Assembly: GCA_002269645.1 (NCBI GenBank)
Contig: NIVC01000819.1
Location: 1-64,000, forward strand
DNA: 64,000 bases
DNA from: Macrostomum lignano
Lineage: Eukaryota
Direction of reading: 5' to 3'
Part shown: piece by piece, positions 1 through 64,000 of the stretch
How the letters are laid out: the number at the start of each line of letters is the position of its first letter
Position numbering within the stretch: the stretch's first letter is position 1
Translations under genes and position numbers: made by a program
The notes under the pieces: generated by a model
Seen by the model: only the letters and a program-made list of their open reading frames with translations
Told to the model about the DNA's origin: nothing
The model's database searches: none

Positions 1-470
1 GATATTGCATTCATGATTGCTGAATTGCATTCATGATTGCTGATATTGCATTCATGATTGCTGATATTGCATTCATGATTGCTGATATTGCATTCATGAT
101 TGCTGATATTGCATTCATGATTGCTGATATTGCATTCATGATTGCTGATATTGCATTCATGATTGCTGATATTGCATTCATGATTGCTGATATTGCATTC
201 ATGATTGCTGATATTGCATCATGATTGCTGATATTGCATTCATGATTGCTGATATTGCATTCATGATTGCTGATATTGCATTCATGATTGCTGATATTGC
301 ATTCATGATTGCTGATATTGCATTCATGATTGCTGATATTGCATTCATGATTGCTGATATTGCATTCATGATTGCTGATATTGCATTCATGATTGCTGAT
401 ATTGCATCCCATGATTGCTGATATTGCATTCATGATTGCTGATATTGCATTCATGATTGCTAATATTGCA
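1..470. repeat. 21-bp tandem minisatellite (GATATTGCATTCATGATTGCT)n, truncated by the window start
   Basis: Unit read directly; it explains the MIADIAF/NAISAIM repeat ORFs, which are not genes. Confidence 0.97.
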
Positions 471-1502
471 CCTGCCTGCTGATATGCCAGGTACTAAGCT
501 AAACCAAGCCAAGAGGACCGCGCGTCCTGCCGCTGCAAACTCTTGTCTTCCGGAGCAGCGGCTCCAAGACCGGATCATGCCCGGTGCGAAGTGCTCACTG
601 AGAATGGAACACTGCAGCTGATGCTTTAACAAAAGCTGTGGAGACGTGAGAAACTGTGATCGATCCAAACTGAAGGCAGTCTTCAATTCCTGTTGCAGCG
701 CCGCTCTGCTTCCGCATGTGAATGATGCTTTTTGGTAGGAAGCTGAGCATCTCGTGACTTCTGTCGGAACAACGACTATCACTTCGTGGAGAGCATGGCC
801 GTGTGAGAAGGCAGTTTGCGAAAATTCCCGCTGTAACCCCAACAAGGTATGACAATTTTATTCACTTTTTCTTCGCAAAGTGAATTATCAAAGCTAGCTT
901 CTAGGAGAAAAGTTAAGAAGAAAGAAAAGTTTGCAAGAGCCGCTGCTCGCAAAGTTGCTTGTGTGCTCATAGCGATGGTTGAATATGATACGTTGGGAAC
1001 TGCATGTAAACTGGAGCAGAGAAGCGACGAAATTATTTTGCTGAAGTTGAAAAGTACTCGTAATAAAAGAATTACTGAGGCACGTTAATCACCACCTTAC
1101 TGACTTGTAAGTACGGTATAAAATGTCCGAAATCACGCACGTTCACACGATTTTTTACGTCAGTGACTGTGTGAGAGTGAGAGATTGAAGTCAAATATTG
1201 ATGACGCTCGCAAGAAAATGAGTGACAGCTCATAAAGCATTCACACACCGGTGCTGTCACCACTTAAAAGTCTCCCATATTTCATTAAGGCCGAAACTTG
1301 GGACTGGCCTTCGATGATGCAAATATCTCATACGGGCCTGGCTTGTACGCACAGCTGCATCGTTTCCATAGCAACCATTTCAGCATCAGGGCCTGGCAAC
1401 CAATAAAGTAAAAGAGCTGCAAAGTCAGCATCAACTGCATTTAAGCGGCCAGGCCAGATCTTCTCCGTGAAATTTCCCTGTTGCTGCTAAACTGCAACAG
1501 CA

Positions 1503-2255
1503 ATGTTGCCATGGGTCTTCATCTCGCTCACTTCGACTGTTGGACTCTTGACAGCTGCCTCGGTGTTCGGTCAGCCCATTGTGCAATTCATTAACCACGT
1601 GGACTGCTGCCTGGACACTTTCGGTAACAGCTCGCATGGAGACTTGAACGGGCTGACGGGTGTGGCAATGCTTGGAGCCTATGATGTTGACCTTGCAAGA
1701 GGCGTCCTTGACAGAGACGACATGACCATCGAGTTCTGCAGTGGCGCCTGCGCCATGGGCAGATTTCGTTACTTCGGTCTGCGCGATGGGAGCGAGTGCG
1801 TCTGCGGGTCGACTGTGCAGCGTATTCCGCCGTGCAACGGTGGAGGCTGCGATGTTAAGAAGTGCGCCGGAAACAACTCGCAGTCCTGCGGTGGGACCAA
1901 AAAAATCAGTCTGCATGAAAACATCTACACATCAGGTGAGTTAAGATGTGGCTGTTGACAATGTTTTTGTTTAAAATAAGTTTTATTTCTCCGTTAACTT
2001 CCAGCCAATGGGTCCTACAAGTCGATGGCTTCAACCGAAATCGCCCTGATCACCGTGCTCGAAATGCTGGTCAGGAGGGTTTACTGGAGCCAGGAGGCCA
2101 CCGTGGCTTTTGAATGCCTGGCCGCCTGCCACCGCAGCCCGGACTGTCTCGCCTGCGCCTTCGTGCGGTCCAGCAGGATGTGCCGCCTCATGAGATTCGC
2201 CGCTGTGCCCAGCGAGGTCGCCAGCGAGGCCCAGTGGGTCTGGGTGAAGCTGTGA
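1503..2255 (+). CDS. Secreted WSC + PAN/Apple-like protein W1 (exons 1503-1935, 2005-2255; 227 aa)
   Basis: Hydrophobic N-terminus; WSC Cys pattern (MTIEFCSGAC..FRYFGL..ECVCG..C..C.G..CGG). Donor G|gtgagt at 1936 and acceptor ttccag| at 2004 give a 69-bp phase-1 intron that joins in frame to ECLAACHRSPDCLACAF..MCRL. Confidence 0.88.
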
Positions 2256-2989
2256 TCAGTGAGCGATGAGTTGAACTTGAGCAGTCCGTAACAGCGGAGC
2301 CATTATTACTGACAAATCGAGAGCCCCTCCTTGATTAAAATCTTTGTATTTCTTAGCCTACTTCTCTTAATTCTCTGTTAAAGTTAATAAAGTCACTTCT
2401 AAACTGGAGTTTGATGCTGGAAATGATTAGTTTTGAGCTTTGATTAACTTTGCTTGCTCTGCTGTGACTTTCTCTGATCAGAGTTATTTTCTGTTGCATC
2501 ATCAACGCCAAGATGGATTCCCAGCAAATATTATTCAATATTCTTGCATTGAAAATCATTGAAAAATATACGAGTAATATTGAGAAATTTGGTGACAACC
2601 GGTTGCGGAGTCGGCCCGCAGAGTCAGAAGCAGCACCTTCTGCACCGGCTGTGGACAAAGGACATTACGGCTCTACCCATGGTTTCCGTGCCGTGGCTTC
2701 TGCTTAGAAAAACGAGCGAGGGAGACCCAAAGCCCTCTAGGCGTGGTCCGTTCTTAAATCTTACTTTCAGTAGTTTGTGAGAGCATTAATTAGCATTATA
2801 TTCGGTCTTCCTGATTTTTTGTATTTTAACACCAACAATAACCTCTTCAATAGACGTGCTTCATTTAACGCCCATACTAACTGCAGTGCGGAGTGTTTGC
2901 CATCATAAAGTACATGTCAATGCACAATGCACAATTCACATACTAAGGGTACATGTAGCGCGTGTGTTGAGTACTAAATATTAGGAGGC

Positions 2990-3262
2990 ATACCCTGCGC
3001 CGGCGCCGTCAGATGCTTCTGGGCCACTGCCTCCGGACCCTTGGCCGCGGTGCGCCCGTCCCTCTGGCCCTCGCATTGCTACACCGGCCGACCGAGCAAC
3101 TGCGCCACGTCCGTGCACGCCCGCACTGTCGCTCTGACTGACTGCCTCATCGCTGACTTGCTGGACCCCTCAGGAGCCGCTGCTGTCAGCCTTTCCCGCC
3201 TGTTCTGCATGCGAGCGCGTGAGCGCGTGGGGTCTTCCCTCTGCATCTTAATAATAATAAAG
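2990..3262 (+). mobile_element. Degenerate 3' fragment of an RTE-like non-LTR retrotransposon
   Basis: Translates to LRRRRQMLLGHCLR..LALALLHRPTEQL, resembling the RT C-terminal RR..GH..R region, and is followed by a (TAA)n tail at ~3248-3260. Confidence 0.5.
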
Positions 3263-5199
3263 GCTAAGCCAGGACCTACGAGCATAGGCATTTTTCAAGT
3301 CCTTTGTTAAGAGGTGATTTACTGATTTCTAGATCTCTGCTGATTGAGTAATACGCTCGTGCTCGTAATCTGGCAGCGCCTCAACAGCGCCCTACGGCAA
3401 CTGAAGGGCCAGGCTGCCGAGTTCCCCAGCTCTGCGCCCCCCAATAGGCCGATACGAGCCAACATCATGCCCATAGTTGGGTGCAGACAGAGGTTGTTAT
3501 TAGAAGAAAAAATGACAATAATGTACCGGCTCCCTACTTCCGTTGTTGGTTGCACCGTTTACTGAGCCTATTGACTATTTTTATAGCAAATTTCTGCTTG
3601 AAAAATAGAGTTACAGAACAAAAGCAACAATCAACCGCAGCGAATGCTTTTTCGAAAGAAGCTTCAAGGTTCTTCCATGGATTTCAATAGAAGGTCGTTT
3701 TAAACTTTTAGAAGTCTATGCGCTTGGGTCTCCGTAAATTAGATGCTTATCGGAGCTCAAATTTACTGTTTTGGGTCATTTCTAAGGATTTAAAAAAAAA
3801 CTTTCTAAAACGACTTCCGTTGGGTTAAGTCTGCTGCTGTATATGCGTTGGCCTAATTGCCAGCATCCAGGAAACCATCGTAACTGAACTTCTGCGATGC
3901 CAGCGGTTCATGTGCCTCGCTGGTCTAGCTGCATGGTCTACGATGTTTACGGGGATCTACGGCTGCGCACGGGGCCATTGTGCGTGAAAGTCCGTGTGAC
4001 CCTAAGTGACTGAAATACAATGATTTTTTTCGGTGGAGTCGAGACTGTTTTCCACAGCGCTGGAAAGCTGACACTAAATGGAACAAACAGCCGTAGGAAA
4101 CGTCTAAAAGTTTCGATACACGACTTTTTCGTAACGTGGTAACGACGTAACGACTTCGTAACAACCTGTCGTAACCCGGGTCGGTTTGGGTGCCCAGTCC
4201 CGAGTACAATATATATTATACGTAATATACAGGCGTAGTGACGCTCTGTCTGTACTTTTATGGATACGAGAAGGCGTGACGACGCTCTGCAATAATATTT
4301 CGATCCCTCTGGTGTTGTGACACTCAGAGTTCACGCTGCGACTTGAGGTGTGGTGACACTCTCGAGTGCTTCTAGTCTCAATACTGTAGGTTGTACACAC
4401 TATATAGAGTAGACGGTACAATACTACAAAAAGCTATATGATCTCCCGGCGTTATGACGCTCTGGCAAGAACTCAGCCTAACAAGCTCCCAGAAAAGAAC
4501 GAACTCAAGCAGCAGCGGCTTACCAGTGGCCAAATCGCCGTTCGTACGTTTATTGCTCGTAGGTCTCAAGCGCAGGTTCGCACGTTTGTTGATTGGCTCT
4601 GAGGTCTCAAGCCGGCTTCTAATTTCTTCTTAATTCTCAGACTCTTTTCAAAGACTGACTTCTCAATTGAGCTCTCGGGTTTCTGTTATCGTAGGTAGCT
4701 AATGTCGCTGTTTCTTACTCAAGTCAAGTCTCGCGCTTACTATCTCGGAGCCCACAAAAACACAAAAAGAACAAACAGAACAAACAGAACAAACAGAGCA
4801 AACAGAGCAAATGGCGCGAGCAAGGCCCAGAGCCGCATTAAATAATAATCAAACCCTGGGGCAGATGGCCCCACCGGCTAAGCCCACCCAAACAAGCTAC
4901 CCCAACAAAATAGAGACTGGCCACGCCGGCCAGCCAATCAAAACCCCGCCTAGGGGGGGAGGGGCCGCACCCACGCCAAAGCTGGCCCGGCCGCAGCCAT
5001 CCAGCCCTGAGCACGGGGCAGGGGCACGGCTGGGGAGGGGCACGCGCAAAGCCCGGCCGGCGGCCAGACCCTGCCACGCCCGCCAACCCCCCCCCCAACC
5101 AGCCCCAAAGTGCAACGCGCCCTGCCAACTGACAAGGGCGCATGCACTACAAACCTTTTCGTACGTTCTAGACTTAAGGGCTCGCCCCTGACAGGCTAC

Positions 5200-5600
5200 C
5201 CATCCATCCGGGCTGTCCTTCAGTCCGATGCTCTGCCCGACTGCCAGAGGGCTCGACGGCTGTGACAAACGGTGATAAAAATCGTCCAGCTGTACAACGC
5301 CGAGACTTGAACGCCGATGGCCACTCTGGAGCGGCAGATGGACTCGGCGCGCTCGGAGTTGCTCCGTGCGGCCTTTCGAGCTGACGAGAGAGTCGGGACC
5401 AAGACCTGCGCCTGAGGGCCCAGCTACAACGCCCGTCCACCATCCTGCGCCGGCGGGCCACGAGATCCGGACCGAGAGCTGCTGCCCATCCTGCTGCTTA
5501 TATACTTCACGGGGCCCATTTAGGAGGGCCAGGCGAACCTTTCGATACATGTGGACTTCCTGCTGTGCAACGCCGGAGCGCCCGACACCGCGTTGCGGCG
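5200..5600 (+). mobile_element. Degenerate RTE-like LINE RT C-terminal fragment, same family as 2990-3262
   Basis: QLYNAET*T..TLERQMDSARSELLRAAF matches the LY..ETWT...E..LD.....LLR motif of LINE RT C-termini; shares CCTGCGCCGGCG with the 3-kb fragment; contains stops and frameshifts. Confidence 0.55.
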
Positions 5601-5915
5601 CTCTATTTGACACACGCTGACAGCATGACTTTACTTTTCTGAGTTGCGTATTTTTTGTTTTGTTGTTGTAATGTTCGAAACGTCAAGTTGTGGATCGATG
5701 AGTCAAAGTTTTAAGAAAGCTGCTTATAGTTCTGGTAGCTGTAGCAGGATTTTAAATTTAGGAAAGTCATTCTAAGAAAAGAGAACTCCAGAATGCATAA
5801 AAATTGGGTTGCAAGAAATTCTTTTGTTTATATTTTGCTCATTGCGTTGCTACTCAAAAATCTGTCTGTGTCGCAGCCGAGTGATCGCTTCGCTCGAACT
5901 TGCTGGTTTCCAGCT

Positions 5916-7008
5916 TCAGTTCCTCATCCAGATCCAGGCCGACTCGCCAGCGACGATCGGGGGCGCCAAGGCGAAGGTCGTCAGCCAGCAGGTGCGGCTG
6001 GACTGCCCGAAGGCGTATCCGAGGCAGGTTGGGTTGCGCTGGCAAGTGGCCGCGCATTTAATTTGGCCGTTGGCTGATGGCGAGGTGTCGTTCCAGTGGG
6101 TCAGGATTGACTGGCCTGCGTTTTTCACGATGCTGTTGGAGCTCGAGGCGGCCTTGGTGAACTTTGAACCGACTGTAAGTGAAGAAATGCGGCGTAGGGG
6201 AGTGAGGACCATGCCGTTCTGGTCTTAAATAAAAAAGGCTCTTTCTACAAATACGATACGTGCGCGTGCCATCTAGAGTCTCTTCTGTACTCGTACCGGT
6301 ATTTCGCAGTCTTGCACTGCCTCCAGAGTACATGACCAGTCGTCCCTAAGCTTCGGCTGACGTCATGACGACACTGAGCTTCTGAACTTTGAGTGTTGCG
6401 TCCTTCTACTTTAGTACATGTAGTCCTTGTTCACGACTCTGTTATGAATATATTCAGGGAACTTAGTTCTTCAGCCATAGTTAGACCTCTCAAGATTTCC
6501 CAGAGGGACTTCAGCTACTCAGGTGGCTACGCAACAAAGAACAGCTAAGGCTTTAGTTTTCTTTAAAGAAGGCTTTAAAGCCTCCTAGACGCGGGCTCGT
6601 ACCAGGCTGGTAGACATTTTCGTAGATGGAATTCCTGTAGGGTCCGCCGCACTTCTCCGACGCGTTGCCAGCGCAGTCCTGGTAGCAGTCGGCTTCGGCT
6701 GCGGATCCGTGGCTGCCGTAGGTTGAATCGCAGCTGCAAAAGGCGGTGGCCTGTAGAGCAAAGTAGCGAAATCTGCCAAGAGCGCAGATCCTGCCGCACA
6801 TGGACACCGTCATGTCCGGCCTGTACAGAATGCCGGACCCGACGCTCGTGGACGCGAAGGTGGAAAACGGCGCCATGCCGGTCAAGTCTCGGCTGGTGTC
6901 GTCCCCGTCCACATAGCAACCGATGTAGTTTGAGTGGCTAATTGTTGCTTGAGCATTCGCCATTGTGCTCAGGGCTGCTAGTACTAGGAGCAGCAAGGGA
7001 TGCAACAT
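5916..7008 (-). CDS. Secreted WSC + PAN/Apple-like protein W2 (exons 7008-6603, 6172-5916; 220 aa), the most divergent exon 2
   Basis: Signal peptide MLHPLLLLVLAAL; YIGCYVD..RDL..MTVSMC..IC..FRYFALQ..C.C..CGG. Donor CCT G|gtacg and acceptor cttacag|TC are in frame. Exon 2 encodes CAATCQRNPTCLGYAFGQSSRTCWL. Confidence 0.88.
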
Positions 7009-7071
7009 CCTGGAGCCTGGGCCCGGGGCCAGTGGGCGAGCTGCTTCGAGCTGAGGGCTGTCTTGAGTTAC

Positions 7072-7078
7072 TTATATA
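7072..7078 (-). promoter_or_regulatory. Candidate TATA box (TATATAA) upstream of W2
   Basis: TATATAA on the minus strand ~65 bp upstream of the ATG; similar boxes occur upstream of the B1 and D genes. Confidence 0.4.
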
Positions 7079-7770
7079 GTCAACCGAACCCCTGAGAGTC
7101 TGAGGGAATCCACAACCGCAATAGGCTGAAACTGCAGCCTTTCCGGTCTCCGGTTCCACCATTGATGGCGGCCTCATTGTGTCAGACGTGCTCAGCAATA
7201 ATGACTTAAGCCGTTTAGCGCACCGGATATCGATTCGCACTCCGATTGAATGTTTCTGCAGCTTTTTCGACAGCAGATTTTTCCCGCATTGAAGACTGCA
7301 CGATCAATGTTTCACTGCTACTCAATAAAAAGAGCCACGGATGCATGGCTTGCCATTGTTACCATCGTACGAGACTGGCAGGAGCGCCTGCATTTTTTGT
7401 TTTTTATGCAGATTTTCAGTTGCTAATAGCAACTGTAAAATAGAAGAGACGCATTGTGCCTTCCTCCGTAGCTAATCCGATGAGAGCTTTAATTTTATGG
7501 GAACATAAAAACTGAGACACTGAGCTCCCGTGCTTGAGTGGATTTACTGTAGTTTTTTGTTTCGATAAAAGATTTTCGAACCGATTCCAATTTTATAACT
7601 CGTTTGGTGCAAAAAATCGAAGTTTTACGCTTCTCTGCTACTCGTAGTAGCCACACGTACATGCGCTAACCGTGACAATTTTTCCCAGCAGGGCACTGGC
7701 CCAGGTTTATTTTTGTCGCAGAGCATGATGTAATTTGGGAATTTTTGTTAAGTGACGGCTCAGTCAAGGA

Positions 7771-10332
7771 TCACAGCTTCATCCAGACCCACTGGGCCTC
7801 GCTGGCGACCTCGCTGGGAACAGCGGCGAATCTCAGGAGCCGGCACATCCGGCTGGACTGCACGAAAGCGCAGGCGAGGCAGTTGGGGCTGCGGTGGCAG
7901 GCGGCGAGGCACTCGAGCGACACGGCGGCGGGCAGACTCCAGTGAGTGCTGACACTGAATCCTGGGTCAGACACCAGAGGCTGCGATGCTGCTGGCAGCG
8001 TCTTGAAGCCGCCAGTTGCTGAAATACCAGAGGCTTTGTTTTATTGTTGACGACAATCCAGGATACCCTAAAACTGCAAGTAATTCCCAGCAATATGCAT
8101 CCTAAGAAATACAGTAGTTTACTTGAAGAACTTATTGTTCATGCCCGTGTTACCCCTCTGTGCGGACGGAAATAGGAGGTTCCATATATTTACCATAGAT
8201 TTGTACCGCTGCTAGCTGGGCTGTGGGGGCAGAGCGTCTGTCGGGGTGTACATTCAGACCATAGACAAATTTTCGAGACAGTAAATAAGAGAAACAAGAG
8301 AAGAGAAGAAGAAGAAGAAGAGTTAAAAATTTAAGCTCCGATGGAATGCATTGTGAGACAGATCAACAAATGCAAATCGCAGCTGCTTCGAGTCTATCAT
8401 GGCTTGGATTTCTACACCCAACTTGGAGAACGGCAGACTAGAACAATCTACTTTGAGTGAAAGGAAGCAACCGACAGTTATATTGGGGAAAGACGGCTAC
8501 TAAAAATGTGAGCTGAAAACGCCACAGATGCCCGACTGCAAAATTGGGGCCCGCTGGCAGAATGAAAAGACAATGACTGTTATTTCAGCAGTCTTTTTGT
8601 GGTAATTTCGCGGTCCGCGGAGACTGTCTATGGTTGAAACCCATGATTTGAATCAACCATGTTTCAACTAGAGGTAGATATTGTCGGTTTAGAAGTATAG
8701 ATCACACGTGATAATTAATCGTTCTATGGAAAAGAAAGTCCGAGGATGCGTTTTTATCAGGCCGAGGGCGGATCCTTGGCTCAGCAAACAATTCTAAGAG
8801 TTCTTTTTGAGTCTAGTCTATGATCTGAGCCCAAGAGAAGATATGGCTGACGTGGCTTTGATGTGACATTAGTCTGGTCTGAACCAAAGTCACCAGATGT
8901 GGAAGGCACCTGGGTCCAGGTCAATTGAAAGTTTCTTAACACGCGCATGGCACGAGTGTTGCTCTATTCGATGCCCATATGAGGAGTTCCTGGGTGGTGC
9001 ACAATCGTTTTTGACAATCTAGATGATAATTTGGACATTCAAAACGAGAAACACTCTATGGCCAATGGCTGCTCTATGGCTGCGGCAGCTCGCTCCGTGG
9101 ACAGAGTCTGTGGCCAATCTAATCGATAAAAATTGCCATTCTAAATGAGAATTTCTTTCATCGCGCGCACCAGCAGCAGCAGAATGCCGCCTCAAACAAG
9201 TGAAGCAGATCGCCGTCGCCTGATCGATGCCATCAAGGCTGGGCACTCCATCAAAGTGGCAGCAAGGGTACTGCAGCTGCCAATGCTGCCATCCTTTGTC
9301 TTTAGTTCTTCTGCCTTTTAATCACTCTAGATTGACTTTTTGTTGAGTTCTTGTTCCGTTAATCAGTTAAAAATTCAAGCAATCTGTTGAAAACATTTGG
9401 CAGCGAAAATTATCACTTAAAATGGCATTTTATTATTTTGAATGTCCGAGTTCTCATTTAGAACGGCTTTTCATCGATTAGATTGTCCACGGACTATATG
9501 GCTCGCTGTATGCGTTTCTCATTGTGAATGTCCAAATTATCATTTAGATTGTCAAAAACAATTGTATCCACATTGATTGTTTATTTTGGCTCTCACTGAT
9601 AAATACTGAACTCTATTTATTGTATAGTTTACAGTTTGAAGCTTACACTTGATTTACCATTGATATATAAAGTCGCAGTGTTTGTTTCACAATGGGAGTT
9701 CTTAGAATTGTTCGCTGAGCGCAAATTTGAAGTGTAGGCAAGTTAGTGCGTTTCAATGGGGCTTCAATCTAAACAGCTGCCCATGACTGTAGAGTCTTCC
9801 GAACCAACTGACCTGGGAGCAACCAATTTAATCCTTGGTGGGAGAAATGAGCTGTTGAAGATTCGCTTTCCAATGTGCTCAACAATCCTGAGTCCATCAC
9901 TCGCTCACCGTTTTCATAAACCAGTTCGTAAATCGAATTCCTGAGCAGACCGCCGCAGATTTGTTTGGCATCGCCTGTGCAGTTCCGGTTGCATTCGGTC
10001 TCGGAGGCCGGCCCGTGGGAGCCGTGGCTCTGACTGCAGCTGCAGAAGCCGGTGGCCTGCAGGCCGAGGTACCTGAACCGGCCGAGCCAGCACAGCCTGA
10101 CGCACCTGCCGATGGTCATGTCAAAGCGGAACAGATGGCTCCCGGCGGGCTTGATCTGGCTAAATGGGCCAATGCGGGTGATGCCCGACAGGCCCGTCAA
10201 GTCCCTGGAGCTGTCGTTGCGGTCAACGAAGCAGCCGATGTAGCTGACGGACTTGACTGCCAGCTGTGCCGACACCAGCACGCTGCCAAGTGACAGCAGA
10301 GCTGCCAGCAGTTTTTGGAACGCCAGCTGCAT
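7771..10332 (-). CDS. Secreted WSC + PAN/Apple-like protein W3 (exons 10332-9909, 8018-7771; 223 aa; 1.9-kb intron)
   Basis: MQLAFQKLLAALLSLG signal peptide and WSC motif. Donor AAC G|gtgag at 9908 and acceptor atttcag| at 8019 give in-frame ATGGFKTLPAASQPLVSDPGFSVSTHWSLPAAVSLECLAACH. Confidence 0.8.
8258..8634. mobile_element. Possible MITE in the W3 intron
   Basis: 10-bp terminal inverted repeat ACCATAGACA (8258-8267) / TGTCTATGGT (8625-8634), extendable with one gap; no clear TSD. Confidence 0.3.
9184..9285 (+). pseudogene. Possible N-terminal HTH remnant of a Tc1/IS630-like transposase
   Basis: MPPQTSEADRRRLIDAIKAGHSIKVAARVLQLP has the spacing of a Tc1-type HTH start; no catalytic domain follows. 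Confidence 0.35.
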
Positions 10333-10490
10333 AGCCTGCAGCTTAGGCACCAATGGAGTGCAATAGCCTGCAGCTTAGGCACCAATGGAGTGCAATAGCC
10401 TGCAGCTTAGGCACCAATGGAGTGCAATAGCCTGCAGCTTAGGCACTAATGGAGTGCAATAGCCTGCAGCTTAGGCACCAATCGAGGGCA
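10330..10490. repeat. 32-bp tandem repeat (~5 copies) abutting the W3 start codon
   Basis: Unit TGCAATAGCCTGCAGCTTAGGCACCAATGGAG read directly. Confidence 0.93.
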
Positions 10491-11494
10491 ATAGCTAATG
10501 AATTCAAGCCTTCAGTCCGTGATCGCGAAGTCCCCCCCCCCCATATAATCCCTTGCAACTTTTGAAGACTCGAATCTCATTGGCCCTCAAAATTTGTTAA
10601 ATCGTGAGCCCAGTCCCACTCTGTTGCCATGGCAACGTGTGTCAACAAAACGCGGCTTCAAAAAAGTTGGATCAGAAAAAAGAAGAGGAAAGGCAATGAT
10701 TGATGCTGAGTTTACACTAACTTTTGGGGCAAGAAACCCTGTCGAGAGAGCTCCAGTCCCTCGGGCTTCTATCCTGTAAGCAGAGCACCAATTAAGCCTG
10801 TCAGCGAACCTGCCTGAGAGTAGTAGAGCTTTCGGTAGAGAATGCTTGAAGTATAATTGCAAGTTACTTTATAGTGTCGTTCCATACAAGGTGAAAACAT
10901 TCATTAAAATTTCTATTCTTTACTGGTTATACGAGCGTAGAAATCGAACGTGACTTACCATCTGCGCAGTCACATCCTCGATGCGCCTCTCTCCTATCCA
11001 GTTTGGCAGTTTCCTATTTCGTCACGTGGCAGATCCCCTCCGCCTCCTAGCAACGAGTTCCCATCAACTGTTTTCGCTCCTATTTACTAAAGAAAGTTTC
11101 CCACTGTTTTCCAGATCCAACCTGCTCCGCATAGCGTGAAAAACATCTCTCACGGCCTCTCAGCGGATGAGCTGCGGAGCGTGGATGAGCGTGAGCTGCT
11201 TAGAAGATTCGCAGAGCTGGAAAACAATTCGTCTCCGTGCAAAGTAAACACGTGACCAGCAATTGTTCTTTTAGGCTGGGTAGGGAGTGGAGCGTTTTTT
11301 CTTCAGAGAAAGCGAATGGCGTGCATCATTGATCGGAGTTTTTGCTGGATGCCTGATGGAAGAAGCACCACACAGCTCAAATCCGTCACGGTCTTGAGTC
11401 AATAAGGGGTGTGGGAATTCTTTCAGAGAAACAAAAACATGAAATTACGTTCGCATCAAATCTAAAGTGAGTTCAAAAAGCGGGGGACCGTACG

Positions 11495-11800
11495 AGCGTA
11501 GCCTAATTGGTCATCACGGCGCTCTCGCGTGCCAGCGGCCCAGGCTCGATTCCAAGTGCAGCCACATTCATCTTGGGCTAAGTTGGAATCTCGACTTGGC
11601 TCTGCTCGTGCAATTGATACCCCTGAGGGCCAACCCCCAAGGCACAGTGAAGTGTACATGCCTAACGATTAATAAAGTTAGGGCCGCTGTACACTCCTGC
11701 TAGAGTGTGTACCTGTGCGTATGGCTGCGTACGTATCCGCGGGCAGCAATGCCTCTCGCCGATTGTGTGATAATGCCGCTTAAATTGCGCCAGGGTGCAC
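11495..11800 (+). mobile_element. tRNA-derived SINE family 2 copy
   Basis: A-box-like TAGCCTAATTGG and B-box-like GGCTCGATTCC; body (..GAGGGCCAACCCCCAAGGCACAGTGAAGT..) recurs at ~26510 and ~42830. Confidence 0.65.
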
Positions 11801-12875
11801 ACAGCACTCTTGCCTCTAACTATAACAAAGAGTTCAAAGGCAGAATTTTTACATTTGCTACTTAGTTGTGAAATCTGTTAAGAAAGCGCTTAATTGGTTA
11901 CTGAAAGTAGTTTGTAAACGGGTTCTTCGCCTGTTCTTAGTTGACTACTGTAACTGAACTGAATTAACACTGATCACATAAGGCAAGTTTGATTCAAACA
12001 GATTCAGACACAATTGCACTCTGCACAGAAGTTGTGTGCATCAACCACACGATGACCCCAAAACTGTGCAGCAGAATCTCCCCTGTACAGCAGTTTGTTA
12101 CACTTCGGTGTCATGCAAGAGACTTCTGCTCATGCGAAATATGCTGTAAGTACAAATATTGCAACAATAAAAGTTTCTACCCCGTCTGACGCTTATTTTG
12201 CTACTGAAAGTAGCTGCTAAGTTTGTTAAATGTATTCTTTATTGTAGAAGAAGAATAAAGTTGATGCACTGGCGTCAGTTATAGAAAAAATGGTTTTTCT
12301 TTTTCCTGACTACAGCTAAGACTCCTAAGGACTGACTGAGAGAAGCCGCGGAGAGTTCCTAACGCCGCAGGGAATCGCTCGCTTCAGTCACTGGGAAGCA
12401 CAGTGTTCCCCACAACTCTCAGCAACAAGTCTCCCCAGTCGTGAATTTAGAAGTTCAGCCAAAAAGCAAGTCAGGGCTGGAGCAGCAAAGACAGCAGATT
12501 CTCATCAGCAACGAAGATGGTCTGATGAAACAAAAGCATTGCTGCTTTTCAGCTTCTTTCCTGCTTTTTCTGCGCTTGCTGAACTCATCGTACCAGGCAT
12601 GCATGTCCGCTGACAGACGCAAGTTCGAGATCACCCAGGCATGCAGCATGCGGCAGCTGATTTGCCCAGGAATGGAATCATTTGATGAGCACCTGTTGAC
12701 CTTGGCGATGACAATGATGCTGGTTGGAAGATTGATGGGGAGCAAGGTCGCTAAGCCTAAAACACGTGATGTCTATCACAGATGATGCCAGTTAGCAGAT
12801 TCTGCGGACATTCGAGATCTAGGTGGCAACTCATATCAATATGTTTTTCTTGCACCTGCCCTAATGGCCAGATGT

Positions 12876-13135
12876 GCAACCGACAGCTCAGCCGCAGCTA
12901 TTGCGCGGCGCATCTGAAGCCTGCGTACGGCTGTTCAGTTCAAGGACTGGGGGGTCGCCACACACCCTTACCGTAATTACCCACACTAATGCTGGCTCCC
13001 ATTTTACAGCTGGGTGAACTGAAGCAATGCAGAGTTAAGTGTCTTGCTCAAGGACACAAATTGTTCAGAGTAGGTCGAAATTGAACCCCCAATCTTTCAG
13101 TAGTGAGTCTGACGCTCCAACCACTAGGCTGCATC
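12876..13135 (-). mobile_element. tRNA-derived CORE-like SINE family 1 copy
   Basis: Reverse complement of the 43705 copy; absent from the paralogous position at ~33470. Confidence 0.72.
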
Positions 13136-13528
13136 ATGTGGGTTTCTACCGCTCAGAGCTGCCGCGGGGGGCGACTATACACTAGCAAATTCAGGAATAT
13201 TGAGCACTAAATTGATTGATCAACAACAATGAATTTTCAATGATCAATATCTACTCAGATACTAAAAAAGATAAAAAGTAACTAGCAAAAAAATGCGATT
13301 TTCTTTTATGCAATGCGATAAGTAGCTCAATAGTCGAATTTATTATAATATTTTGTTCTTACAGTGGTAAACTGGGACCGCAAAGGTTCTGTTCTTTTTG
13401 ATGCTTCAATTTTTCCCGTCTCAAAACCTCGCTCACTTATACAAACAAGATTTTGTAGGTTCTTGTTCTGGGCTGGTAACTGTTCAATGTTTGTTTCTTA
13501 ACGGTAGACTATCAGTCGTCAGACAGGC

Positions 13529-14284
13529 TCACGGCTTCACCCAGGCCCACTGGGCCTCGCTGGCGACCTCGCTGGGCACAGCGGCGAAGCTCATGAGCCG
13601 GCACATCCGGCTGGACTGCACGAAGGCGCAGGCGAGGCAGTTCGGGCTGCGGGGGCAGGCGGCGAGGCACTCGAAGGCCACCGTGGCCTCCTGGCTCCAG
13701 TAGGTGCTGTTCTCTGGCTGTCCGGGCGCGGTGGTGAGCATCGACTTGGTTGAGGCCACGCGCTTGAAGAGGCCGGTCTCTGAGCAGCAGCACAAATGCA
13801 GAAAAATGTAGATGGGAATCGTTAGCTAAAGGAACAGCAAACTTTTCTTACCGGGCGCATAGAAGTTCTCATAAATGGAGTTTCTATCGAAGCCGCCGCA
13901 AATCTGGCTGCTGTTTCCATGGCAGTTTGTGTTACACTCAGAATCTGATAGAGCGGCTCCGTGCAGTCCGTAGCTGTTGTCGCAGAAGCAGAAGCCTTGC
14001 GCCTGCAGACCGAAGTAGCGAAATCTGCCCAGGGCGCAGAGGCTGCTGCAGCTCTCGATGGTGACGGTGTGTCCATTGTAAAAGTAGGCGAACTCTATCT
14101 TATCAGTGAAATGCCCAATGGTCTTCAACCCACTCAGGCCTTTCAAATCTCTGTTGCTGTTGTCCCCATCAACAAAGCAGCCGATGTATCCGTGATGCAG
14201 CACGCTTGGCTGACTCATCGCCACCAGGAACAGCAGGGCCAGAGGCACGGATAGGAGGACAGTCAGGTGCACGGAGCGCTGCAT
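13529..14284 (-). CDS. Secreted WSC + PAN/Apple-like protein, type B copy 1 (exons 14284-13852, 13779-13529; 227 aa)
   Basis: MQRSVHLTVLLSVPLALLFLVAMS signal peptide and WSC motif. Donor CCC G|gtaag and acceptor ctcag|AG give a 72-bp in-frame intron. TATATAA lies at 14395-14389. Confidence 0.9.
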
Positions 14285-15891
14285 GCTGGCGCACTGGCGG
14301 TTACAGTAAGCTGGATGAAGACTGAAGGCTGCTGGACACACTGACAAGATTACAGGCCAAGCCAAGATGCATTTCAGGCAAATGTGACTTATATACACGA
14401 TTTGCCACAAGAAACAAAGGCGTGTACGAGTATGAATGCGACGCAGATGAAATTTCATTGGTTGCAGCGACTTGCGGGGCTTGGTGAAAATAATTCTTCT
14501 GAGGCAGGCTGGCATCGTCACCAGCAAACCAAAACCAGCTTAACTTGCCGTTGTCCATCTTGACCGAGCGGCACAGAGAAAACAAATATAACAGGAAGCT
14601 CGCTGCACTGTCTCGCTAGATTAACACTGCAAGCTACAAGCGAAAGCCGCTGTCGGTATCTTCGGTTTCTGCATCCTCCCAGAAACTTGAGTTGTCCTTG
14701 ACTTCCATGCAGTCCTGATCTCCATTGAGAAAAACTGTGGGACTATCTGCTTGCTATTAGCTAGTACATGTAGCTGTACCAGGTTTCTTTTGCCTCGCAC
14801 AGCTTTTTGGGTCGTCGTACGATTTCTCCAGCGATAAGCCGTTACTCACCGTGGCTCAGAGCCGGCCCAGGTGCTAGCATGCTAAATTGCAACGCTCGTA
14901 AATCTCAACAGCAAAACTACCTACCTGAACCTACCCGAACCTACCTGAAACATCCAATTCAACCTGCTGGTCACATCAAGCATGCACAGTGCATAGTATG
15001 CATAGTCAGAAAGTCGACGGACACGAATTCGGGTAAAAGAAAACTGGTGAAAATGTAGCAAAAACAAAGCAGTGGCACCGAGAAAGTTAGACAGCACCGA
15101 GTCACTAAACTAGCTAAATGTACGCCTGCTTCTCAAACTAAAAAATTGTTACAAGGACTAATAGACTACAAAGTGTTCCTAGCTGGTGGTCCTTGATGTA
15201 CTATCGTTGCAAAATAACGATGCAATTCCAAGCCCCAGGGTACGAATCGGGAGGCCACAGAAGCCGAGTCAAGAAGTACAGCGGGGCAAGATCAAGAAGT
15301 TTTGTTCCATTCTGCTGCCAGGTGAGGATTAAAACATTGCAAAAAAGCTGACACAGATAACCAGAGCTGCTCAGGCGGGAAAGACTGCCATGCAGTGCAG
15401 TGCAGCGACACCTCAACCTCAAACTCCACACCAGCCAAGCAGCAGAAGCATTGGCAGCGTGGCACTGGTGCGTGGCACAAGACTGCTGTTGAACTGAAAG
15501 CGAATATCGATCGGTGCAGCCGTTCCCTCCAGGCCGACTGTCTTTCCCACCGTGACTGAGTCGACTCAGGCACCAGCTGCGTCGCTCTCCCATAGTTATC
15601 CAAGCTATCCATTGTATAGAATTCTTTTCTGCATCAGTTCCGTCTCTCTTACCCCCAGCTGAATCGTTGTAGGATGCTTAGCCTGCAAGCACAGCTTGTT
15701 GAGAATTTCAATGAGCAAGCAGAAGATGTAAGTAATGCGGCTTTTCCATCTTTGGTAGCTCTGATGGAAGATGAAGCTGCCACAGGCTCCTAACTCTGCG
15801 TGTCTCAGAATTCTTGAAATTCTCTCTCATCAGCGACTCAAAGCTCTGCTTAAACTGTTCAGCTCAGAGCTCTCCTGACATTGCCTGCAGA

Positions 15892-16620
15892 GCAGGTGCC
15901 AGGCGTCTCATAAAGGAGACTCGCTCAGGTGATGATGGCGGGCTTTTCACAGAGCTGCATTGTAGCTGTGTGCATTGCATTGCAGGTGCCAGGCGTCTCA
16001 TAAAGGAGACTCGCTCAGGTGATGATGGCGGGCTTTTCACAGAGCTGCATTGTAGCTGTGTGCATTGCATTGCAGGTGCTGCTTGCATTGAATTGCAGGT
16101 GCTGCTTGCATTGAATTGCAGGTGCTGCTTGCATTGAATTGCAGGTGCTGCTTGCATTGAATTGCAGGTGCTGCTTGCATTGAATTGCAGGTGCTGCTTG
16201 CATTGAATTGCAGGTGCTGCTTGCATTGCATTGCAGGTGCTGCTTGCATTGCATTGCAGGTGCTGCTTGCATTGAATTGCAGGTGCTGCTTGCATTGAAT
16301 TGCAGGTGCTGCTTGCATTGAATTGCAGGTGCTGCTTGCATTGAATTGCAGGTGCTGCTTGCATTGAATTGCAGGTGCTGCTTGCATTGCATTGCAGGTG
16401 CTGCTTGCATTGAATTGCAGGTGCTGCTTGCATTGCATTGCAGGTGCTGCTTGCATTGAATTGCAGGTGCTGCTTGCATTGAATTGCAGGTGCTGCTTGC
16501 ATTGAATTGCAGGTGCTGCTTGCATTGAATTGCAGGTGCTGCTTGCATTGCATTGCAGGTGCTGCTTGCATTGCATTGCAGGTGCTGCTTGCATTGCATT
16601 GATGGTGCTGCTTGCATTGC
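15892..16620. repeat. 90-bp direct duplication followed by a 23-bp minisatellite (GGTGCTGCTTGCATTG[A/C]ATTGCA)n, ~23-24 copies
   Basis: Units read directly; explains the MQAAPAIQCKQHLQ repeat ORFs. Confidence 0.95.
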
Positions 16621-17149
16621 CAAAGCAGCCAAACAGCCAAAACTGCCAAAATAACCGGTCTTAAGTCACGTCAAATGACTTCACTGGGCGACGTGACAAA
16701 CATGATAATAAGACCACAATGAACAAGCCTGGACCCGAGCCCCCAAGCACAATGGCAGCTCAGGGCAGCCCAAATCGATTGAAATCTGGAATCTCAAGGA
16801 TGAAGAGCTACTCACTTCAAAAGGCGCAAGACCGCATAGCAACAGAAGCCGAGCCAGAAAGATGAGTAGCGCTCAGAGAGCAACGAGAAAGTCTACGCTG
16901 AATGCATGTGGTATCATTTTCTGGTCTTATGCTTTTGCCAACGAGCAATGCACGAGTTCAAAACTCGAGAACTCGAGAAGTAAACATTAGACCCGGTTGG
17001 TCCAGAATGCTGGGTTTTAGATTTTCAACGAGGCCAACTCCTCCTCTGGAGGAGAAAGGGGAAGAATTCCCATCACCGGTACTCCATTCCCTGAAATGCC
17101 ATTCCCTGAATCCCATCATCCAACTTCTCTCCGCGAAACTGAACATCAT

Positions 17150-17520
17150 CGAAATCTTCTCCGTAAAAGAGAACTCCATCAAACACCTCTCCGTGAAACT
17201 GACATTCATCAAAATCCCCTCCGAGAAATAGAAATCCTCTCCGTGAAACTGGACTCCATGGAAATCCTCTCCGTGAAACTGACATTCATCAAAATCCCCT
17301 CCGAGAAACAGAAATCCTCTCCGTGAAACTGGACTCCATGGAAATCCTCTCCGTGAAACTGACATTCATCAAAATCCCCTCCGAGAAACAGAAATCCTCT
17401 CCGTGAAACTGGACTCCATGGAAATCCTCTCCGTGAAACTGACATCCATCAAAATCGTCTCCGCGAAACAGAAATTCTCTCCATTAAACTGGACTGAATC
17501 GAAATTTTCTCCGTAAAAAA
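17150..17520. repeat. Higher-order minisatellite with an 80-bp period built of 30+30+20-bp subunits
   Basis: GACATTCATC recurs at 17201, 17281 and 17361; subunit core GAAATCCTCTCCGTGAAACT. Confidence 0.85.
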
Positions 17521-17543
17521 GAATCAACTCTCAGGATTTAGTG

Positions 17544-17572
17544 GTTAGGGTTAGGGTTAGGGTTAGGGTTAG
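17544..17572 (+). repeat. Interstitial (TTAGGG)n, 4-5 units
   Basis: GGTTAGGGTTAGGGTTAGGGTTAGGGTTAG read directly. Confidence 0.9.
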
Positions 17573-18869
17573 AGCTACAACGCAGCAGCGTGTTGAATTA
17601 ATTGAATGCGCAACCGATTTCACAGTCAGTCAGTATCAGTCTCGGTAAAAGTTAACAAAAATATTGCGCAAACTAAATCAACCCTCCAATACACAGCGAC
17701 TGACCCCCTTCCAATACGCAGTGGCAATTAAAAGTTGAACCCCCCCCCCTCCCACCAACTGTTGGGGGGTTGGTCGAACCATCATTGAACTCCAAAATGA
17801 GTACACTGCCGAAAGTTAAAAGTATGGAAATCGTTTTTTAAATGCTGTGCTTTTTGTTTTCACATTTAAAGCAAATAACTTATATCCCCGAACTCAGTAT
17901 TGCAAGATCTTTCCAGTAATATAAGTCTCTCCTCTGAAAGTTTAAAACTCGAGGAACAGTTAGCGCTTGAAATTTCCTGATTTAAAGCATTAAAGTATCG
18001 AGTGTACGTTCACAGCCTGCTAAAGAGGCTCGCAAGTTTATTCATTAAATTTTACTGCCCAGCAAATACACATGGCTGCCTATTGAATGCCGCCGATAAT
18101 AAAACCAATTAAATCTCGACACAGTCCTAGCTATCTCCTTACACTGTACAACTGCTATGTACACTCAGCCCAAGCCCAACCCCCTCCCATTCCGGGGAAT
18201 CGTTAAATTTAATTGAACCCCCCAACACGCGGGGGGGGTTATTTGCATTGAACGCGGAACACGCGCACCCACCACCCCTCAATACACGGCGGCCCGCGGG
18301 CGGAGGTTGGGGTGGCTATTTTTACAAACTGGCAGCAGCCCCAGGCAGAGTGGCCAAAGAAGGTTATTGAGGGTTAAAAAAACAGTTTTCTGCTTTTTTA
18401 GGGATCTTAAAATGTAAAAATGAAAGATTAAAATAGCTATAAACCCAATCCGGAAAATTTGCAGTTTTCCCATATAAGTTTCAACGCTGACTTGCCAGTA
18501 GTTTAGGAGAAAAATTGCAACACACAAACAAACATCGCACCACTTTTAGTATTAAGATGCATTTTTAACGGTGTAATGGTGGTCAATCTTATCTCACTAC
18601 TCAATAGTAGTCGATTGCTTGGGATTTAATGCGCCAAAGTCAGATTAACGGCTGATTAATTTAGACAGGTGTTTCATAAAGAAGTATTTACAGTAAATTG
18701 TCCCAAAAGCATAAACGGAAGTCATGAAACCAAGATCGCATTCCATAACGTTGAGCTTTAAGCCATGGCTTGACTAAGGATTTGACTAGAGCAGGCTTCA
18801 ATGAGGTGTACTGAGCTGCGAAGTTACCAGCCCAGAGGTTTTGTAATCAATTCGCTGAGTCTGCTAAAA

Positions 18870-19337
18870 AGACTTGTTAACCCGCAACCCCACCAGTAGA
18901 GACAGAATGGCAAAGGCGGCGGAGTTGCTGCGCCAGTCATCAATGTAGCGAATGTCGGCCACAGAGAGACCGTCCTGGAAGGCCTTCGGAGCTTCTGTCG
19001 GACTCGATGGTCACCAGCTGATGGAAGCGCGGTTGAAGCGGCGTAGGTGGCAGTAAGTCCACTACCTGCAGCCACGATTGCAGCAGACTGTGACCTTCTT
19101 GAGGCAGCCGGAGATCTCGACTGTCGCTGATGAGGTCAAAACGGACGCAGCAGCTTGTTGATCTGGCCCAACCAGCACAGCTTCCCGGCCAGCCTCTCCA
19201 GCTGCTTGAGCTTGACGATGTTGCGGGAGAGGCAGTCCTTCAGCAAATCCCTGGTGCTGGCGGCCTTGTCCATGGGCAGCGACAGCGTGTCGTCTATTGT
19301 GTAGGTTTGGACGCCAAGGAAGACAAGGAAGACCACC
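18870..19337 (-). mobile_element. Decayed DIRS/Ngaro-like retroelement, RT end to RNase H fragment
   Basis: FLGVQ..LSLPMDKAASTRDLLKDCLSRNIVKLKQLERLAGKLCW, then W..HLRRFNRAS and TIESDRSSEG (degenerate TDAS..G). This matches the RT-RH tether pattern of DIRS elements; contains stops and frameshifts. Confidence 0.6.
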
Positions 19338-19864
19338 AGACGTACATATCTTCGATATACTAAAATGAGACCTACAACTATAACTAACAAAGAAACATAA
19401 ATACAAAGCCTACGCAACATTCCCCCTTCCTGATAGAACACAATCAGCAATCAAAGTCGCGAAGATGCACCGCCACCGCAGCAAAAAACCGTTAATGCAC
19501 ATTCACCAAATATTCGAATAAGGAACCGCTCCGATGCAATAAAAAATAATGTCAATGAACCTGAACGGCTACTACAAAACCAAAAAAAAAATAAGCGCGT
19601 GTAACGATTGAAAAAAAACACATGGGCAAAGGCGTTTCAAAACCACTTAAATTTAACAGCCTATAGCCAGCACGAAAGTATAAACCAAAAGGAAAACGAA
19701 AAAACCCACCACCAACAATAACACTAGATTTGAAACAAAATTTCAAGCTGCTACACTATCCTGGACTTCAAACGCTATCAGCACCAAAAGGTCACGCAAC
19801 ACTGACAAACCAACAATAACTGCTATGCTCCGAAAAAAACGTGTCACATCGTCAAGGCCAAAAA

Positions 19865-22800
19865 TCAGTCAGCTGGCTCCGCTTGACTCTCAAGCAGACA
19901 CAGCTTATTTACCGATCTCACTAGCACTTTCTGGCCGACTTGCACGTTGACGACTCTGACTCGTCCGTCCCGGCCGGGGAAGACGTTGACAATCCGACCT
20001 AGCGGCCAGTGACCTCGCGGAGAGTCGGTTTGCACGATCAGCACCACGTCGCCAGCTTGCAAGTCCCGCTGCGACTTGGTCCACTTGGTTCGGCGCTGGA
20101 GTCCTGGCAGCCACTCTTGCATCCACCGCCGCCACACATGCCGGACCAACTCCTGAACGCGCCGCCAGCGTTGGCGTGGGTCTTTTGCAACATCAGCTGA
20201 GATGTCCGGCGCGAACTGACCACCCGCCTGTCCGTGCAGGAAGTGATTAGGCGTCAGTGGGACTTCGTCCTTAGGATTGGCTGACTGGTATGTGATCGGC
20301 CGCGAATTGATCAGTGCCTCGACTCCGACTACCGCTGACTGAAACTCCTCGTCGTTCACGTCCGCATTGCTGAGCACAACTTGCAGCGCTCGCTTAACAG
20401 CTCGCACCATGATCTCGTGCGCTCCTCCAAAGTGCGGTGCGGCTGGAGGCTGGAAGTTCCATCTGATTCCGTGATTCGAAGCCGCCTGCTGCACCTTTGA
20501 CCTGCTCAACTCTTCCAAGCTCCGCAGCTCTTCAGCACCCTTCACGAAATTGCCCCCATTATCTGAATGCATTTGCTTCGGTAGTCCTCGCCGACCGACC
20601 ATTCGAAAAAATGCATTTAGGAAGGAGTCTGCATCAAGACCGAATGTCACCTCCAGGTGTACGGCGCGCGTCTCCAGACACGTAAACAATGCGATGTATC
20701 GCTTCTGTCTCGCCCTGCCTCGTCCTTGGACAGTCAGAAACGGCGCGCCCATGTCTGCGGCTGTGTTGGTGAAGGCCTTCAACGACCCTTCGAGACGTAC
20801 TTCGGGTAATGGCGCCATCAACTGGTCTATCGGCTTGGCTTTGCTCCTCCTGCAGACTGCGCATTCCTGTTCCCACTCGCGAATGGCCTCTCGAGCGCTG
20901 ACGATCCAATACCGGGCCGAGATCGCGGCTAGCGTCTGATTGGTTCCGCCATGCAGCTGCTCCTCGTGATGCTGCTTGATCACCAGCTTCGTAATCCAGT
21001 GTCTTCGAGGCAAGATGATGGGGTGCCTAGCATCGTATGACATCTGCTGGCTGAACTTTAGCCTCCCGTCTACTCGCATCAATCTCGCAGCGTCCATCAC
21101 GGGTTTCAGGCACGACAACTGTTTGTCTCGATCCTTAACCATCCGGAAACCTTCCTTTTGCGCCAATCGCACGAGCTGCTCTTCGACGTCATTCAGTTCC
21201 TCTCCGGTCAACTCCCCATCAACCCTGAGCACCTGCGTCCGCTGGCAGTTTCTAATGAAGCGCAACACCCAGGCCGTAATACGCTGCAGTCTCCGAAAAC
21301 TCGAGAACCGCGCCGGGTCCAGTCTCCAGTCCGACGTCTCTAGCTCGGCTGACGTCAAGAACGACCTCTCCTCCGATGCAACGTCCACTGTTCTTGTGTT
21401 CCTACACGTCGATTTCGTCTCTGGCTTCGCTGGCTCTGCTGGAAGTGCTCTCTCTGGCCACGCCTGCTCACTTCGCATCAGAAACTCTGGTCCGTGCATC
21501 CACAGCTCATTGCGGCTCAGCTCCTCCGCGTTGCAGCCTCGCGACAGCACATCGGCCGGGTTCAGCTTCGTGGGCACGTAGCGCCATTGATTAATTCGGA
21601 ATTCCTGCTGAATGAACGCGACTCGGTTGGCAAAAAACAGCTTGAGCACTCGACTTTGCTTTCTGATCCACCACAATACGTTTTGGCTGTCACTCCACAA
21701 TACCATCTTGCTCCGTTCCACTTCCAACGCCTCAGAACCACTTTGGCCAGCTTTACGCCCAACACCGCTGCCATCAGCTCGAGTCTTGGAACGCCGACCG
21801 TCTGCAGAGGGGCTACTCGAGACTTTGCTCCTACGAGCCGCACGGTTGATGCTTCCGAATTGACTGCACTCCTTAGGTAAATTACAGCTCCATACGCGTC
21901 CTGCGATGCGTCAACGAATGTGTGTAGCTCTACATCCTGCATTTGGTCACTTAGACAGCGTGGCACCGAAATTTCACTGGCCGCCGACAGCTTTCTAGAC
22001 CACTCAGTTGCTTCTGTCACTAAGTCTGGATCCAATGCTTCGTCCCAGCCAGCACCTAAGCGCCACACCTTCTGCAACAGAATTTCCCCTTGCGTCACAA
22101 CTGGAGCCACGAAACCGCAAGGGTCAAACACCCCCGCGATGCACCGCAACATCTGCCGCTTTGTAGTAATCAAGCCTTTGCTGTTCCCGTCATCGATACT
22201 GACTAACAGCGTATCCATCCGTGCGTTCCAGCTTACGCCAAGTGCCTTCGCCGTCGGTGATTCACCCTGCAGTAGTAGCTCAGCGCGTTCTGCCCTGTCT
22301 TCAACTGGAATCGATTGCAGGACTTCCTCAGAGTTCGAAAGCCACTTCCGAGCTCGCATACCGGCTCTCTTCCACAGCTCCATCAGCTGCTCATACAACT
22401 GCTTTGCTTTCTCAACTGTCTCCATGGAGTCGAGACTGTCGTCCATGTAGGTGGACCTCAAAACTGTCGTTGCCGCCAACGGCAGTTGATCCTGATGTTG
22501 CCTTGCATTCTCTTGTGCCACTAGTTGAGCCAGGAACGGGGAGCAGTTGACGCCAAAGACCACGCTGCAGAACTCGTATACTTTCGGCTCACATTCCGTT
22601 TGCATTCCGCGCCACAAGAACCGAAAGAAGCGGCGATCACATGGAGCCAACCGAATTCGAAGATACATTTCCTCAATATCACAAACTAGCGCGACCGGAT
22701 GCTTGCGAAATCTTAGCAGCACGCTGACGAGATTGTTTTGCAGCTTCGGTCCGGTGTGGATGGCATCGTTAAGGCTGAGACCGCCACAGCGAGCAGACGC

Positions 22801-25629
22801 GTCAAAGACTATGCGAGTCTTTGTTGTCTCCTTGTCCGCTCTCACTACTGAAAAATGTGGCAGGTACCAACTTCCCTGACCGGCGGCTCCGTCGACTTCT
22901 TGAATGTAGCCCTTCTCCAGCTGTCCATCAAGCACTCGCTGATACGCCTGCGCCAGCTCCGGGTTCTTGTTAAGCCGTTGCTCCGTATTAACGAGCCGCT
23001 GCCGCGCCATATCCTTGTTGTCTGGCAACGTTTTCGGATCCATCTTCCATGGGATCGCCACCTGGTAACGACCGGCCTCCATCCTCATTGAACTCTTCGT
23101 CAATTGAACGGTCTCTTGCTCTCCCATTGACAACGTGGCCATCGCTCCACCGTCGGGGACCTCATCCACCTCCCAGAAACGCTTTAAAACGCCATCCAAG
23201 TCTCCATCAGCAATCGATAGGAAAGTCCTCTGTCGTCCAGCTTCCGGTGCGTTGTCCCTTATCGGTCCCACACACGTCCAACCGATCGGCGTCAGTCGAG
23301 CTGTCGGCTCTCCAGGTTGACCCCCGACCTCACGGCAGGCGAAGTGTAGATCGACGTGATCGATGCCAATGAGCATGTCAACCGTCTGATTACCTTCAAC
23401 TCTGCTGAACGGAATGCCACGCAAATGATGCCACCGCGACGCTAGCTGACTCCAATCCACGGCCTTCATATTACCCGTCACTTTCTCCGTGGTGTACGCC
23501 AATACCCTAGCTCGAAACGCTCCATCAAGACTCTTTAAGTCCACTTCAACCGGCGCTGTCTGGAAGGTATTTACCTGTCCGTTGAGTACTTTAACGTTCA
23601 TCTGCTCAAACTTCTCTTCCAGCCCAAGTTCGGCCGCTACGTCCGAGTTCAAATATGTTCTTGTACTCGCATCATCCAGAAGCGCGTTGACTTGCACCTG
23701 GCGGTCTCCGTTGGACAAGATCACCGGGACAGTTCGCAGCGCAACAGCAGCGGTCTCCCTAACTAGCAAAGTACAGGCTTCTCGCTGCTTGTTCATCGTC
23801 TCCTTCGGCCTCTCGCCTGAACTTTGCGCCTTGAGGACCTTTTGCGTCCCCCCTTCGTGACGTGCCATCGACTCACTCCTTTGCGCTTGGTGGAGCAGCC
23901 GGTGATGCCTGGCCTTGCACCCGTCGATGCCGCAGCTTCGCAATCTTCTGCACGACAAACTCATGTGGTTGCTTCCCAAGCACCCAAAGCACAGCTTCCA
24001 CTCGCGTACCGCTGCCCATCGAGCTTCAACATCCATACGCGCAAACCTAGGGCACGCCCACACTCCATGCTGCTCTCCACAGAGACGAAATAACCTACGG
24101 TTGTCTGTTGGTTCGACACTGCGACTTTCAGCGGCGTCGGTGTGAGTGAACAGTGTCCGCTGTGGTTCACGAGACCCTGACCACTTCTTTCCAGCTTCCC
24201 GACCGCCATCGCTCACCGGTACCACTCCTCGCGTCGCCTCCCACGCAATCGTCCGATATTCAGCCTCCTGTAACAACCACTGATGGAGCACACTCAGCGA
24301 ATCTACTTTAGAGTTCTCGCCCACCCACCGGTGGTAGCGCGCCAAGGTGTCAGCGGGCAGCTTCCGCTGAACGCGCAAATGTAACAGGCCATTGCTACTT
24401 AGCTCAACGTCACGCCCAGCCGCCTTCAAATTATTCACGGTCACATCCAACAGGTCTGCCAACTTTTTTAACTGCGCTGCACTCTCCGTCTGAATCGGCC
24501 GAAAATTGTCCAAGTCTTCCAGAGCTAACGTTAATCTGCATCTCTCTCCACCGTACTCTCGCTCTAAACGCTCTAGTGCAGACCGGTAGGCGAAAGCCGA
24601 GAACCCTAAATTCACAATAAGCTTAAGTGCCTCCCCTTGCAGTGATTGACGCAGCTGCAACAACTTGTACGCGTCTGAAGCCGGCGACTCATCCACACAT
24701 GCATAGAAGGCAGCCTTCCACCCCTCATACTGCCGCTTGTCTCCTGAGAACACAGGAATAGACACTCGCTGTAATTGCCGCCACATGTCCTGTCCAATCC
24801 TAGCTGACTGATCCTCTGCGTACATTGCCGCCGCCTGCCCTGCCCCGCCAAATGATAGGCCAGCCCGCCACTCTGACTCAAACTGCCTAGGCCTTTCGCT
24901 TGCGCCAACTCCAGCCGGGCCAGTACGCGCAGTGTACATTTCGCTAATTGGGGTTGACCTCCAGCCTGAATTGTTGATTGGCCACTCTTTGGGTTGCCAC
25001 CCCTCCCCCGTAGTTTGCGACTCCTCACGCGCTTCGTGTACACTTCGCGACTGAACTTGCTGCCGCTGAACTCCAACCACTCTGTCTAGCCTCTCCATTT
25101 CATACTCCAACTCCTTTTGCTTAGCCTCAAATGTTTCTCTCAACCGCTGTTGACGCTCTTCCAGTTCAGCTTTCTGACACTTTGCGGCCTCTAGCTCTCT
25201 CTGATGACCATCTCTCTCAAGGCTCTCGATAGCGTTCTGGCGCTCCCTCTTTCGCAATTCACCAAGCAGTGCCGCTGTCTCGTTGTACTCACATTCGAGT
25301 GCTTCTAGCTCCTTCACCGTTTGGGCCTGCACCAGAAAGTTGCCTTCAGCTGCTTGTAGTATGTCCTGAAGCACCGCACTGACATGCTCAGCTTGCTCGT
25401 CCAGCGCTCCGGCAATCTTCTCCGCGCCCTCCAGTGTCACGCCGTCCGAGTCGAGGTACTTGAGTAGCTTGTTTCGCTGTTTAGTGAAGGCACATTTTTC
25501 GACAGCCTTTTTACCCTTCAGTTGCACCATTCGTTGCTCCGATTCCGATCTCTCTTGATTTCGCTCTGATGCTGATGCTGTTGCTGCTGCCGCTGCTGCA
25601 TCCGCAGCCTTTTCGTCTCCGAATGACAT
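19865..25629 (-). CDS. BEL/Pao gag-pol polyprotein, split by one -1 frameshift near 21737
   Basis: Gag (IPVFSGDKRQYEGW), Zn knuckles (CFGCLGSNH), protease LLDDAS, RT YLPHF/DIEEMY/YMDD, RNase H FVDASQDAYG, integrase H..H..CAVC/DMGAP/SDNG/HE. Restoring 1 nt gives LAKVVxEALEVERSKMVLWSDS. Confidence 0.93.
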
Positions 25630-25639
25630 TCGATCTCAC

Positions 25640-25657
25640 AACCACGCTCTGCTACCA
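25640..25657 (-). promoter_or_regulatory. Primer-binding site complementary to the initiator tRNA-Met 3' end
   Basis: TGGTAGCAGAG.. lies a few nt downstream of the 5' LTR; eukaryotic tRNAi-Met ends in CTCTGCTACCA. Confidence 0.8.
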
Positions 25658-25928
25658 GATTTATGTTCTCAAGCCAAATAACTTTTGCTCAAACTCTCGG
25701 CAGGTTTTGACTATTGCCACAACGCACTCTCACGAACAAATTCAAGCCATCGATCCTTTTATATTTAACTGCTAAATGACACACAAAAGATTGGGGTGGG
25801 GCTGAGATTGCATGTACACTAAGCGATAATGGGGGGCGGGGCCTGGAGACGTACATATCTTCGATATACTAAAATGAGACCTACAACTATAACTAACAAA
25901 GAAACATAAATACAAAGCCTACGCAACA

Positions 25929-26330
25929 GCGGGGGTTTGCAGTCCGACTCGGCCATCAGCTTCCTGTAGTCTTCATCAAACTCTCACACAATGTTTGGGC
26001 TGTAGTTGGCGTCCAAGAGTTCTCCAATCTTCTGGGAGTACAGCAGGTAGCCTCTCAGCTTGCTGGTGCTCACAGATCCGTCGTCATTCAAGTAGATGAG
26101 CGAGCCGTCGTCAGCCAGGCGCTGTAGGAATTGAGCATTGCCAGAGATCCACTGGTGAGTGTAAATCTTGCTTAGGCTTGGCGGCTGCTTTTTGATCACC
26201 AAGTTGCCGTTCTCCATACAGGCGGTCAGGCTCTTGGTGACTGGTTGGCGTTGGGCTTGACAAATTCTCGGATCAGGTAGGCCCGGCTGCGCTTTCTGGC
26301 CGACTGACCGCTTTCTACACCTGCGCACGA
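25929..26330 (-). mobile_element. Decayed DIRS/Ngaro-like gag fragment interrupted by the BEL 5' LTR
   Basis: QWISGNAQFLQRL..YLLYSQKIGELL..Y..V*EFDEDYRKLMA resembles the QW..A..L/Y..KI.EL/YD.EYR motifs of DIRS gag; same strand as the 18.9-19.3 kb RT fragment. Confidence 0.55.
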
Positions 26331-26509
26331 TAAAAAGGCCTCGTGCACAACAGCAGGAAAAGCTGTGAGCTCACCTTGAAGTAGGGAGGCAGCAGTCTGA
26401 TTCCCGATGAGCTCACCCTAAAGCCGTGTGAGCGCTTTGATTTCTGAGCTGTCTGGCTGTTAGTGCGCGTGCACTTTCCATGGTTATTGACAAATAAAAA
26501 ACTAATCAA

Positions 26510-26750
26510 GCAATTAACGCCCTTGAGGGCCAACCCCCAAGGCACAGTGAAGTATATATCCCTAACTATTAACAAATTTAGGGCTGCTGTACACTCCTGT
26601 GTGAGCGTGTGCCTATGCGTATGACTGCGTACGTATTCGCGCGCTTGTGTGCCTGCTCAGGGTGTCGGCGGAATGGGCTGCAATGCCTCTCGCCGGTTGT
26701 GTGACAATGTCGCTTAAAGTGCGCCAGGGTGTACACAGCTCCAGCCTCCA
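26510..26750 (+). mobile_element. 5'-truncated SINE family 2 copy
   Basis: Matches the 11.6-11.8 kb and 42.95-43.15 kb bodies from GCAATTAACGCCCTTGAGG onward. Confidence 0.65.
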
Positions 26751-27403
26751 ATTAATACAAAGATTGCAAAAGCAGAATACTCTCACAGTATAACTACCAA
26801 TGCATGCAAGGCGGGTACAGCACGCCTGTGTAGCATGAGACAGACTAGGCCTATGGGCTAAGGTCTGCGATCCTACACACCTGCACCCCCTCTATTCTGG
26901 TGCAGGAATGGCAGGAGAACTCTCTCCAAGCTGACTCGCAAGCCGACCCAGGGGTTCAAGTCCCGCATGTGTTCAAGGCAGCCCTAGGGCTGCTGGAATG
27001 ACTGGGCTCCGGCGGCGGCAACCCATCCGCGGCCTTTTGGCCAAATTGGGTACGGGCTCCGCCCGGAAGTGCACCTGTGCGTATCAGGTACCTCTGGCCA
27101 CGGCTCTGAGGAACAGGTACCACCCTCTGACCTTAACAGGGTATGCGGCCAGTCCGCAGGCTCCGGAGGCAGTCCTCCTGCTTCCCTCAAGGGCCCAGTG
27201 TAGTACCGTGCTGTTGGTCCTTTGTTTCGGCCTCTGGTTTTTCCAAGCCGGGCTCTTAGCCGGGGAGTTTCTCGGTTGCTAGCGGTCGGGCCGGTACGGG
27301 CTTAAGCCACCCCCCGGTCGCTACCTCTTGGCCTGGTTGTTGGGTTTGGGGTTACGGCCCAGCGGCTTCTCACCTTCAGTCCCCACTCGCCTTTCAGCGA
27401 CTC

Positions 27404-32619
<5,216 letters not shown>

Positions 32620-33842
32620 CTGCCCGTGGTCGCCAGGGGTTAGCGAAATGGGCGGCAACGCCTCCTCGCTGTTTCCGGACGCGCGGAGCCCCCTGCAGCT
32701 AAGTCAAAGTCAATAACTACCAATGGGTGAACGGCCAACTTTTTGTTGCACCCCTACTCAAAAAAGAGTCAAGCTGCCAGTTTGTATTCTGTACAGAAGT
32801 TGTGTGCAACTACATGATGACCTCAAAAGTGTGCAGCAGAATCTGTTCCTCTATACACTTTGGCATTCGGGGCAAGAGACTTCTGCTCATGTGAAAAAAG
32901 TATAAAGCAAGTACAAAAATTGCAATAGTAAAATTTTCTACCCATCTGCCGCTTATTTTGCTACTGAAAGTAGACAATCAGTTTGTTAAATATATTCTTT
33001 GCACTAGAAAAAGAACAAAGTGGATCCACTGGAGTGGTGCCCATTATGAAAAATGGTTCCTATTTCTTGATTTCATGTCCTTAGGACCACTACTGCTACC
33101 ACCAAGACTCCTAAGACTGACTTAGCGTTGTGCCAGAGGCCACAGAAAGTTACAAGACTGTCAGAACTTTCACTATGCCTTATGCTGCATTTTCTGCTTT
33201 AGTAGTCTTGCTAACTCTTCTTAAGGTCATGCATCTCCGCTGACAGACGCGATTTCGAGTTCAACAACTGGCTGATGCCTGCTTAGATAACGAGGGGTTC
33301 ACCCAGGGATACAATCACATGATGAGCACCTGCTCACCTTGGCAATGGCAATGAATGCTGGTTGGAAAATTGATGGGGAGCCAAGGTCGATAAAACACAT
33401 GGTTGTCAATCAACAGATGATGTCAGTTCGCAGACTCCGCGATTCCATGGCGCATCCGAGATCTGTGCTGGCAAAACCCGCACTGTGTTTTTCTACCGCT
33501 CAGAACTTTTCAGAATTTTCAGCACCAACTTGGTTGATCAAGGTCAAGGATAAGTTATCAATGATTAATATCTACTTAGACTTTAGTGGATGAAGAAAAA
33601 AAATATTAGACATTTTTGCAATGCGATAAAAGCTAAATAATCGAGTTTATTATATTATTTTGTTGTTTTGCGTTATGATTTCAAAGTGTGACCGCAAATG
33701 TTCCGGTCTTCCTGCTGCTTTATTTATCTTTTTTTCAAATTATCGTTCATTTAAACAAACAAGCTTTAGTAGGTTCGTGTTCTGCGCTGGTAACTGTTCA
33801 ATGTTTGTTTCTCAACGGTAGACTCTCAGTCGTCAGACAGGC

Positions 33843-34597
33843 TCACGGCTTCACCCAGACCCACTGGGCCTCGCTGGCGACCTCGCTGGGCACAGCGGCG
33901 AATCTCATGAGGCGGCACATCCGGCTGGACTGCACGAAGGCGCAGGCGAGGCAGTCCGGGCTGTGGCGGCAGGCGGCGAGACACTCGAAGGCCACCGTGG
34001 CCTCCTGGCTCCTGTAGGTGCTGTTCTCCGGCTGTCCGGGCGCGGTGGTGAGCATCGACTTGGTTGAGGCCACGCGCTTGAAGAGGCCGGTCTCTGAGCA
34101 GCAGCACAAATGCAGAAAAATGTAGATGCAGGAATCGTTAGGTAAAAGACAAGCAAACTTTTCTTACCTGGCGCATAGAAGTTCTTATAAATGGAGTTTC
34201 TATTTGGACCGCCGCAAATCTGGCTGCTGTTTCCAACGCAAAGTTCCTGACAGTCAGAATTCGCAGCGGCTCCGTATGCTCCGTAGCTGTTGCCGCAGAA
34301 GCAGAAGCCTTGCGCCTGCAGACCGAAGTAGCGAAATCTGCCCAGGGCGCAGAGGCTGCTGCAGCTCTCGATGGTGACGGTGGCCACATTGAAAAAGTAG
34401 GCCAAGTTTATCTTATCGGTGAAAGGCCCGATGGTCTTCAACCCAGTGAGGCCTTTCAAATCTCTGTTGCTGTTGTCACCATCAACAAAGCAGCCGATGT
34501 ATCCGTAATGCAGCACACTTGGCTGACTCATCGCCACCAGGAACAGCAAGGCCAGAGGCACGGATAGGAGGACAGTCAGGTGCACGGAGCGCTGCAT
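33843..34597 (-). CDS. WSC + PAN/Apple-like protein, type B copy 2 (exons 34597-34168, 34093-33843; 226 aa)
   Basis: Paralog of B1; donor CCA G|gtaag, acceptor ctcag|AG, 74-bp intron, in frame. Confidence 0.9.
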
Positions 34598-35819
34598 GCT
34601 GGCGCACTGGCGGTTACAGTAAGCTGGATGAGGACTGAAGGCTGCTTGACGCTGCTGGACTCTGACTACAGGATGAGGATTCACTTGTGGACACCCTTCG
34701 ACAAGATTACGAACAGGCCAAGATGCCTTTCAGACGGATGTGTATTATATGCGGACTTTTTCACAAGAAACAATGGCATGAGTTGTTGAAGCGCAGATGA
34801 AATTTCATTGGTTGCTTGCGACTTGCGGGGCTTGGTGACTCTGTAACTCTCCTGCACAGGCTGGTAAGCAGTTCAGACAAGTTGCCATGGTAACCAGCAA
34901 GACAGCCAACCTCGCTTCCCTTTTCCATCTTGACCAAGCGGCAGAGAGGCAGAAAGGAAGCTCGCATTGTATCGCTTGATTGACATGGAAAGCGGCAAGC
35001 GAAAGCCGGAGTATATTCGGTTTCGCGCCTTTCACAAGAAACTTAAGTTTACCTTGATTTCCAAGCTATCTGACTTGTCTGCCTTGTGGAATTTCCTGAA
35101 CCGCCTGGTCTTCATAGATAAAAACTGTGGGACCATCTGTTTAGCTGTAGCTGTAGCAGTTTTTTTGCCTTGCACAGCTTTGCGAGTCGTCGTGCGACCC
35201 CTCCAGCGGCCGTTACTCACCGTGGCACAGACAATGCTTCAAGTGCTAGCGCGGAAATCCACCTACCTGAACACAGCCAATTCAACCCGATGGTCACGTG
35301 AAACACGCCACAGTGCACAGCATAAATAATCAGTCTATCTGACGTAGGATGCCGACAGGCGCGAATTCAAGTAAAGAAAACTGAAAATGCAAACAAAAAC
35401 AAAGCAGTAGCAATGGAAAGTGGAATAGCACCAAGTCGATCACTTGGATCGAGCTCTCCTGGGATTGCCTCGCTCAGGTGATCCCAGGGACTACTAAAAC
35501 TAGCATCACCTCGAAACTAGTTTCAGTAGTCCCTGGATGATGCTTGTTTTTTAAAAAGCGACTCGCTCAGGTTTGATGGCGGGCTTGCATTGTAGGTGCT
35601 GCTTGCATTGCATTGTGGACATGGAGAACAGCCAAAAATGCCAAAATAACCCGTTTCAGGTCACGTCAAACGACTTTACTGTGCGGCAAAATAAACCTGA
35701 TGATAAAACCATTCGAACATGCCTGCACCGAAGCCCCCAACCACAATGGAAGCTGAGGGAAGCTCAATTTGGTTAAAATCTTGAATCCCAGGGATGAAGA
35801 GCTGCTGACTAGACTAGCA

Positions 35820-35965
35820 ACTAGCAACAGAAGCCGAAGCCACAGCAACAGAAGCCCAAGCCATAGCAACAGAAGCCGAAGCCATAGCAACAGAAGCCGA
35901 AGCCATAGCAACAGAAGCCGAAGCGTTAGCAACAGAAGCCGAAGCCATAGCAACAGAAGCCGAGC
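35820..35965. repeat. 21-bp minisatellite (AGCAACAGAAGCCGAAGCCAT)n, ~6-7 copies
   Basis: Read directly; homologous to the ~34-copy array at 49650. Confidence 0.93.
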
Positions 35966-36517
35966 CAGGAGGCAGGAGCAGAAGCACAGTTGGCTTTAAG
36001 TTTTCAATGCATTTCAACAGTGTAGTTGCTATTCATATCTCACTACTAAATAGTAGTGTAGTCGATTTCTTAAGATTTAACGCGCCAATGTCAGGTTGAT
36101 AACTCATTAACTTAGACAAGGGTTTCATAAAGAAGCATTTGCAGTAAACTGTCCCCAAAAAATTAACGGAATTTGTGAAACAAACAGCGTATTCTATAAC
36201 GTTGGGCTTTGAGTCCAGAGGCTGCATGATCAAGTCTCTGATTCTGCTAATAAAACTCTCATTTCCCTGATCGGTGCATTTCCTGTTGGATACTTGGATT
36301 TGAGATCAGTTGGATCAATATGTACAGCCAACTGCCTAGTATAACTCAATGGCTGTAACGGATATATGAAGAAATAATTAACAGTACCAGCCAAAAGGCA
36401 GCTTCTAGTTTTGCGATGCCATTATTTACTACCGTCTGGCAGCACTGCAAATTCAATCTGCCAAAATTCGTGTTCAGAGCTGCTTGTGTCTCCACGGCAG
36501 GTTATCAGCCGACAGGC

Positions 36518-37363
36518 TCACGGCATCACCCAGACCCACTGGGCCTCGCTGGCGACCTCGCCGGGGACAGCGGCGAATCTCATGAGGCGGCACATCCGGC
36601 TGGACTGCACGAAGGCGCAGGCGAGGCAGTCCGGGCTGCGGTGGCAGGCGGCGAGGCACTCAAAAGCCAGCGTGGCCTCCTGGCTCCAGTAGATGACGGA
36701 GCTGGCGGAGGCTGAGATGGTCGGCATGGCAGACGCGGCCATTCGCTTCAATACGGACCCGACTGCGGGTGAAGTTGAGTGAAAGCAGTTGCAGAGTGAC
36801 TTTCCGCTGTCAGGCATTCTGGTGACCAATGCTAAGCTTATAATCTGAGTGCATGGGAAGTACATCTTCATCGAACACAATAGCAAGTTAGATAGTACTT
36901 GTATTCAATCCGTTAAAGTCAAATAACTATTTGCAACCGTCGCATAGGAGATTTCGTAGATGGAGTTGCGGCCCCAGCCACCGCAAATCTGACTCGCATT
37001 TCCTCCGCAGGACACGCTGCAGTCCGACGGAGCAGCGGCACCGTGGGAGCCAAACGTGTTGTCGCAGCCACAGAAGTGCCTGCCCTGAACGCAGAAGTAG
37101 CGAAACCGGCCGTAGGAGCAGATCTGGCTGCACAGCTCCAGGGTCATCGAGCTGTCAGTGCGCACGAATGCAGGGACGTTCTCATGGTTGGCAAACATGC
37201 CAAGCGAGACGAGTCCGAGAAGTCCGGCCAAGTCTTTGTTGCCGCCGCCGCCATCCGCATAGCAGCCAACGTGGCTGAACCCCAGCGGCTGCGGAGGCAC
37301 AGCGACGGTGCAGCCGCCACCGCTGACGAGCAACAGCAGCAGCGAGAAAACAGCCGCATGCAT
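36518..37363 (-). CDS. WSC + PAN/Apple-like protein, type C copy 1 (exon 1 from 37363, exon 2 36762-36518; donor uncertain)
   Basis: MHAAVFSLLLLLV signal peptide and WSC motif; good acceptor cccgcag|TC. The family-position donor is missing; a weak phase-1 donor A|gttatt at 36927 gives an in-frame 226 aa product. Confidence 0.72.
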
Positions 37364-38309
37364 TTCACAGCTCAAATGCAGTTAAGAGCAGATCTGACGA
37401 AGCCGTTGCGGGAGTTGCGATGGGGATTTTCTACTCAGTTCTGTTGCTAGGCGAGGGTTGTCACAAAACTGAGGATGCTTAATTAACTTGCTGCTGACAC
37501 AATTGGCTGCTCAACCCGGAGAGACTCTAATAAACTTGGAGATGCACAGCAGGGCAGCAACGCTTCAAACTCCACACCAGCCAAGCAGCAGAAGCTCGAC
37601 CGTCTTTCCCACCGTGACTGAGTCGACAATGGCCCCAGCTGCATCTCTTTTGCATAGCTGTCCATTGCATGAAATTCTTTGTCTTAATCAGTCCCGTCTC
37701 TTACCCCTAGCTGAGCCGCTGTGGAATAATTAGCCTGCAAGTACCATCTCGTTGAGAATGTTACTGAGCCAGCAGAAGACAGCATGCGATGCGTTGCACG
37801 AAATGCAGTTATAGTCTCTGTTAGTTCTGATGGAAGATGAATGTGCTGCTGGCTCCTAACTTTGCGTGTCTCAGAATTCTTGAAAATGCCCCTCATTAGC
37901 GACTCAAAACTCTGCTTAAATTGTTCAGCTCAGGAGCATGGCTTTGCTCAGGTGATGATGGCGGGCTTGCTATTGTAGGTTGTGCTGTCAGTCAGTTTAT
38001 TGCTAGCTAGTGGCTAGAATATGGTCCATCAGGTATCCAGAAGTCCATTAAATTTTTCTACAAACAGAATCTCGCCATAGCTGATTCCCTTTGTGGGGAT
38101 TGCATGTATTGGGGATATTTGAAAAAAAGAATTAACAATAGGAGCCAAACGGTAGTTTTTAGATTCGCAATGCCATAATTTTCTTTCGTCTGCAGTTGTG
38201 TCGTAGTCTTTGTATTGTAAGCACATCATTCTCTCAGAAATCTCTCTGCGCAGCCGATTCAGCTGCGTACTAACCAGCGCGAGCTCTGCTTAACTTGCTG
38301 CATCAACTG

Positions 38310-38570
38310 GATCCTCAGGTAATTAGCATCTAGATACTCAGGTAATTAGCATCTAGATACTCAGGTAATTAACATCTACATCCTCAGATAATTAGCATCT
38401 AGATCCTCAGGTAATTAGCATCTAGATCCTCAGGTGATTAGCATCTAGATCCTCAGGTAATTAGCATCTAGATCCTCAGGTAATTAGCATCTAGATCCCC
38501 AGGTAATTAGCATCTAGATCCTCAGGTAATTAGCATCTAGATCCTCAGGTAATTAGCATCTACATCCTCA
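38310..38570. repeat. 23-bp minisatellite (TAGATCCTCAGGTAATTAGCATC)n, ~11 copies
   Basis: Read directly; homologous to the longer array at 52955. Confidence 0.95.
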
Positions 38571-39458
38571 GGCTGCTACCAAGGAGTGCAGATGGATACC
38601 AGCTGCCTTTGAAGTTACACAGTTAATGCGGAGATTCGCTATGAGTATACAATTTGAGTGCTCTCTTGGGCAGGTGAAAATCCGCGAAACTTTCAAGCAC
38701 AATTTAAGCAGCTTCTGGGCAGAAAATGGAAGTCGATTTTTCTAAGAATTGAAAACGATGTTAAGATCCTAATTAGGGCAAGCCACTTGTGTGAATCTAC
38801 GTTGTTCTCAGCTTCTCAGAATCGAGGTAGCAGCTCTTCTTGAAATAAATGTACTGCTTCAAATTTCCATCGTTCTGACGCATTTCAGTGCGTCACTGAC
38901 AGTCTGCACTTTCACTTTGATTACACTGCTCAATAGTAGCTTCATAACCGTATCTTACTACTTACTCAATAGTAGGCGATGATTTCTTAGGACTCAGCGG
39001 ATCGATGGATGTTTGACAGTTGATTGACTTCGGGCACAGTTAGACAGGTGTTTTACGAGCATGCCCATGATAGGAAACTGAAAACTCGCTAACTGGCTCT
39101 GCTTGGTTAAGTTTTGTCAAGACAGGTGGAAATCATATTACATTGCAGTATTAACATGTTTAACACCGAATTTAGTTGTTGGTTTTGCTTTGTCAATTCA
39201 GATTCTGCTTCACAATGGCGACAATCAATTTGGGGTGCCGCGAAAAAGTGTAAAAGAGCCACTTGGGGACAATTTTCAAAAGATAAGGAGACAAGGTAGA
39301 AAAATTGTTAACGTACGGTAGGGCAGTCTACGTTACTAATTAAAAACGCCTTTGCTAAAAAAAGCAACATTAAGTAATTGTTCTCTGCTTGTTTGCTCGA
39401 TTTCGCCATCCCAGAAGTTCTTCTCTCGAACTCATTTGCTTTTGTAGTTGCAAATTCG

Positions 39459-40230
39459 TCACGGCTTCACCCAGACCCACTGGGCCTCGCTGGCGATGTC
39501 GCTGGGCACAGCGGCGAATCTCATGAGGCGGCACATCCGGCTGGACTGCACGAAGGCGCAGGCGAGGCAGTCCGGGCTTCGGTGGCAGGCGGCCGCGCAC
39601 TCGATGACGCTTCCGGCCGTCTCGCTGCGGTAAACGATGGAGCTGGTGGAGGCTGCGATGCTCGGCATGGAAGCAACGGGAACTTTCGTTAGTTTCGGTC
39701 CAACTGTAAATTAGGAAGGAGTTTAAAAAGTTGTCTAAATCGTTAGGATAAAAACTGGTTTAACTTATTGAGAGAATCACAATTTTCTTGGCGCAGAACC
39801 CACTCGGTGGATACAGAGACTCATAGATGGAGTTCCTTGAGTCGCCGCCGCACTCCTGAGACGTGTTCCCTGTGCAAGGGTAGATGCAGTCGGCGGCAGC
39901 GGCGACGCCTTTCGAGCCGTAGGTCGAGCTGCAGCAGCAGAAAACGCGGCTCTGGGTACCGAAGTAGCGAAAGCGGCCGTAGGAGCAGATTTCTCTGCAC
40001 ATCTCCAGCGTCAGACTTTCTTCTCGGACAAAGACCGGGTTTCCTGAGTCATATGAGTAGGGTCCCAAAGTAGTGACCCCTTTCAGGCCAACCAGGTCCC
40101 GGTCCCCGTTGCCTCCGTCAACGTAGCAGCCAAGGTACTGATGGCCCAACGGCTGTGGCGGCAGCAGATGCCCTGAGCAACAATAGCCCTGCACCAGCAG
40201 CAGCAGGAGGGCCTGATCGGGGCGGAACAT
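39459..40230 (-). CDS. WSC + PAN/Apple-like protein, type D copy 1 (exons 40230-39804, 39703-39459; 223 aa)
   Basis: MFRPDQALLLLLV signal peptide and WSC motif; donor CCG A|gtggg, acceptor tttacag|TT, 100-bp intron in frame; TATA-like ATATAAAAA at 40316-40308. Confidence 0.9.
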
Positions 40231-41397
40231 TGGCTCAGCGACGGGTTGCGACGAATAACGGAGAGCTGAGTCCGAATCAGTCTGTTAATTTCAAGTTCTC
40301 CGCAGACTTTTTATATCGACCGGTGTCGCCCCCACCCCAATTGCTTTATTTGCCCGGCTCAGGGACTTCTTGATAGAGCATCTGAATTGGAAGCTCCCCA
40401 CCCCAAACATTTCATGGGGGAGCAAAACCGATAGCCAGTCAAATCAAGGCAATCGCCCAGTCTAGTAAGTCAGTTATGCTAGATGAAGCGATGGCTCAAA
40501 GCTCATAAAAATGTACTCGCTCTGAAGGGTCATCCCACATCATTGTCTAAGCCAACTTTGCCCGAAAAGGACCAAGGGATCCTTGCGGAAGAAACATTCT
40601 GTCTTATACAAGGTCTACAGGACGTCATGCAGGACGTGGACGCTCAATTGTGGTTTAATTGGACCCAGGGGTCCTAACAGTGTCTGAAGCTGTTTTCAAA
40701 TGCACATTTTGGCATGCAATGTAGCGGATATTATAAACCATTATTCTCAGTTGCTACGGAACTTGCCAAGTACGGAACTTCTGGTTGGGCTCAGCTGATT
40801 CAACGCAGATCAACCAACTGTGTGTGTGACACGTCTTCGAGCTTGCTGTATTTTCATACTCTCATGTTCCATTCGGAATTCCTGTTGGCTGACTGTAGGC
40901 TGCGCTGAAACGATGAATGTCAAATGCCAGAGAGCTGTGCCAGTGGATGCGCCGGAACTGTAAACCTGCTGTTTACTCAAATGAATCCACTGTGAGCTCA
41001 CACGTCAGCTGGGAGTCCAGACAGACACACGATACCTGACTCTGAACAAGCCAGCGTCAGGAATTTCCAAAGTCCGGAGTCAAAAAGCATTGTGAATTTC
41101 GACTGAGCTCGAATCCGGCCAGGCATTTAACTAAGGCAGTTAAATGGTGAGGAATGTCTGCTCAGCTGAGTAGCATATCCTAGTAGTTCTGCAGAATTCG
41201 CATCTAACAGGTTCAGTGTAGAATTTATTGTAGATAAAGGAATGATACACCATGTCAAAGGCTGGATAACATATGTTATAATGACAAAATCAAGTCATTA
41301 CCTGCAGTTATCTCCAATCTGCACTGGCAATGCATTCAGCTGGGCTTATGTGCTTCATCGGTTCCTCTTTCTGTAAAGCAGAGGTCGATGCTTTAGA

Positions 41398-42240
41398 TGA
41401 GAGAGGAGAAAGGAGACGAGGGGAGAGGGGAGAGAGGGAGAGAGTCGAGAGAGGGGGGAGAGAGGGAGAGAGGGAGAGAGGGAGAGAGGGGAGAGAGGGG
41501 AGAGAGGGGAGACAGTGGAGAGAGGGGAGAGAGGGGAGAGAGGGGAGAGAGGGAGAGAGGGGAGAGAGGGAGAGAGGGGAGAGAGGGGAGAGAGGGGAGA
41601 GAGGGGAGAGAGGGGAGAGAGGGGAGAGAGGGGAGAGAGGGGAGAGAGGGGAGAGAGGGGAGAGTGCTATCCAAGTAGCGCCATTGCTATCCAAGTAGCG
41701 TCATTGCTATCCAAGTAGCTCCAGTGCTATGGGAGAAAGGGGAGAAAGGGGAGAGAGGGGAGAGAGGGGAGAGAGGGGAGAGAGGGGAGAGAGGGGAGAG
41801 AGGGGAGAGAGGAGAGAGAGGGATAGAGGGGAGAGAGGGGAGAGAGGGGAGAGAGGGGAGAGAGGGGAGAGAGGGGAGAGAGGGAGAGAGGGAGAGAGGA
41901 GAGAGAGGGGATAGAGGGGAGAGAGGGGAGAGAGGGGAGAGAGGGGAGAGAGGGGATAGAGGGAGAGAGGGGAGAGAGGGGAGAGAGGGGAGAGAGGGGA
42001 GAGAGGGGAGAGAGGGGATAGAGGGGAGAGAGGGAGAGAGGGGGAGAGAGGGGAGAGAGGGGAGAGAGGGGAGAGAGGGGATAGAGGGAGAGAGGGGAGA
42101 GAGGGGAGAGAGGGAGAGAGGGGAGAGAGGGGAGGAAGGCGAGATGAGAGAGGAAGGGAGATGAGGGGAGAGGGGAAAGAGGAAAGATGAGGGGAGAGGG
42201 GAGAGGAGGGGAAAGGAAGGGAAGAGGAAAGGAGGAGAAA
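41398..42240. repeat. Purine-rich microsatellite, mainly (GAGAGAGGG)n, interrupted by a 20-bp GCTATCCAAGTAGC repeat
   Basis: Read directly; explains the ERG/LSP repeat ORFs. Confidence 0.95.
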
Positions 42241-42827
42241 AAGAAAAAGATAGCTGAGAAGAGGCACAAGCCTTAAGTTGGCCGGATTGCTATTGTGAAG
42301 TTTCACGGACCCGAGGGCTGGATGGAGAGACTTCGCGAGCCGCGACTCCTGCTGTAAAGCATACACAGTGCACTGCTGGTTTCTGGTATCAAGCCATTGC
42401 TCTGGCTTGTTCTCATCGCGAGAAGATTCCTTAGTCACTGTCGATATCTGCTTTTCTAGTTCACTGACTCTGAGAACCACTAGACTCTCCAGTCCAGAGC
42501 ACCATATGAACAAGCTTTTGAGAAAATTCGAATGCTGGCAGGGCACCGCATTGGCAGGAAGATGCGACTCTTGATGGCTTTTCTGTTCCTTTCACTTTTT
42601 CATTGAAGTGAATTTTTTTTCGAATTTTAGCTGCTCTGCGCTCTTTGAAGACTCGAAATTGAGAACGGAATGACCTGGCAATTGATTCCTACGGTACTCT
42701 CACAAGCACTGGGCCGTTTTTGCTTTCTTGTCTTTGCCATTACACAGTGGCCGTACAGAATAGAATTGTGGGACCAGTCAGCAAGATATACAAAAATTCA
42801 AGACACATGCATAATGCATGTCAGTCA

Positions 42828-43150
42828 GGGGGCGTAGCCTTAGTGGTCTGGCGCGGAGCTCTGATGTGCCAGCGGCCCAGGCTCGATTCCGAGTGCAGTC
42901 AAATTCATTTCGGGCTAAATTGGAATCTCAGCTTGGCCCCGCTCGTGCAATTAACGCCCTTGAGGCCCAACCCCCAAGGCACAGTGAAGTTACATGCTTA
43001 ATGATAAATAAAGTTAGGGCCACTGTACAGTCCTGTGTGAGTATGTGCCTGTATGTATGACTGCGTACGTATCCACGCGCTTATGTGTCTGCTCAGGGAA
43101 GTCAGGGGAATTGGCAGTAATGCCTTTCGCTGATTGTGCGACAAAGTGGC
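42828..43150 (+). mobile_element. tRNA-derived SINE family 2 copy
   Basis: GGGGGCGTAGCCTTAGTGG (A box) and GGCTCGATTCC (B box), with the body shared with the 11.5 and 26.5 kb copies. Confidence 0.68.
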
Positions 43151-43704
43151 TTTAATAAAGTGCATGTTAGACAAGAGTTAGACTTGCGTTTTGCATTTCC
43201 TTTCATTGCTGTATTCCCTTTTCTGCCTCATTCACTAATGAGGATCTTTGGCAGATTCCAGTCCAGTTGCTATGCTAAAAAGTCCCTGGCCGGCTGCATT
43301 GCTCAAAGTCCATTAACCTGCACAAAAAGAGTAGAGTGAAGTAGTCAGATTTTGCTGCAACAATGGGAGCAGTGGCTATTGTCCCTTTGATTCCGGCATG
43401 TAGGATGGGAGCTGGTCCCTTTCAGGAGACTGCAGAGAGCTGAAAAGTCTCAATGAGGTCTAAAAATGGGTCTCCTAATGGTTCGCGATTGCGCGCACAA
43501 TAAAAGGTTGAAAAAGTCGCCAACAATGCGCTGGACTATTGGATACTTTTCGATTCAGTCGACTTTCCATGCGTTATCTGCGTCACAGATGCAAATTTTC
43601 ACTATACTACTTTTAACTGAGTAGTAGTACATGGAATATAGTACATGGAAATTAATCTCGGTGAACAAGAGGCAAAAGCGTATTTGTTGAGTTCACTGCT
43701 AGGG

Positions 43705-43955
43705 TGAGGGGACTGTAGCCTAGTGGTTAGAGCGTCGGACTCGCAATTTAAAGGTCGGGGGATCGATTCTTGGCAATTTTTCCTTGAGCAGATACTTAAC
43801 TCTCTGCATTGCTTCAGTTCACCCAGCTGTAAAATGGGTGCCAGCATTAGCTGGGGTAATTGAGGGTGCGTGTGGCGACCCGCCAGTCTTTGGACTGAAC
43901 AGGACGCAGCCTTCAGATGCGCCGCGCAATAGCTGCGGCTGAGCTGTCGGTTGCG
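43705..43955 (+). mobile_element. tRNA-derived CORE-like SINE family 1 copy
   Basis: tRNA-like head TAGCCTAGTGGTTAGAGCG..GGATCGATTC, then CCTTGAGCA..ACTTAACTCTCTG..TTCAGTTCACCCAGCTGTAAAATGGG, resembling the MIR CORE consensus. Confidence 0.75.
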
Positions 43956-44779
43956 GATGCGTGGCTGCGGGTGCGATGTCGCTTTGACATGCAGCGCCAT
44001 GTCCTTCCCCCCGCCCCAGTTCGAGTCCATCCGGTTGGGGTTCGGGTGAATTCAGTGAAAGAGTTTCGGACAATGGTAAAAAGTTCAGAGCACTTTGAGG
44101 CAGCCGTCGCTATTCAAAGCAGCGCTTTCAGGAGAACAATGGTATAGCCGAGGCAAGGAAGTTGCTTTGTGATTCCTGAGCCGCTGAAGCTAGGAAGTTT
44201 AAAATCGTGAAAAAAATGCCCACCGCATCATTGATCCGTTCTGGGTAACAGTGGCTCCGGCAGCATCCTTTGACTCTCTTCATTCGATCCTCCCAAACTC
44301 TTACGTCAGGTAAAAGCGGGGATTGGGAGTTTTTGTGCTTAAAATAGACTTTAGTTTTTGTGTTTTAAAAAATCCCTAGTGAGGGGGGTTGACTGCAAGT
44401 CATAAAGTTTATTAACCATATTCTGGACTGCAATCATGCGATCAGGGCTATTCATCCAGTATCATTCAGTGTGACAAACAATGTCGAAATAGCGGGAAAA
44501 CACTGGAGTAGAACAACGCTAACCGTTTGAATTTCATTGGAGTTCGGTTTTAGTCGCAAAAAACATTCAACTCGATCGTACGTCCTCTGTTGGAGGCTGT
44601 TTTACTAGATTCACGGAATTCGCAAGGACCTCGGGCGCTTTTGAAGTTATAATTTAAAACTCTAAAAGTTATGGCTATTTATCAGTTTTCTCAAGGTTCT
44701 ATTGCTGAAAGTCAAAATGGATTAATTGAGTGCTCATTGATTGTTCATTAAAAAATAAAAAAATTGAACCGACGCCTCT

Positions 44780-45675
44780 GGTGCTGGCGCCTCTTGGTTC
44801 TGGCGCCAATAGTGCTGGCGCCTCTTTTGTTTCTGGCGCCTCTGGTGCTGGCGCCTCTGGTGCTGGCGCCTCTGGTGCTGGCGCCTCTGGTGCTGGCGCC
44901 TCTGGTGCTGGCGCCTCTGGTGCTGGCGCCTCTGATGCTGGCGCCTCTGATGCTGGCGCCTCTGGTGCTGGCGCCTCTGGTGCTGGCGCCTCTGGTGCTG
45001 GCGCCTCTGGTGCTGGCGCCTCTGGTGCTGGCGCCTCTGGTGCTGGCGCCTCTGGTGCTGGCGCCTCTGGTGCTGGCGCCTCTGGTGCTGGCGCCTCTGG
45101 TGCTGGCGCCTCTGGTGCTGGCGCCTCTGGTGCTGGCGCCTCTGGTGCTGGCGCCTTTGGTGCTGGCGCCTCTGGTGCTGGCGCCTCTGGTGCTGGCGCC
45201 TCTGGTGCTGGCGCCTCTGGTGCTGGCGCTTCTGGTGCTGGCGCCTCTGGTGCTGGCGCCTCTGGTGCTGGCGCCTCTGGTGCTGGCGCTTCTGGTGCTG
45301 GCGCCTCTGGTGCTGGCGCCTCTGGTGCTGGCGCCTCTGGTGCTGGCGCCTCTGGTGCTGGCGCCTCTGGTGCTGGCGCCTCTGGTGCTGGCGCCTCTGG
45401 TGCTGGCGCCTCTGGTGCTGGCGCCTCTGGTGCTGGCGCCTCTGGTGCTGGCGCCTCTGGTGCTGGCGCCTCTGGTGCTGGCGCCTCTGGTGCTGGCGCC
45501 TCTGGTGCTGGCGCCTCTGGTGCTGGCGCCTCTGGTGCTGGCGCCTCTGGTGCTGGCGCCTCTGGTGCTGGCGCCTCTGGTGCTGGCGCCTCTGGTGCTG
45601 GCGCCTCTGGTGCTGGCGCCTCTGGTGCTGGCGCCTCTGGTGCTGGCGCCTCTGGTGCTGGCGCCTCTGGTGCAA
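44780..45675. repeat. 15-bp minisatellite (GGCGCCTCTGGTGCT)n, ~59 copies
   Basis: Read directly; explains the GAGAS/LAPLV/HQRRQ repeat ORFs. Confidence 0.97.
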
Positions 45676-45828
45676 AAGCCCCTGGTGCTAAAGCCCCAGA
45701 TAAAAAATACTTTTTTTAGAAATAATCAATATATTCCTGGAAAATCGATACATCTATGTACATGTTTTATATGAAATATATCGTACCTTTATTTGAAAAT
45801 TATTCACAAAAACTGTGAATAATAACGC

Positions 45829-45879
<51 letters not shown>

Positions 45880-46020
45880 CTCTGTCCTGTCATTCCACAA
45901 AAAATTATTATGAACATTGCTATACTGTACATTGATCCTTTAGTCCTTTTATATCTTTTCAATACCTGATTTTGTCGTCTACACAGTATTTAATAAGTTG
46001 AAATAAATTCTGTTCGATAG

Positions 46021-46058
46021 TGCCTGAAGATGGCTAGTTTTAGCCGAAACGCGTCGCA
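46021..46058 (+). ncRNA. Minimal type I hammerhead ribozyme motif of Penelope-like type
   Basis: TGC-CTGAAGA-T-GGCTA(GTTT)TAGCC-GAAA-C-GC-GTC-GCA: catalytic core, 5-bp stem II, palindromic ACGCGT helix III, GUC cleavage triplet ending at 46055, 3-bp stem I. Confidence 0.6.
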
Positions 46059-46477
46059 AATAATATTGAGTTTTGTCTTGCTCTTTAGTTTTAGTTTAAA
46101 AGTGCTTCTACATGTAAATCGAAAGTAATTTTCTTGACCAAGAAGCTTTTAATCCTTTCAATGCGGCATTAAAGGCTTAAAAAGTTTCCGGCGCCATTAA
46201 ATCCATTGAAGATTTCATAAAAGCCTTCAAATTTAGCGACTTCGGTAATTGCTTGGGTCGGGATCACGTGGGGGGGTTTATTTGCTCTCTTTTAGCGCGT
46301 AGGATTCGGCGTAAAAGTGCGTGGTGGAAAGCAGGACTGTTCTGTATTTTTTACTCAGACTGCCGATCCCCTACGGTACGTCAGCTGTTTTGAGAAGTTA
46401 AGCTTGGTTCTGAATATCAGGTTGAATATCACTTGGCTCGTACTTCCTGTTTCCGCTTGCTTTATTGACGGTCAGGC

Positions 46478-47243
46478 TCACGGCTTCACCCAGACCCACT
46501 GGGCCTCGCTGGCGACCTCGCCGGGCACAGCGGCGAATCTCATGAGGCGGCACATCCGGCTGGACTGCACGAAGGCGCAGGCGAGGCAGTCCGGGCTGCG
46601 GTGGCAGGCGACGAGGCACTCGAAGACCGTAGCGGCCTCCTGGCTCCTGTAGGTGCTGTTCTCTGGCTGTCCGGGCGCGGTGGTGAGCATCGACTTGGTT
46701 GAGGCCACGCGCTTGAAGAGGCCGGTCTCTGAGCAGCAGCATAAAGGCAGAAAAATGCAGATAAATTTAGATAGGAATCTTTATCTAAAAGACCAGCAAA
46801 CTTTTCTTACCTGGCGCATAGAAGTTCTCATAAATGGAGTTCCTATCGAAGCCGCCGCAAATCTGGCTGCTATTTCCATAGCAGTTTGTGTTACATTCAG
46901 AATCTGATGAAGCGGCTCCATGCAGTCCGTAGCTGTTGCCGCAGAAGCAGAAGCCTTGCGCCTGCAGACCGAAGTAGCGAAATCTGCCCAGGGCGCAGAG
47001 GCTGCTGCAGCTCTCGATGGTGACGGTGGCCACATTGAAAAAGTAGGCCAAGTCTATCCTATCGGTGAAAGGCCCGATGGTCTTCAACCCAGTGAGGCCT
47101 TTCAAATCTCTGTTGCTGTTGTCACCATCAACAAAGCAGCCGATGTATCCGTAATGCAGCACACTTGGCTGACTCATCGCCACCAGGAACAGCAAGGCCA
47201 GAGGCACGGATAGGAGGACAGTCAGGTGCACGGAGCGCTGCAT
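46478..47243 (-). CDS. WSC + PAN/Apple-like protein, type B copy 3 (exons 47243-46811, 46728-46478; 227 aa)
   Basis: Paralog of B1/B2; donor CCA G|gtaag, acceptor ctcag|AG, 82-bp intron in frame. Confidence 0.9.
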
Positions 47244-48543
47244 GCTGGCGGATACAGCAAGCTGGATGAAGACTGAAGGCTGCTTGACGCTGCTGGACTC
47301 TGACTACAGGATGAGGATTCACTTGTGGACACCCTTCGACAAGATTACGAACAGGCCAAGATGCCTTTCAGACGGATGTGTATTATATGCGGACTTTTTC
47401 ACAAGAAACAATGGCATGAGTTGATGAAGTGCGGATGAAATTTCATTGGTTGCTTGCGACTTGCGGGGCTTGGTGACTCTGTAACTCTCCTGCACAGGCT
47501 GGTAAGCAGTTCAGACAAGTTGCCATGGTAACCAGCAAGACAACCAACCTAGCTTCCCTTTTCCATCTTGACCAAGCGGCAGAGAGGCAGAAAGGAAGCT
47601 CGCATTGTATCGCTTGATTGATACGGAAAGCGCCAAGCGAAAGCCGGAGTATATTCGGTTTCGCGCCTTTCACAAGAAACTTGTGCTAGCGTGGAAATCC
47701 ACCTACCTGAACACAGCCAATTCAACCCGATGGTCACGTGAAACACGCCACAGTGCACAGCATAAATAATCAGTCTATCTGACGTAGGATGCCGTCAGGC
47801 GCGAATTCAAGTAAAGAAAACTGAAAATGCAAACAAAAACAAAGCAGTAGCATTGGAAAGTGGAATAGCACCAAGTCACTAAACTATCTTATCGTTGCAA
47901 ATGGAACGATGCAATTTCCAAACCCCAGGGGCCCGAATCGGGAGTCAATCGGTAACGAGCCTAATGACCGAGGCAACGGAAGCCGAGTCAAGAAGCAGTG
48001 GTAAGAGCACCGAGTTTTGTTCCACTCTGCTGCCAGGTGAGGATTAAAGCATTGCAGCAAAGCTGAGACAGCTAAGCAAAGCTGCTCAACCCGGAGAGAC
48101 TGATAGATGCATGCACAGCACGTCAGTCTCAAACTCCAAAGCAGCGGAAGCATTGACAGCGCCGGCACTGATGCGTAACACCGGACTGCTGCAGAACTGC
48201 TGCTGAAGATCCATCGATACAGCCTCAGGCCGACTGTCTTTCCCACCGTGACTGAGTCAACTCAGGCATCAGCGGCATCTCTTTCGCATAGCTATCTATT
48301 GTATAGAATTTTTTGTCTGCATCAGTCTCGTCTCTTACCCCTGGCTGAATCGCTGTGGGAGGATTAGCCTGCAAGCACCAGCTTGTTGAGAATTCACTGA
48401 GCAAGCAGAGGACAGCAATGCGTGACAAGTCATGCAGCTCCTCCCATCTTTGGTAGCTGGAAAATGAAGCTGCCTCAGGCTCCTAACTCTGCGAGTCTCA
48501 GAATTTTTAAAATGTCTCTCATCAGCGACTCAAAACTCTGTTT

Positions 48544-49231
48544 GTTGTTAAACGGAGGTGGGAGCTGTTGCTACCCGCGGATCAGCCCTGAGAGGGGCTC
48601 TGCCGCTGATGGGCACTACCAGGGGCCTAAGCCCGAGATACCCACTAGACTAGTTGGTTAGACCCTAACGCCTTGGCTAGGGCTGGGTGTGAACTACTAA
48701 TAACCCAAGCCTATGGACTAAGGCACCGCCAACCCAACAGTGGAATCAGGGACGGTGCTAGGACCGAGTCCACCCAGGCCACCACCCAGCAGACAAGTCC
48801 TTGGGAGTGCGCGCGAAAAAAGGTTTGAAAAGCTTAGTTTGCTACTTAGAGCGGTCCGAGAGAGGGGAAACCCCAGAGGTCTACGGAAAAAGCTATAGTT
48901 AGGAATTTGGAATTTGGCTGAAAGGCTTGTTTCCAAGGGCGAGACTCCTATCAAGAGGTAGACATTGCAAGACCCTCCTAGAGGGCTGCGAGCCACAAGG
49001 GTATCACCTATCCAGCTCTAGATTGGAGGCCGGGCCAAGGGGTCGGGAAAGGGGCACAAGGCGCAAGAGGACCCGGACTCAGCCGGTATCCCCGATTCGG
49101 GACGAACTCCCTACCCAGGACTCCAGTCCACTGTCAGGATGAGAGCCGAGACACAAGGGCAGGGAGACAACCAGAGGAGCCAGCAGATGGACCAAGGTCA
49201 GAGCAAGATGGACCGGGCAGGGAGGGCAGAG
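48544..49231 (-). mobile_element. ~690-bp non-coding insertion with a 15-bp TSD, probably a 5'-truncated non-LTR retroelement
   Basis: CTCAAAACTCTGTTT at 48529-48543 and 49232-49246; empty site in the paralogs (~15837 and ~37905); minus-strand end ..TTTAACAAC(AAA). Confidence 0.75.
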
Positions 49232-49649
49232 CTCAAAACTCTGTTTAAGCTGTTCAGCTCAGAGCTCTCCTGGGATTGCCTCGCTCAGGTGATGCCAGGG
49301 ACTACTAAAACTAGTTTTAGTAGCATCACCTCGAAACTAGTTTCAGTAGTCCCTGGATGATGCTTGTTTTTAAAAAGCGACTCGCTCAGGTTTGATGGCG
49401 GGCTTGCATTGTAGGTGCTGCTTGCATTGCATTGTGGACATGGAGAACAGCCAAAAATGCCAAAATAACCCGTTTCAGGTCACGTCAAACGACTTTACTG
49501 TGCGGTATGATAAACCTGATGATAAGACCATTCGAACATGCCTGCACCGAAGCCCCCAAGCACAATGGAAGCTGAGGGCAGCTCAATTTGGTTAAAATCT
49601 TGAATCCCAGGGATGAAGAGCTGCTGACTAGAAGAGGCGAGAGATTATA

Positions 49650-50365
49650 GCAACTAGCAACAGAAGCCGAAGCCATAGCAACAGAAGCCGAAGCCATAGC
49701 AACAGAAGCCGAAGCCATAGCAACAGAAGCCGAAGCCATAGCAACAGAAGCCGAAGCCATAGCAACAGAAGCCGAAGCCATAGCAACAGAAGCCGAAGCC
49801 ATAGCAACAGAAGCCGAAGCCATAGCAACAGAAGCCGAAGCCATAGCAACAGAAGCCGAAGCCATAGCAACAGAAGCCGAAGCCATAGCAACAGAAGCCG
49901 AAGCCATAGCAACAGAAGCCGAAGCCATAGCAACAGAAGCCGAAGCCATAGCAACAGAAGCCGAAGCCATAGCAACAGAAGCCGAAGCCATAGCAACAGA
50001 AGCCGAAGCCATAGCAACAGAAGCCGAAGCCATAGCAACAGAAGCCGAAGCCATAGCAACAGAAGCCGAAGCCATAGCAACAGAAGCCGAAGCCATAGCA
50101 ACAGAAGCCGAAGCCATAGCAACAGAAGCCGAAGCCATAGCAACAGAAGCCGAAGCCATAGCAACAGAAGCCGAAGCCATAGCAACAGAAGCCGAAGCCA
50201 AAGCAACAGAAGCCGAAGCCATAGCAACAGAAGCCGAAGCCATAGCAACAGAAGCCGAAGCCATAGCAACAGAAGTCGAAGCCATAGCAACAGAAGCCGA
50301 AGCCATAGCAACAGAAGTCGAAGCCATAGCAGCAGAAGCCGAAGCCATAGCAACAGAAGCCGAGC
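49650..50365. repeat. 21-bp minisatellite (AGCAACAGAAGCCGAAGCCAT)n, ~34 copies
   Basis: Read directly; explains the ASVAMAS/LRLLLLW repeat ORFs. Confidence 0.97.
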
Positions 50366-50980
50366 CAGGAGGAAGGAGCAGAAGCACAGTTGGCTTTAAA
50401 TTTTCAATGCATTTTCAACAGTGTATTTGCTATTCATATCTTGCTACTAAATAGTAGTGTAGTCGATTTCTTAAGATTTAACGCGCCAATGTCATGTTGA
50501 TAACTCATTAACTTAGACAAGGGTTTCATAAAGAAGCATTTGCAGTAAACTGTCCCCAAAAAATTAACGGAATTTGAGAAACAAGCAGCGTTTTCTATAA
50601 CGTTGGTTTTTGAGTCCAGAGGCTGCATGATCAAGTCGCTGATTCTGCTAATAAAACTCTTATGTCCCTGATCGGTGCATTTCCTGTTGGATACTTGGAT
50701 TGGAGATCAGTTGGATCAATATGTACAGCCAACTGCCTAGTGTAACTCCATGTCTGTAACGGATGTATGAAGAAATAATTAACAATACCAGCCAAAAGGC
50801 AGCTTCGAGTTTTGCGATGCCATTATTCACTATCGTCTGGCAGCACTGCAAATTCAATCTGCCAAGATTTTGTGGCCACCTGCTGCTTCAACCAATTGTT
50901 CAAACATTTCCTTACGCAGACAAATGAGCTTTAGGTTCAGAGCTGTTTGTTTCTCCACGGCAGATTATCAGCCGACAGGC

Positions 50981-52011
50981 TCACAGCTTCACCCAGACCC
51001 ACTCGGCCTCGCTGGCGACCTCGCTGGGCACAGCGGCGAATCTCATGAGGCGGCACATCCGGCTGGACTGCACGAAGGCGCAGGCGAGGCAGTCCGGGCT
51101 GCGGTGGCAGGCGGCGAGGCACTCGAAGGCCACCGTGGCCTCCTGGCTCCAGTAGGTGCTGTTCTCTGGCTGTCCGGGCGCGGTGGTGAGCATCGACTTG
51201 GTTGAGGCCACGCGCTTGAAGAGGCCGGTCTCTGAGCAGCAGCACAAATGCAGATAAATGTAGATTTATGTAGGCAATCCGGGCTGCGGTGGCAGGCGGC
51301 GAGGCACTCGAAGGCCACCGTGGCCTCCTGGCTCCAGTAGATGACGGAGCTGGCGGAGGCTGAGATGGTCGGCATGGCAGACGCGGCCACTCGCTCCAAT
51401 GCGGACCCGACTGCGGGTGAAGTTGAGTGAAAGCAGTTGCTGCGTGACTTTCCGCTGTCAGGCATTCTGGTGACCAATGCTAAGCTTATAATCTGAGTGC
51501 ATGGGAAGTACATCTTCATCGAACACAATAGCAAGTTAGATAGTACTTGTATTCAATCCGTTAAAGTTAAATAACTATTTGCAACCGTCGCATAGGAGAT
51601 TTCGTAGATGGAGTTGCGGCCCCAGCTACCGCAAATCTGACTCTCATTTCCTCTACAGGACGCGCTGCAGTCCGACGAAGCAGCAGCACCGTGGGAGCCA
51701 AAGGTGGTATCGCAGCAGCAGTAGTCCCTGGACTGAACGCAGAAGTAGCGAAACCGGCCGTAGGAGCAGATCTGGCTGCACAGCTCCAGGGTCATCGAGC
51801 TGTCAGTGTGCACGAATGCAGGGACAACATTGCTGATAGCAAACATTCCGAACGAGGTGAGTCCCAGAAGTCCGACCAAGTCTCGGGAACCGCCGCCGCC
51901 GTCCTCATAGCAGCCAACGTGGCTGAACCCCAGCGGCTGCGGAGGCACAGCGACCGTGCAGCCGCCGCCGCTGACGAGCAACAGCAGCAGCAAGAAAACA
52001 GCCGCATGCAT
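50981..52011 (-). CDS. Type C copy 2: WSC exon, then a truncated C-type exon 2 (51410-~51272), then a complete B-type exon 2 (51231-50981); chimeric
   Basis: The C-type exon 2 stops after SPDCL and runs into the B-type intron tail (TCTGCATTTGTGCTGCTGCTCAG). Splicing 51576 to 51231 would be in frame (228 aa). Confidence 0.68.
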
Positions 52012-52954
52012 TTCACAGCTCAAATGCACTTAAGAGCAGATCTGACGAAGCCGTTGCGGGAGTTTCGATGGGGGTTTTCTACTCAGTTCTGTTGCTAGGC
52101 GAGGATTGTCACAAAACTGAGGATGCTTAATTAACTTGCTGCTGACACAATTGGCTGCTCAACCCGGAGAGACTCTAATAAACTTGTAGATGCACAGCAG
52201 GGCAGCAACGCTTCAAACTCCACACCAGCCAAGCAGCAGAAGCTCGACTGTCTTTCCCACCGTGACTGAGTCGACAATGGCCTCAGCTGCATCTCTTTTG
52301 CATAGCTGTCCATTGTATAAAATTCTTTGTCTAAATCAGTCCCGTCTCTTACCCCTAGCTGAGCCGCTGTGGAATAATTAGCCTGCAAGTACCATCTCGT
52401 TGAGAATGTTACTGAGCCAGCAGAAGACAGCTTGCAATGGTTGCACGAAATGCAGTTATAGTCTTTGTTAGTTCTGATGGAAGATGAATGTGCTGCTGGC
52501 TCCTAACTTTGCGTGTCTCAGAATTCTTGAAAATGCCCCTCATTAGCGACTCAAAACTCTGCTTAAATTGTTCAGCTCAGGAGCATGGCTTTGCTCAGGT
52601 GATGATGGCGGGCTTGCCATTGTAGGTTGTGCTGTCAGTCAGTTTATTGCTAGCTAGTGGCTAGAATATGGTCCATCAGGTATCAAGATCTCCATTAAAT
52701 TTTTCTACAAACAGAATCTCGCCATAGCCTATTCCCTTTGTGGGGATTGCATGTATTGGGGATATTTGAAAAAAAGAATTAACAATAGGAGCCAAACGGT
52801 AGTTTTAGTTTCGCAATGCCGTAATTTTCTTTCGTCTGCAGTTGCGTCGCAGTCTTTGTATTGTAAGCACATCATTCTCTCAGAAATCTCTCTGCGCAGC
52901 CGATTCAGCTGCGTACTAACCAGCGCGAGCTCTGCTTAACTTGCTGCATCAACT

Positions 52955-53790
52955 GGATCCTCAGGTAATTAGCATCTAGATCCTCAGGTAATTAGCATCT
53001 AGATCCTCAGGTAATTAGCATCTAGATCCTCAGGTAATTAGCATCTAGATCCTCAGGTAATTAGCATCTAGATCCTCAGGTAATTAGCATCTAGATCCTC
53101 AGGTAATTAGCATCCAGATCCTCAGGTAATTAGCATCCAGATCCTCAGGTAATTAGCATCCAGATCCTCAGGTAATTAGCATCCAGATCCTCAGGTAATT
53201 AGCATCTAGATCCTCAGGTAATTAGCATCTAGATCCTCAGGTAATTAGCATCTAGATCCTCAGGTAATTAGCATCTACATCCTCAGGTAATTAGCATCCA
53301 GATCCTCAGGTAATTAGCATCCAGATCCTCAGGTAATTAGCATCTACATCCTCAGGTAATTAGCATCCAGATCCTCAGGTAATTAGCATCCAGATCCTCA
53401 GGTAATTAGCATCCAGATCCTCAGGTAATTAGCAACTAGATCCTCAGGAATTAGTATCCAAATCATCAGGTAATTAGCATCTAGATCCTCAGGTAGTTAG
53501 CATCCAGATCCTCAGGTAATTAGCATCTAGATCCCCAGGTAATTAGCATCTAGATCCCCAGGTAATTAGCAACTAGATCCTCAGGAATTAGTATCCAAAT
53601 CATCAGGTAATTAGCATCTAGATCCTCAGGTAGTTAGCATCCAGATCCTCAGGTAATTAGCATCTAGATCCCCAGGTAATTAGCATCTAGATCCCCAGGT
53701 AATTAGCATCTAGATCCCCAGGTAATTAGCATCTAGATCCCCAGGTAATTAGCATCTAGATCCTCAGGTAATTAGCATCTACATCCTCAG
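52955..53790. repeat. 23-bp minisatellite (TAGATCCTCAGGTAATTAGCATC)n, ~36 copies, with a 137-bp higher-order duplication
   Basis: Variant block AACTAGATCCTCAGGAATTAGTATCCAAATCATC at 53434 and 53571. Confidence 0.95.
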
Positions 53791-54674
53791 GCTGCTACCA
53801 AGGAGTGCAGATGGATACCTGCTGCCTTTGATGTTACACCGCTAATGCGGAGAGTCGCTATGAGTATACAATTTGAGTGATCCCTTGGGCAGGTGAAAAT
53901 CCGCCAAACTTTCAAGCCCAATTGAAGCAGCATCTGGGCAAAAAATGGAAGTCGATTTTTCTAAGAATTGAAAGCGATGTTAAGATTCTAATTATGGCAA
54001 GCCACCTGTGTGAATCTACGTTGTTCTCAGCTTCTCAGAATCGAGGCAGGTCTTCTTGAAATAAATGTACTGCTTCAAATTTCCATCGTTCTGACGCATT
54101 TCAGTGCGTCACCGACAGTCTGCACTTTCACTTTGATTACACTGCTCAATAGTAGCTTCATAACCGTATCTTACTACTTACTCAATAGTAGGCGATGATT
54201 TCTTAGGACTCAGCGGATCGATGGATGTTTGACAGTTGATTGACTTCGGGCACAGTTAGACAGGTGTTTTACGAGCATGCTCATGATAGGAAACTGAAAA
54301 CTCGCTAATTGGCTCTGTTTGGTTAAGTTTTGTCAAGACAGGTGGAAATCATATTACATTGCAGTATTAACATGTTTAACACCGAATTTAGTTGTTGGTT
54401 TTGCTTTGTCAATTCAGATTCTGCTTCACAATGGCGACAATCAATTTGGGGTGCCGCGAAAAAGTGTAAAAGAGCCACTTGGGGACAATTTTCAAAAGAT
54501 AAGGAGACAAGGTAGAAAAATTGTTAACGTACGGTAGGGCAGTCTACGTTACTAATTAAAAACGCCTTTGCTAAAAAAAGCAACATTAAGTAATTGTTCT
54601 CTGCTTGTTTGCTCGATTTTGCCATCCCAGAAGTTCTTCTCTCGAACTCATTTGCTTTTGTAGTTGCAAATTCG

Positions 54675-55446
54675 TCACTTCTTAACCCAGACCCACTGGG
54701 CCTCGCTGGCGATGTCGCTGGGCACAGCGGCGAATCTCATGAGGCGGCACATCCGGCTGGACTGCATGAAGGCGCAGGCGAGGCAGTCCGGGCTTCGGTG
54801 GCAGGCGGCCGCGCACTCGATGACGCTTCCGGCCGTCTCGCTGCGGTAAACGATGGAGCTGTCGGAGGCTGCGATGCTCGGCATGGAAGCAACGGGAACT
54901 TTCGTTAGTTTCGGTTCAACTGTAAATTAGGAAGGAGTTCAAAAAGTTGTCTAAATCGTTAGGATAAAAACTGGTTTAACTTATTGAGAGGATCACAATG
55001 TTCTTGGCGCAGAACACACTCGGTGGATACAGAGACTCATAGATGGAGTTTCTTGAGTCGCCGCCGCACTCCTGAGACGTGTTCCCTTTGCAAGGGTAGA
55101 TGCAGTCGGCGGCAGCGGCGACGCCTTTCGAGCCGTAGGTCGAGCTGCAGCAGCAGAAAACGCGGCTCTGGGTACCGAAGTAGCGAAAGCGGCCGTAGGA
55201 GCAGATTTCTCTGCACATCTCCAGCGTCAGACTTTCTTCTCGGACAAAGACCGGGTTTCCTGAGTCATATGAGTAGGGTCCCAAAGTAGTGACCCCTTTC
55301 AGGCCAACCAGGTCCCGATCCCCGTTGCCTCCGTCAACGTAGCAGCCAAGGTACTGATGGCCCAGCGGCTGCGGAGGCAGCAGCAGCCCTGAGCAACAAT
55401 AGCCCTGCACCAGCAGCAGCAGGAGGGCCTGATCGGGGCGGAACAT
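54675..55446 (-). CDS. WSC + PAN/Apple-like protein, type D copy 2 (exons 55446-55020, 54919-54675; 223 aa)
   Basis: Near-identical to D1; donor CCG A|gtgtg, acceptor tttacag|TT, 100-bp intron. Confidence 0.9.
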
Positions 55447-55794
55447 TGGCTCAGCGACGGGTTGCAGCGAATAACGGAGGGCTGAGTCCGAATCAGTCTG
55501 GTAATTTCAAGTTCTCCGCAGACTTTTTATATCGACCGGTGTCGCCCCCACCCCAATTGGTTTATTTGCCCGGCTCAGGGACTTCTTGATAGAGCATCTG
55601 AATTGGAAGCTCCCACCCCAAACATTTCATGGGGGAGCAAAACCGATAGCGAGTCAAATCAAAGCAATCGCCCAGCCTAGTAAGTCAGCTATTCTAGATG
55701 AAGCGATGGCTCAAAGCTCATAAAAATGTACGCGCTCTGAAGGCTCACCCAAGTAGAAGGCATGAGGGGGCTTCTGGGACAAAATTTTTATTTT

Positions 55795-56010
55795 ATCCAT
55801 AATCCCATTAAATCCATTCATACTATCCCTGACAGAATCAGAAAAAAAAGGGGGGTCGCACTCGCTCACAAAACGTCCTCCATAATCCCATTAAATCCAT
55901 CCATATTATCCCCGACAGAATCATGAAAAAGTGGAGGGGTCGCACTTGCTCCGAAAACTTCGAACATAATCGTATTAAATCCATCCATATTATCCCTGAC
56001 AGAACCAGTG
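55795..56010. repeat. Three ~83-bp subterminal repeats in the presumed Polinton TIR
   Basis: CATAATCCCATTAAATCCAT.CATA.TATCCC.GACAGAA at ~55798, ~55881 and ~55964. Confidence 0.8.
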
Positions 56011-56138
56011 CATAACAGATGTCCACTAACACCTGTTATGTTCATTGACACAGACATAATCCACTGACATCCACCCATAGCATCTTCGAAACAATCAGAA
56101 AATAATCTGCATTCTTCTCCCCAAATTCAATCCGCAAC

Positions 56139-56456
56139 GTGCTACCACATCCCAAAGACTTTAAATCATCAGCGCAGGGTCCTTACCCTTTGAAAAAATC
56201 TAAATTTTCTCTAAAAATGTTTCCAGTTGTCTCTCCAGGTTCTTATTATACTCAGCCTCATCCATTGTACAAATCCAAGTACCGATGCAAACTAGAATGC
56301 AGCGAGTACATGAGAAAATATTGGCCCGGCGTTGATATCAATGTCCCTAATATTAATCAAGCTCTCCAAAGACACTGGTTTCATAAGTATGGAGTAACCT
56401 ACGTAAAAGATTATGACAGCTACTATAACTTTGCAGAAGTTATAAGGCAATTGTGA
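56139..56456 (+). CDS. Small Polinton hypothetical protein
   Basis: ORF between the terminal region and the penton; no recognised motif; true start uncertain. Confidence 0.35.
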   Translation: MLPHPKDFKSSAQGPYPLKKSKFSLKMFPVVSPGSYYTQPHPLYKSKYRCKLECSEYMRKYWPGVDINVPNINQALQRHWFHKYGVTYVKDYDSYYNFAEVIRQL

Positions 56457-56460
56457 TTTC

Positions 56461-57323
56461 TCACATTCTCTCAATGATTAACGTCAATACAAACTCTTCA
56501 CCGTTGAAATCAACACCCATCCCATCTTCAGTCTCAAACTGTAGCACAATCTCGTGAATCTCCTTATTACTCAATACAACTCTTTTCACTGGATTTGGTT
56601 TCTCTACCACCATCTGTCCTCCAGCAACAGAGTTGGAGATGTTGTACAAAATATTCGTTCGCTTTCCCTTAAATACCCAATCAAGACTGAGATTGCTTCT
56701 GATTAGAATATTCAAACCCTTTACAATGTCTGCAATATTGGGTGCTAAGAACAAACCGCTTACATTTTCCCGGGCCATTTTAACGGTCCCCGATGCTTGA
56801 GTGGCGGTCCGCGCCGCGGATTCTGCCTTATAAACTTTCTTCTCGAATCCCAGTTCCCTATACCAAGTGTCATCTTTAAACTCAACCTCCGCATCTTTGT
56901 GAACTTGCATGACCACTCTCATTACAGTGAGATCATAGGTAGTTTGACAGGGAACAGTTTCTTCTCTGGCTTACTCGCATCAGGTGTCTCAAAATGGCCT
57001 CTCTTAGTAAAGACATTTTCTAGAAAGTTATTGTAGGTATCCACACTTTGCGTGCTCACATGGAATACCACAGGGTCTGCTGCTGCACCTTTCCATTTGT
57101 AATAAAACTTATTATTTGCTGCCATCACATTGGGAACGTTTGACCAACCAGTGAAGTCGTTAAGATAGACATGGTAATTAGCACCTGGATCCAGGCGAAT
57201 CGCCTGCTCTAATTTTTGAATAAATATCCCGTTTGAGTCATTAATTCGCCCAGTTATTGTAATAGGAATGCTCTCCTTGGAGTGAGAAACAATATTATTT
57301 AGTCTTTCAGCAATCGCTTCCAT
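56461..57323 (-). CDS. Minor capsid protein (penton), one frameshift near 56945
   Basis: C-terminal NILY.I...GGQMVVEKP...IHEIVLQFETEDGMGVDFNGEEFVLTLII pattern typical of Polinton pentons; adding 1 nt at AAA gives VKTTYDLTVMRV. Confidence 0.8.
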
Positions 57324-57346
57324 TTTTTTTTCACATAAAAAAATAT

Positions 57347-58630
57347 TTAAACTTTACTGGATGAATTGTTGATCATGTTAAGCTTCACCTTCCTCTCAAA
57401 TGCATAGATAATGTACAGGTCCACGGGTGTTGCGAGTCCTCTCAATGTTAGTCACGATATTCACAGGGCTGTTATCAGTAGGCATTTGTCTGGCAGACAC
57501 ATCAGCGCCAAACATTGGATATAGAGTTCCATATTGAAGAGCAGTGATAGCAATTCCATTGTTCTCTTTCACAGCCAAGTCGACCAACTCGCTATAAAAT
57601 TTGCTAATCTTGTTCTGACTGAAATCTCCATTTTGTGGCAGTGCAGGGTAAAGATTATCACTGATTTCATGCTGAATGGACGCACGTCTCCATGCATGTA
57701 GCGTATAATGCTATTTGGGTTTCTCATATTAATAATGATATACCTTGGATTGCTGCATGATCCCTCTTTAATGCAGATGTTTGTTCTAGTTTCGTTTCGC
57801 TCATCTCGACACATGTAGGCCGTGTATGCAACATCAATGTCCTTCTCTATTGCCTTAAGATAATCCGCTTTTAGTGCAGTCTTTGGCTCAATGACTTCCA
57901 AATACAGCTCGATTCCGGTTAGCTTCACCTCCATCCTTGTGTGGTCCGCCCCAGTCCACAACACTCTACTGCGATCATCTCTAGTCAGTCTAAATGTGTA
58001 GCTAAAGTTACTAGTCAGTCGATTAAATGTATTACAGAATCCACTCATGAATCTCAATGGTACAAATACATCAACAGACCGATACAGCGGGTTCTTAGCA
58101 GCATCATCAGCACCTTGCAATGCATAGTTGTATCTCTTCTTCCTCTTTTTATAGCCACTGTCATTGATATCTCCTTCTTTTTCATCTGCAATAAAACCCG
58201 CACCACTTCCCAACTGAATAAAATCAGGATTCTCGATCAAACAATGAGCGTCATAGACAATTCCAAAGTTGGCGATTCGCTCCAACTCAGTGCTCCCATT
58301 CGATACACTAAACTCCTTGAACATGTACGCCCAAAAGTTACTGATCAGAGCCACATCCGCATCATGCTTGTCAACGTTAGCACGAGCCGCATCCGCACCA
58401 CCCTTTGTCTTGAATTGAAATGTCATATGGAAGCCGCTCTTAAGACTGTGCACACTAACCAAAGACGAACATCCATTGTATGTAAATGTCAGTGTTTGGC
58501 CAGGACCAAGATTAGTTTCATTCTGATTTTCCTGACTGGGAACTCTTACCTGAGTCGCTTTGATTGTGCTATCATCACTCAAAATAGGCTTGTTAATTTT
58601 GTAGAAAACTGGTGTCAGTGGGTCGTTCAT
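57347..58630 (-). CDS. Major capsid protein (double jelly-roll), frameshifts near 57680 and 57440
   Basis: NFWAYMFKE, VFVPLRFMSGFC, LTGIELYL; repaired tail DNLYP..YPMFGADVS..DLYIIYAFERKVKL resembles Polinton/adintovirus MCP; adjacent to the penton. Confidence 0.82.
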
Positions 58631-58660
58631 TTTTTAACTAAAAATAAAATAAAATAAGAA

Positions 58661-59888
58661 ATGAAGCGAAAAAGTACACAGCAGATATCTGAATTGGAGA
58701 AGCTAGCACAAGCAGAGAAACGAGTTACCGGGCTAATAAATAAGGAGCAACAATCCTACAATGAGTTTGTCCAAGCAGCCACAGAGTTTCATAAACCCGG
58801 GTATGGAGAAGCTAAGAAAAATATTGATCAGGTCAAAGAAACTATCGACGACATACAGGAAACCCAGGTGCAAAAGGCTTTGGGCAAAATTCCAGAAGCA
58901 CCACAGATACAGCCGCAACCACAGACACAACCGCAACCACAACAATCACAACAACAATCACAACCACAACAGCAACTAAAAGTGACAGATAACATTTTTG
59001 GACCAGTAGAGCGTGTAGAACATGATGGGAAATATGTATTTGGAATAAGTATGTGGAGAAGAAACATTTATAATGAACCAGTGGAATATTATATCGACAT
59101 AAATAAGGAAAATATTTCTGTTGTCAAAGGCTCAGAAACTATGAAAATTCCTTTCACAGACACCTTACTGACTTTTATGACCAAGAACCAAGAGAAATCT
59201 CGAGAAGCAGCTAAAGAACTACAGAAATCTAGTGACTTTTTCTCTTGTTAGAGATATAGAAATACTAAAGGTCCCAGAAGTTCTGAAACACATGTACGAT
59301 AGCGGTGTCAACCTGACTAAATTCAAAAAGTACAAGCACTTTAAACAATGGTTCGATTTGCCAGATCAGGCGGAAGTCATAAAATATCTAGAACAACAAC
59401 AGCAACAACAACCACAACCACAGCAGCAGCAACATTTCACAGAAGTACTCAGGCAACTGGAAAATGCAGATCCGACTCAAGTAGCTAAATATAAAAATGA
59501 TCACCCAGATGCCTGGCAACACTTAGAACAACACTCTCCAGATCGAATGAACAGAATCAAGCAAAGAGTTTTCACACCTCAACAAAGACAGGCACCACAT
59601 GACAGTTCCATCTCTGAAAGTGAGCAGTCTTTTGCATCACCTCCCCAGCAGCTACAAGCCCAACCAACTCCACAACCCCAAGACCAACCGCCCTCAACTG
59701 GAAAAGGAATTTCTGAAATCTACAAGCGAGTAGCGGTTCTTCTAGGAGCAGCAAAGACCGGAATGAAAGATGAAAATAGAAAAGAATTTGTCAACATCCT
59801 GGACAAAATGATGGAAAAAAGTATATCGACAAAGGGCGAGAGAGCTTCTGCTTTCGCGGTTCAACAAAAAATAATTTATTTCAAGTAA
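58661..59888 (+). CDS. Gln-rich Polinton protein, probably one ORF split at a T-run near 59240
   Basis: Two consecutive ORFs with Q/P tracts; C-terminal GKG..EIYKRVAVLLGAAKTG..EFVNILDKM motif recalled from Maverick ORFs. Confidence 0.55.
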
Positions 59889-59890
59889 AA

Positions 59891-60278
59891 ATGCCGATTA
59901 TTTTTGAAAAGACGTGACAAATACTATGACAAAGAGGAACTTAATCTCATTAAACGCGGATCTGGACTTTTCCCTGCAGGCCACTATCCAAGAAAAGAAC
60001 GCTCTGGGAACGGTCTTGCCGATTTGATCGCTCAGGGGGCCAAGATTTTTAAGGTCATTGGAGAGAACAAAGAGAACATCAAGAACGTTGCCGAAGCGGC
60101 TGGCAGTGTAGCCACAGCAGCCAAAAAGATAAAGGATACTGTAACACCTAAACAAGAGATTCAGCCTCCACTGGCCCCGCTGGCTCCATTGGCCCCAAAT
60201 ACAGACAGTGTGGACCCTGCAGTCTATGAGAAGATGAGGGCTAGCATTAAAAAAGGAAGTGGTTTCAAATTTGACTAA
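59891..60278 (+). CDS. Small basic Polinton protein with repeated GxG motifs, candidate protease-processed core or membrane-lytic protein
   Basis: KRGSG, RSGNG, KKGSG; amphipathic LADLIAQGAKIFKVIG segment; the ATG at 59891 joins the 59904 frame if one T is removed from a T-run. Confidence 0.5.
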
Positions 60279-60319
60279 AGGGTACTTTCCGAGGGTACAA
60301 GACATGTAAGAGTATAAGA

Positions 60320-60410
60320 CTAGTCCCAAAATGACACATCTAAGTCCCAAAATGACACAGCCAAGTCCCAAAATGACACATCTAAGTCCCGAAATGACAC
60401 ATCTAAATTA
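60320..60410. repeat. 21-bp tandem repeat (GTCCCAAAATGACACATCTAA), 4 copies, intergenic within the Polinton
   Basis: Read directly. Confidence 0.9.
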
Positions 60411-60445
60411 TTTATTATTTAAATTTTTTTTTCATCATAGAAAAA

Positions 60446-61246
60446 ATGGACTTTTCAAACGACTTCAATCCTCACTGGACGCGTAATCAGATTAAGTTTT
60501 CTCATCACGAGTCAATTCCGAGTCACTTCAGATGCATTGTTGTTGGTTCATCAGGTTCAGGTAAAACATTCAGAGTCTTTAACATGCTTCTTAGACCTGG
60601 CTTTATCGACTATGACACTCTGCACATCTACTCTCCCACACTGTATCAAGATGAGTATAAAATGTTGATTTCTGGATTGCAAAACAAACTGCACAAAGAG
60701 GACATTATTGCATGTTTTAATAACCAAATGAGCCTTCCCAGTAACCCTGAAATTGTAGCTGCTGAATATGCAAAGCACCTCAAAGACAATGAAAAATGGC
60801 AGAACATTAAAGTGTTCACCTATGGAGATCCACAGGCTGATCCAAAGACCAAACTTCTACCCCAACCAGATGAGCTAGAAAAGGGGAGAAAGCATTTGAT
60901 CGTCTTTGATGATTGTATGACAGGCCCACAGAAGCAGATAGAAAACTATTTTACAAGAGGGCGACATAACAATTGCAATGTAATTTACATTGCACAGAAT
61001 TGGTTCGAGCTCCCGAACAAAACAATTCGTGGGAACTGCAATCTGATTCTCCTGTTTCCAACCATTCCACAGGACAGGCTAAAAAGATTTTACAATGAGG
61101 TCATTGCGCCTGCCTATTTCATAAATCCAACAAAAAACTCAAGCAGAAAGATTTCACAAGAGGAATTCGTTAATCTTTGCTATGACAAGTGGAATCAGCC
61201 TTACCAGTTTGTGATTATCAGCAAAGAAAAAAGAACTGTAATTTAA
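60446..61246 (+). CDS. A32/FtsK-like DNA packaging ATPase
   Basis: Walker A GSSGSGKT, Walker B LIVFDD, then FTRGRHNNCNVIYIAQ..IRGN, diagnostic of Polinton/poxvirus A32-like ATPases; uninterrupted. Confidence 0.95.
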   Translation: MDFSNDFNPHWTRNQIKFSHHESIPSHFRCIVVGSSGSGKTFRVFNMLLRPGFIDYDTLHIYSPTLYQDEYKMLISGLQNKLHKEDIIACFNNQMSLPSNPEIVAAEYAKHLKDNEKWQNIKVFTYGDPQADPKTKLLPQPDELEKGRKHLIVFDDCMTGPQKQIENYFTRGRHNNCNVIYIAQNWFELPNKTIRGNCNLILLFPTIPQDRLKRFYNEVIAPAYFINPTKNSSRKISQEEFVNLCYDKWNQPYQFVIISKEKRTVI

Positions 61247-61262
61247 AATTTGCTATTAAAAG

Positions 61263-61994
61263 ATGTCGATAAACTTTGCAGGTGAATCCATTTCTGGCAA
61301 CAGCGCTCTTACATCAGCTCAGATATCCATCCTTGACAGGCGATATATCAACAGCGACGAAAAGATCCCAGAGATCAAACTGAATAAAAACAGACTGAAA
61401 GCCCTAGAGCGCTCCATGCACCAGTTGCAAATAAACATGGAAGATCTCAGGCTTAAAGTAGCTAGGCAGAAGTTTGAAAGTGATAAGCTTTATGCGCCGT
61501 TGTTAAACGCAACTAATGAACTAAGGTCAGAAATAACTTCGATAGTCTCGCTAATCAACGGCTTGAGATCATCAGTTAATCTTCTGGGAAATTCCACTGA
61601 TAGACGGATGCGTATTCTCGAAGGAGGAGTTTTCACAAACACAGCTAAAGTAAATAATTTAGAAGAGTTCATGAACCAGTCAACAGCATTGCATGATAGA
61701 ATTAAAGAAAACGTCGCAACCAACACATGTAAAGTGAGGAATTTAGAAGAGTTCATGACTCAGTCAACAGCGTTGCATGATCAAATCAAAGTAAGAATTA
61801 CTGCAATTAAAGTCTTTGTAGATTTAGTTTTTACCGAATGGCAGAAATCGGTGAGAAGAATCGGTCATCTTGAACGCTTGCATAATCTCGAAAACATTGA
61901 CGCTGAAGAGGCACCACAGACCACAAGGGAAACAAGTGATCCAACCGACTTGTTTGAGATCATGCGTAGAATGGAGCTCACAGATAATGAATAG
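61263..61994 (+). CDS. Coiled-coil Polinton protein with an internal duplication
   Basis: Heptad-rich 243-aa ORF; KV.NLEEFM.QSTALHD.IK occurs twice. Confidence 0.65.
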   Translation: MSINFAGESISGNSALTSAQISILDRRYINSDEKIPEIKLNKNRLKALERSMHQLQINMEDLRLKVARQKFESDKLYAPLLNATNELRSEITSIVSLINGLRSSVNLLGNSTDRRMRILEGGVFTNTAKVNNLEEFMNQSTALHDRIKENVATNTCKVRNLEEFMTQSTALHDQIKVRITAIKVFVDLVFTEWQKSVRRIGHLERLHNLENIDAEEAPQTTRETSDPTDLFEIMRRMELTDNE

Positions 61995-62104
61995 GCAGAT
62001 TCAGAGACCTGTTGCCGTGACTGCAGACAAAGCAACCAAACGTAAAACAAATCTAACCACCACCAACTAGTTGCCGATTTTTTTTTTTAAAAATTCCTTA
62101 AAAA

Positions 62105-62640
62105 ATGGATGCTCAAAATTCTCTTTATGATCCGAACGCTCCCACAGCACCTAGTGTACCTAGTGCACCCCAATATGAGCAACAAAAACTCTACCCCGTC
62201 ATTACTTGTAACTCTCAGCAGTTTCGACTGGTGGAGATTCAAAAAATGCGTGATGATCTTGAAAAAAATATTTTCCACAACACAAAGAAAATTAAGCGCT
62301 ATGACAACCACTGTAAATTTTTCGACTACAGCAATATGATTCTAGGATCTGTGTCTGTTCTAACTGGGTCTGCTGCAGCTGTCTCAGTGTTGCCAGCCAT
62401 CACAGCCCAATCGCAATCCCTCGGCTCTGTGGGTGCTGCATGTGGACTTATTTCAGCAATTACTGGAGCATTAGCGCGAAACAGGCGAAAAAAACTAAAG
62501 CAGCTACAGGAGAAGCAAGTAAAAGAGAAAGGGTGCACACTTCAATCATAGGGTACATTTCAAGGGCAATCGAGATAAGTTCATTTCAGAGGATGAGTTC
62601 AAAACCATTCAGGATCTTTATGAACAATCAATTCGAATGA
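62105..62640 (+). CDS. Conserved Polinton membrane-associated protein (LYP/FRL motif, hydrophobic hairpin), frameshifted C-terminus
   Basis: KLYPV..QFRLVEIQK..KKIKRY, two hydrophobic segments, a basic cluster, then SIIGYISRAI and KFISEDEFKTI in other frames; pattern recalled from Maverick ORFs. Confidence 0.6.
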
Positions 62641-62782
62641 ACTTGAACATGGTCGGTACTGATGACATGAGTCAGCTGAAAAATGAACTCGAGAAAGTTT
62701 TTCAACATTATGTGGAAAGAAAGTCGGCGAAAAATTCGGCAAGAAATTCGGCAAGAAGGACGACGAGAATGCACAATGAACC

Positions 62783-63183
62783 CTATGAAACACAGCCAAG
62801 AATAATTTCCTTGTAGGTCTTTCGTGTTTTGGTCATTGCATACAAAACAGTCATGCACAGCTCACCGCAAATATCACTGCTAAGACCTTGGAGAATAAAG
62901 TCTGAGCGATAAATTTTTTTATTATTTTTCCCTTCATATAATTTCTTAGCTCTTCTGGTACTGCCGTCCCATAGCTATCGAAGTAATAACACTTGTGCTT
63001 GCGATCGGGATCAATCACCCAGCAAACCCAATGAGATCCTGGCTTATCGGTGGTGTCAAAGTTCATGATGCCGCATTCTTTTCTTAGAGGAAAATCAGGC
63101 AGAGTGTCCCTCATAAATATTCCTCTAAAGTTTGGGATTTCCAGTTCGTTAGCCAAATCTTCGAGAAAGTTATTTGTCGTCAT
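62783..63183 (-). CDS. Adenain-like cysteine maturation protease, frameshift at an A-run near 62915
   Basis: GIMNFD..PGSHWVC (His), YYFDSYG (Asp), and in the next frame LQGLSSDICGELC (Gln, Cys). Confidence 0.92.
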
Positions 63184-63257
63184 TTTTATGAGTTTTATTA
63201 AACTTTCTCTTAAACCTAAACCTAATCTCCTAATCTCCTAAACCCAACCTCCACCTC

Positions 63258-64000
63258 CTAAACCCAACCTCCTAAACCTAATCTCCAGTGCCCGAACGGT
63301 AGACTGTTAATATTGTCATCAAAAATGAATCTCTTGTTATCTGCACCTGACAGTCCAATCTTCTTTTGCTGAATTGTGTGAATAATATGGTTTTTAGATT
63401 GTAGCTTTGAGAACTCATGTGATGTCTTTTTGTTGCAATTCAAGGCGTCTCTGTATTCAGCTTCATTAATTTCCTTCCTAACCACACGTTTCGGAATTCC
63501 CTTTGATTTTTTAATTGGGTCTGACGACTCACATTTTACAAAATAGGACTTTGCTCTCAACCCAATGAATTCAGTGATTATGTCACCAGCAATCTCGTCC
63601 TTCATTTTCCCAATCACTTTCTTGTTAGTGCGTCAAACACTTGATCGCCATTCTGTGTCCTGAAAGATTCATCATACTCAGACAAGTCAAACAAATCTTT
63701 TTGCTGCAGCATGTCCTGATAAATGTCTTCTGTTTGAATGTCCATAATAAAACTGTCTGTGTCAGTGTACAAGAGTTTCATTTTATCCTTGTACTGCTGC
63801 TTCATGCCATAGAAGAACTGGTACATCAGACGTTTTGATTCGTCGAGAACAGTGACACCTGTATAGATCGGCTTGCGCAGCGTCACCTTGGTTTTGTAAA
63901 ATATGATCACACCTAAGTAGCTATTAAAGATATGGAGTTCTTTGAATGTTGGCTTTGACATATTTGCCTGAATAACAGCAGGCTCTGATGAGGTAACAAG
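63258..64000 (-). CDS. polB: Protein-primed family B DNA polymerase, C-terminal part; frameshift near 63620; continues past the window
   Basis: KLLYTDTDSF (motif C), DLSEY, GKMKDE, EFIGLRAKSY, KGIPK, DNKRF. Confidence 0.95.

Follow-up and report, generated by a model that had tools for sequence, protein, structure and literature searches.

Near-uniform exon 2 core in a tandem cluster of ten WSC-PAN genes of Macrostomum lignano, probably through ectopic gene conversion

Introduction

How can neighbouring genes be saturated with substitutions in one exon and nearly identical over a short part of the next? This question is raised by a 64,000-nucleotide stretch of the genome of Macrostomum lignano, a free-living flatworm (GCA_002269645.1, NIVC01000819.1:1-64000), hereafter the window. 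A sequence-only reading had described ten genes, each combining a variable exon for a WSC domain with a near-constant module in the second exon, and attributed this constancy to gene conversion or strong selection. Concerted evolution limited to a domain or an exon, driven by ectopic gene conversion in tandem families, is general and well documented.

The gene cluster

Searching the window by tblastn with the module peptide quoted in that reading recovers ten copies, one on the plus strand (2112-2249) and nine on the minus strand. Nine of these are 91-98% identical to the peptide, and the remaining one (G2, 5922-6059) is 50% identical. Upstream of every copy lies an ATG-initiated open reading frame whose N-terminus is hydrophobic and which includes a WSC domain. 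When all ten proteins are used as tblastn queries, the family loci in the window number exactly ten, with no additional fragments. The exons and duplicated segments are as follows.

1503-1935, plus: G1 (type W1) exon 1, leader and WSC; open reading frame and donor; WSC 42.5 bits; spliced protein identical to UniProt A0A1I8IH79
2005-2255, plus: G1 exon 2, PAN, stop included; homogenised core 2112-2249; the sole inverted gene
6603-7008, minus: G2 (type W2) exon 1, leader and WSC
5916-6172, minus: G2 exon 2, PAN; core 5922-6059, not homogenised
9909-10332, minus: G3 (type W3) exon 1, leader and WSC; intron of 1890 nt
7771-8018, minus: G3 exon 2, PAN; core 7777-7914, with variants common to its neighbour G4
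13852-14284, minus: G4 (type D) exon 1, leader and WSC
13529-13779, minus: G4 exon 2, PAN; core 13535-13672
34168-34597, minus: G5 (type D) exon 1, leader and WSC; spliced protein identical to P0002 / UniProt A0A1I8GYH3
33843-34093, minus: G5 exon 2, PAN; core 33849-33986
36928-37363, minus: G6 (type B) exon 1, leader and WSC; weak A/GTTATT (slash, splice site) as sole phase-1 donor
36518-36762, minus: G6 exon 2, PAN; core 36524-36661; converted tract includes the preceding YWSQEATLAF segment
39804-40230, minus: G7 (type C) exon 1, leader and WSC
39459-39703, minus: G7 exon 2, PAN; core 39465-39602; tract starts where the core starts
46811-47243, minus: G8 (type D) exon 1, leader and WSC; spliced protein identical to UniProt A0A1I8H511
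46478-46728, minus: G8 exon 2, PAN; core 46484-46621; AF2 model of the exon has the PAN fold
51576-52011, minus: G9 (type B) exon 1, leader and WSC
51272-51410, minus: remnant of G9's own B-type exon 2, cut 13 codons into the core, where it abuts D-type intron sequence
50981-51231, minus: inserted D-type exon 2 of G9; core 50987-51124
55020-55446, minus: G10 (type C) exon 1, leader and WSC
54675-54919, minus: G10 exon 2, PAN; core 54681-54818
33802-40535, no strand: segmental duplication copy 1, D-B-C triplet (G5, G6, G7), by self-BLAST
46473-55750, no strand: segmental duplication copy 2, D-B-C triplet (G8, G9, G10), by self-BLAST

In each of the ten genes, exon 1 (hydrophobic leader and WSC domain) is joined to exon 2 (in full, one PAN domain) through a GT-AG intron in phase 1, giving predicted proteins of 220-228 aa. 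The common plan proposed earlier, of a signal peptide and WSC domain followed by a phase-1 intron and a second exon, thus holds for all ten loci. The spliced models of G1, G5, and G8 show no difference from the UniProt predictions for this species, and two unlinked, NCBI-annotated family members carry a phase-1 intron at the identical site. An exact-protein look-up of G1 and G5 in assembled contigs, aimed at spliced RNA-seq contigs, gave no match. The donor of G1 exon 1 is ACATCAG/GTGAGT. G6 and G9 reach phase 1 only with the weak donor A/GTTATT; for these two, a phase-0 model (donor ACG/GTTGCA with an upstream acceptor) was dropped in favor of A/GTTATT and the homologous acceptor, which yield phase 1 and the family-typical 226 aa.

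Exon sequences fall into six types: W1 (G1), W2 (G2), W3 (G3), D (G4, G5, G8), B (G6, G9), and C (G7, G10). The D-B-C triplet is present twice, its two copies being 93-96.5% identical. Minisatellites and transposons are also found within the cluster, and the genome is repeat-rich.

Protein architecture

The WSC family (Pfam PF01822) is matched by all six types tested, at 38.4-59.1 bits against a cut-off of 27.8. In a full-length profile search, the best PDB relative of the WSC domain is that of Kremen1 (E 5e-13); this search of PDB sequences returned the WSC domain only, and PAN structures appeared only with a profile of exon 2. Eight cysteines of the WSC domain are invariant (C36, C79, C83, C99, C101, C116, C120, and C128), as is the first glycine of the CGG motif, the second being replaced in G9 (CGS) and P0007 (CGA). 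The WSC domain is a variant of the PAN/Apple fold, and a role of the CGG motif has been described (PMC9024836).

Exon 2 had been read as a linker followed by a module of about 55 aa. Both profile matches and modelling instead make the entire exon one PAN domain, and homogenisation is limited to its C-terminal part. With full-length queries, PAN (PF00024) scores 18.4-23.3 bits against a cut-off of 21.4, and three of six pass; exon 2 alone reaches 25.0 bits. PAN_1 matches 11 of 12 diverse family members (best E 2.2e-8), and the exon-2 profile matches PAN/apple structures at E 8e-5 to 1e-2, among them SML-2 (E 8e-5), TgMIC4, and the HGF N domain. The AF2 model of exon 2 (pLDDT 77.3, confident in only one of five models) has the order beta-beta-alpha-beta-beta-beta, and its top 50 Foldseek matches are all PAN/Apple-fold or PAN-related MANEC structures (E 0.01-0.3, probability up to 1.0, TM about 0.6). 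A full-length AF2 model was unusable (pLDDT 45.7), and its Foldseek matches were not significant. Pfam scores, the Kremen1 match, the exon-2 profile matches, and the AF2/Foldseek results together bear out the earlier assignment of WSC and PAN, and both domains of these proteins are PAN-fold.

Four core cysteines are invariant in exon 2, with the spacing C-x3-C-x5/6-C-x9-12-C of a two-disulfide PAN core, in which the helix C-x3-C would pair with two strand cysteines. The cores of the window type carry an additional fifth cysteine, which G2 does not have. There is no conserved cysteine ahead of the helix, nor one beyond the fourth of the core, so that the outer (third) disulfide of Apple domains is absent. 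Sarcocystis SML-2, Toxoplasma MIC4, the HGF N domain, and plasminogen PAp (PF00024) thus have the four core cysteines and the fold in common with exon 2, which differs from them in lacking the outer Apple disulfide, in its fifth cysteine, and in an identity of only 15-28%. The homogenised stretch encodes the PAN helix, strands beta3-beta5, and the four core cysteines.

Yeast Wsc1-3 and Kremen1/2 (PF01822) have the eight-cysteine WSC domain with the CGG motif in common with the M. lignano proteins. Wsc sensors have a transmembrane segment and a cytoplasmic tail after a Ser/Thr-rich region, whereas the M. lignano proteins have neither: by Kyte-Doolittle, the ten proteins show no internal hydrophobic segment besides the leader, in contrast to the transmembrane segment of Wsc-type sensors. 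Nine of the ten stay below 1.3 beyond residue 30 (19-residue window), the G9 peak of 1.82 covers a segment within the WSC domain, and the protein ends 46 residues past the first PAN cysteine. In Kremen, the WSC domain is flanked by Kringle and CUB domains; neither was found here, Pfam reporting WSC and PAN families only, and the M. lignano proteins are instead small, predicted to be secreted, and end in a PAN domain.

Divergence of exon 1 and of the core

The core was taken as the last 138 nt of exon 2, and divergence was averaged over 31 between-type pairs. Exon 1 has a mean pS of 0.69 and a mean pN of 0.39 between types, with saturated synonymous sites; the ranges (pS 0.59-0.79, pN 0.32-0.51) agree with the earlier statement that the WSC exons differ strongly between types. 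In the core of nine genes, the corresponding means are 0.12 and 0.05. Near-invariance in nine of ten genes, the inverted W1 included, is therefore confirmed (89-98% nucleotide identity over the 138 nt), and the comparison of synonymous divergence that had been suggested as a check of homogenisation gives unequal values, 0.12 vs 0.69, so that homogenisation stands. Nucleotide identity reaches 0.93 in the core; exon 1 and the first part of exon 2 are both at 0.60, the flanks at 0.52-0.54, and the intron at 0.45, for a shuffle baseline of 0.51-0.53. Flanks and intron are at the level of random alignment, and the first part of exon 2 was placed there too.

Purifying selection together with strong codon bias could hold the core constant with no exchange between genes. 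Unlinked paralogs do retain the C-terminal PAN half (SSRMCRLLRFAAVP.EVASE.EW.WMKL), with a pN of 0.11-0.18, and the core is GC3-rich (0.91-0.98 vs 0.66-0.81 in exon 1), which narrows synonymous choice. Equal constraint and codon bias nevertheless permit a pS of 0.38-0.50 in the core of the unlinked paralog L001 (at that same pN), and of 0.42 (pN 0.30) between the core of G2 and the others, although G2 lies within the cluster, vs 0.12 among the nine. Of the codon variants that distinguish the nine cores, 17 are nonsynonymous and 12 synonymous (omega about 0.4), whereas intense purifying selection would have left the reverse. Separate trees, also suggested earlier, turned out discordant: the core tree groups G6 with G8, G3 with G4, and G5 with G9, whereas the exon-1 tree groups the D, B, and C types. 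Adjacent genes of different types have variants in common, and each core retains private ones. Because of the pS values of L001 and G2, the omega, the tree conflict, the varying tract starts, the GC3 content, and the G9 chimera (see below), selection alone is rejected and is considered very unlikely as the sole cause. As the C-terminal PAN half is conserved in unlinked paralogs, there is real protein constraint, and selection contributes. Of the two causes first offered, gene conversion or strong selection, homogenisation is thus upheld and strong selection as its cause is not, given the omega of about 0.4 and the pS of about 0.4 in the unlinked paralog.

A functional element acting at the nucleotide level (RNA structure, target site of a small RNA, or antisense transcript) might constrain all codon positions of the core. 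Long antisense and other-frame open frames do occur in the core, though they are expected in GC-rich sequence. The core region of G8 (46478-46650, the only one folded) is no stabler than dinucleotide shuffles (z = +0.39), the window has no Rfam match, and variants occur at all codon positions. RNA structure and Rfam families are rejected as accounts of the synonymous conservation on these first two results, and an element of this kind is given hardly any probability.

An assembly or polishing artefact would be a more trivial cause, either through multi-mapping short reads that homogenised a 140-nt repeat or through a triplet that is a mis-joined haplotype. The repeat-rich genome, the minisatellites and transposons in the cluster, and the identity of about 95% between the D-B-C triplets speak for it. 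Raising about 60% identity to 93% is, however, beyond the reach of polishing, because reads that different would not cross-map; moreover, UniProt models that derive independently from further copies or assemblies have the same core (P0001, P0004, P0170, and P0178), and private variants are retained in each core. An artefact thus appears extremely improbable, even if short-read polishing of the repeat-rich assembly could have slightly inflated the identity.

Tract boundaries and the G9 chimera

The homogenised tract does not start at the same point in all genes. About 30 nt encoding YWSQEATVAF, just 5' of the core, lie inside the tract in G1, G4, G5, G6, G8, and G9, and outside it in G3, G7, and G10. 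The 3' end falls at the stop codon or within about 40 nt past it, and about 40 nt of 3' sequence are common to the B- and D-type genes.

G9, previously counted as an ordinary member, is a recombinant, chimeric gene. A block at 50944-51273, 94-95% identical to the exon-2 regions of G4, G5, and G8, comprises a D-type exon 2 and about 35 nt of D-type intron tail, and was inserted at a microhomology junction within the gene's own B-type core. In the gene model, exon 1 is spliced to the D-type acceptor and an intact 228-aa protein results. G9 is a preserved recombination intermediate.

Such an event suggests that the uniform cores might reflect recent common descent, whole copies of exon 2 with part of the intron having been inserted into relatives; G9 is exactly a case of this, with an intact alternative acceptor. 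The other eight genes, however, keep type-specific sequence over the opening 100-110 nt of exon 2 (identity 0.60), where B and C are related in the way that they are in exon 1. The increase in identity comes only within exon 2, at a point that varies, and the boundary is therefore not the exon/intron boundary that replacement predicts. Exon replacement is accordingly thought unlikely as the general explanation.

Proposed origin of the uniform core

Ectopic gene conversion is the best explanation of the core uniformity, ahead of the other accounts. The locus is probably a tandem array of two-exon paralogs in which the 3' part of exon 2 has been overwritten by this process. The array would have grown by tandem and segmental duplication (the D-B-C triplet twice, at about 95% identity), and between the WSC exons of the six types synonymous sites are saturated. 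In nine genes, inverted G1 included, non-allelic conversion among cluster members would have overwritten the 3' 140-170 nt of exon 2 repeatedly, with a single near-uniform, GC3-enriched sequence as the outcome. Tract starts would vary within exon 2, and tract ends would mark the end of homology, at or just past the stop codon. G2 was presumably too diverged and dropped out of conversion, and G9 would record a related illegitimate event that pasted a whole D-type exon 2 and its intron tail into a B-type gene. Conversion by itself would not lead one to expect the tract to end so close to the stop codon; the proposed reason is that homology is absent beyond this point or that longer tracts are selected against.

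We infer conversion as the process, secretion, and extracellular glycan or protein binding, the function being taken from the domain families. The WSC domain may act as a diversifying binding surface, and the PAN domain may give all members a shared second domain for binding or docking. The sequence-only reading had proposed, as a hypothesis, a variable sensor with a constant effector that might serve in innate recognition or as a mucus or adhesive component. It is conceivable, at a rather low probability, that the uniformity of the PAN half-domain is itself selected, through a common docking partner or cross-links via the fifth cysteine, with the WSC domain diversifying for different glycans (e.g., microbial or diatom beta-glucans) and conversion keeping the docking surface constant. 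If true, this would make the cluster the flatworm counterpart of the lectin-type immune repertoires of invertebrates, and would provide the first function for the WSC and PAN architecture.

A low-dS tract with raised GC3, tree conflict, varying tract ends, and a dropped-out member are known from other conversion families and are all seen here too. The cluster differs from the general case by the contrast of a pS of 0.12 with a saturated 0.69, by a tract confined to half of one domain, by its inverted participant, and by the G9 intermediate. It is a clean but not unprecedented example of domain-limited concerted evolution in an uncharacterised family, and adds no new kind of molecular system. 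It constitutes a natural experiment within 55 kb, in which old, saturated paralogs keep one 140-nt segment uniform, with internal controls at the locus (non-participant G2, inverted participant G1, and recombination intermediate G9). In this flatworm, a model amenable to transgenesis and RNAi, the locus could serve to measure how long non-allelic conversion tracts are, how much homology they need, and how strongly they are GC-biased.

The wider family

The cluster belongs to a larger M. lignano family, the other members of which have divergent PAN domains. All full-length relatives for which the source was checked come from M. lignano. Word-index searches returned this species only, plus one unrelated two-WSC JGI protein, and with the exon-2 profile they gave only three further M. 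lignano proteins. The family, apparently Macrostomum-restricted, is unannotated and consists of two-domain proteins that are predicted to be secreted. A search with G6 contained no B- or C-type protein among its results; these two types are absent from public protein sets.

Database names of the relatives are automatic only ("WSC domain-containing protein" or "hypothetical protein"), and literature searches (Macrostomum or flatworm WSC, apple domain, gene conversion, Mlig013640) found no paper on a WSC-PAN family, in agreement with the first impression that the architecture has no named family. The only M. lignano WSC protein discussed in the searchable literature is RNA815_80.4, a prostate-gland-specific transcript with two WSC domains (Arbore et al. 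2015, PMC4490696). It resembles the present family as a small secreted-type WSC protein of the same species; it is, however, a separate, AT-rich gene with no direct bearing on where the present family is expressed, and was rejected as a lead on account of its two WSC domains and lack of PAN.

The other family loci, L001 and L002, are singletons, and hence give no second cluster at the DNA level. At the protein level, the fused prediction P0013, from another cluster, has 67% identity in the WSC domain vs 81% in the C-terminal part, the same tendency as in the window in a less pronounced form.

Gene models and domain composition

The 46-residue cysteine module quoted in the sequence-only reading occurs ten times in the window (tblastn), once on the + strand (2112-2249) and nine times on the - strand. 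Identity to the quoted peptide is 91-98% in nine copies and 50% in the copy of gene G2 (5922-6059). In every copy, a stop codon follows in the same frame, at most two codons past the module end, and an ORF of ~140 codons with an ATG start and a hydrophobic N-terminus lies on the 5' side. The two exons of each gene (G1 to G10) are separated by a GT-AG intron of 69-1890 nt, always in phase 1. In G6 and G9, the sole phase-1 donor is a weak A|GTTATT, whose use in G6 yields a 226-aa protein, a size typical of the family. UniProt predictions for Macrostomum lignano match the spliced G1, G5 and G8 models letter for letter, and a phase-1 intron is found at the homologous position in two unlinked, NCBI-annotated relatives (P0007 on NIVC01000038.1 and P0082 on NIVC01003153.1). 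A tblastn comparison of all ten proteins with the window revealed no further family fragments. Ten loci and ten phase-1 two-exon models thus bear out the proposed ten-gene family, with one plan and a near-constant core.

Exon 1 matches Pfam WSC with 38-59 bits in all six types (cut-off 27.8 bits), and its closest solved structure by sequence is the Kremen1 WSC domain (E 5e-13), in agreement with the WSC assignment made earlier. Eight cysteines are invariant in the family alignment, as is the first G of the CGG motif; the second is changed in two sequences, G9 and P0007.

Exon 2 had been divided into a linker and a cysteine module, a split that does not stand, although the PAN assignment itself holds. 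Searched against solved structures, a profile built from twelve diverse exon-2 sequences of the wider family retrieved PAN/apple domains, namely the Sarcocystis lectin SML-2 (E 8e-5), Toxoplasma MIC4 and the HGF N domain, the last aligned over profile positions 7-71, almost the entire exon. Of the 12 sequences, 11 also match Pfam PAN_1, with a best E of 2.2e-8. G8 exon 2, modelled on its own with AlphaFold (pLDDT 77, pTM 0.64; one of five models confident), has the order beta-beta-alpha-beta-beta-beta, and its best 50 Foldseek hits in the PDB all have the PAN/Apple fold, one being the related MANEC domain (probability up to 1.0, TM about 0.6). The whole exon is, therefore, one PAN domain, with variable N-terminal strands, while the helix and C-terminal strands constitute the module. 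The WSC domain is a variant of the PAN/Apple fold (PMC9024836), so each exon encodes a domain of this fold and the protein has two of them.

Across the family, the invariant residues of the second domain are four cysteines (C-x3-C-x5/6-C-x9-12-C), an L, an F and an A. A fifth cysteine (C-L-A-C, e.g., 46577-46579 in G8) is specific to the window-type cores of nine genes; neither G2 nor most of the distant family members have it. It leaves D-type proteins (G4, G5, G8), G1 and G3 with an odd cysteine total, so that an intermolecular disulfide is possible in these proteins.

A homogenised core in exon 2

The core, the 138-nt 3' part of exon 2 encoding the module, was compared with the other gene segments.

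Between-type divergence by segment (pS and pN are Nei-Gojobori proportions on the codon alignment; 31 between-type pairs, G2 excluded)
200 nt upstream: nucleotide identity 0.54
Exon 1: identity 0.60; pS 0.69 (0.59-0.79, saturated), pN 0.39
Intron: identity 0.45
First ~105 nt of exon 2: identity 0.60
138-nt core: identity 0.93; pS 0.12 (0-0.27), pN 0.05
200 nt downstream: identity 0.52
Shuffled baseline: identity 0.51-0.53

With flanks near the baseline, the homogenised segment is a sharply bounded island of ~140-170 nt, and the synonymous divergence of the core is far below that of the WSC exon, in line with the homogenisation, by gene conversion or strong selection, that the sequence-only reading had inferred.

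Five observations favour exchange between genes over selection. First, the core of an unlinked M. lignano paralog (L001), which is conserved in protein and GC3-rich, has a pN of 0.11-0.18 and a pS of 0.38-0.50 against the window cores, and the G2 core, within the cluster, a pS of 0.42; constraint and codon bias thus leave pS at ~0.4, not 0.12. Second, codon variants among the nine cores comprise 17 nonsynonymous and 12 synonymous changes (omega about 0.4), similar to the range of pN/pS within types in exon 1 (roughly 0.1-0.75). The near-invariance of the core protein reflects the young age of the sequences rather than a bar on replacements. Third, the exon-1 tree groups the genes by type (G4, G5 and G8 as D; G6 and G9 as B; G7 and G10 as C), whereas the core tree unites G6 with G8, G3 with its neighbour G4, and G5 with G9, with shared variants at core positions 100, 31 and 75. 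Fourth, the 5' tract boundary varies by gene: the preceding ~30 nt (YWSQEATVAF) are common to G1, G4, G5, G6, G8 and G9 but not shared by G3, G7 and G10, so that B-type G6 has the segment while its close C-type relative G7 retains the ancestral B/C-type sequence. Fifth, GC3 reaches 0.91-0.98 in the core versus 0.66-0.81 in exon 1, as expected from GC-biased conversion. Gene conversion is, thus, well supported, and strong selection is disfavoured by the omega and the controls.

A functional element constraining the core at the nucleotide level is unlikely, since folding of the G8 core region, the sole sequence so examined, gave a stability no greater than that of its shuffles (z = +0.39) and the window holds no Rfam match.

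Duplicated triplet and chimeric G9

A D-B-C triplet occurs twice in the array (33.8-40.5 kb and 46.5-55.75 kb, 93-96.5% identity). Compared with its counterpart G6, G9 carries an insertion. The B-type exon 2 of the gene breaks off after 13 core codons (~51272), and the junction shows a short microhomology, then ~35 nt of D-type intron tail, then a complete D-type exon 2, before the B-type flank returns on the 3' side. The inserted block (50944-51273) shares 94-95% identity with G4, G5 and G8. The G9 reading frame is shifted if the sequence is read straight through, but a model that splices exon 1 to the D-type acceptor (both in phase 1) encodes an intact protein of 228 aa, joining a B-type WSC to a D-type PAN domain. 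G9 is direct evidence for ectopic recombination between cluster members, and it shows that uniformity can also arise in another way, by replacement of exon 2. The other genes argue against whole-exon replacement as the source of their uniform cores, since the start of their exon 2 is type-specific.

The triplet copies also differ in minisatellite copy number, with 7 (35822-35967) versus 34 (49655-50367) copies of a 21-mer, and 11 (38310-38572) versus 36 (52956-53791) of a 23-mer. Further minisatellite arrays lie at 1-470, 16061-16619, 41423-42212 and 44773-45673.

Wider family and possible function

A HMMER search of 1.84 billion representatives with a family profile gave 8075 matches, mostly multi-WSC proteins. 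Among the best 150 of these, matches in one stretch from the WSC to near the C-terminus were ~177-230-aa proteins or long fused predictions with such units; those whose source was checked all come from M. lignano and have strongly diverged PAN domains. Among the matches listed (above about 145 bits), the family is provisionally restricted to Macrostomum, few macrostomid proteomes being public. Source databases use only the names "WSC domain-containing protein", "Apple domain-containing protein" and "hypothetical protein", and no paper on the family was found in the literature searched, which agrees with the earlier statement that no named family has this plan. The sole M. lignano WSC protein discussed there belongs to a different gene, whose transcript is prostate-specific and encodes two WSC domains.

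No B- or C-type protein was found in the public set, and G2 and G3 appear only within the fused prediction P0170. Several UniProt predictions (P0170, P0013, P0015, P0178; 600-2700 aa) fuse neighbouring members with antisense GC-rich ORFs and minisatellite translations. P0170 holds an exact G2 plus a variant G3, hence a second, slightly different copy of the cluster in an assembly. In P0013, from another cluster, identity is 67% in the WSC versus 81% in the C-terminal part, the same tendency, though weaker and at the protein level. The other family loci retrieved are single genes.

Beyond the architecture, array history and homogenisation, which the sequences show, secretion of the proteins is predicted from their leader and from the lack, in all ten, of a later transmembrane-like segment. 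They are putative extracellular binding proteins, since the domains of both families act outside the cell and bind carbohydrate or protein, and the PAN structures closest in sequence belong to galactose-binding lectins; the diversifying surface may be provided by the WSC domain. The sensor-plus-effector role put forward in the sequence-only reading is hypothetical. Uniformity of the PAN half-domain could itself be functional (a common partner, or cross-linking via the extra cysteine), but given the omega of the core we lean towards a side effect of conversion, no other segment being similar enough to keep conversion going. The WSC+PAN architecture is new, and the domain-limited concerted evolution is textbook but unusually clean. 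The interest is moderate, mainly for molecular evolutionists and the Macrostomum community.

Other elements in the window

19865-25629 (-): BEL/Pao LTR retrotransposon between G4 and G5, with long open gag-pol ORFs (DUF1759, aspartyl protease, RT, Peptidase_A17, integrase, DUF5641)
27404-32619 (+): apparently intact non-LTR retrotransposon, also between G4 and G5; ORF1 (489 aa) has no Pfam match, ORF2 (1249 aa) has endonuclease, RT and RNase H domains
56100-64000: AT-rich block (about 40% GC), continuing past the window end, with the crowded ORFs typical of a Polinton/Maverick-like element
57569-58630 (-): weak double-jelly-roll capsid match in this block
60446-61246 (+): A32-type packaging ATPase in this block
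63258-63961 (-): ORFs in this block with a DNA polymerase B-like YTDTDS motif, by eye

A 32-nt tandem repeat (10331-10495; 5.2 copies, 96% matches) directly adjoins the G3 start codon on its upstream side, a position from which it might affect the promoter or 5'-UTR.

Follow-up and report, generated by a model that had tools for sequence, protein, structure and literature searches.

Boundaries and gene content of the element

The window (the whole stretch of 64,000 nt analysed here, which opens contig C819) carries the left part of a Polinton that occupies C819:55752-71890, 16,139 bp in all, and extends past the window. Its left end lies exactly at 55752, where AGTAG follows directly on CACCCA, the left copy (55746..55751) of a target site duplication (TSD) of the 6 bp typical of Polintons; the right copy is found beyond the window at C819:71891-71896. 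The left terminal inverted repeat (TIR; 55752..56454, plus strand) starts with this AGTAG terminus and contains three to four subrepeats of 83–90 bp, and the right TIR, also beyond the window (C819:71187-71890), matches it at 98.0% over 704 columns. The insertion site can be seen in its unoccupied state as well: a host paralogue that matches both flanks but lacks the element lies inside the window (39085..41281, plus strand), at 97.5% to the left flank and 94.6–95.9% to the right, and runs unbroken across the empty site at about 40531-40537. Length, TIRs and TSD all fall within the ranges that the available portions of PMC10748475 and PMC8097293 give for animal Polintons/Mavericks (13–25 kb, 100–1,500 bp and 5–8 bp, respectively).

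The window genes encode the penton, the major capsid protein (MCP), the packaging ATPase, the protease and the C-terminal part of the protein-primed family B DNA polymerase (pPolB), accompanied by five accessory open reading frames (ORFs), one in the TIR and four in the plus-strand block, the whole being arranged in three strand blocks. This inventory had been drawn up in a preliminary description of the locus, and Pfam profiles and predicted folds bear it out. The penton, or minor capsid protein (56461..57323, minus strand), has one break near 56.9 kb in the C819 copy; when the 287-aa frame of a sister copy was modelled (pLDDT 74), its top Foldseek match was the mavirus penton (E 1.5e-9), followed by adenovirus penton bases. 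The double jelly-roll MCP (57347..58630, minus strand) has breaks in the C819 copy near 57.7 and 57.4 kb. It scores below the cut-off of PF21738, and a low-confidence model (pLDDT 53) matches the MCPs of PBCV-1, mavirus, iridovirus and Sputnik, with E values down to 7.9e-10. The A32-like packaging ATPase (60446..61246, plus strand) has an open frame with Walker A and B motifs and passes PF04665 (Pox_A32; 27.4 bits against a cut-off of 22.8). The adenain-like maturation protease (62783..63183, minus strand) has one break in the C819 copy; the open frame of a sister copy passes PF00770 (C5; 22.3 against 21.3), with the His, Asp and Cys motifs present. The C-terminal part of pPolB fills 63258..64000 (minus strand), the gene starting beyond the window at about C819:67127. 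Its sister-copy frame passes PF03175 with 58.9 bits, the EndoVII domain falling below cut-off; Exo and Pol motifs are present, and OTU Cys/His motifs were recognised on visual inspection.

Among the accessory ORFs of the plus-strand block, a Gln-rich gene (58661..59888), in two pieces in the C819 copy, gave nothing at cut-off in a Pfam scan. A small ORF at 59891..60278 (plus strand), broken near its start, was likewise without a match in the Pfam scan; it has an amphipathic-looking stretch, judged by eye, after a Gly-rich motif, and is a candidate protease-cleaved virion protein. Tandem repeats of 21 bp (60317..60400, plus strand) lie 5' of the ATPase, and rearrangements in sister copies recur at this point. 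The remaining two are an ORF that looks coiled-coil-like by eye (61263..61994, plus strand), with a C-terminus that varies among copies, and an ORF with two hydrophobic segments (62105..62816, plus strand), with several breaks at 62.4–62.8 kb. The ORF of 79 aa at 56217..56456 (plus strand) lies within the TIR and hence occurs twice per element; it is stop-free in 145 of 150 scored matches, with a dN/dS of 0.20–0.36 in pairs with dS above 3%. The only homologues proposed for it were three weak hits, all to repeat-rich proteins, which we dismissed.

The preliminary description was right that the window holds no integrase. Following the contig further, as it had proposed, brought to light both the integrase and the right TIR, and the right part, which it had allowed might be missing or rearranged, is present and in order. 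Here lie a pX-domain ORF (C819:67253-67711, minus strand; PF05829, 30 against 25), an open rve integrase of 347 aa (C819:67728-68765, minus strand; PF00665, 34.4 against 32.6), a PLA2 (C819:68797-69267, plus strand; PF08398, 53.6 against 23.9, E 2.7e-14) and two ORFs without assigned function (C819:69862-70792, minus strand). The element has the gene set characteristic of Polintons: a double jelly-roll MCP (on a low-confidence model), a single jelly-roll penton, an A32-like ATPase, an adenain-like protease, a protein-primed family B DNA polymerase (in the sister-copy frame, the C819 copy being frameshifted) and, just past the window, a retrovirus-like integrase. No Rfam match was found in 54000-64000 or in 16 loci of the family, where a group I intron was sought, and GGNCC shows no clear depletion (15 against 12.4 expected, and 7 against 13.2 expected, SD 3.7).

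Family size, selection and frame breaks

The genome contains at least 150 near-identical copies of the family. Per gene, 115–150 matches were scored, at 82–100% identity; these are the best-scoring of 396–1,665 candidates, and counts of open frames therefore favour unbroken copies. For the MCP, 113 of the 115 scored matches (the best of a longer list) are at 97–99%, and its open frame of at least 429 aa is, by hand count, stop-free in 103 of the 114 others. The integrase has 117 scored matches at 90–100% identity, again the best of a longer list, and the penton, protease and PLA2 have at least 150 each. Both ends were located in ten of 14 copies examined: six of the ten have exact 6-bp TSDs, and in three the flanks are non-matching. 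Contigs of two runs guessed to be RNA cover 29 of 30 bins, including the TIR, as do those of a small run guessed to be DNA; transcripts are here indistinguishable from high-copy DNA.

In pairs with dS above 3%, dN/dS is 0.11–0.12 for the MCP, 0.20–0.21 for the penton, 0.16–0.18 for pPolB and 0.13–0.14 for the integrase, the pairs being non-independent and including mirror arms (see below) and duplicated loci. MCP variants found in at least two loci are distributed over codon positions 1, 2 and 3 as 14, 7 and 52. The capsid genes (0.11–0.21) are thus under purifying selection, which means that they had a function and says nothing of particles leaving the cell. The dN/dS of 0.001 given for fish Mavericks in the available part of PMC8097293 is far below the 0.1–0.2 of this family.

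The C819 copy had been considered potentially mobilisable; for independent mobility its assembled sequence offers no support. The penton, MCP, protease, pPolB (six frameshifts counted) and three accessory ORFs are frame-broken, so that four of the five in-window core genes are hit, and such a defective copy would need sister copies in trans. The concern that lesions might be genuine in all copies stands to the extent that all 14 copies picked for TIR similarity have breaks somewhere in the eight genes compared (2–20 each), yet every core gene broken in the C819 copy is open in some sister. The polymerase is unbroken in none of the nine copies that cover it, and a stop-free pPolB frame of at least 1,250 aa occurs in only 3 of 116 other scored matches. 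Private substitutions in the C819 copy number 30 over 13,925 compared positions (0.2%).

Activity of the family

On the basis of the TIRs, the 6-bp TSD, the empty paralogous site, the full gene set, the many close copies and the selection on capsid genes, we consider it highly probable that this is a full-length integrated Polinton from a young, high-copy family that likely followed the standard Polinton cycle and had working capsid genes until recently. The earlier reading of the locus as a Polinton/adintovirus with a full morphogenesis set is in this way upheld: the element is complete and belongs to a young, numerous family subject to selection. Going by the known biology of such elements, one copy would be released as linear DNA and copied by pPolB through protein priming from the AGTAG ends, the OTU-like protease of pPolB would cut off the terminal protein, and the integrase would insert the new copies. 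The MCP, penton, ATPase and protease would together give a non-enveloped icosahedral particle, for which PLA2 and pX are the proposed entry and core proteins.

Particle formation by animal Polintons is an open question (PMC8097293, available part). It is conceivable, if doubtful, that the family makes no infectious particle and spreads solely inside the cell as a self-synthesising transposon, its capsid proteins serving some nuclear or cell-to-cell function or being a legacy of a recent viral ancestor. The family is known here from genes alone, many of its copies are rearranged, nested or deleted, and Maverick particles have, according to the same part of PMC8097293, never been observed, all of which is in keeping with such a life; however, within this young family the constraint on the MCP equals that on pPolB and integrase, the penton, ATPase, protease, PLA2 and pX persist as well, and close MCP relatives (70–77%) occur in other public assemblies. 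We think it unlikely that the family is recently dead, an amplification burst having been followed by real inactivating mutations in all copies. The lack of an unbroken copy among the 14 would agree with this. Among the private changes in 11 pieces, indels are the smaller class, with 36 places next to 214 substitutions, a ratio equally compatible with real mutation and with error. However, breaks in the sampled copies are frameshifts in 78 cases and stops in 8, and private indels are missing letters in 29 cases and extra letters in 7, an excess of the kind given by long-read consensus error. Every core gene is, moreover, open somewhere, and contigs of four public runs disagree with the C819 copy at most of its in-window break places. 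Because the family has at least 150 close copies, constraint on its capsid genes and insertions of recent date, its host is a practical one in which to seek free DNA and particles.

Mirror-arm copies

The element is ordinary in kind and in itself adds little new; the one unusual feature of the family is its mirror-arm insertions. Five separate insertions, at C975, C633, C1584, C2140 and C1652, consist of two left or two right arms in mirror image, 98–100% alike, inside exact 6-bp TSDs, with flanks that are not mirrored. The layout is two left arms with the capsid genes and no whole polymerase or integrase, one insertion (C975) having two right arms. Such copies may be fold-back replication products, in-place repair or assembly errors.

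That they are assembly artefacts (from turn-round in the TIRs or chimeric long reads) or products of chromosomal repair, rather than of free replication, is in our view fairly probable. The two ends of C975 disagree at about 40 columns in their outer 350 bp but at only 2 in 5 kb of inner arm, as in-place conversion or misjoining predicts. Both arms of C2140 contain the same host retrotransposon, the junction of which was at no other locus among the best 40 of 391 candidates, and contigs that represent one and the same insertion differ in the orientation of the middle segment. The C975 two-right-arm junction is bridged by none of the contig pieces listed, a result that favours neither side. Set against this are the number of separate insertions with exact TSDs and unmirrored flanks; the finding that each arm's best match is its own partner (99.8–100%, against about 98–99% for other copies); the recurrence of one junction in three contigs; and the asymmetric middles of 0.5–5 kb, the C633 junction joining two gene starts. 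It is rather improbable that the family is still cycling and that the mirror-arm copies are integrated fold-back defective genomes, formed by template switching or panhandle extension on free linear DNA; if they are, they would be a fossil record of a replication step proposed for Polintons, and the copy-rich host would suit a direct search for particles. The mirror-arm copies would become important only on two conditions: confirmation by long reads, and insertion after formation.

Fold-back defective genomes and TIR extension are known from linear replicons copied by strand displacement (adenovirus panhandle repair, linear plasmids). The mirrored arm pair, the intact ends and the loss of the other arm are the same in both cases, but the forms described here are seen solely as integrated copies in an assembly. 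No paper on mirror-arm Polintons appeared by title among the literature matches listed, and the panhandle literature appeared only as reference-list mentions in the available part of PMC9863843.

Comparison with known adintoviruses and Polintons

Placed by gene content and PolB match, the element is likely an Alpha-type adintovirus. With the Alpha adintoviruses (Mayetiola-class virion module), as the accessible portion of PMC8502044 presents them, it shares adenain, an rve integrase, an FtsK-type ATPase, hexon, penton, PLA2 and a PolB of the pfam03175 type, in which a putative OTU-like Cys/His pair is seen by eye. Its PolB is 40% identical to that of a Corynactis coral adintovirus over 97% of the searched part, the only adintovirus-named match, and this virus sits on the Alpha panel (PMC8502044, supplementary figure S2). 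The PLA2-like gene, by the same portion of that source a hallmark of the Alpha virion module, is present (PF08398, E 2.7e-14). The Beta marker gasdermin gave no Pfam hit in any scanned ORF, a scan that weak homology could escape. One difference concerns pX, a separate ORF across the integrase here and the C-terminus of the PLA2 protein in Alpha adintoviruses; Pfam did not find pX on the PLA2 protein, and the method of PMC8502044 relies on more sensitive profiles.

The suggestion that such an element might be undescribed in its host lineage does not hold up well: the supplementary table of PMC10748475, in its available part, lists 748 pPolB1-integrase loci, spread over 8 of the 73 Platyhelminthes genomes. 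No paper on Polintons/Mavericks of the likely host genus was found by title, and four host terms are absent from the accessible adintovirus supplement (PMC8502044); the family may already have a name in repeat databases or subscription journals, outside the literature searched.

As far as the available portions of PMC10748475 and PMC8097293 describe them, animal Polintons/Mavericks have the same pPolB, integrase, protease, ATPase, major and minor capsid genes and capsid-gene selection, and the 16,139 bp of the element are close to the vertebrate mean of 16.9 kb. With at least 150 copies, the family is of the same order as the top vertebrate figures that these sources cite (172–287). The gene order, however, is unlike the two-module layout these sources give for vertebrate Polintons, and the family differs from other animal Polintons in its conserved 79-aa ORF in the TIR and in its mirror-arm derivatives.

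Structure and insertion site of the element

The element at C819:55752–71890 (C819 being contig NIVC01000819.1) is a real, complete and typical Polinton, in which every Polinton feature tested for was found. Its left end lies at 55752, where AGTAG directly follows the host word CACCCA and the G+C content drops from about 50% to about 40%. Within the 764-Mb assembly, of which the window is C819:1–64000, this end matches an inverted copy at C819:71187–71890, which closes with CTACT and is again followed by CACCCA. The element is 16,139 bp long, has a 6-bp target duplication (CACCCA on both sides), and its terminal inverted repeats (TIRs; 55752–56454 versus C819:71187–71890) are 98.0% alike over 704 columns. 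The differences between the TIRs fall into two places, a short stretch close to the tip and the innermost 130 bp; the roughly 530 bp between are identical. No nested inverted tip shows up among the 25 longest of the 37 inverted repeats detected at window positions 55000–64000.

A host duplicate at window positions 39085–41281 matches both flanks of the element and runs continuously across the site without it, which marks the insertion as genuine and probably recent. The host sequence here is a tandem family of small WSC-domain genes (51553–52011, 54976–55446 and 39085–41281, with PF01822 found on 54976–55446); the insertion lies in one of two units that are 97.5% alike, some 300 bp upstream of a gene of this family.

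Gene content

The gene set that the preliminary description had read in the window is borne out. The penton and major capsid protein (MCP) genes lie on the minus strand, followed by a plus-strand block of four accessory ORFs and the packaging ATPase, and then by the protease and the end of the protein-primed family B DNA polymerase (pPolB), again on the minus strand. The ATPase passes the Pox_A32 profile. Because the C819 copy is broken, penton, MCP, protease and pPolB were identified from open frames that occur naturally in sister copies, closely similar members of the family elsewhere in the assembly; on these frames the protease passes PF00770 and pPolB passes PF03175, with catalytic motifs present. 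Penton and MCP were recognized by fold: the predicted penton structure (pLDDT 74, 12 sequences) matches the pentons of mavirus and adenovirus, and for the MCP, whose model is of low confidence (pLDDT 53), every listed match is a capsid chain from a double jelly-roll virus. A fifth, small accessory ORF lies in the TIR; this 79-aa ORF (56217–56456) is stop-free in 145 of 150 matches and shows third-position bias; a search for a credible homologue of it found none.

Extending the sequence beyond the window, as the preliminary description had called for, recovered both the right end and an open rve integrase, together with the rest of pPolB, a pX-domain ORF, a parvovirus-type PLA2 and two unknown ORFs.

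Integrity and selection across the family

Protein searches yielded at least 115–150 scored matches per gene from 396–1,665 first-look candidates, with identities of 82–100%; these counts are lower bounds, biased towards unbroken copies and including duplicated loci. The MCP is in a stop-free frame of at least 429 aa in 103 of 114 other matches (counted by hand), and pPolB in one of at least 1,250 aa in only 3 of 116. Fourteen copies were sampled from TIR matches, and both ends were located in ten, with target duplications that are exact in six, agree at five of six letters in one and are absent in three. None of the 14 is free of breaks over eight genes.

In the C819 copy, breaks occur in the penton gene near 56.9 kb, in the MCP gene at 57.4 and 57.7 kb, in three accessory ORFs, in the protease gene and in pPolB (six counted). 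At most break places inside the window, the contigs of four public runs carry a different sequence from this copy, but these contigs mostly represent sister copies. The excess of frameshifts over stops (78 versus 8 in 14 copies) and of missing over extra letters (29 versus 7 in 11 pieces) suggests that the breaks may stem from long-read error. Against this, private indels number just 36, compared with 214 private substitutions, in the 11 pieces; private substitutions in the C819 copy amount to 0.2%. The proposal that the element is mobilisable applies to the family at most and is unsupported for the C819 copy on its own, whose penton, MCP, protease and pPolB genes are broken as assembled.

Pairwise dN/dS at dS above 3% is 0.11–0.12 for MCP, 0.20–0.21 for penton, 0.16–0.18 for pPolB and 0.13–0.14 for integrase, values computed with a well-aligned-codon filter that lowers dN slightly. 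MCP variants present in at least two loci, counted without this filter, agree, falling 14/7/52 on codon positions 1/2/3. To judge from these substitution patterns, the capsid genes were constrained during the spread of the family.

Several further features of the copies were observed. The same contig carries a second, oppositely oriented copy (G000:C819:90375–96617, G000 denoting the assembly). The TIRs, 701–704 bp long in other copies, reach about 874 bp and include the end of the penton gene in fetched stretches L026 and L027 (C3721, C1076). The cargo that separates PLA2 from the right TIR (C819:69300–71180, in L011; also L026, L027 and L029) varies from copy to copy and includes unknown ORFs. 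Certain left-arm stretches are just 69–87% alike between copies, which makes the family a mosaic. Some copies are nested in or abut others (L023–L024 on C1098, L035 on C957, L034 on C2506), and on C1098 element ends fall inside 21-bp repeats before the ATPase gene, a possible self-targeting hot spot.

Mirror-arm copies

Stretches of 11 contigs on which the search hits showed genes in inverted pairs or unusually spaced were fetched alongside four ordinary copies. Six contigs (C1652, C276, C1584, C633, C2140, C975) carry elements with two like arms in mirror image, both ends visible and exact duplications; a seventh, C3945, cut by the contig end, repeats one of these, and the other four (C1098, C33, C2506, C957) hold nested, abutting or deleted copies. 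The mirror-arm elements represent five insertions. Two left arms are found in four: G000:C1652:28604–39932 (the same insertion on C276 and C3945), C1584:127375–135893, C633:134497–147606 and C2140:107247–122715. These have arms of 1.75–6.2 kb, capsid genes, no integrase, at most a pPolB fragment, and an exact 6-bp duplication each. The fifth, G000:C975:122373–133902, has two right arms of about 5.5 kb, two copies each of integrase and PLA2, no genes for the capsid, and an exact target duplication.

Mirror arms are 98–100% alike, the partner arm being the best match among the fetched loci, and one junction recurs in three contigs, among which the middle segment is flipped. We consider these copies probably real. 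Adenovirus panhandle repair provides an analogy for how such arms might form during free replication. Such a replicative origin, which we regard as unlikely, is weakened by the following observations: on C975 the two ends diverge in their outer 350 bp while the inner arms are nearly identical, on C2140 both arms carry a host retrotransposon absent from all other scored loci, and none of the junctions recurred at a second, unrelated site. The C2140 retrotransposon (L021:1925–6320) is of tyrosine-recombinase type, lies between penton and MCP and was duplicated with the arm; its RT domain passes, its Y-integrase falls below the cut-off, and we take it to be DIRS/Ngaro-like. A literature search for such Polinton derivatives found no paper on them among the titles listed.

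Proposed life cycle and relationship to known Polintons

The standard Polinton model, as outlined in PMC10748475, PMC8097293 and PMC11071308, likely applies to this element, whose structure, genes, copies and selection are observed; its expression, free replication, particles and release are putative. Under the model, pPolB would replicate the element from its ends by protein priming, an OTU-like domain is predicted to free the terminal protein, and the integrase would insert the new copy, making the 6-bp duplication. The ATPase would fill a shell of MCP and penton with DNA, the protease would mature this shell, and PLA2 and pX would act as entry and core proteins.

Rfam families matched neither window positions 54000–64000 nor 16 loci of the family, and GGNCC words showed no clear loss. 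MCP and penton relatives (38–77%) occur in other public assemblies, under uninformative names. That the lineage is undescribed, as had been supposed, is doubtful, as flatworm Polintons are already catalogued: of 73 genomes, 8 hold a total of 748 pPolB1 loci (PMC10748475). Of 7,993 scored candidates, 4,935 are relatives of pPolB. Identity is 40–47% for the 120 listed, whose named members belong to corals, molluscs, a crinoid and snakes, one of them labelled as the PolB of a Corynactis coral adintovirus. PMC8502044 shows this virus on the Alpha panel of its supplementary figure S2 and gives PLA2 as an Alpha hallmark. The pPolB match and the presence of PLA2 make it likely that the element is of the Alpha type.
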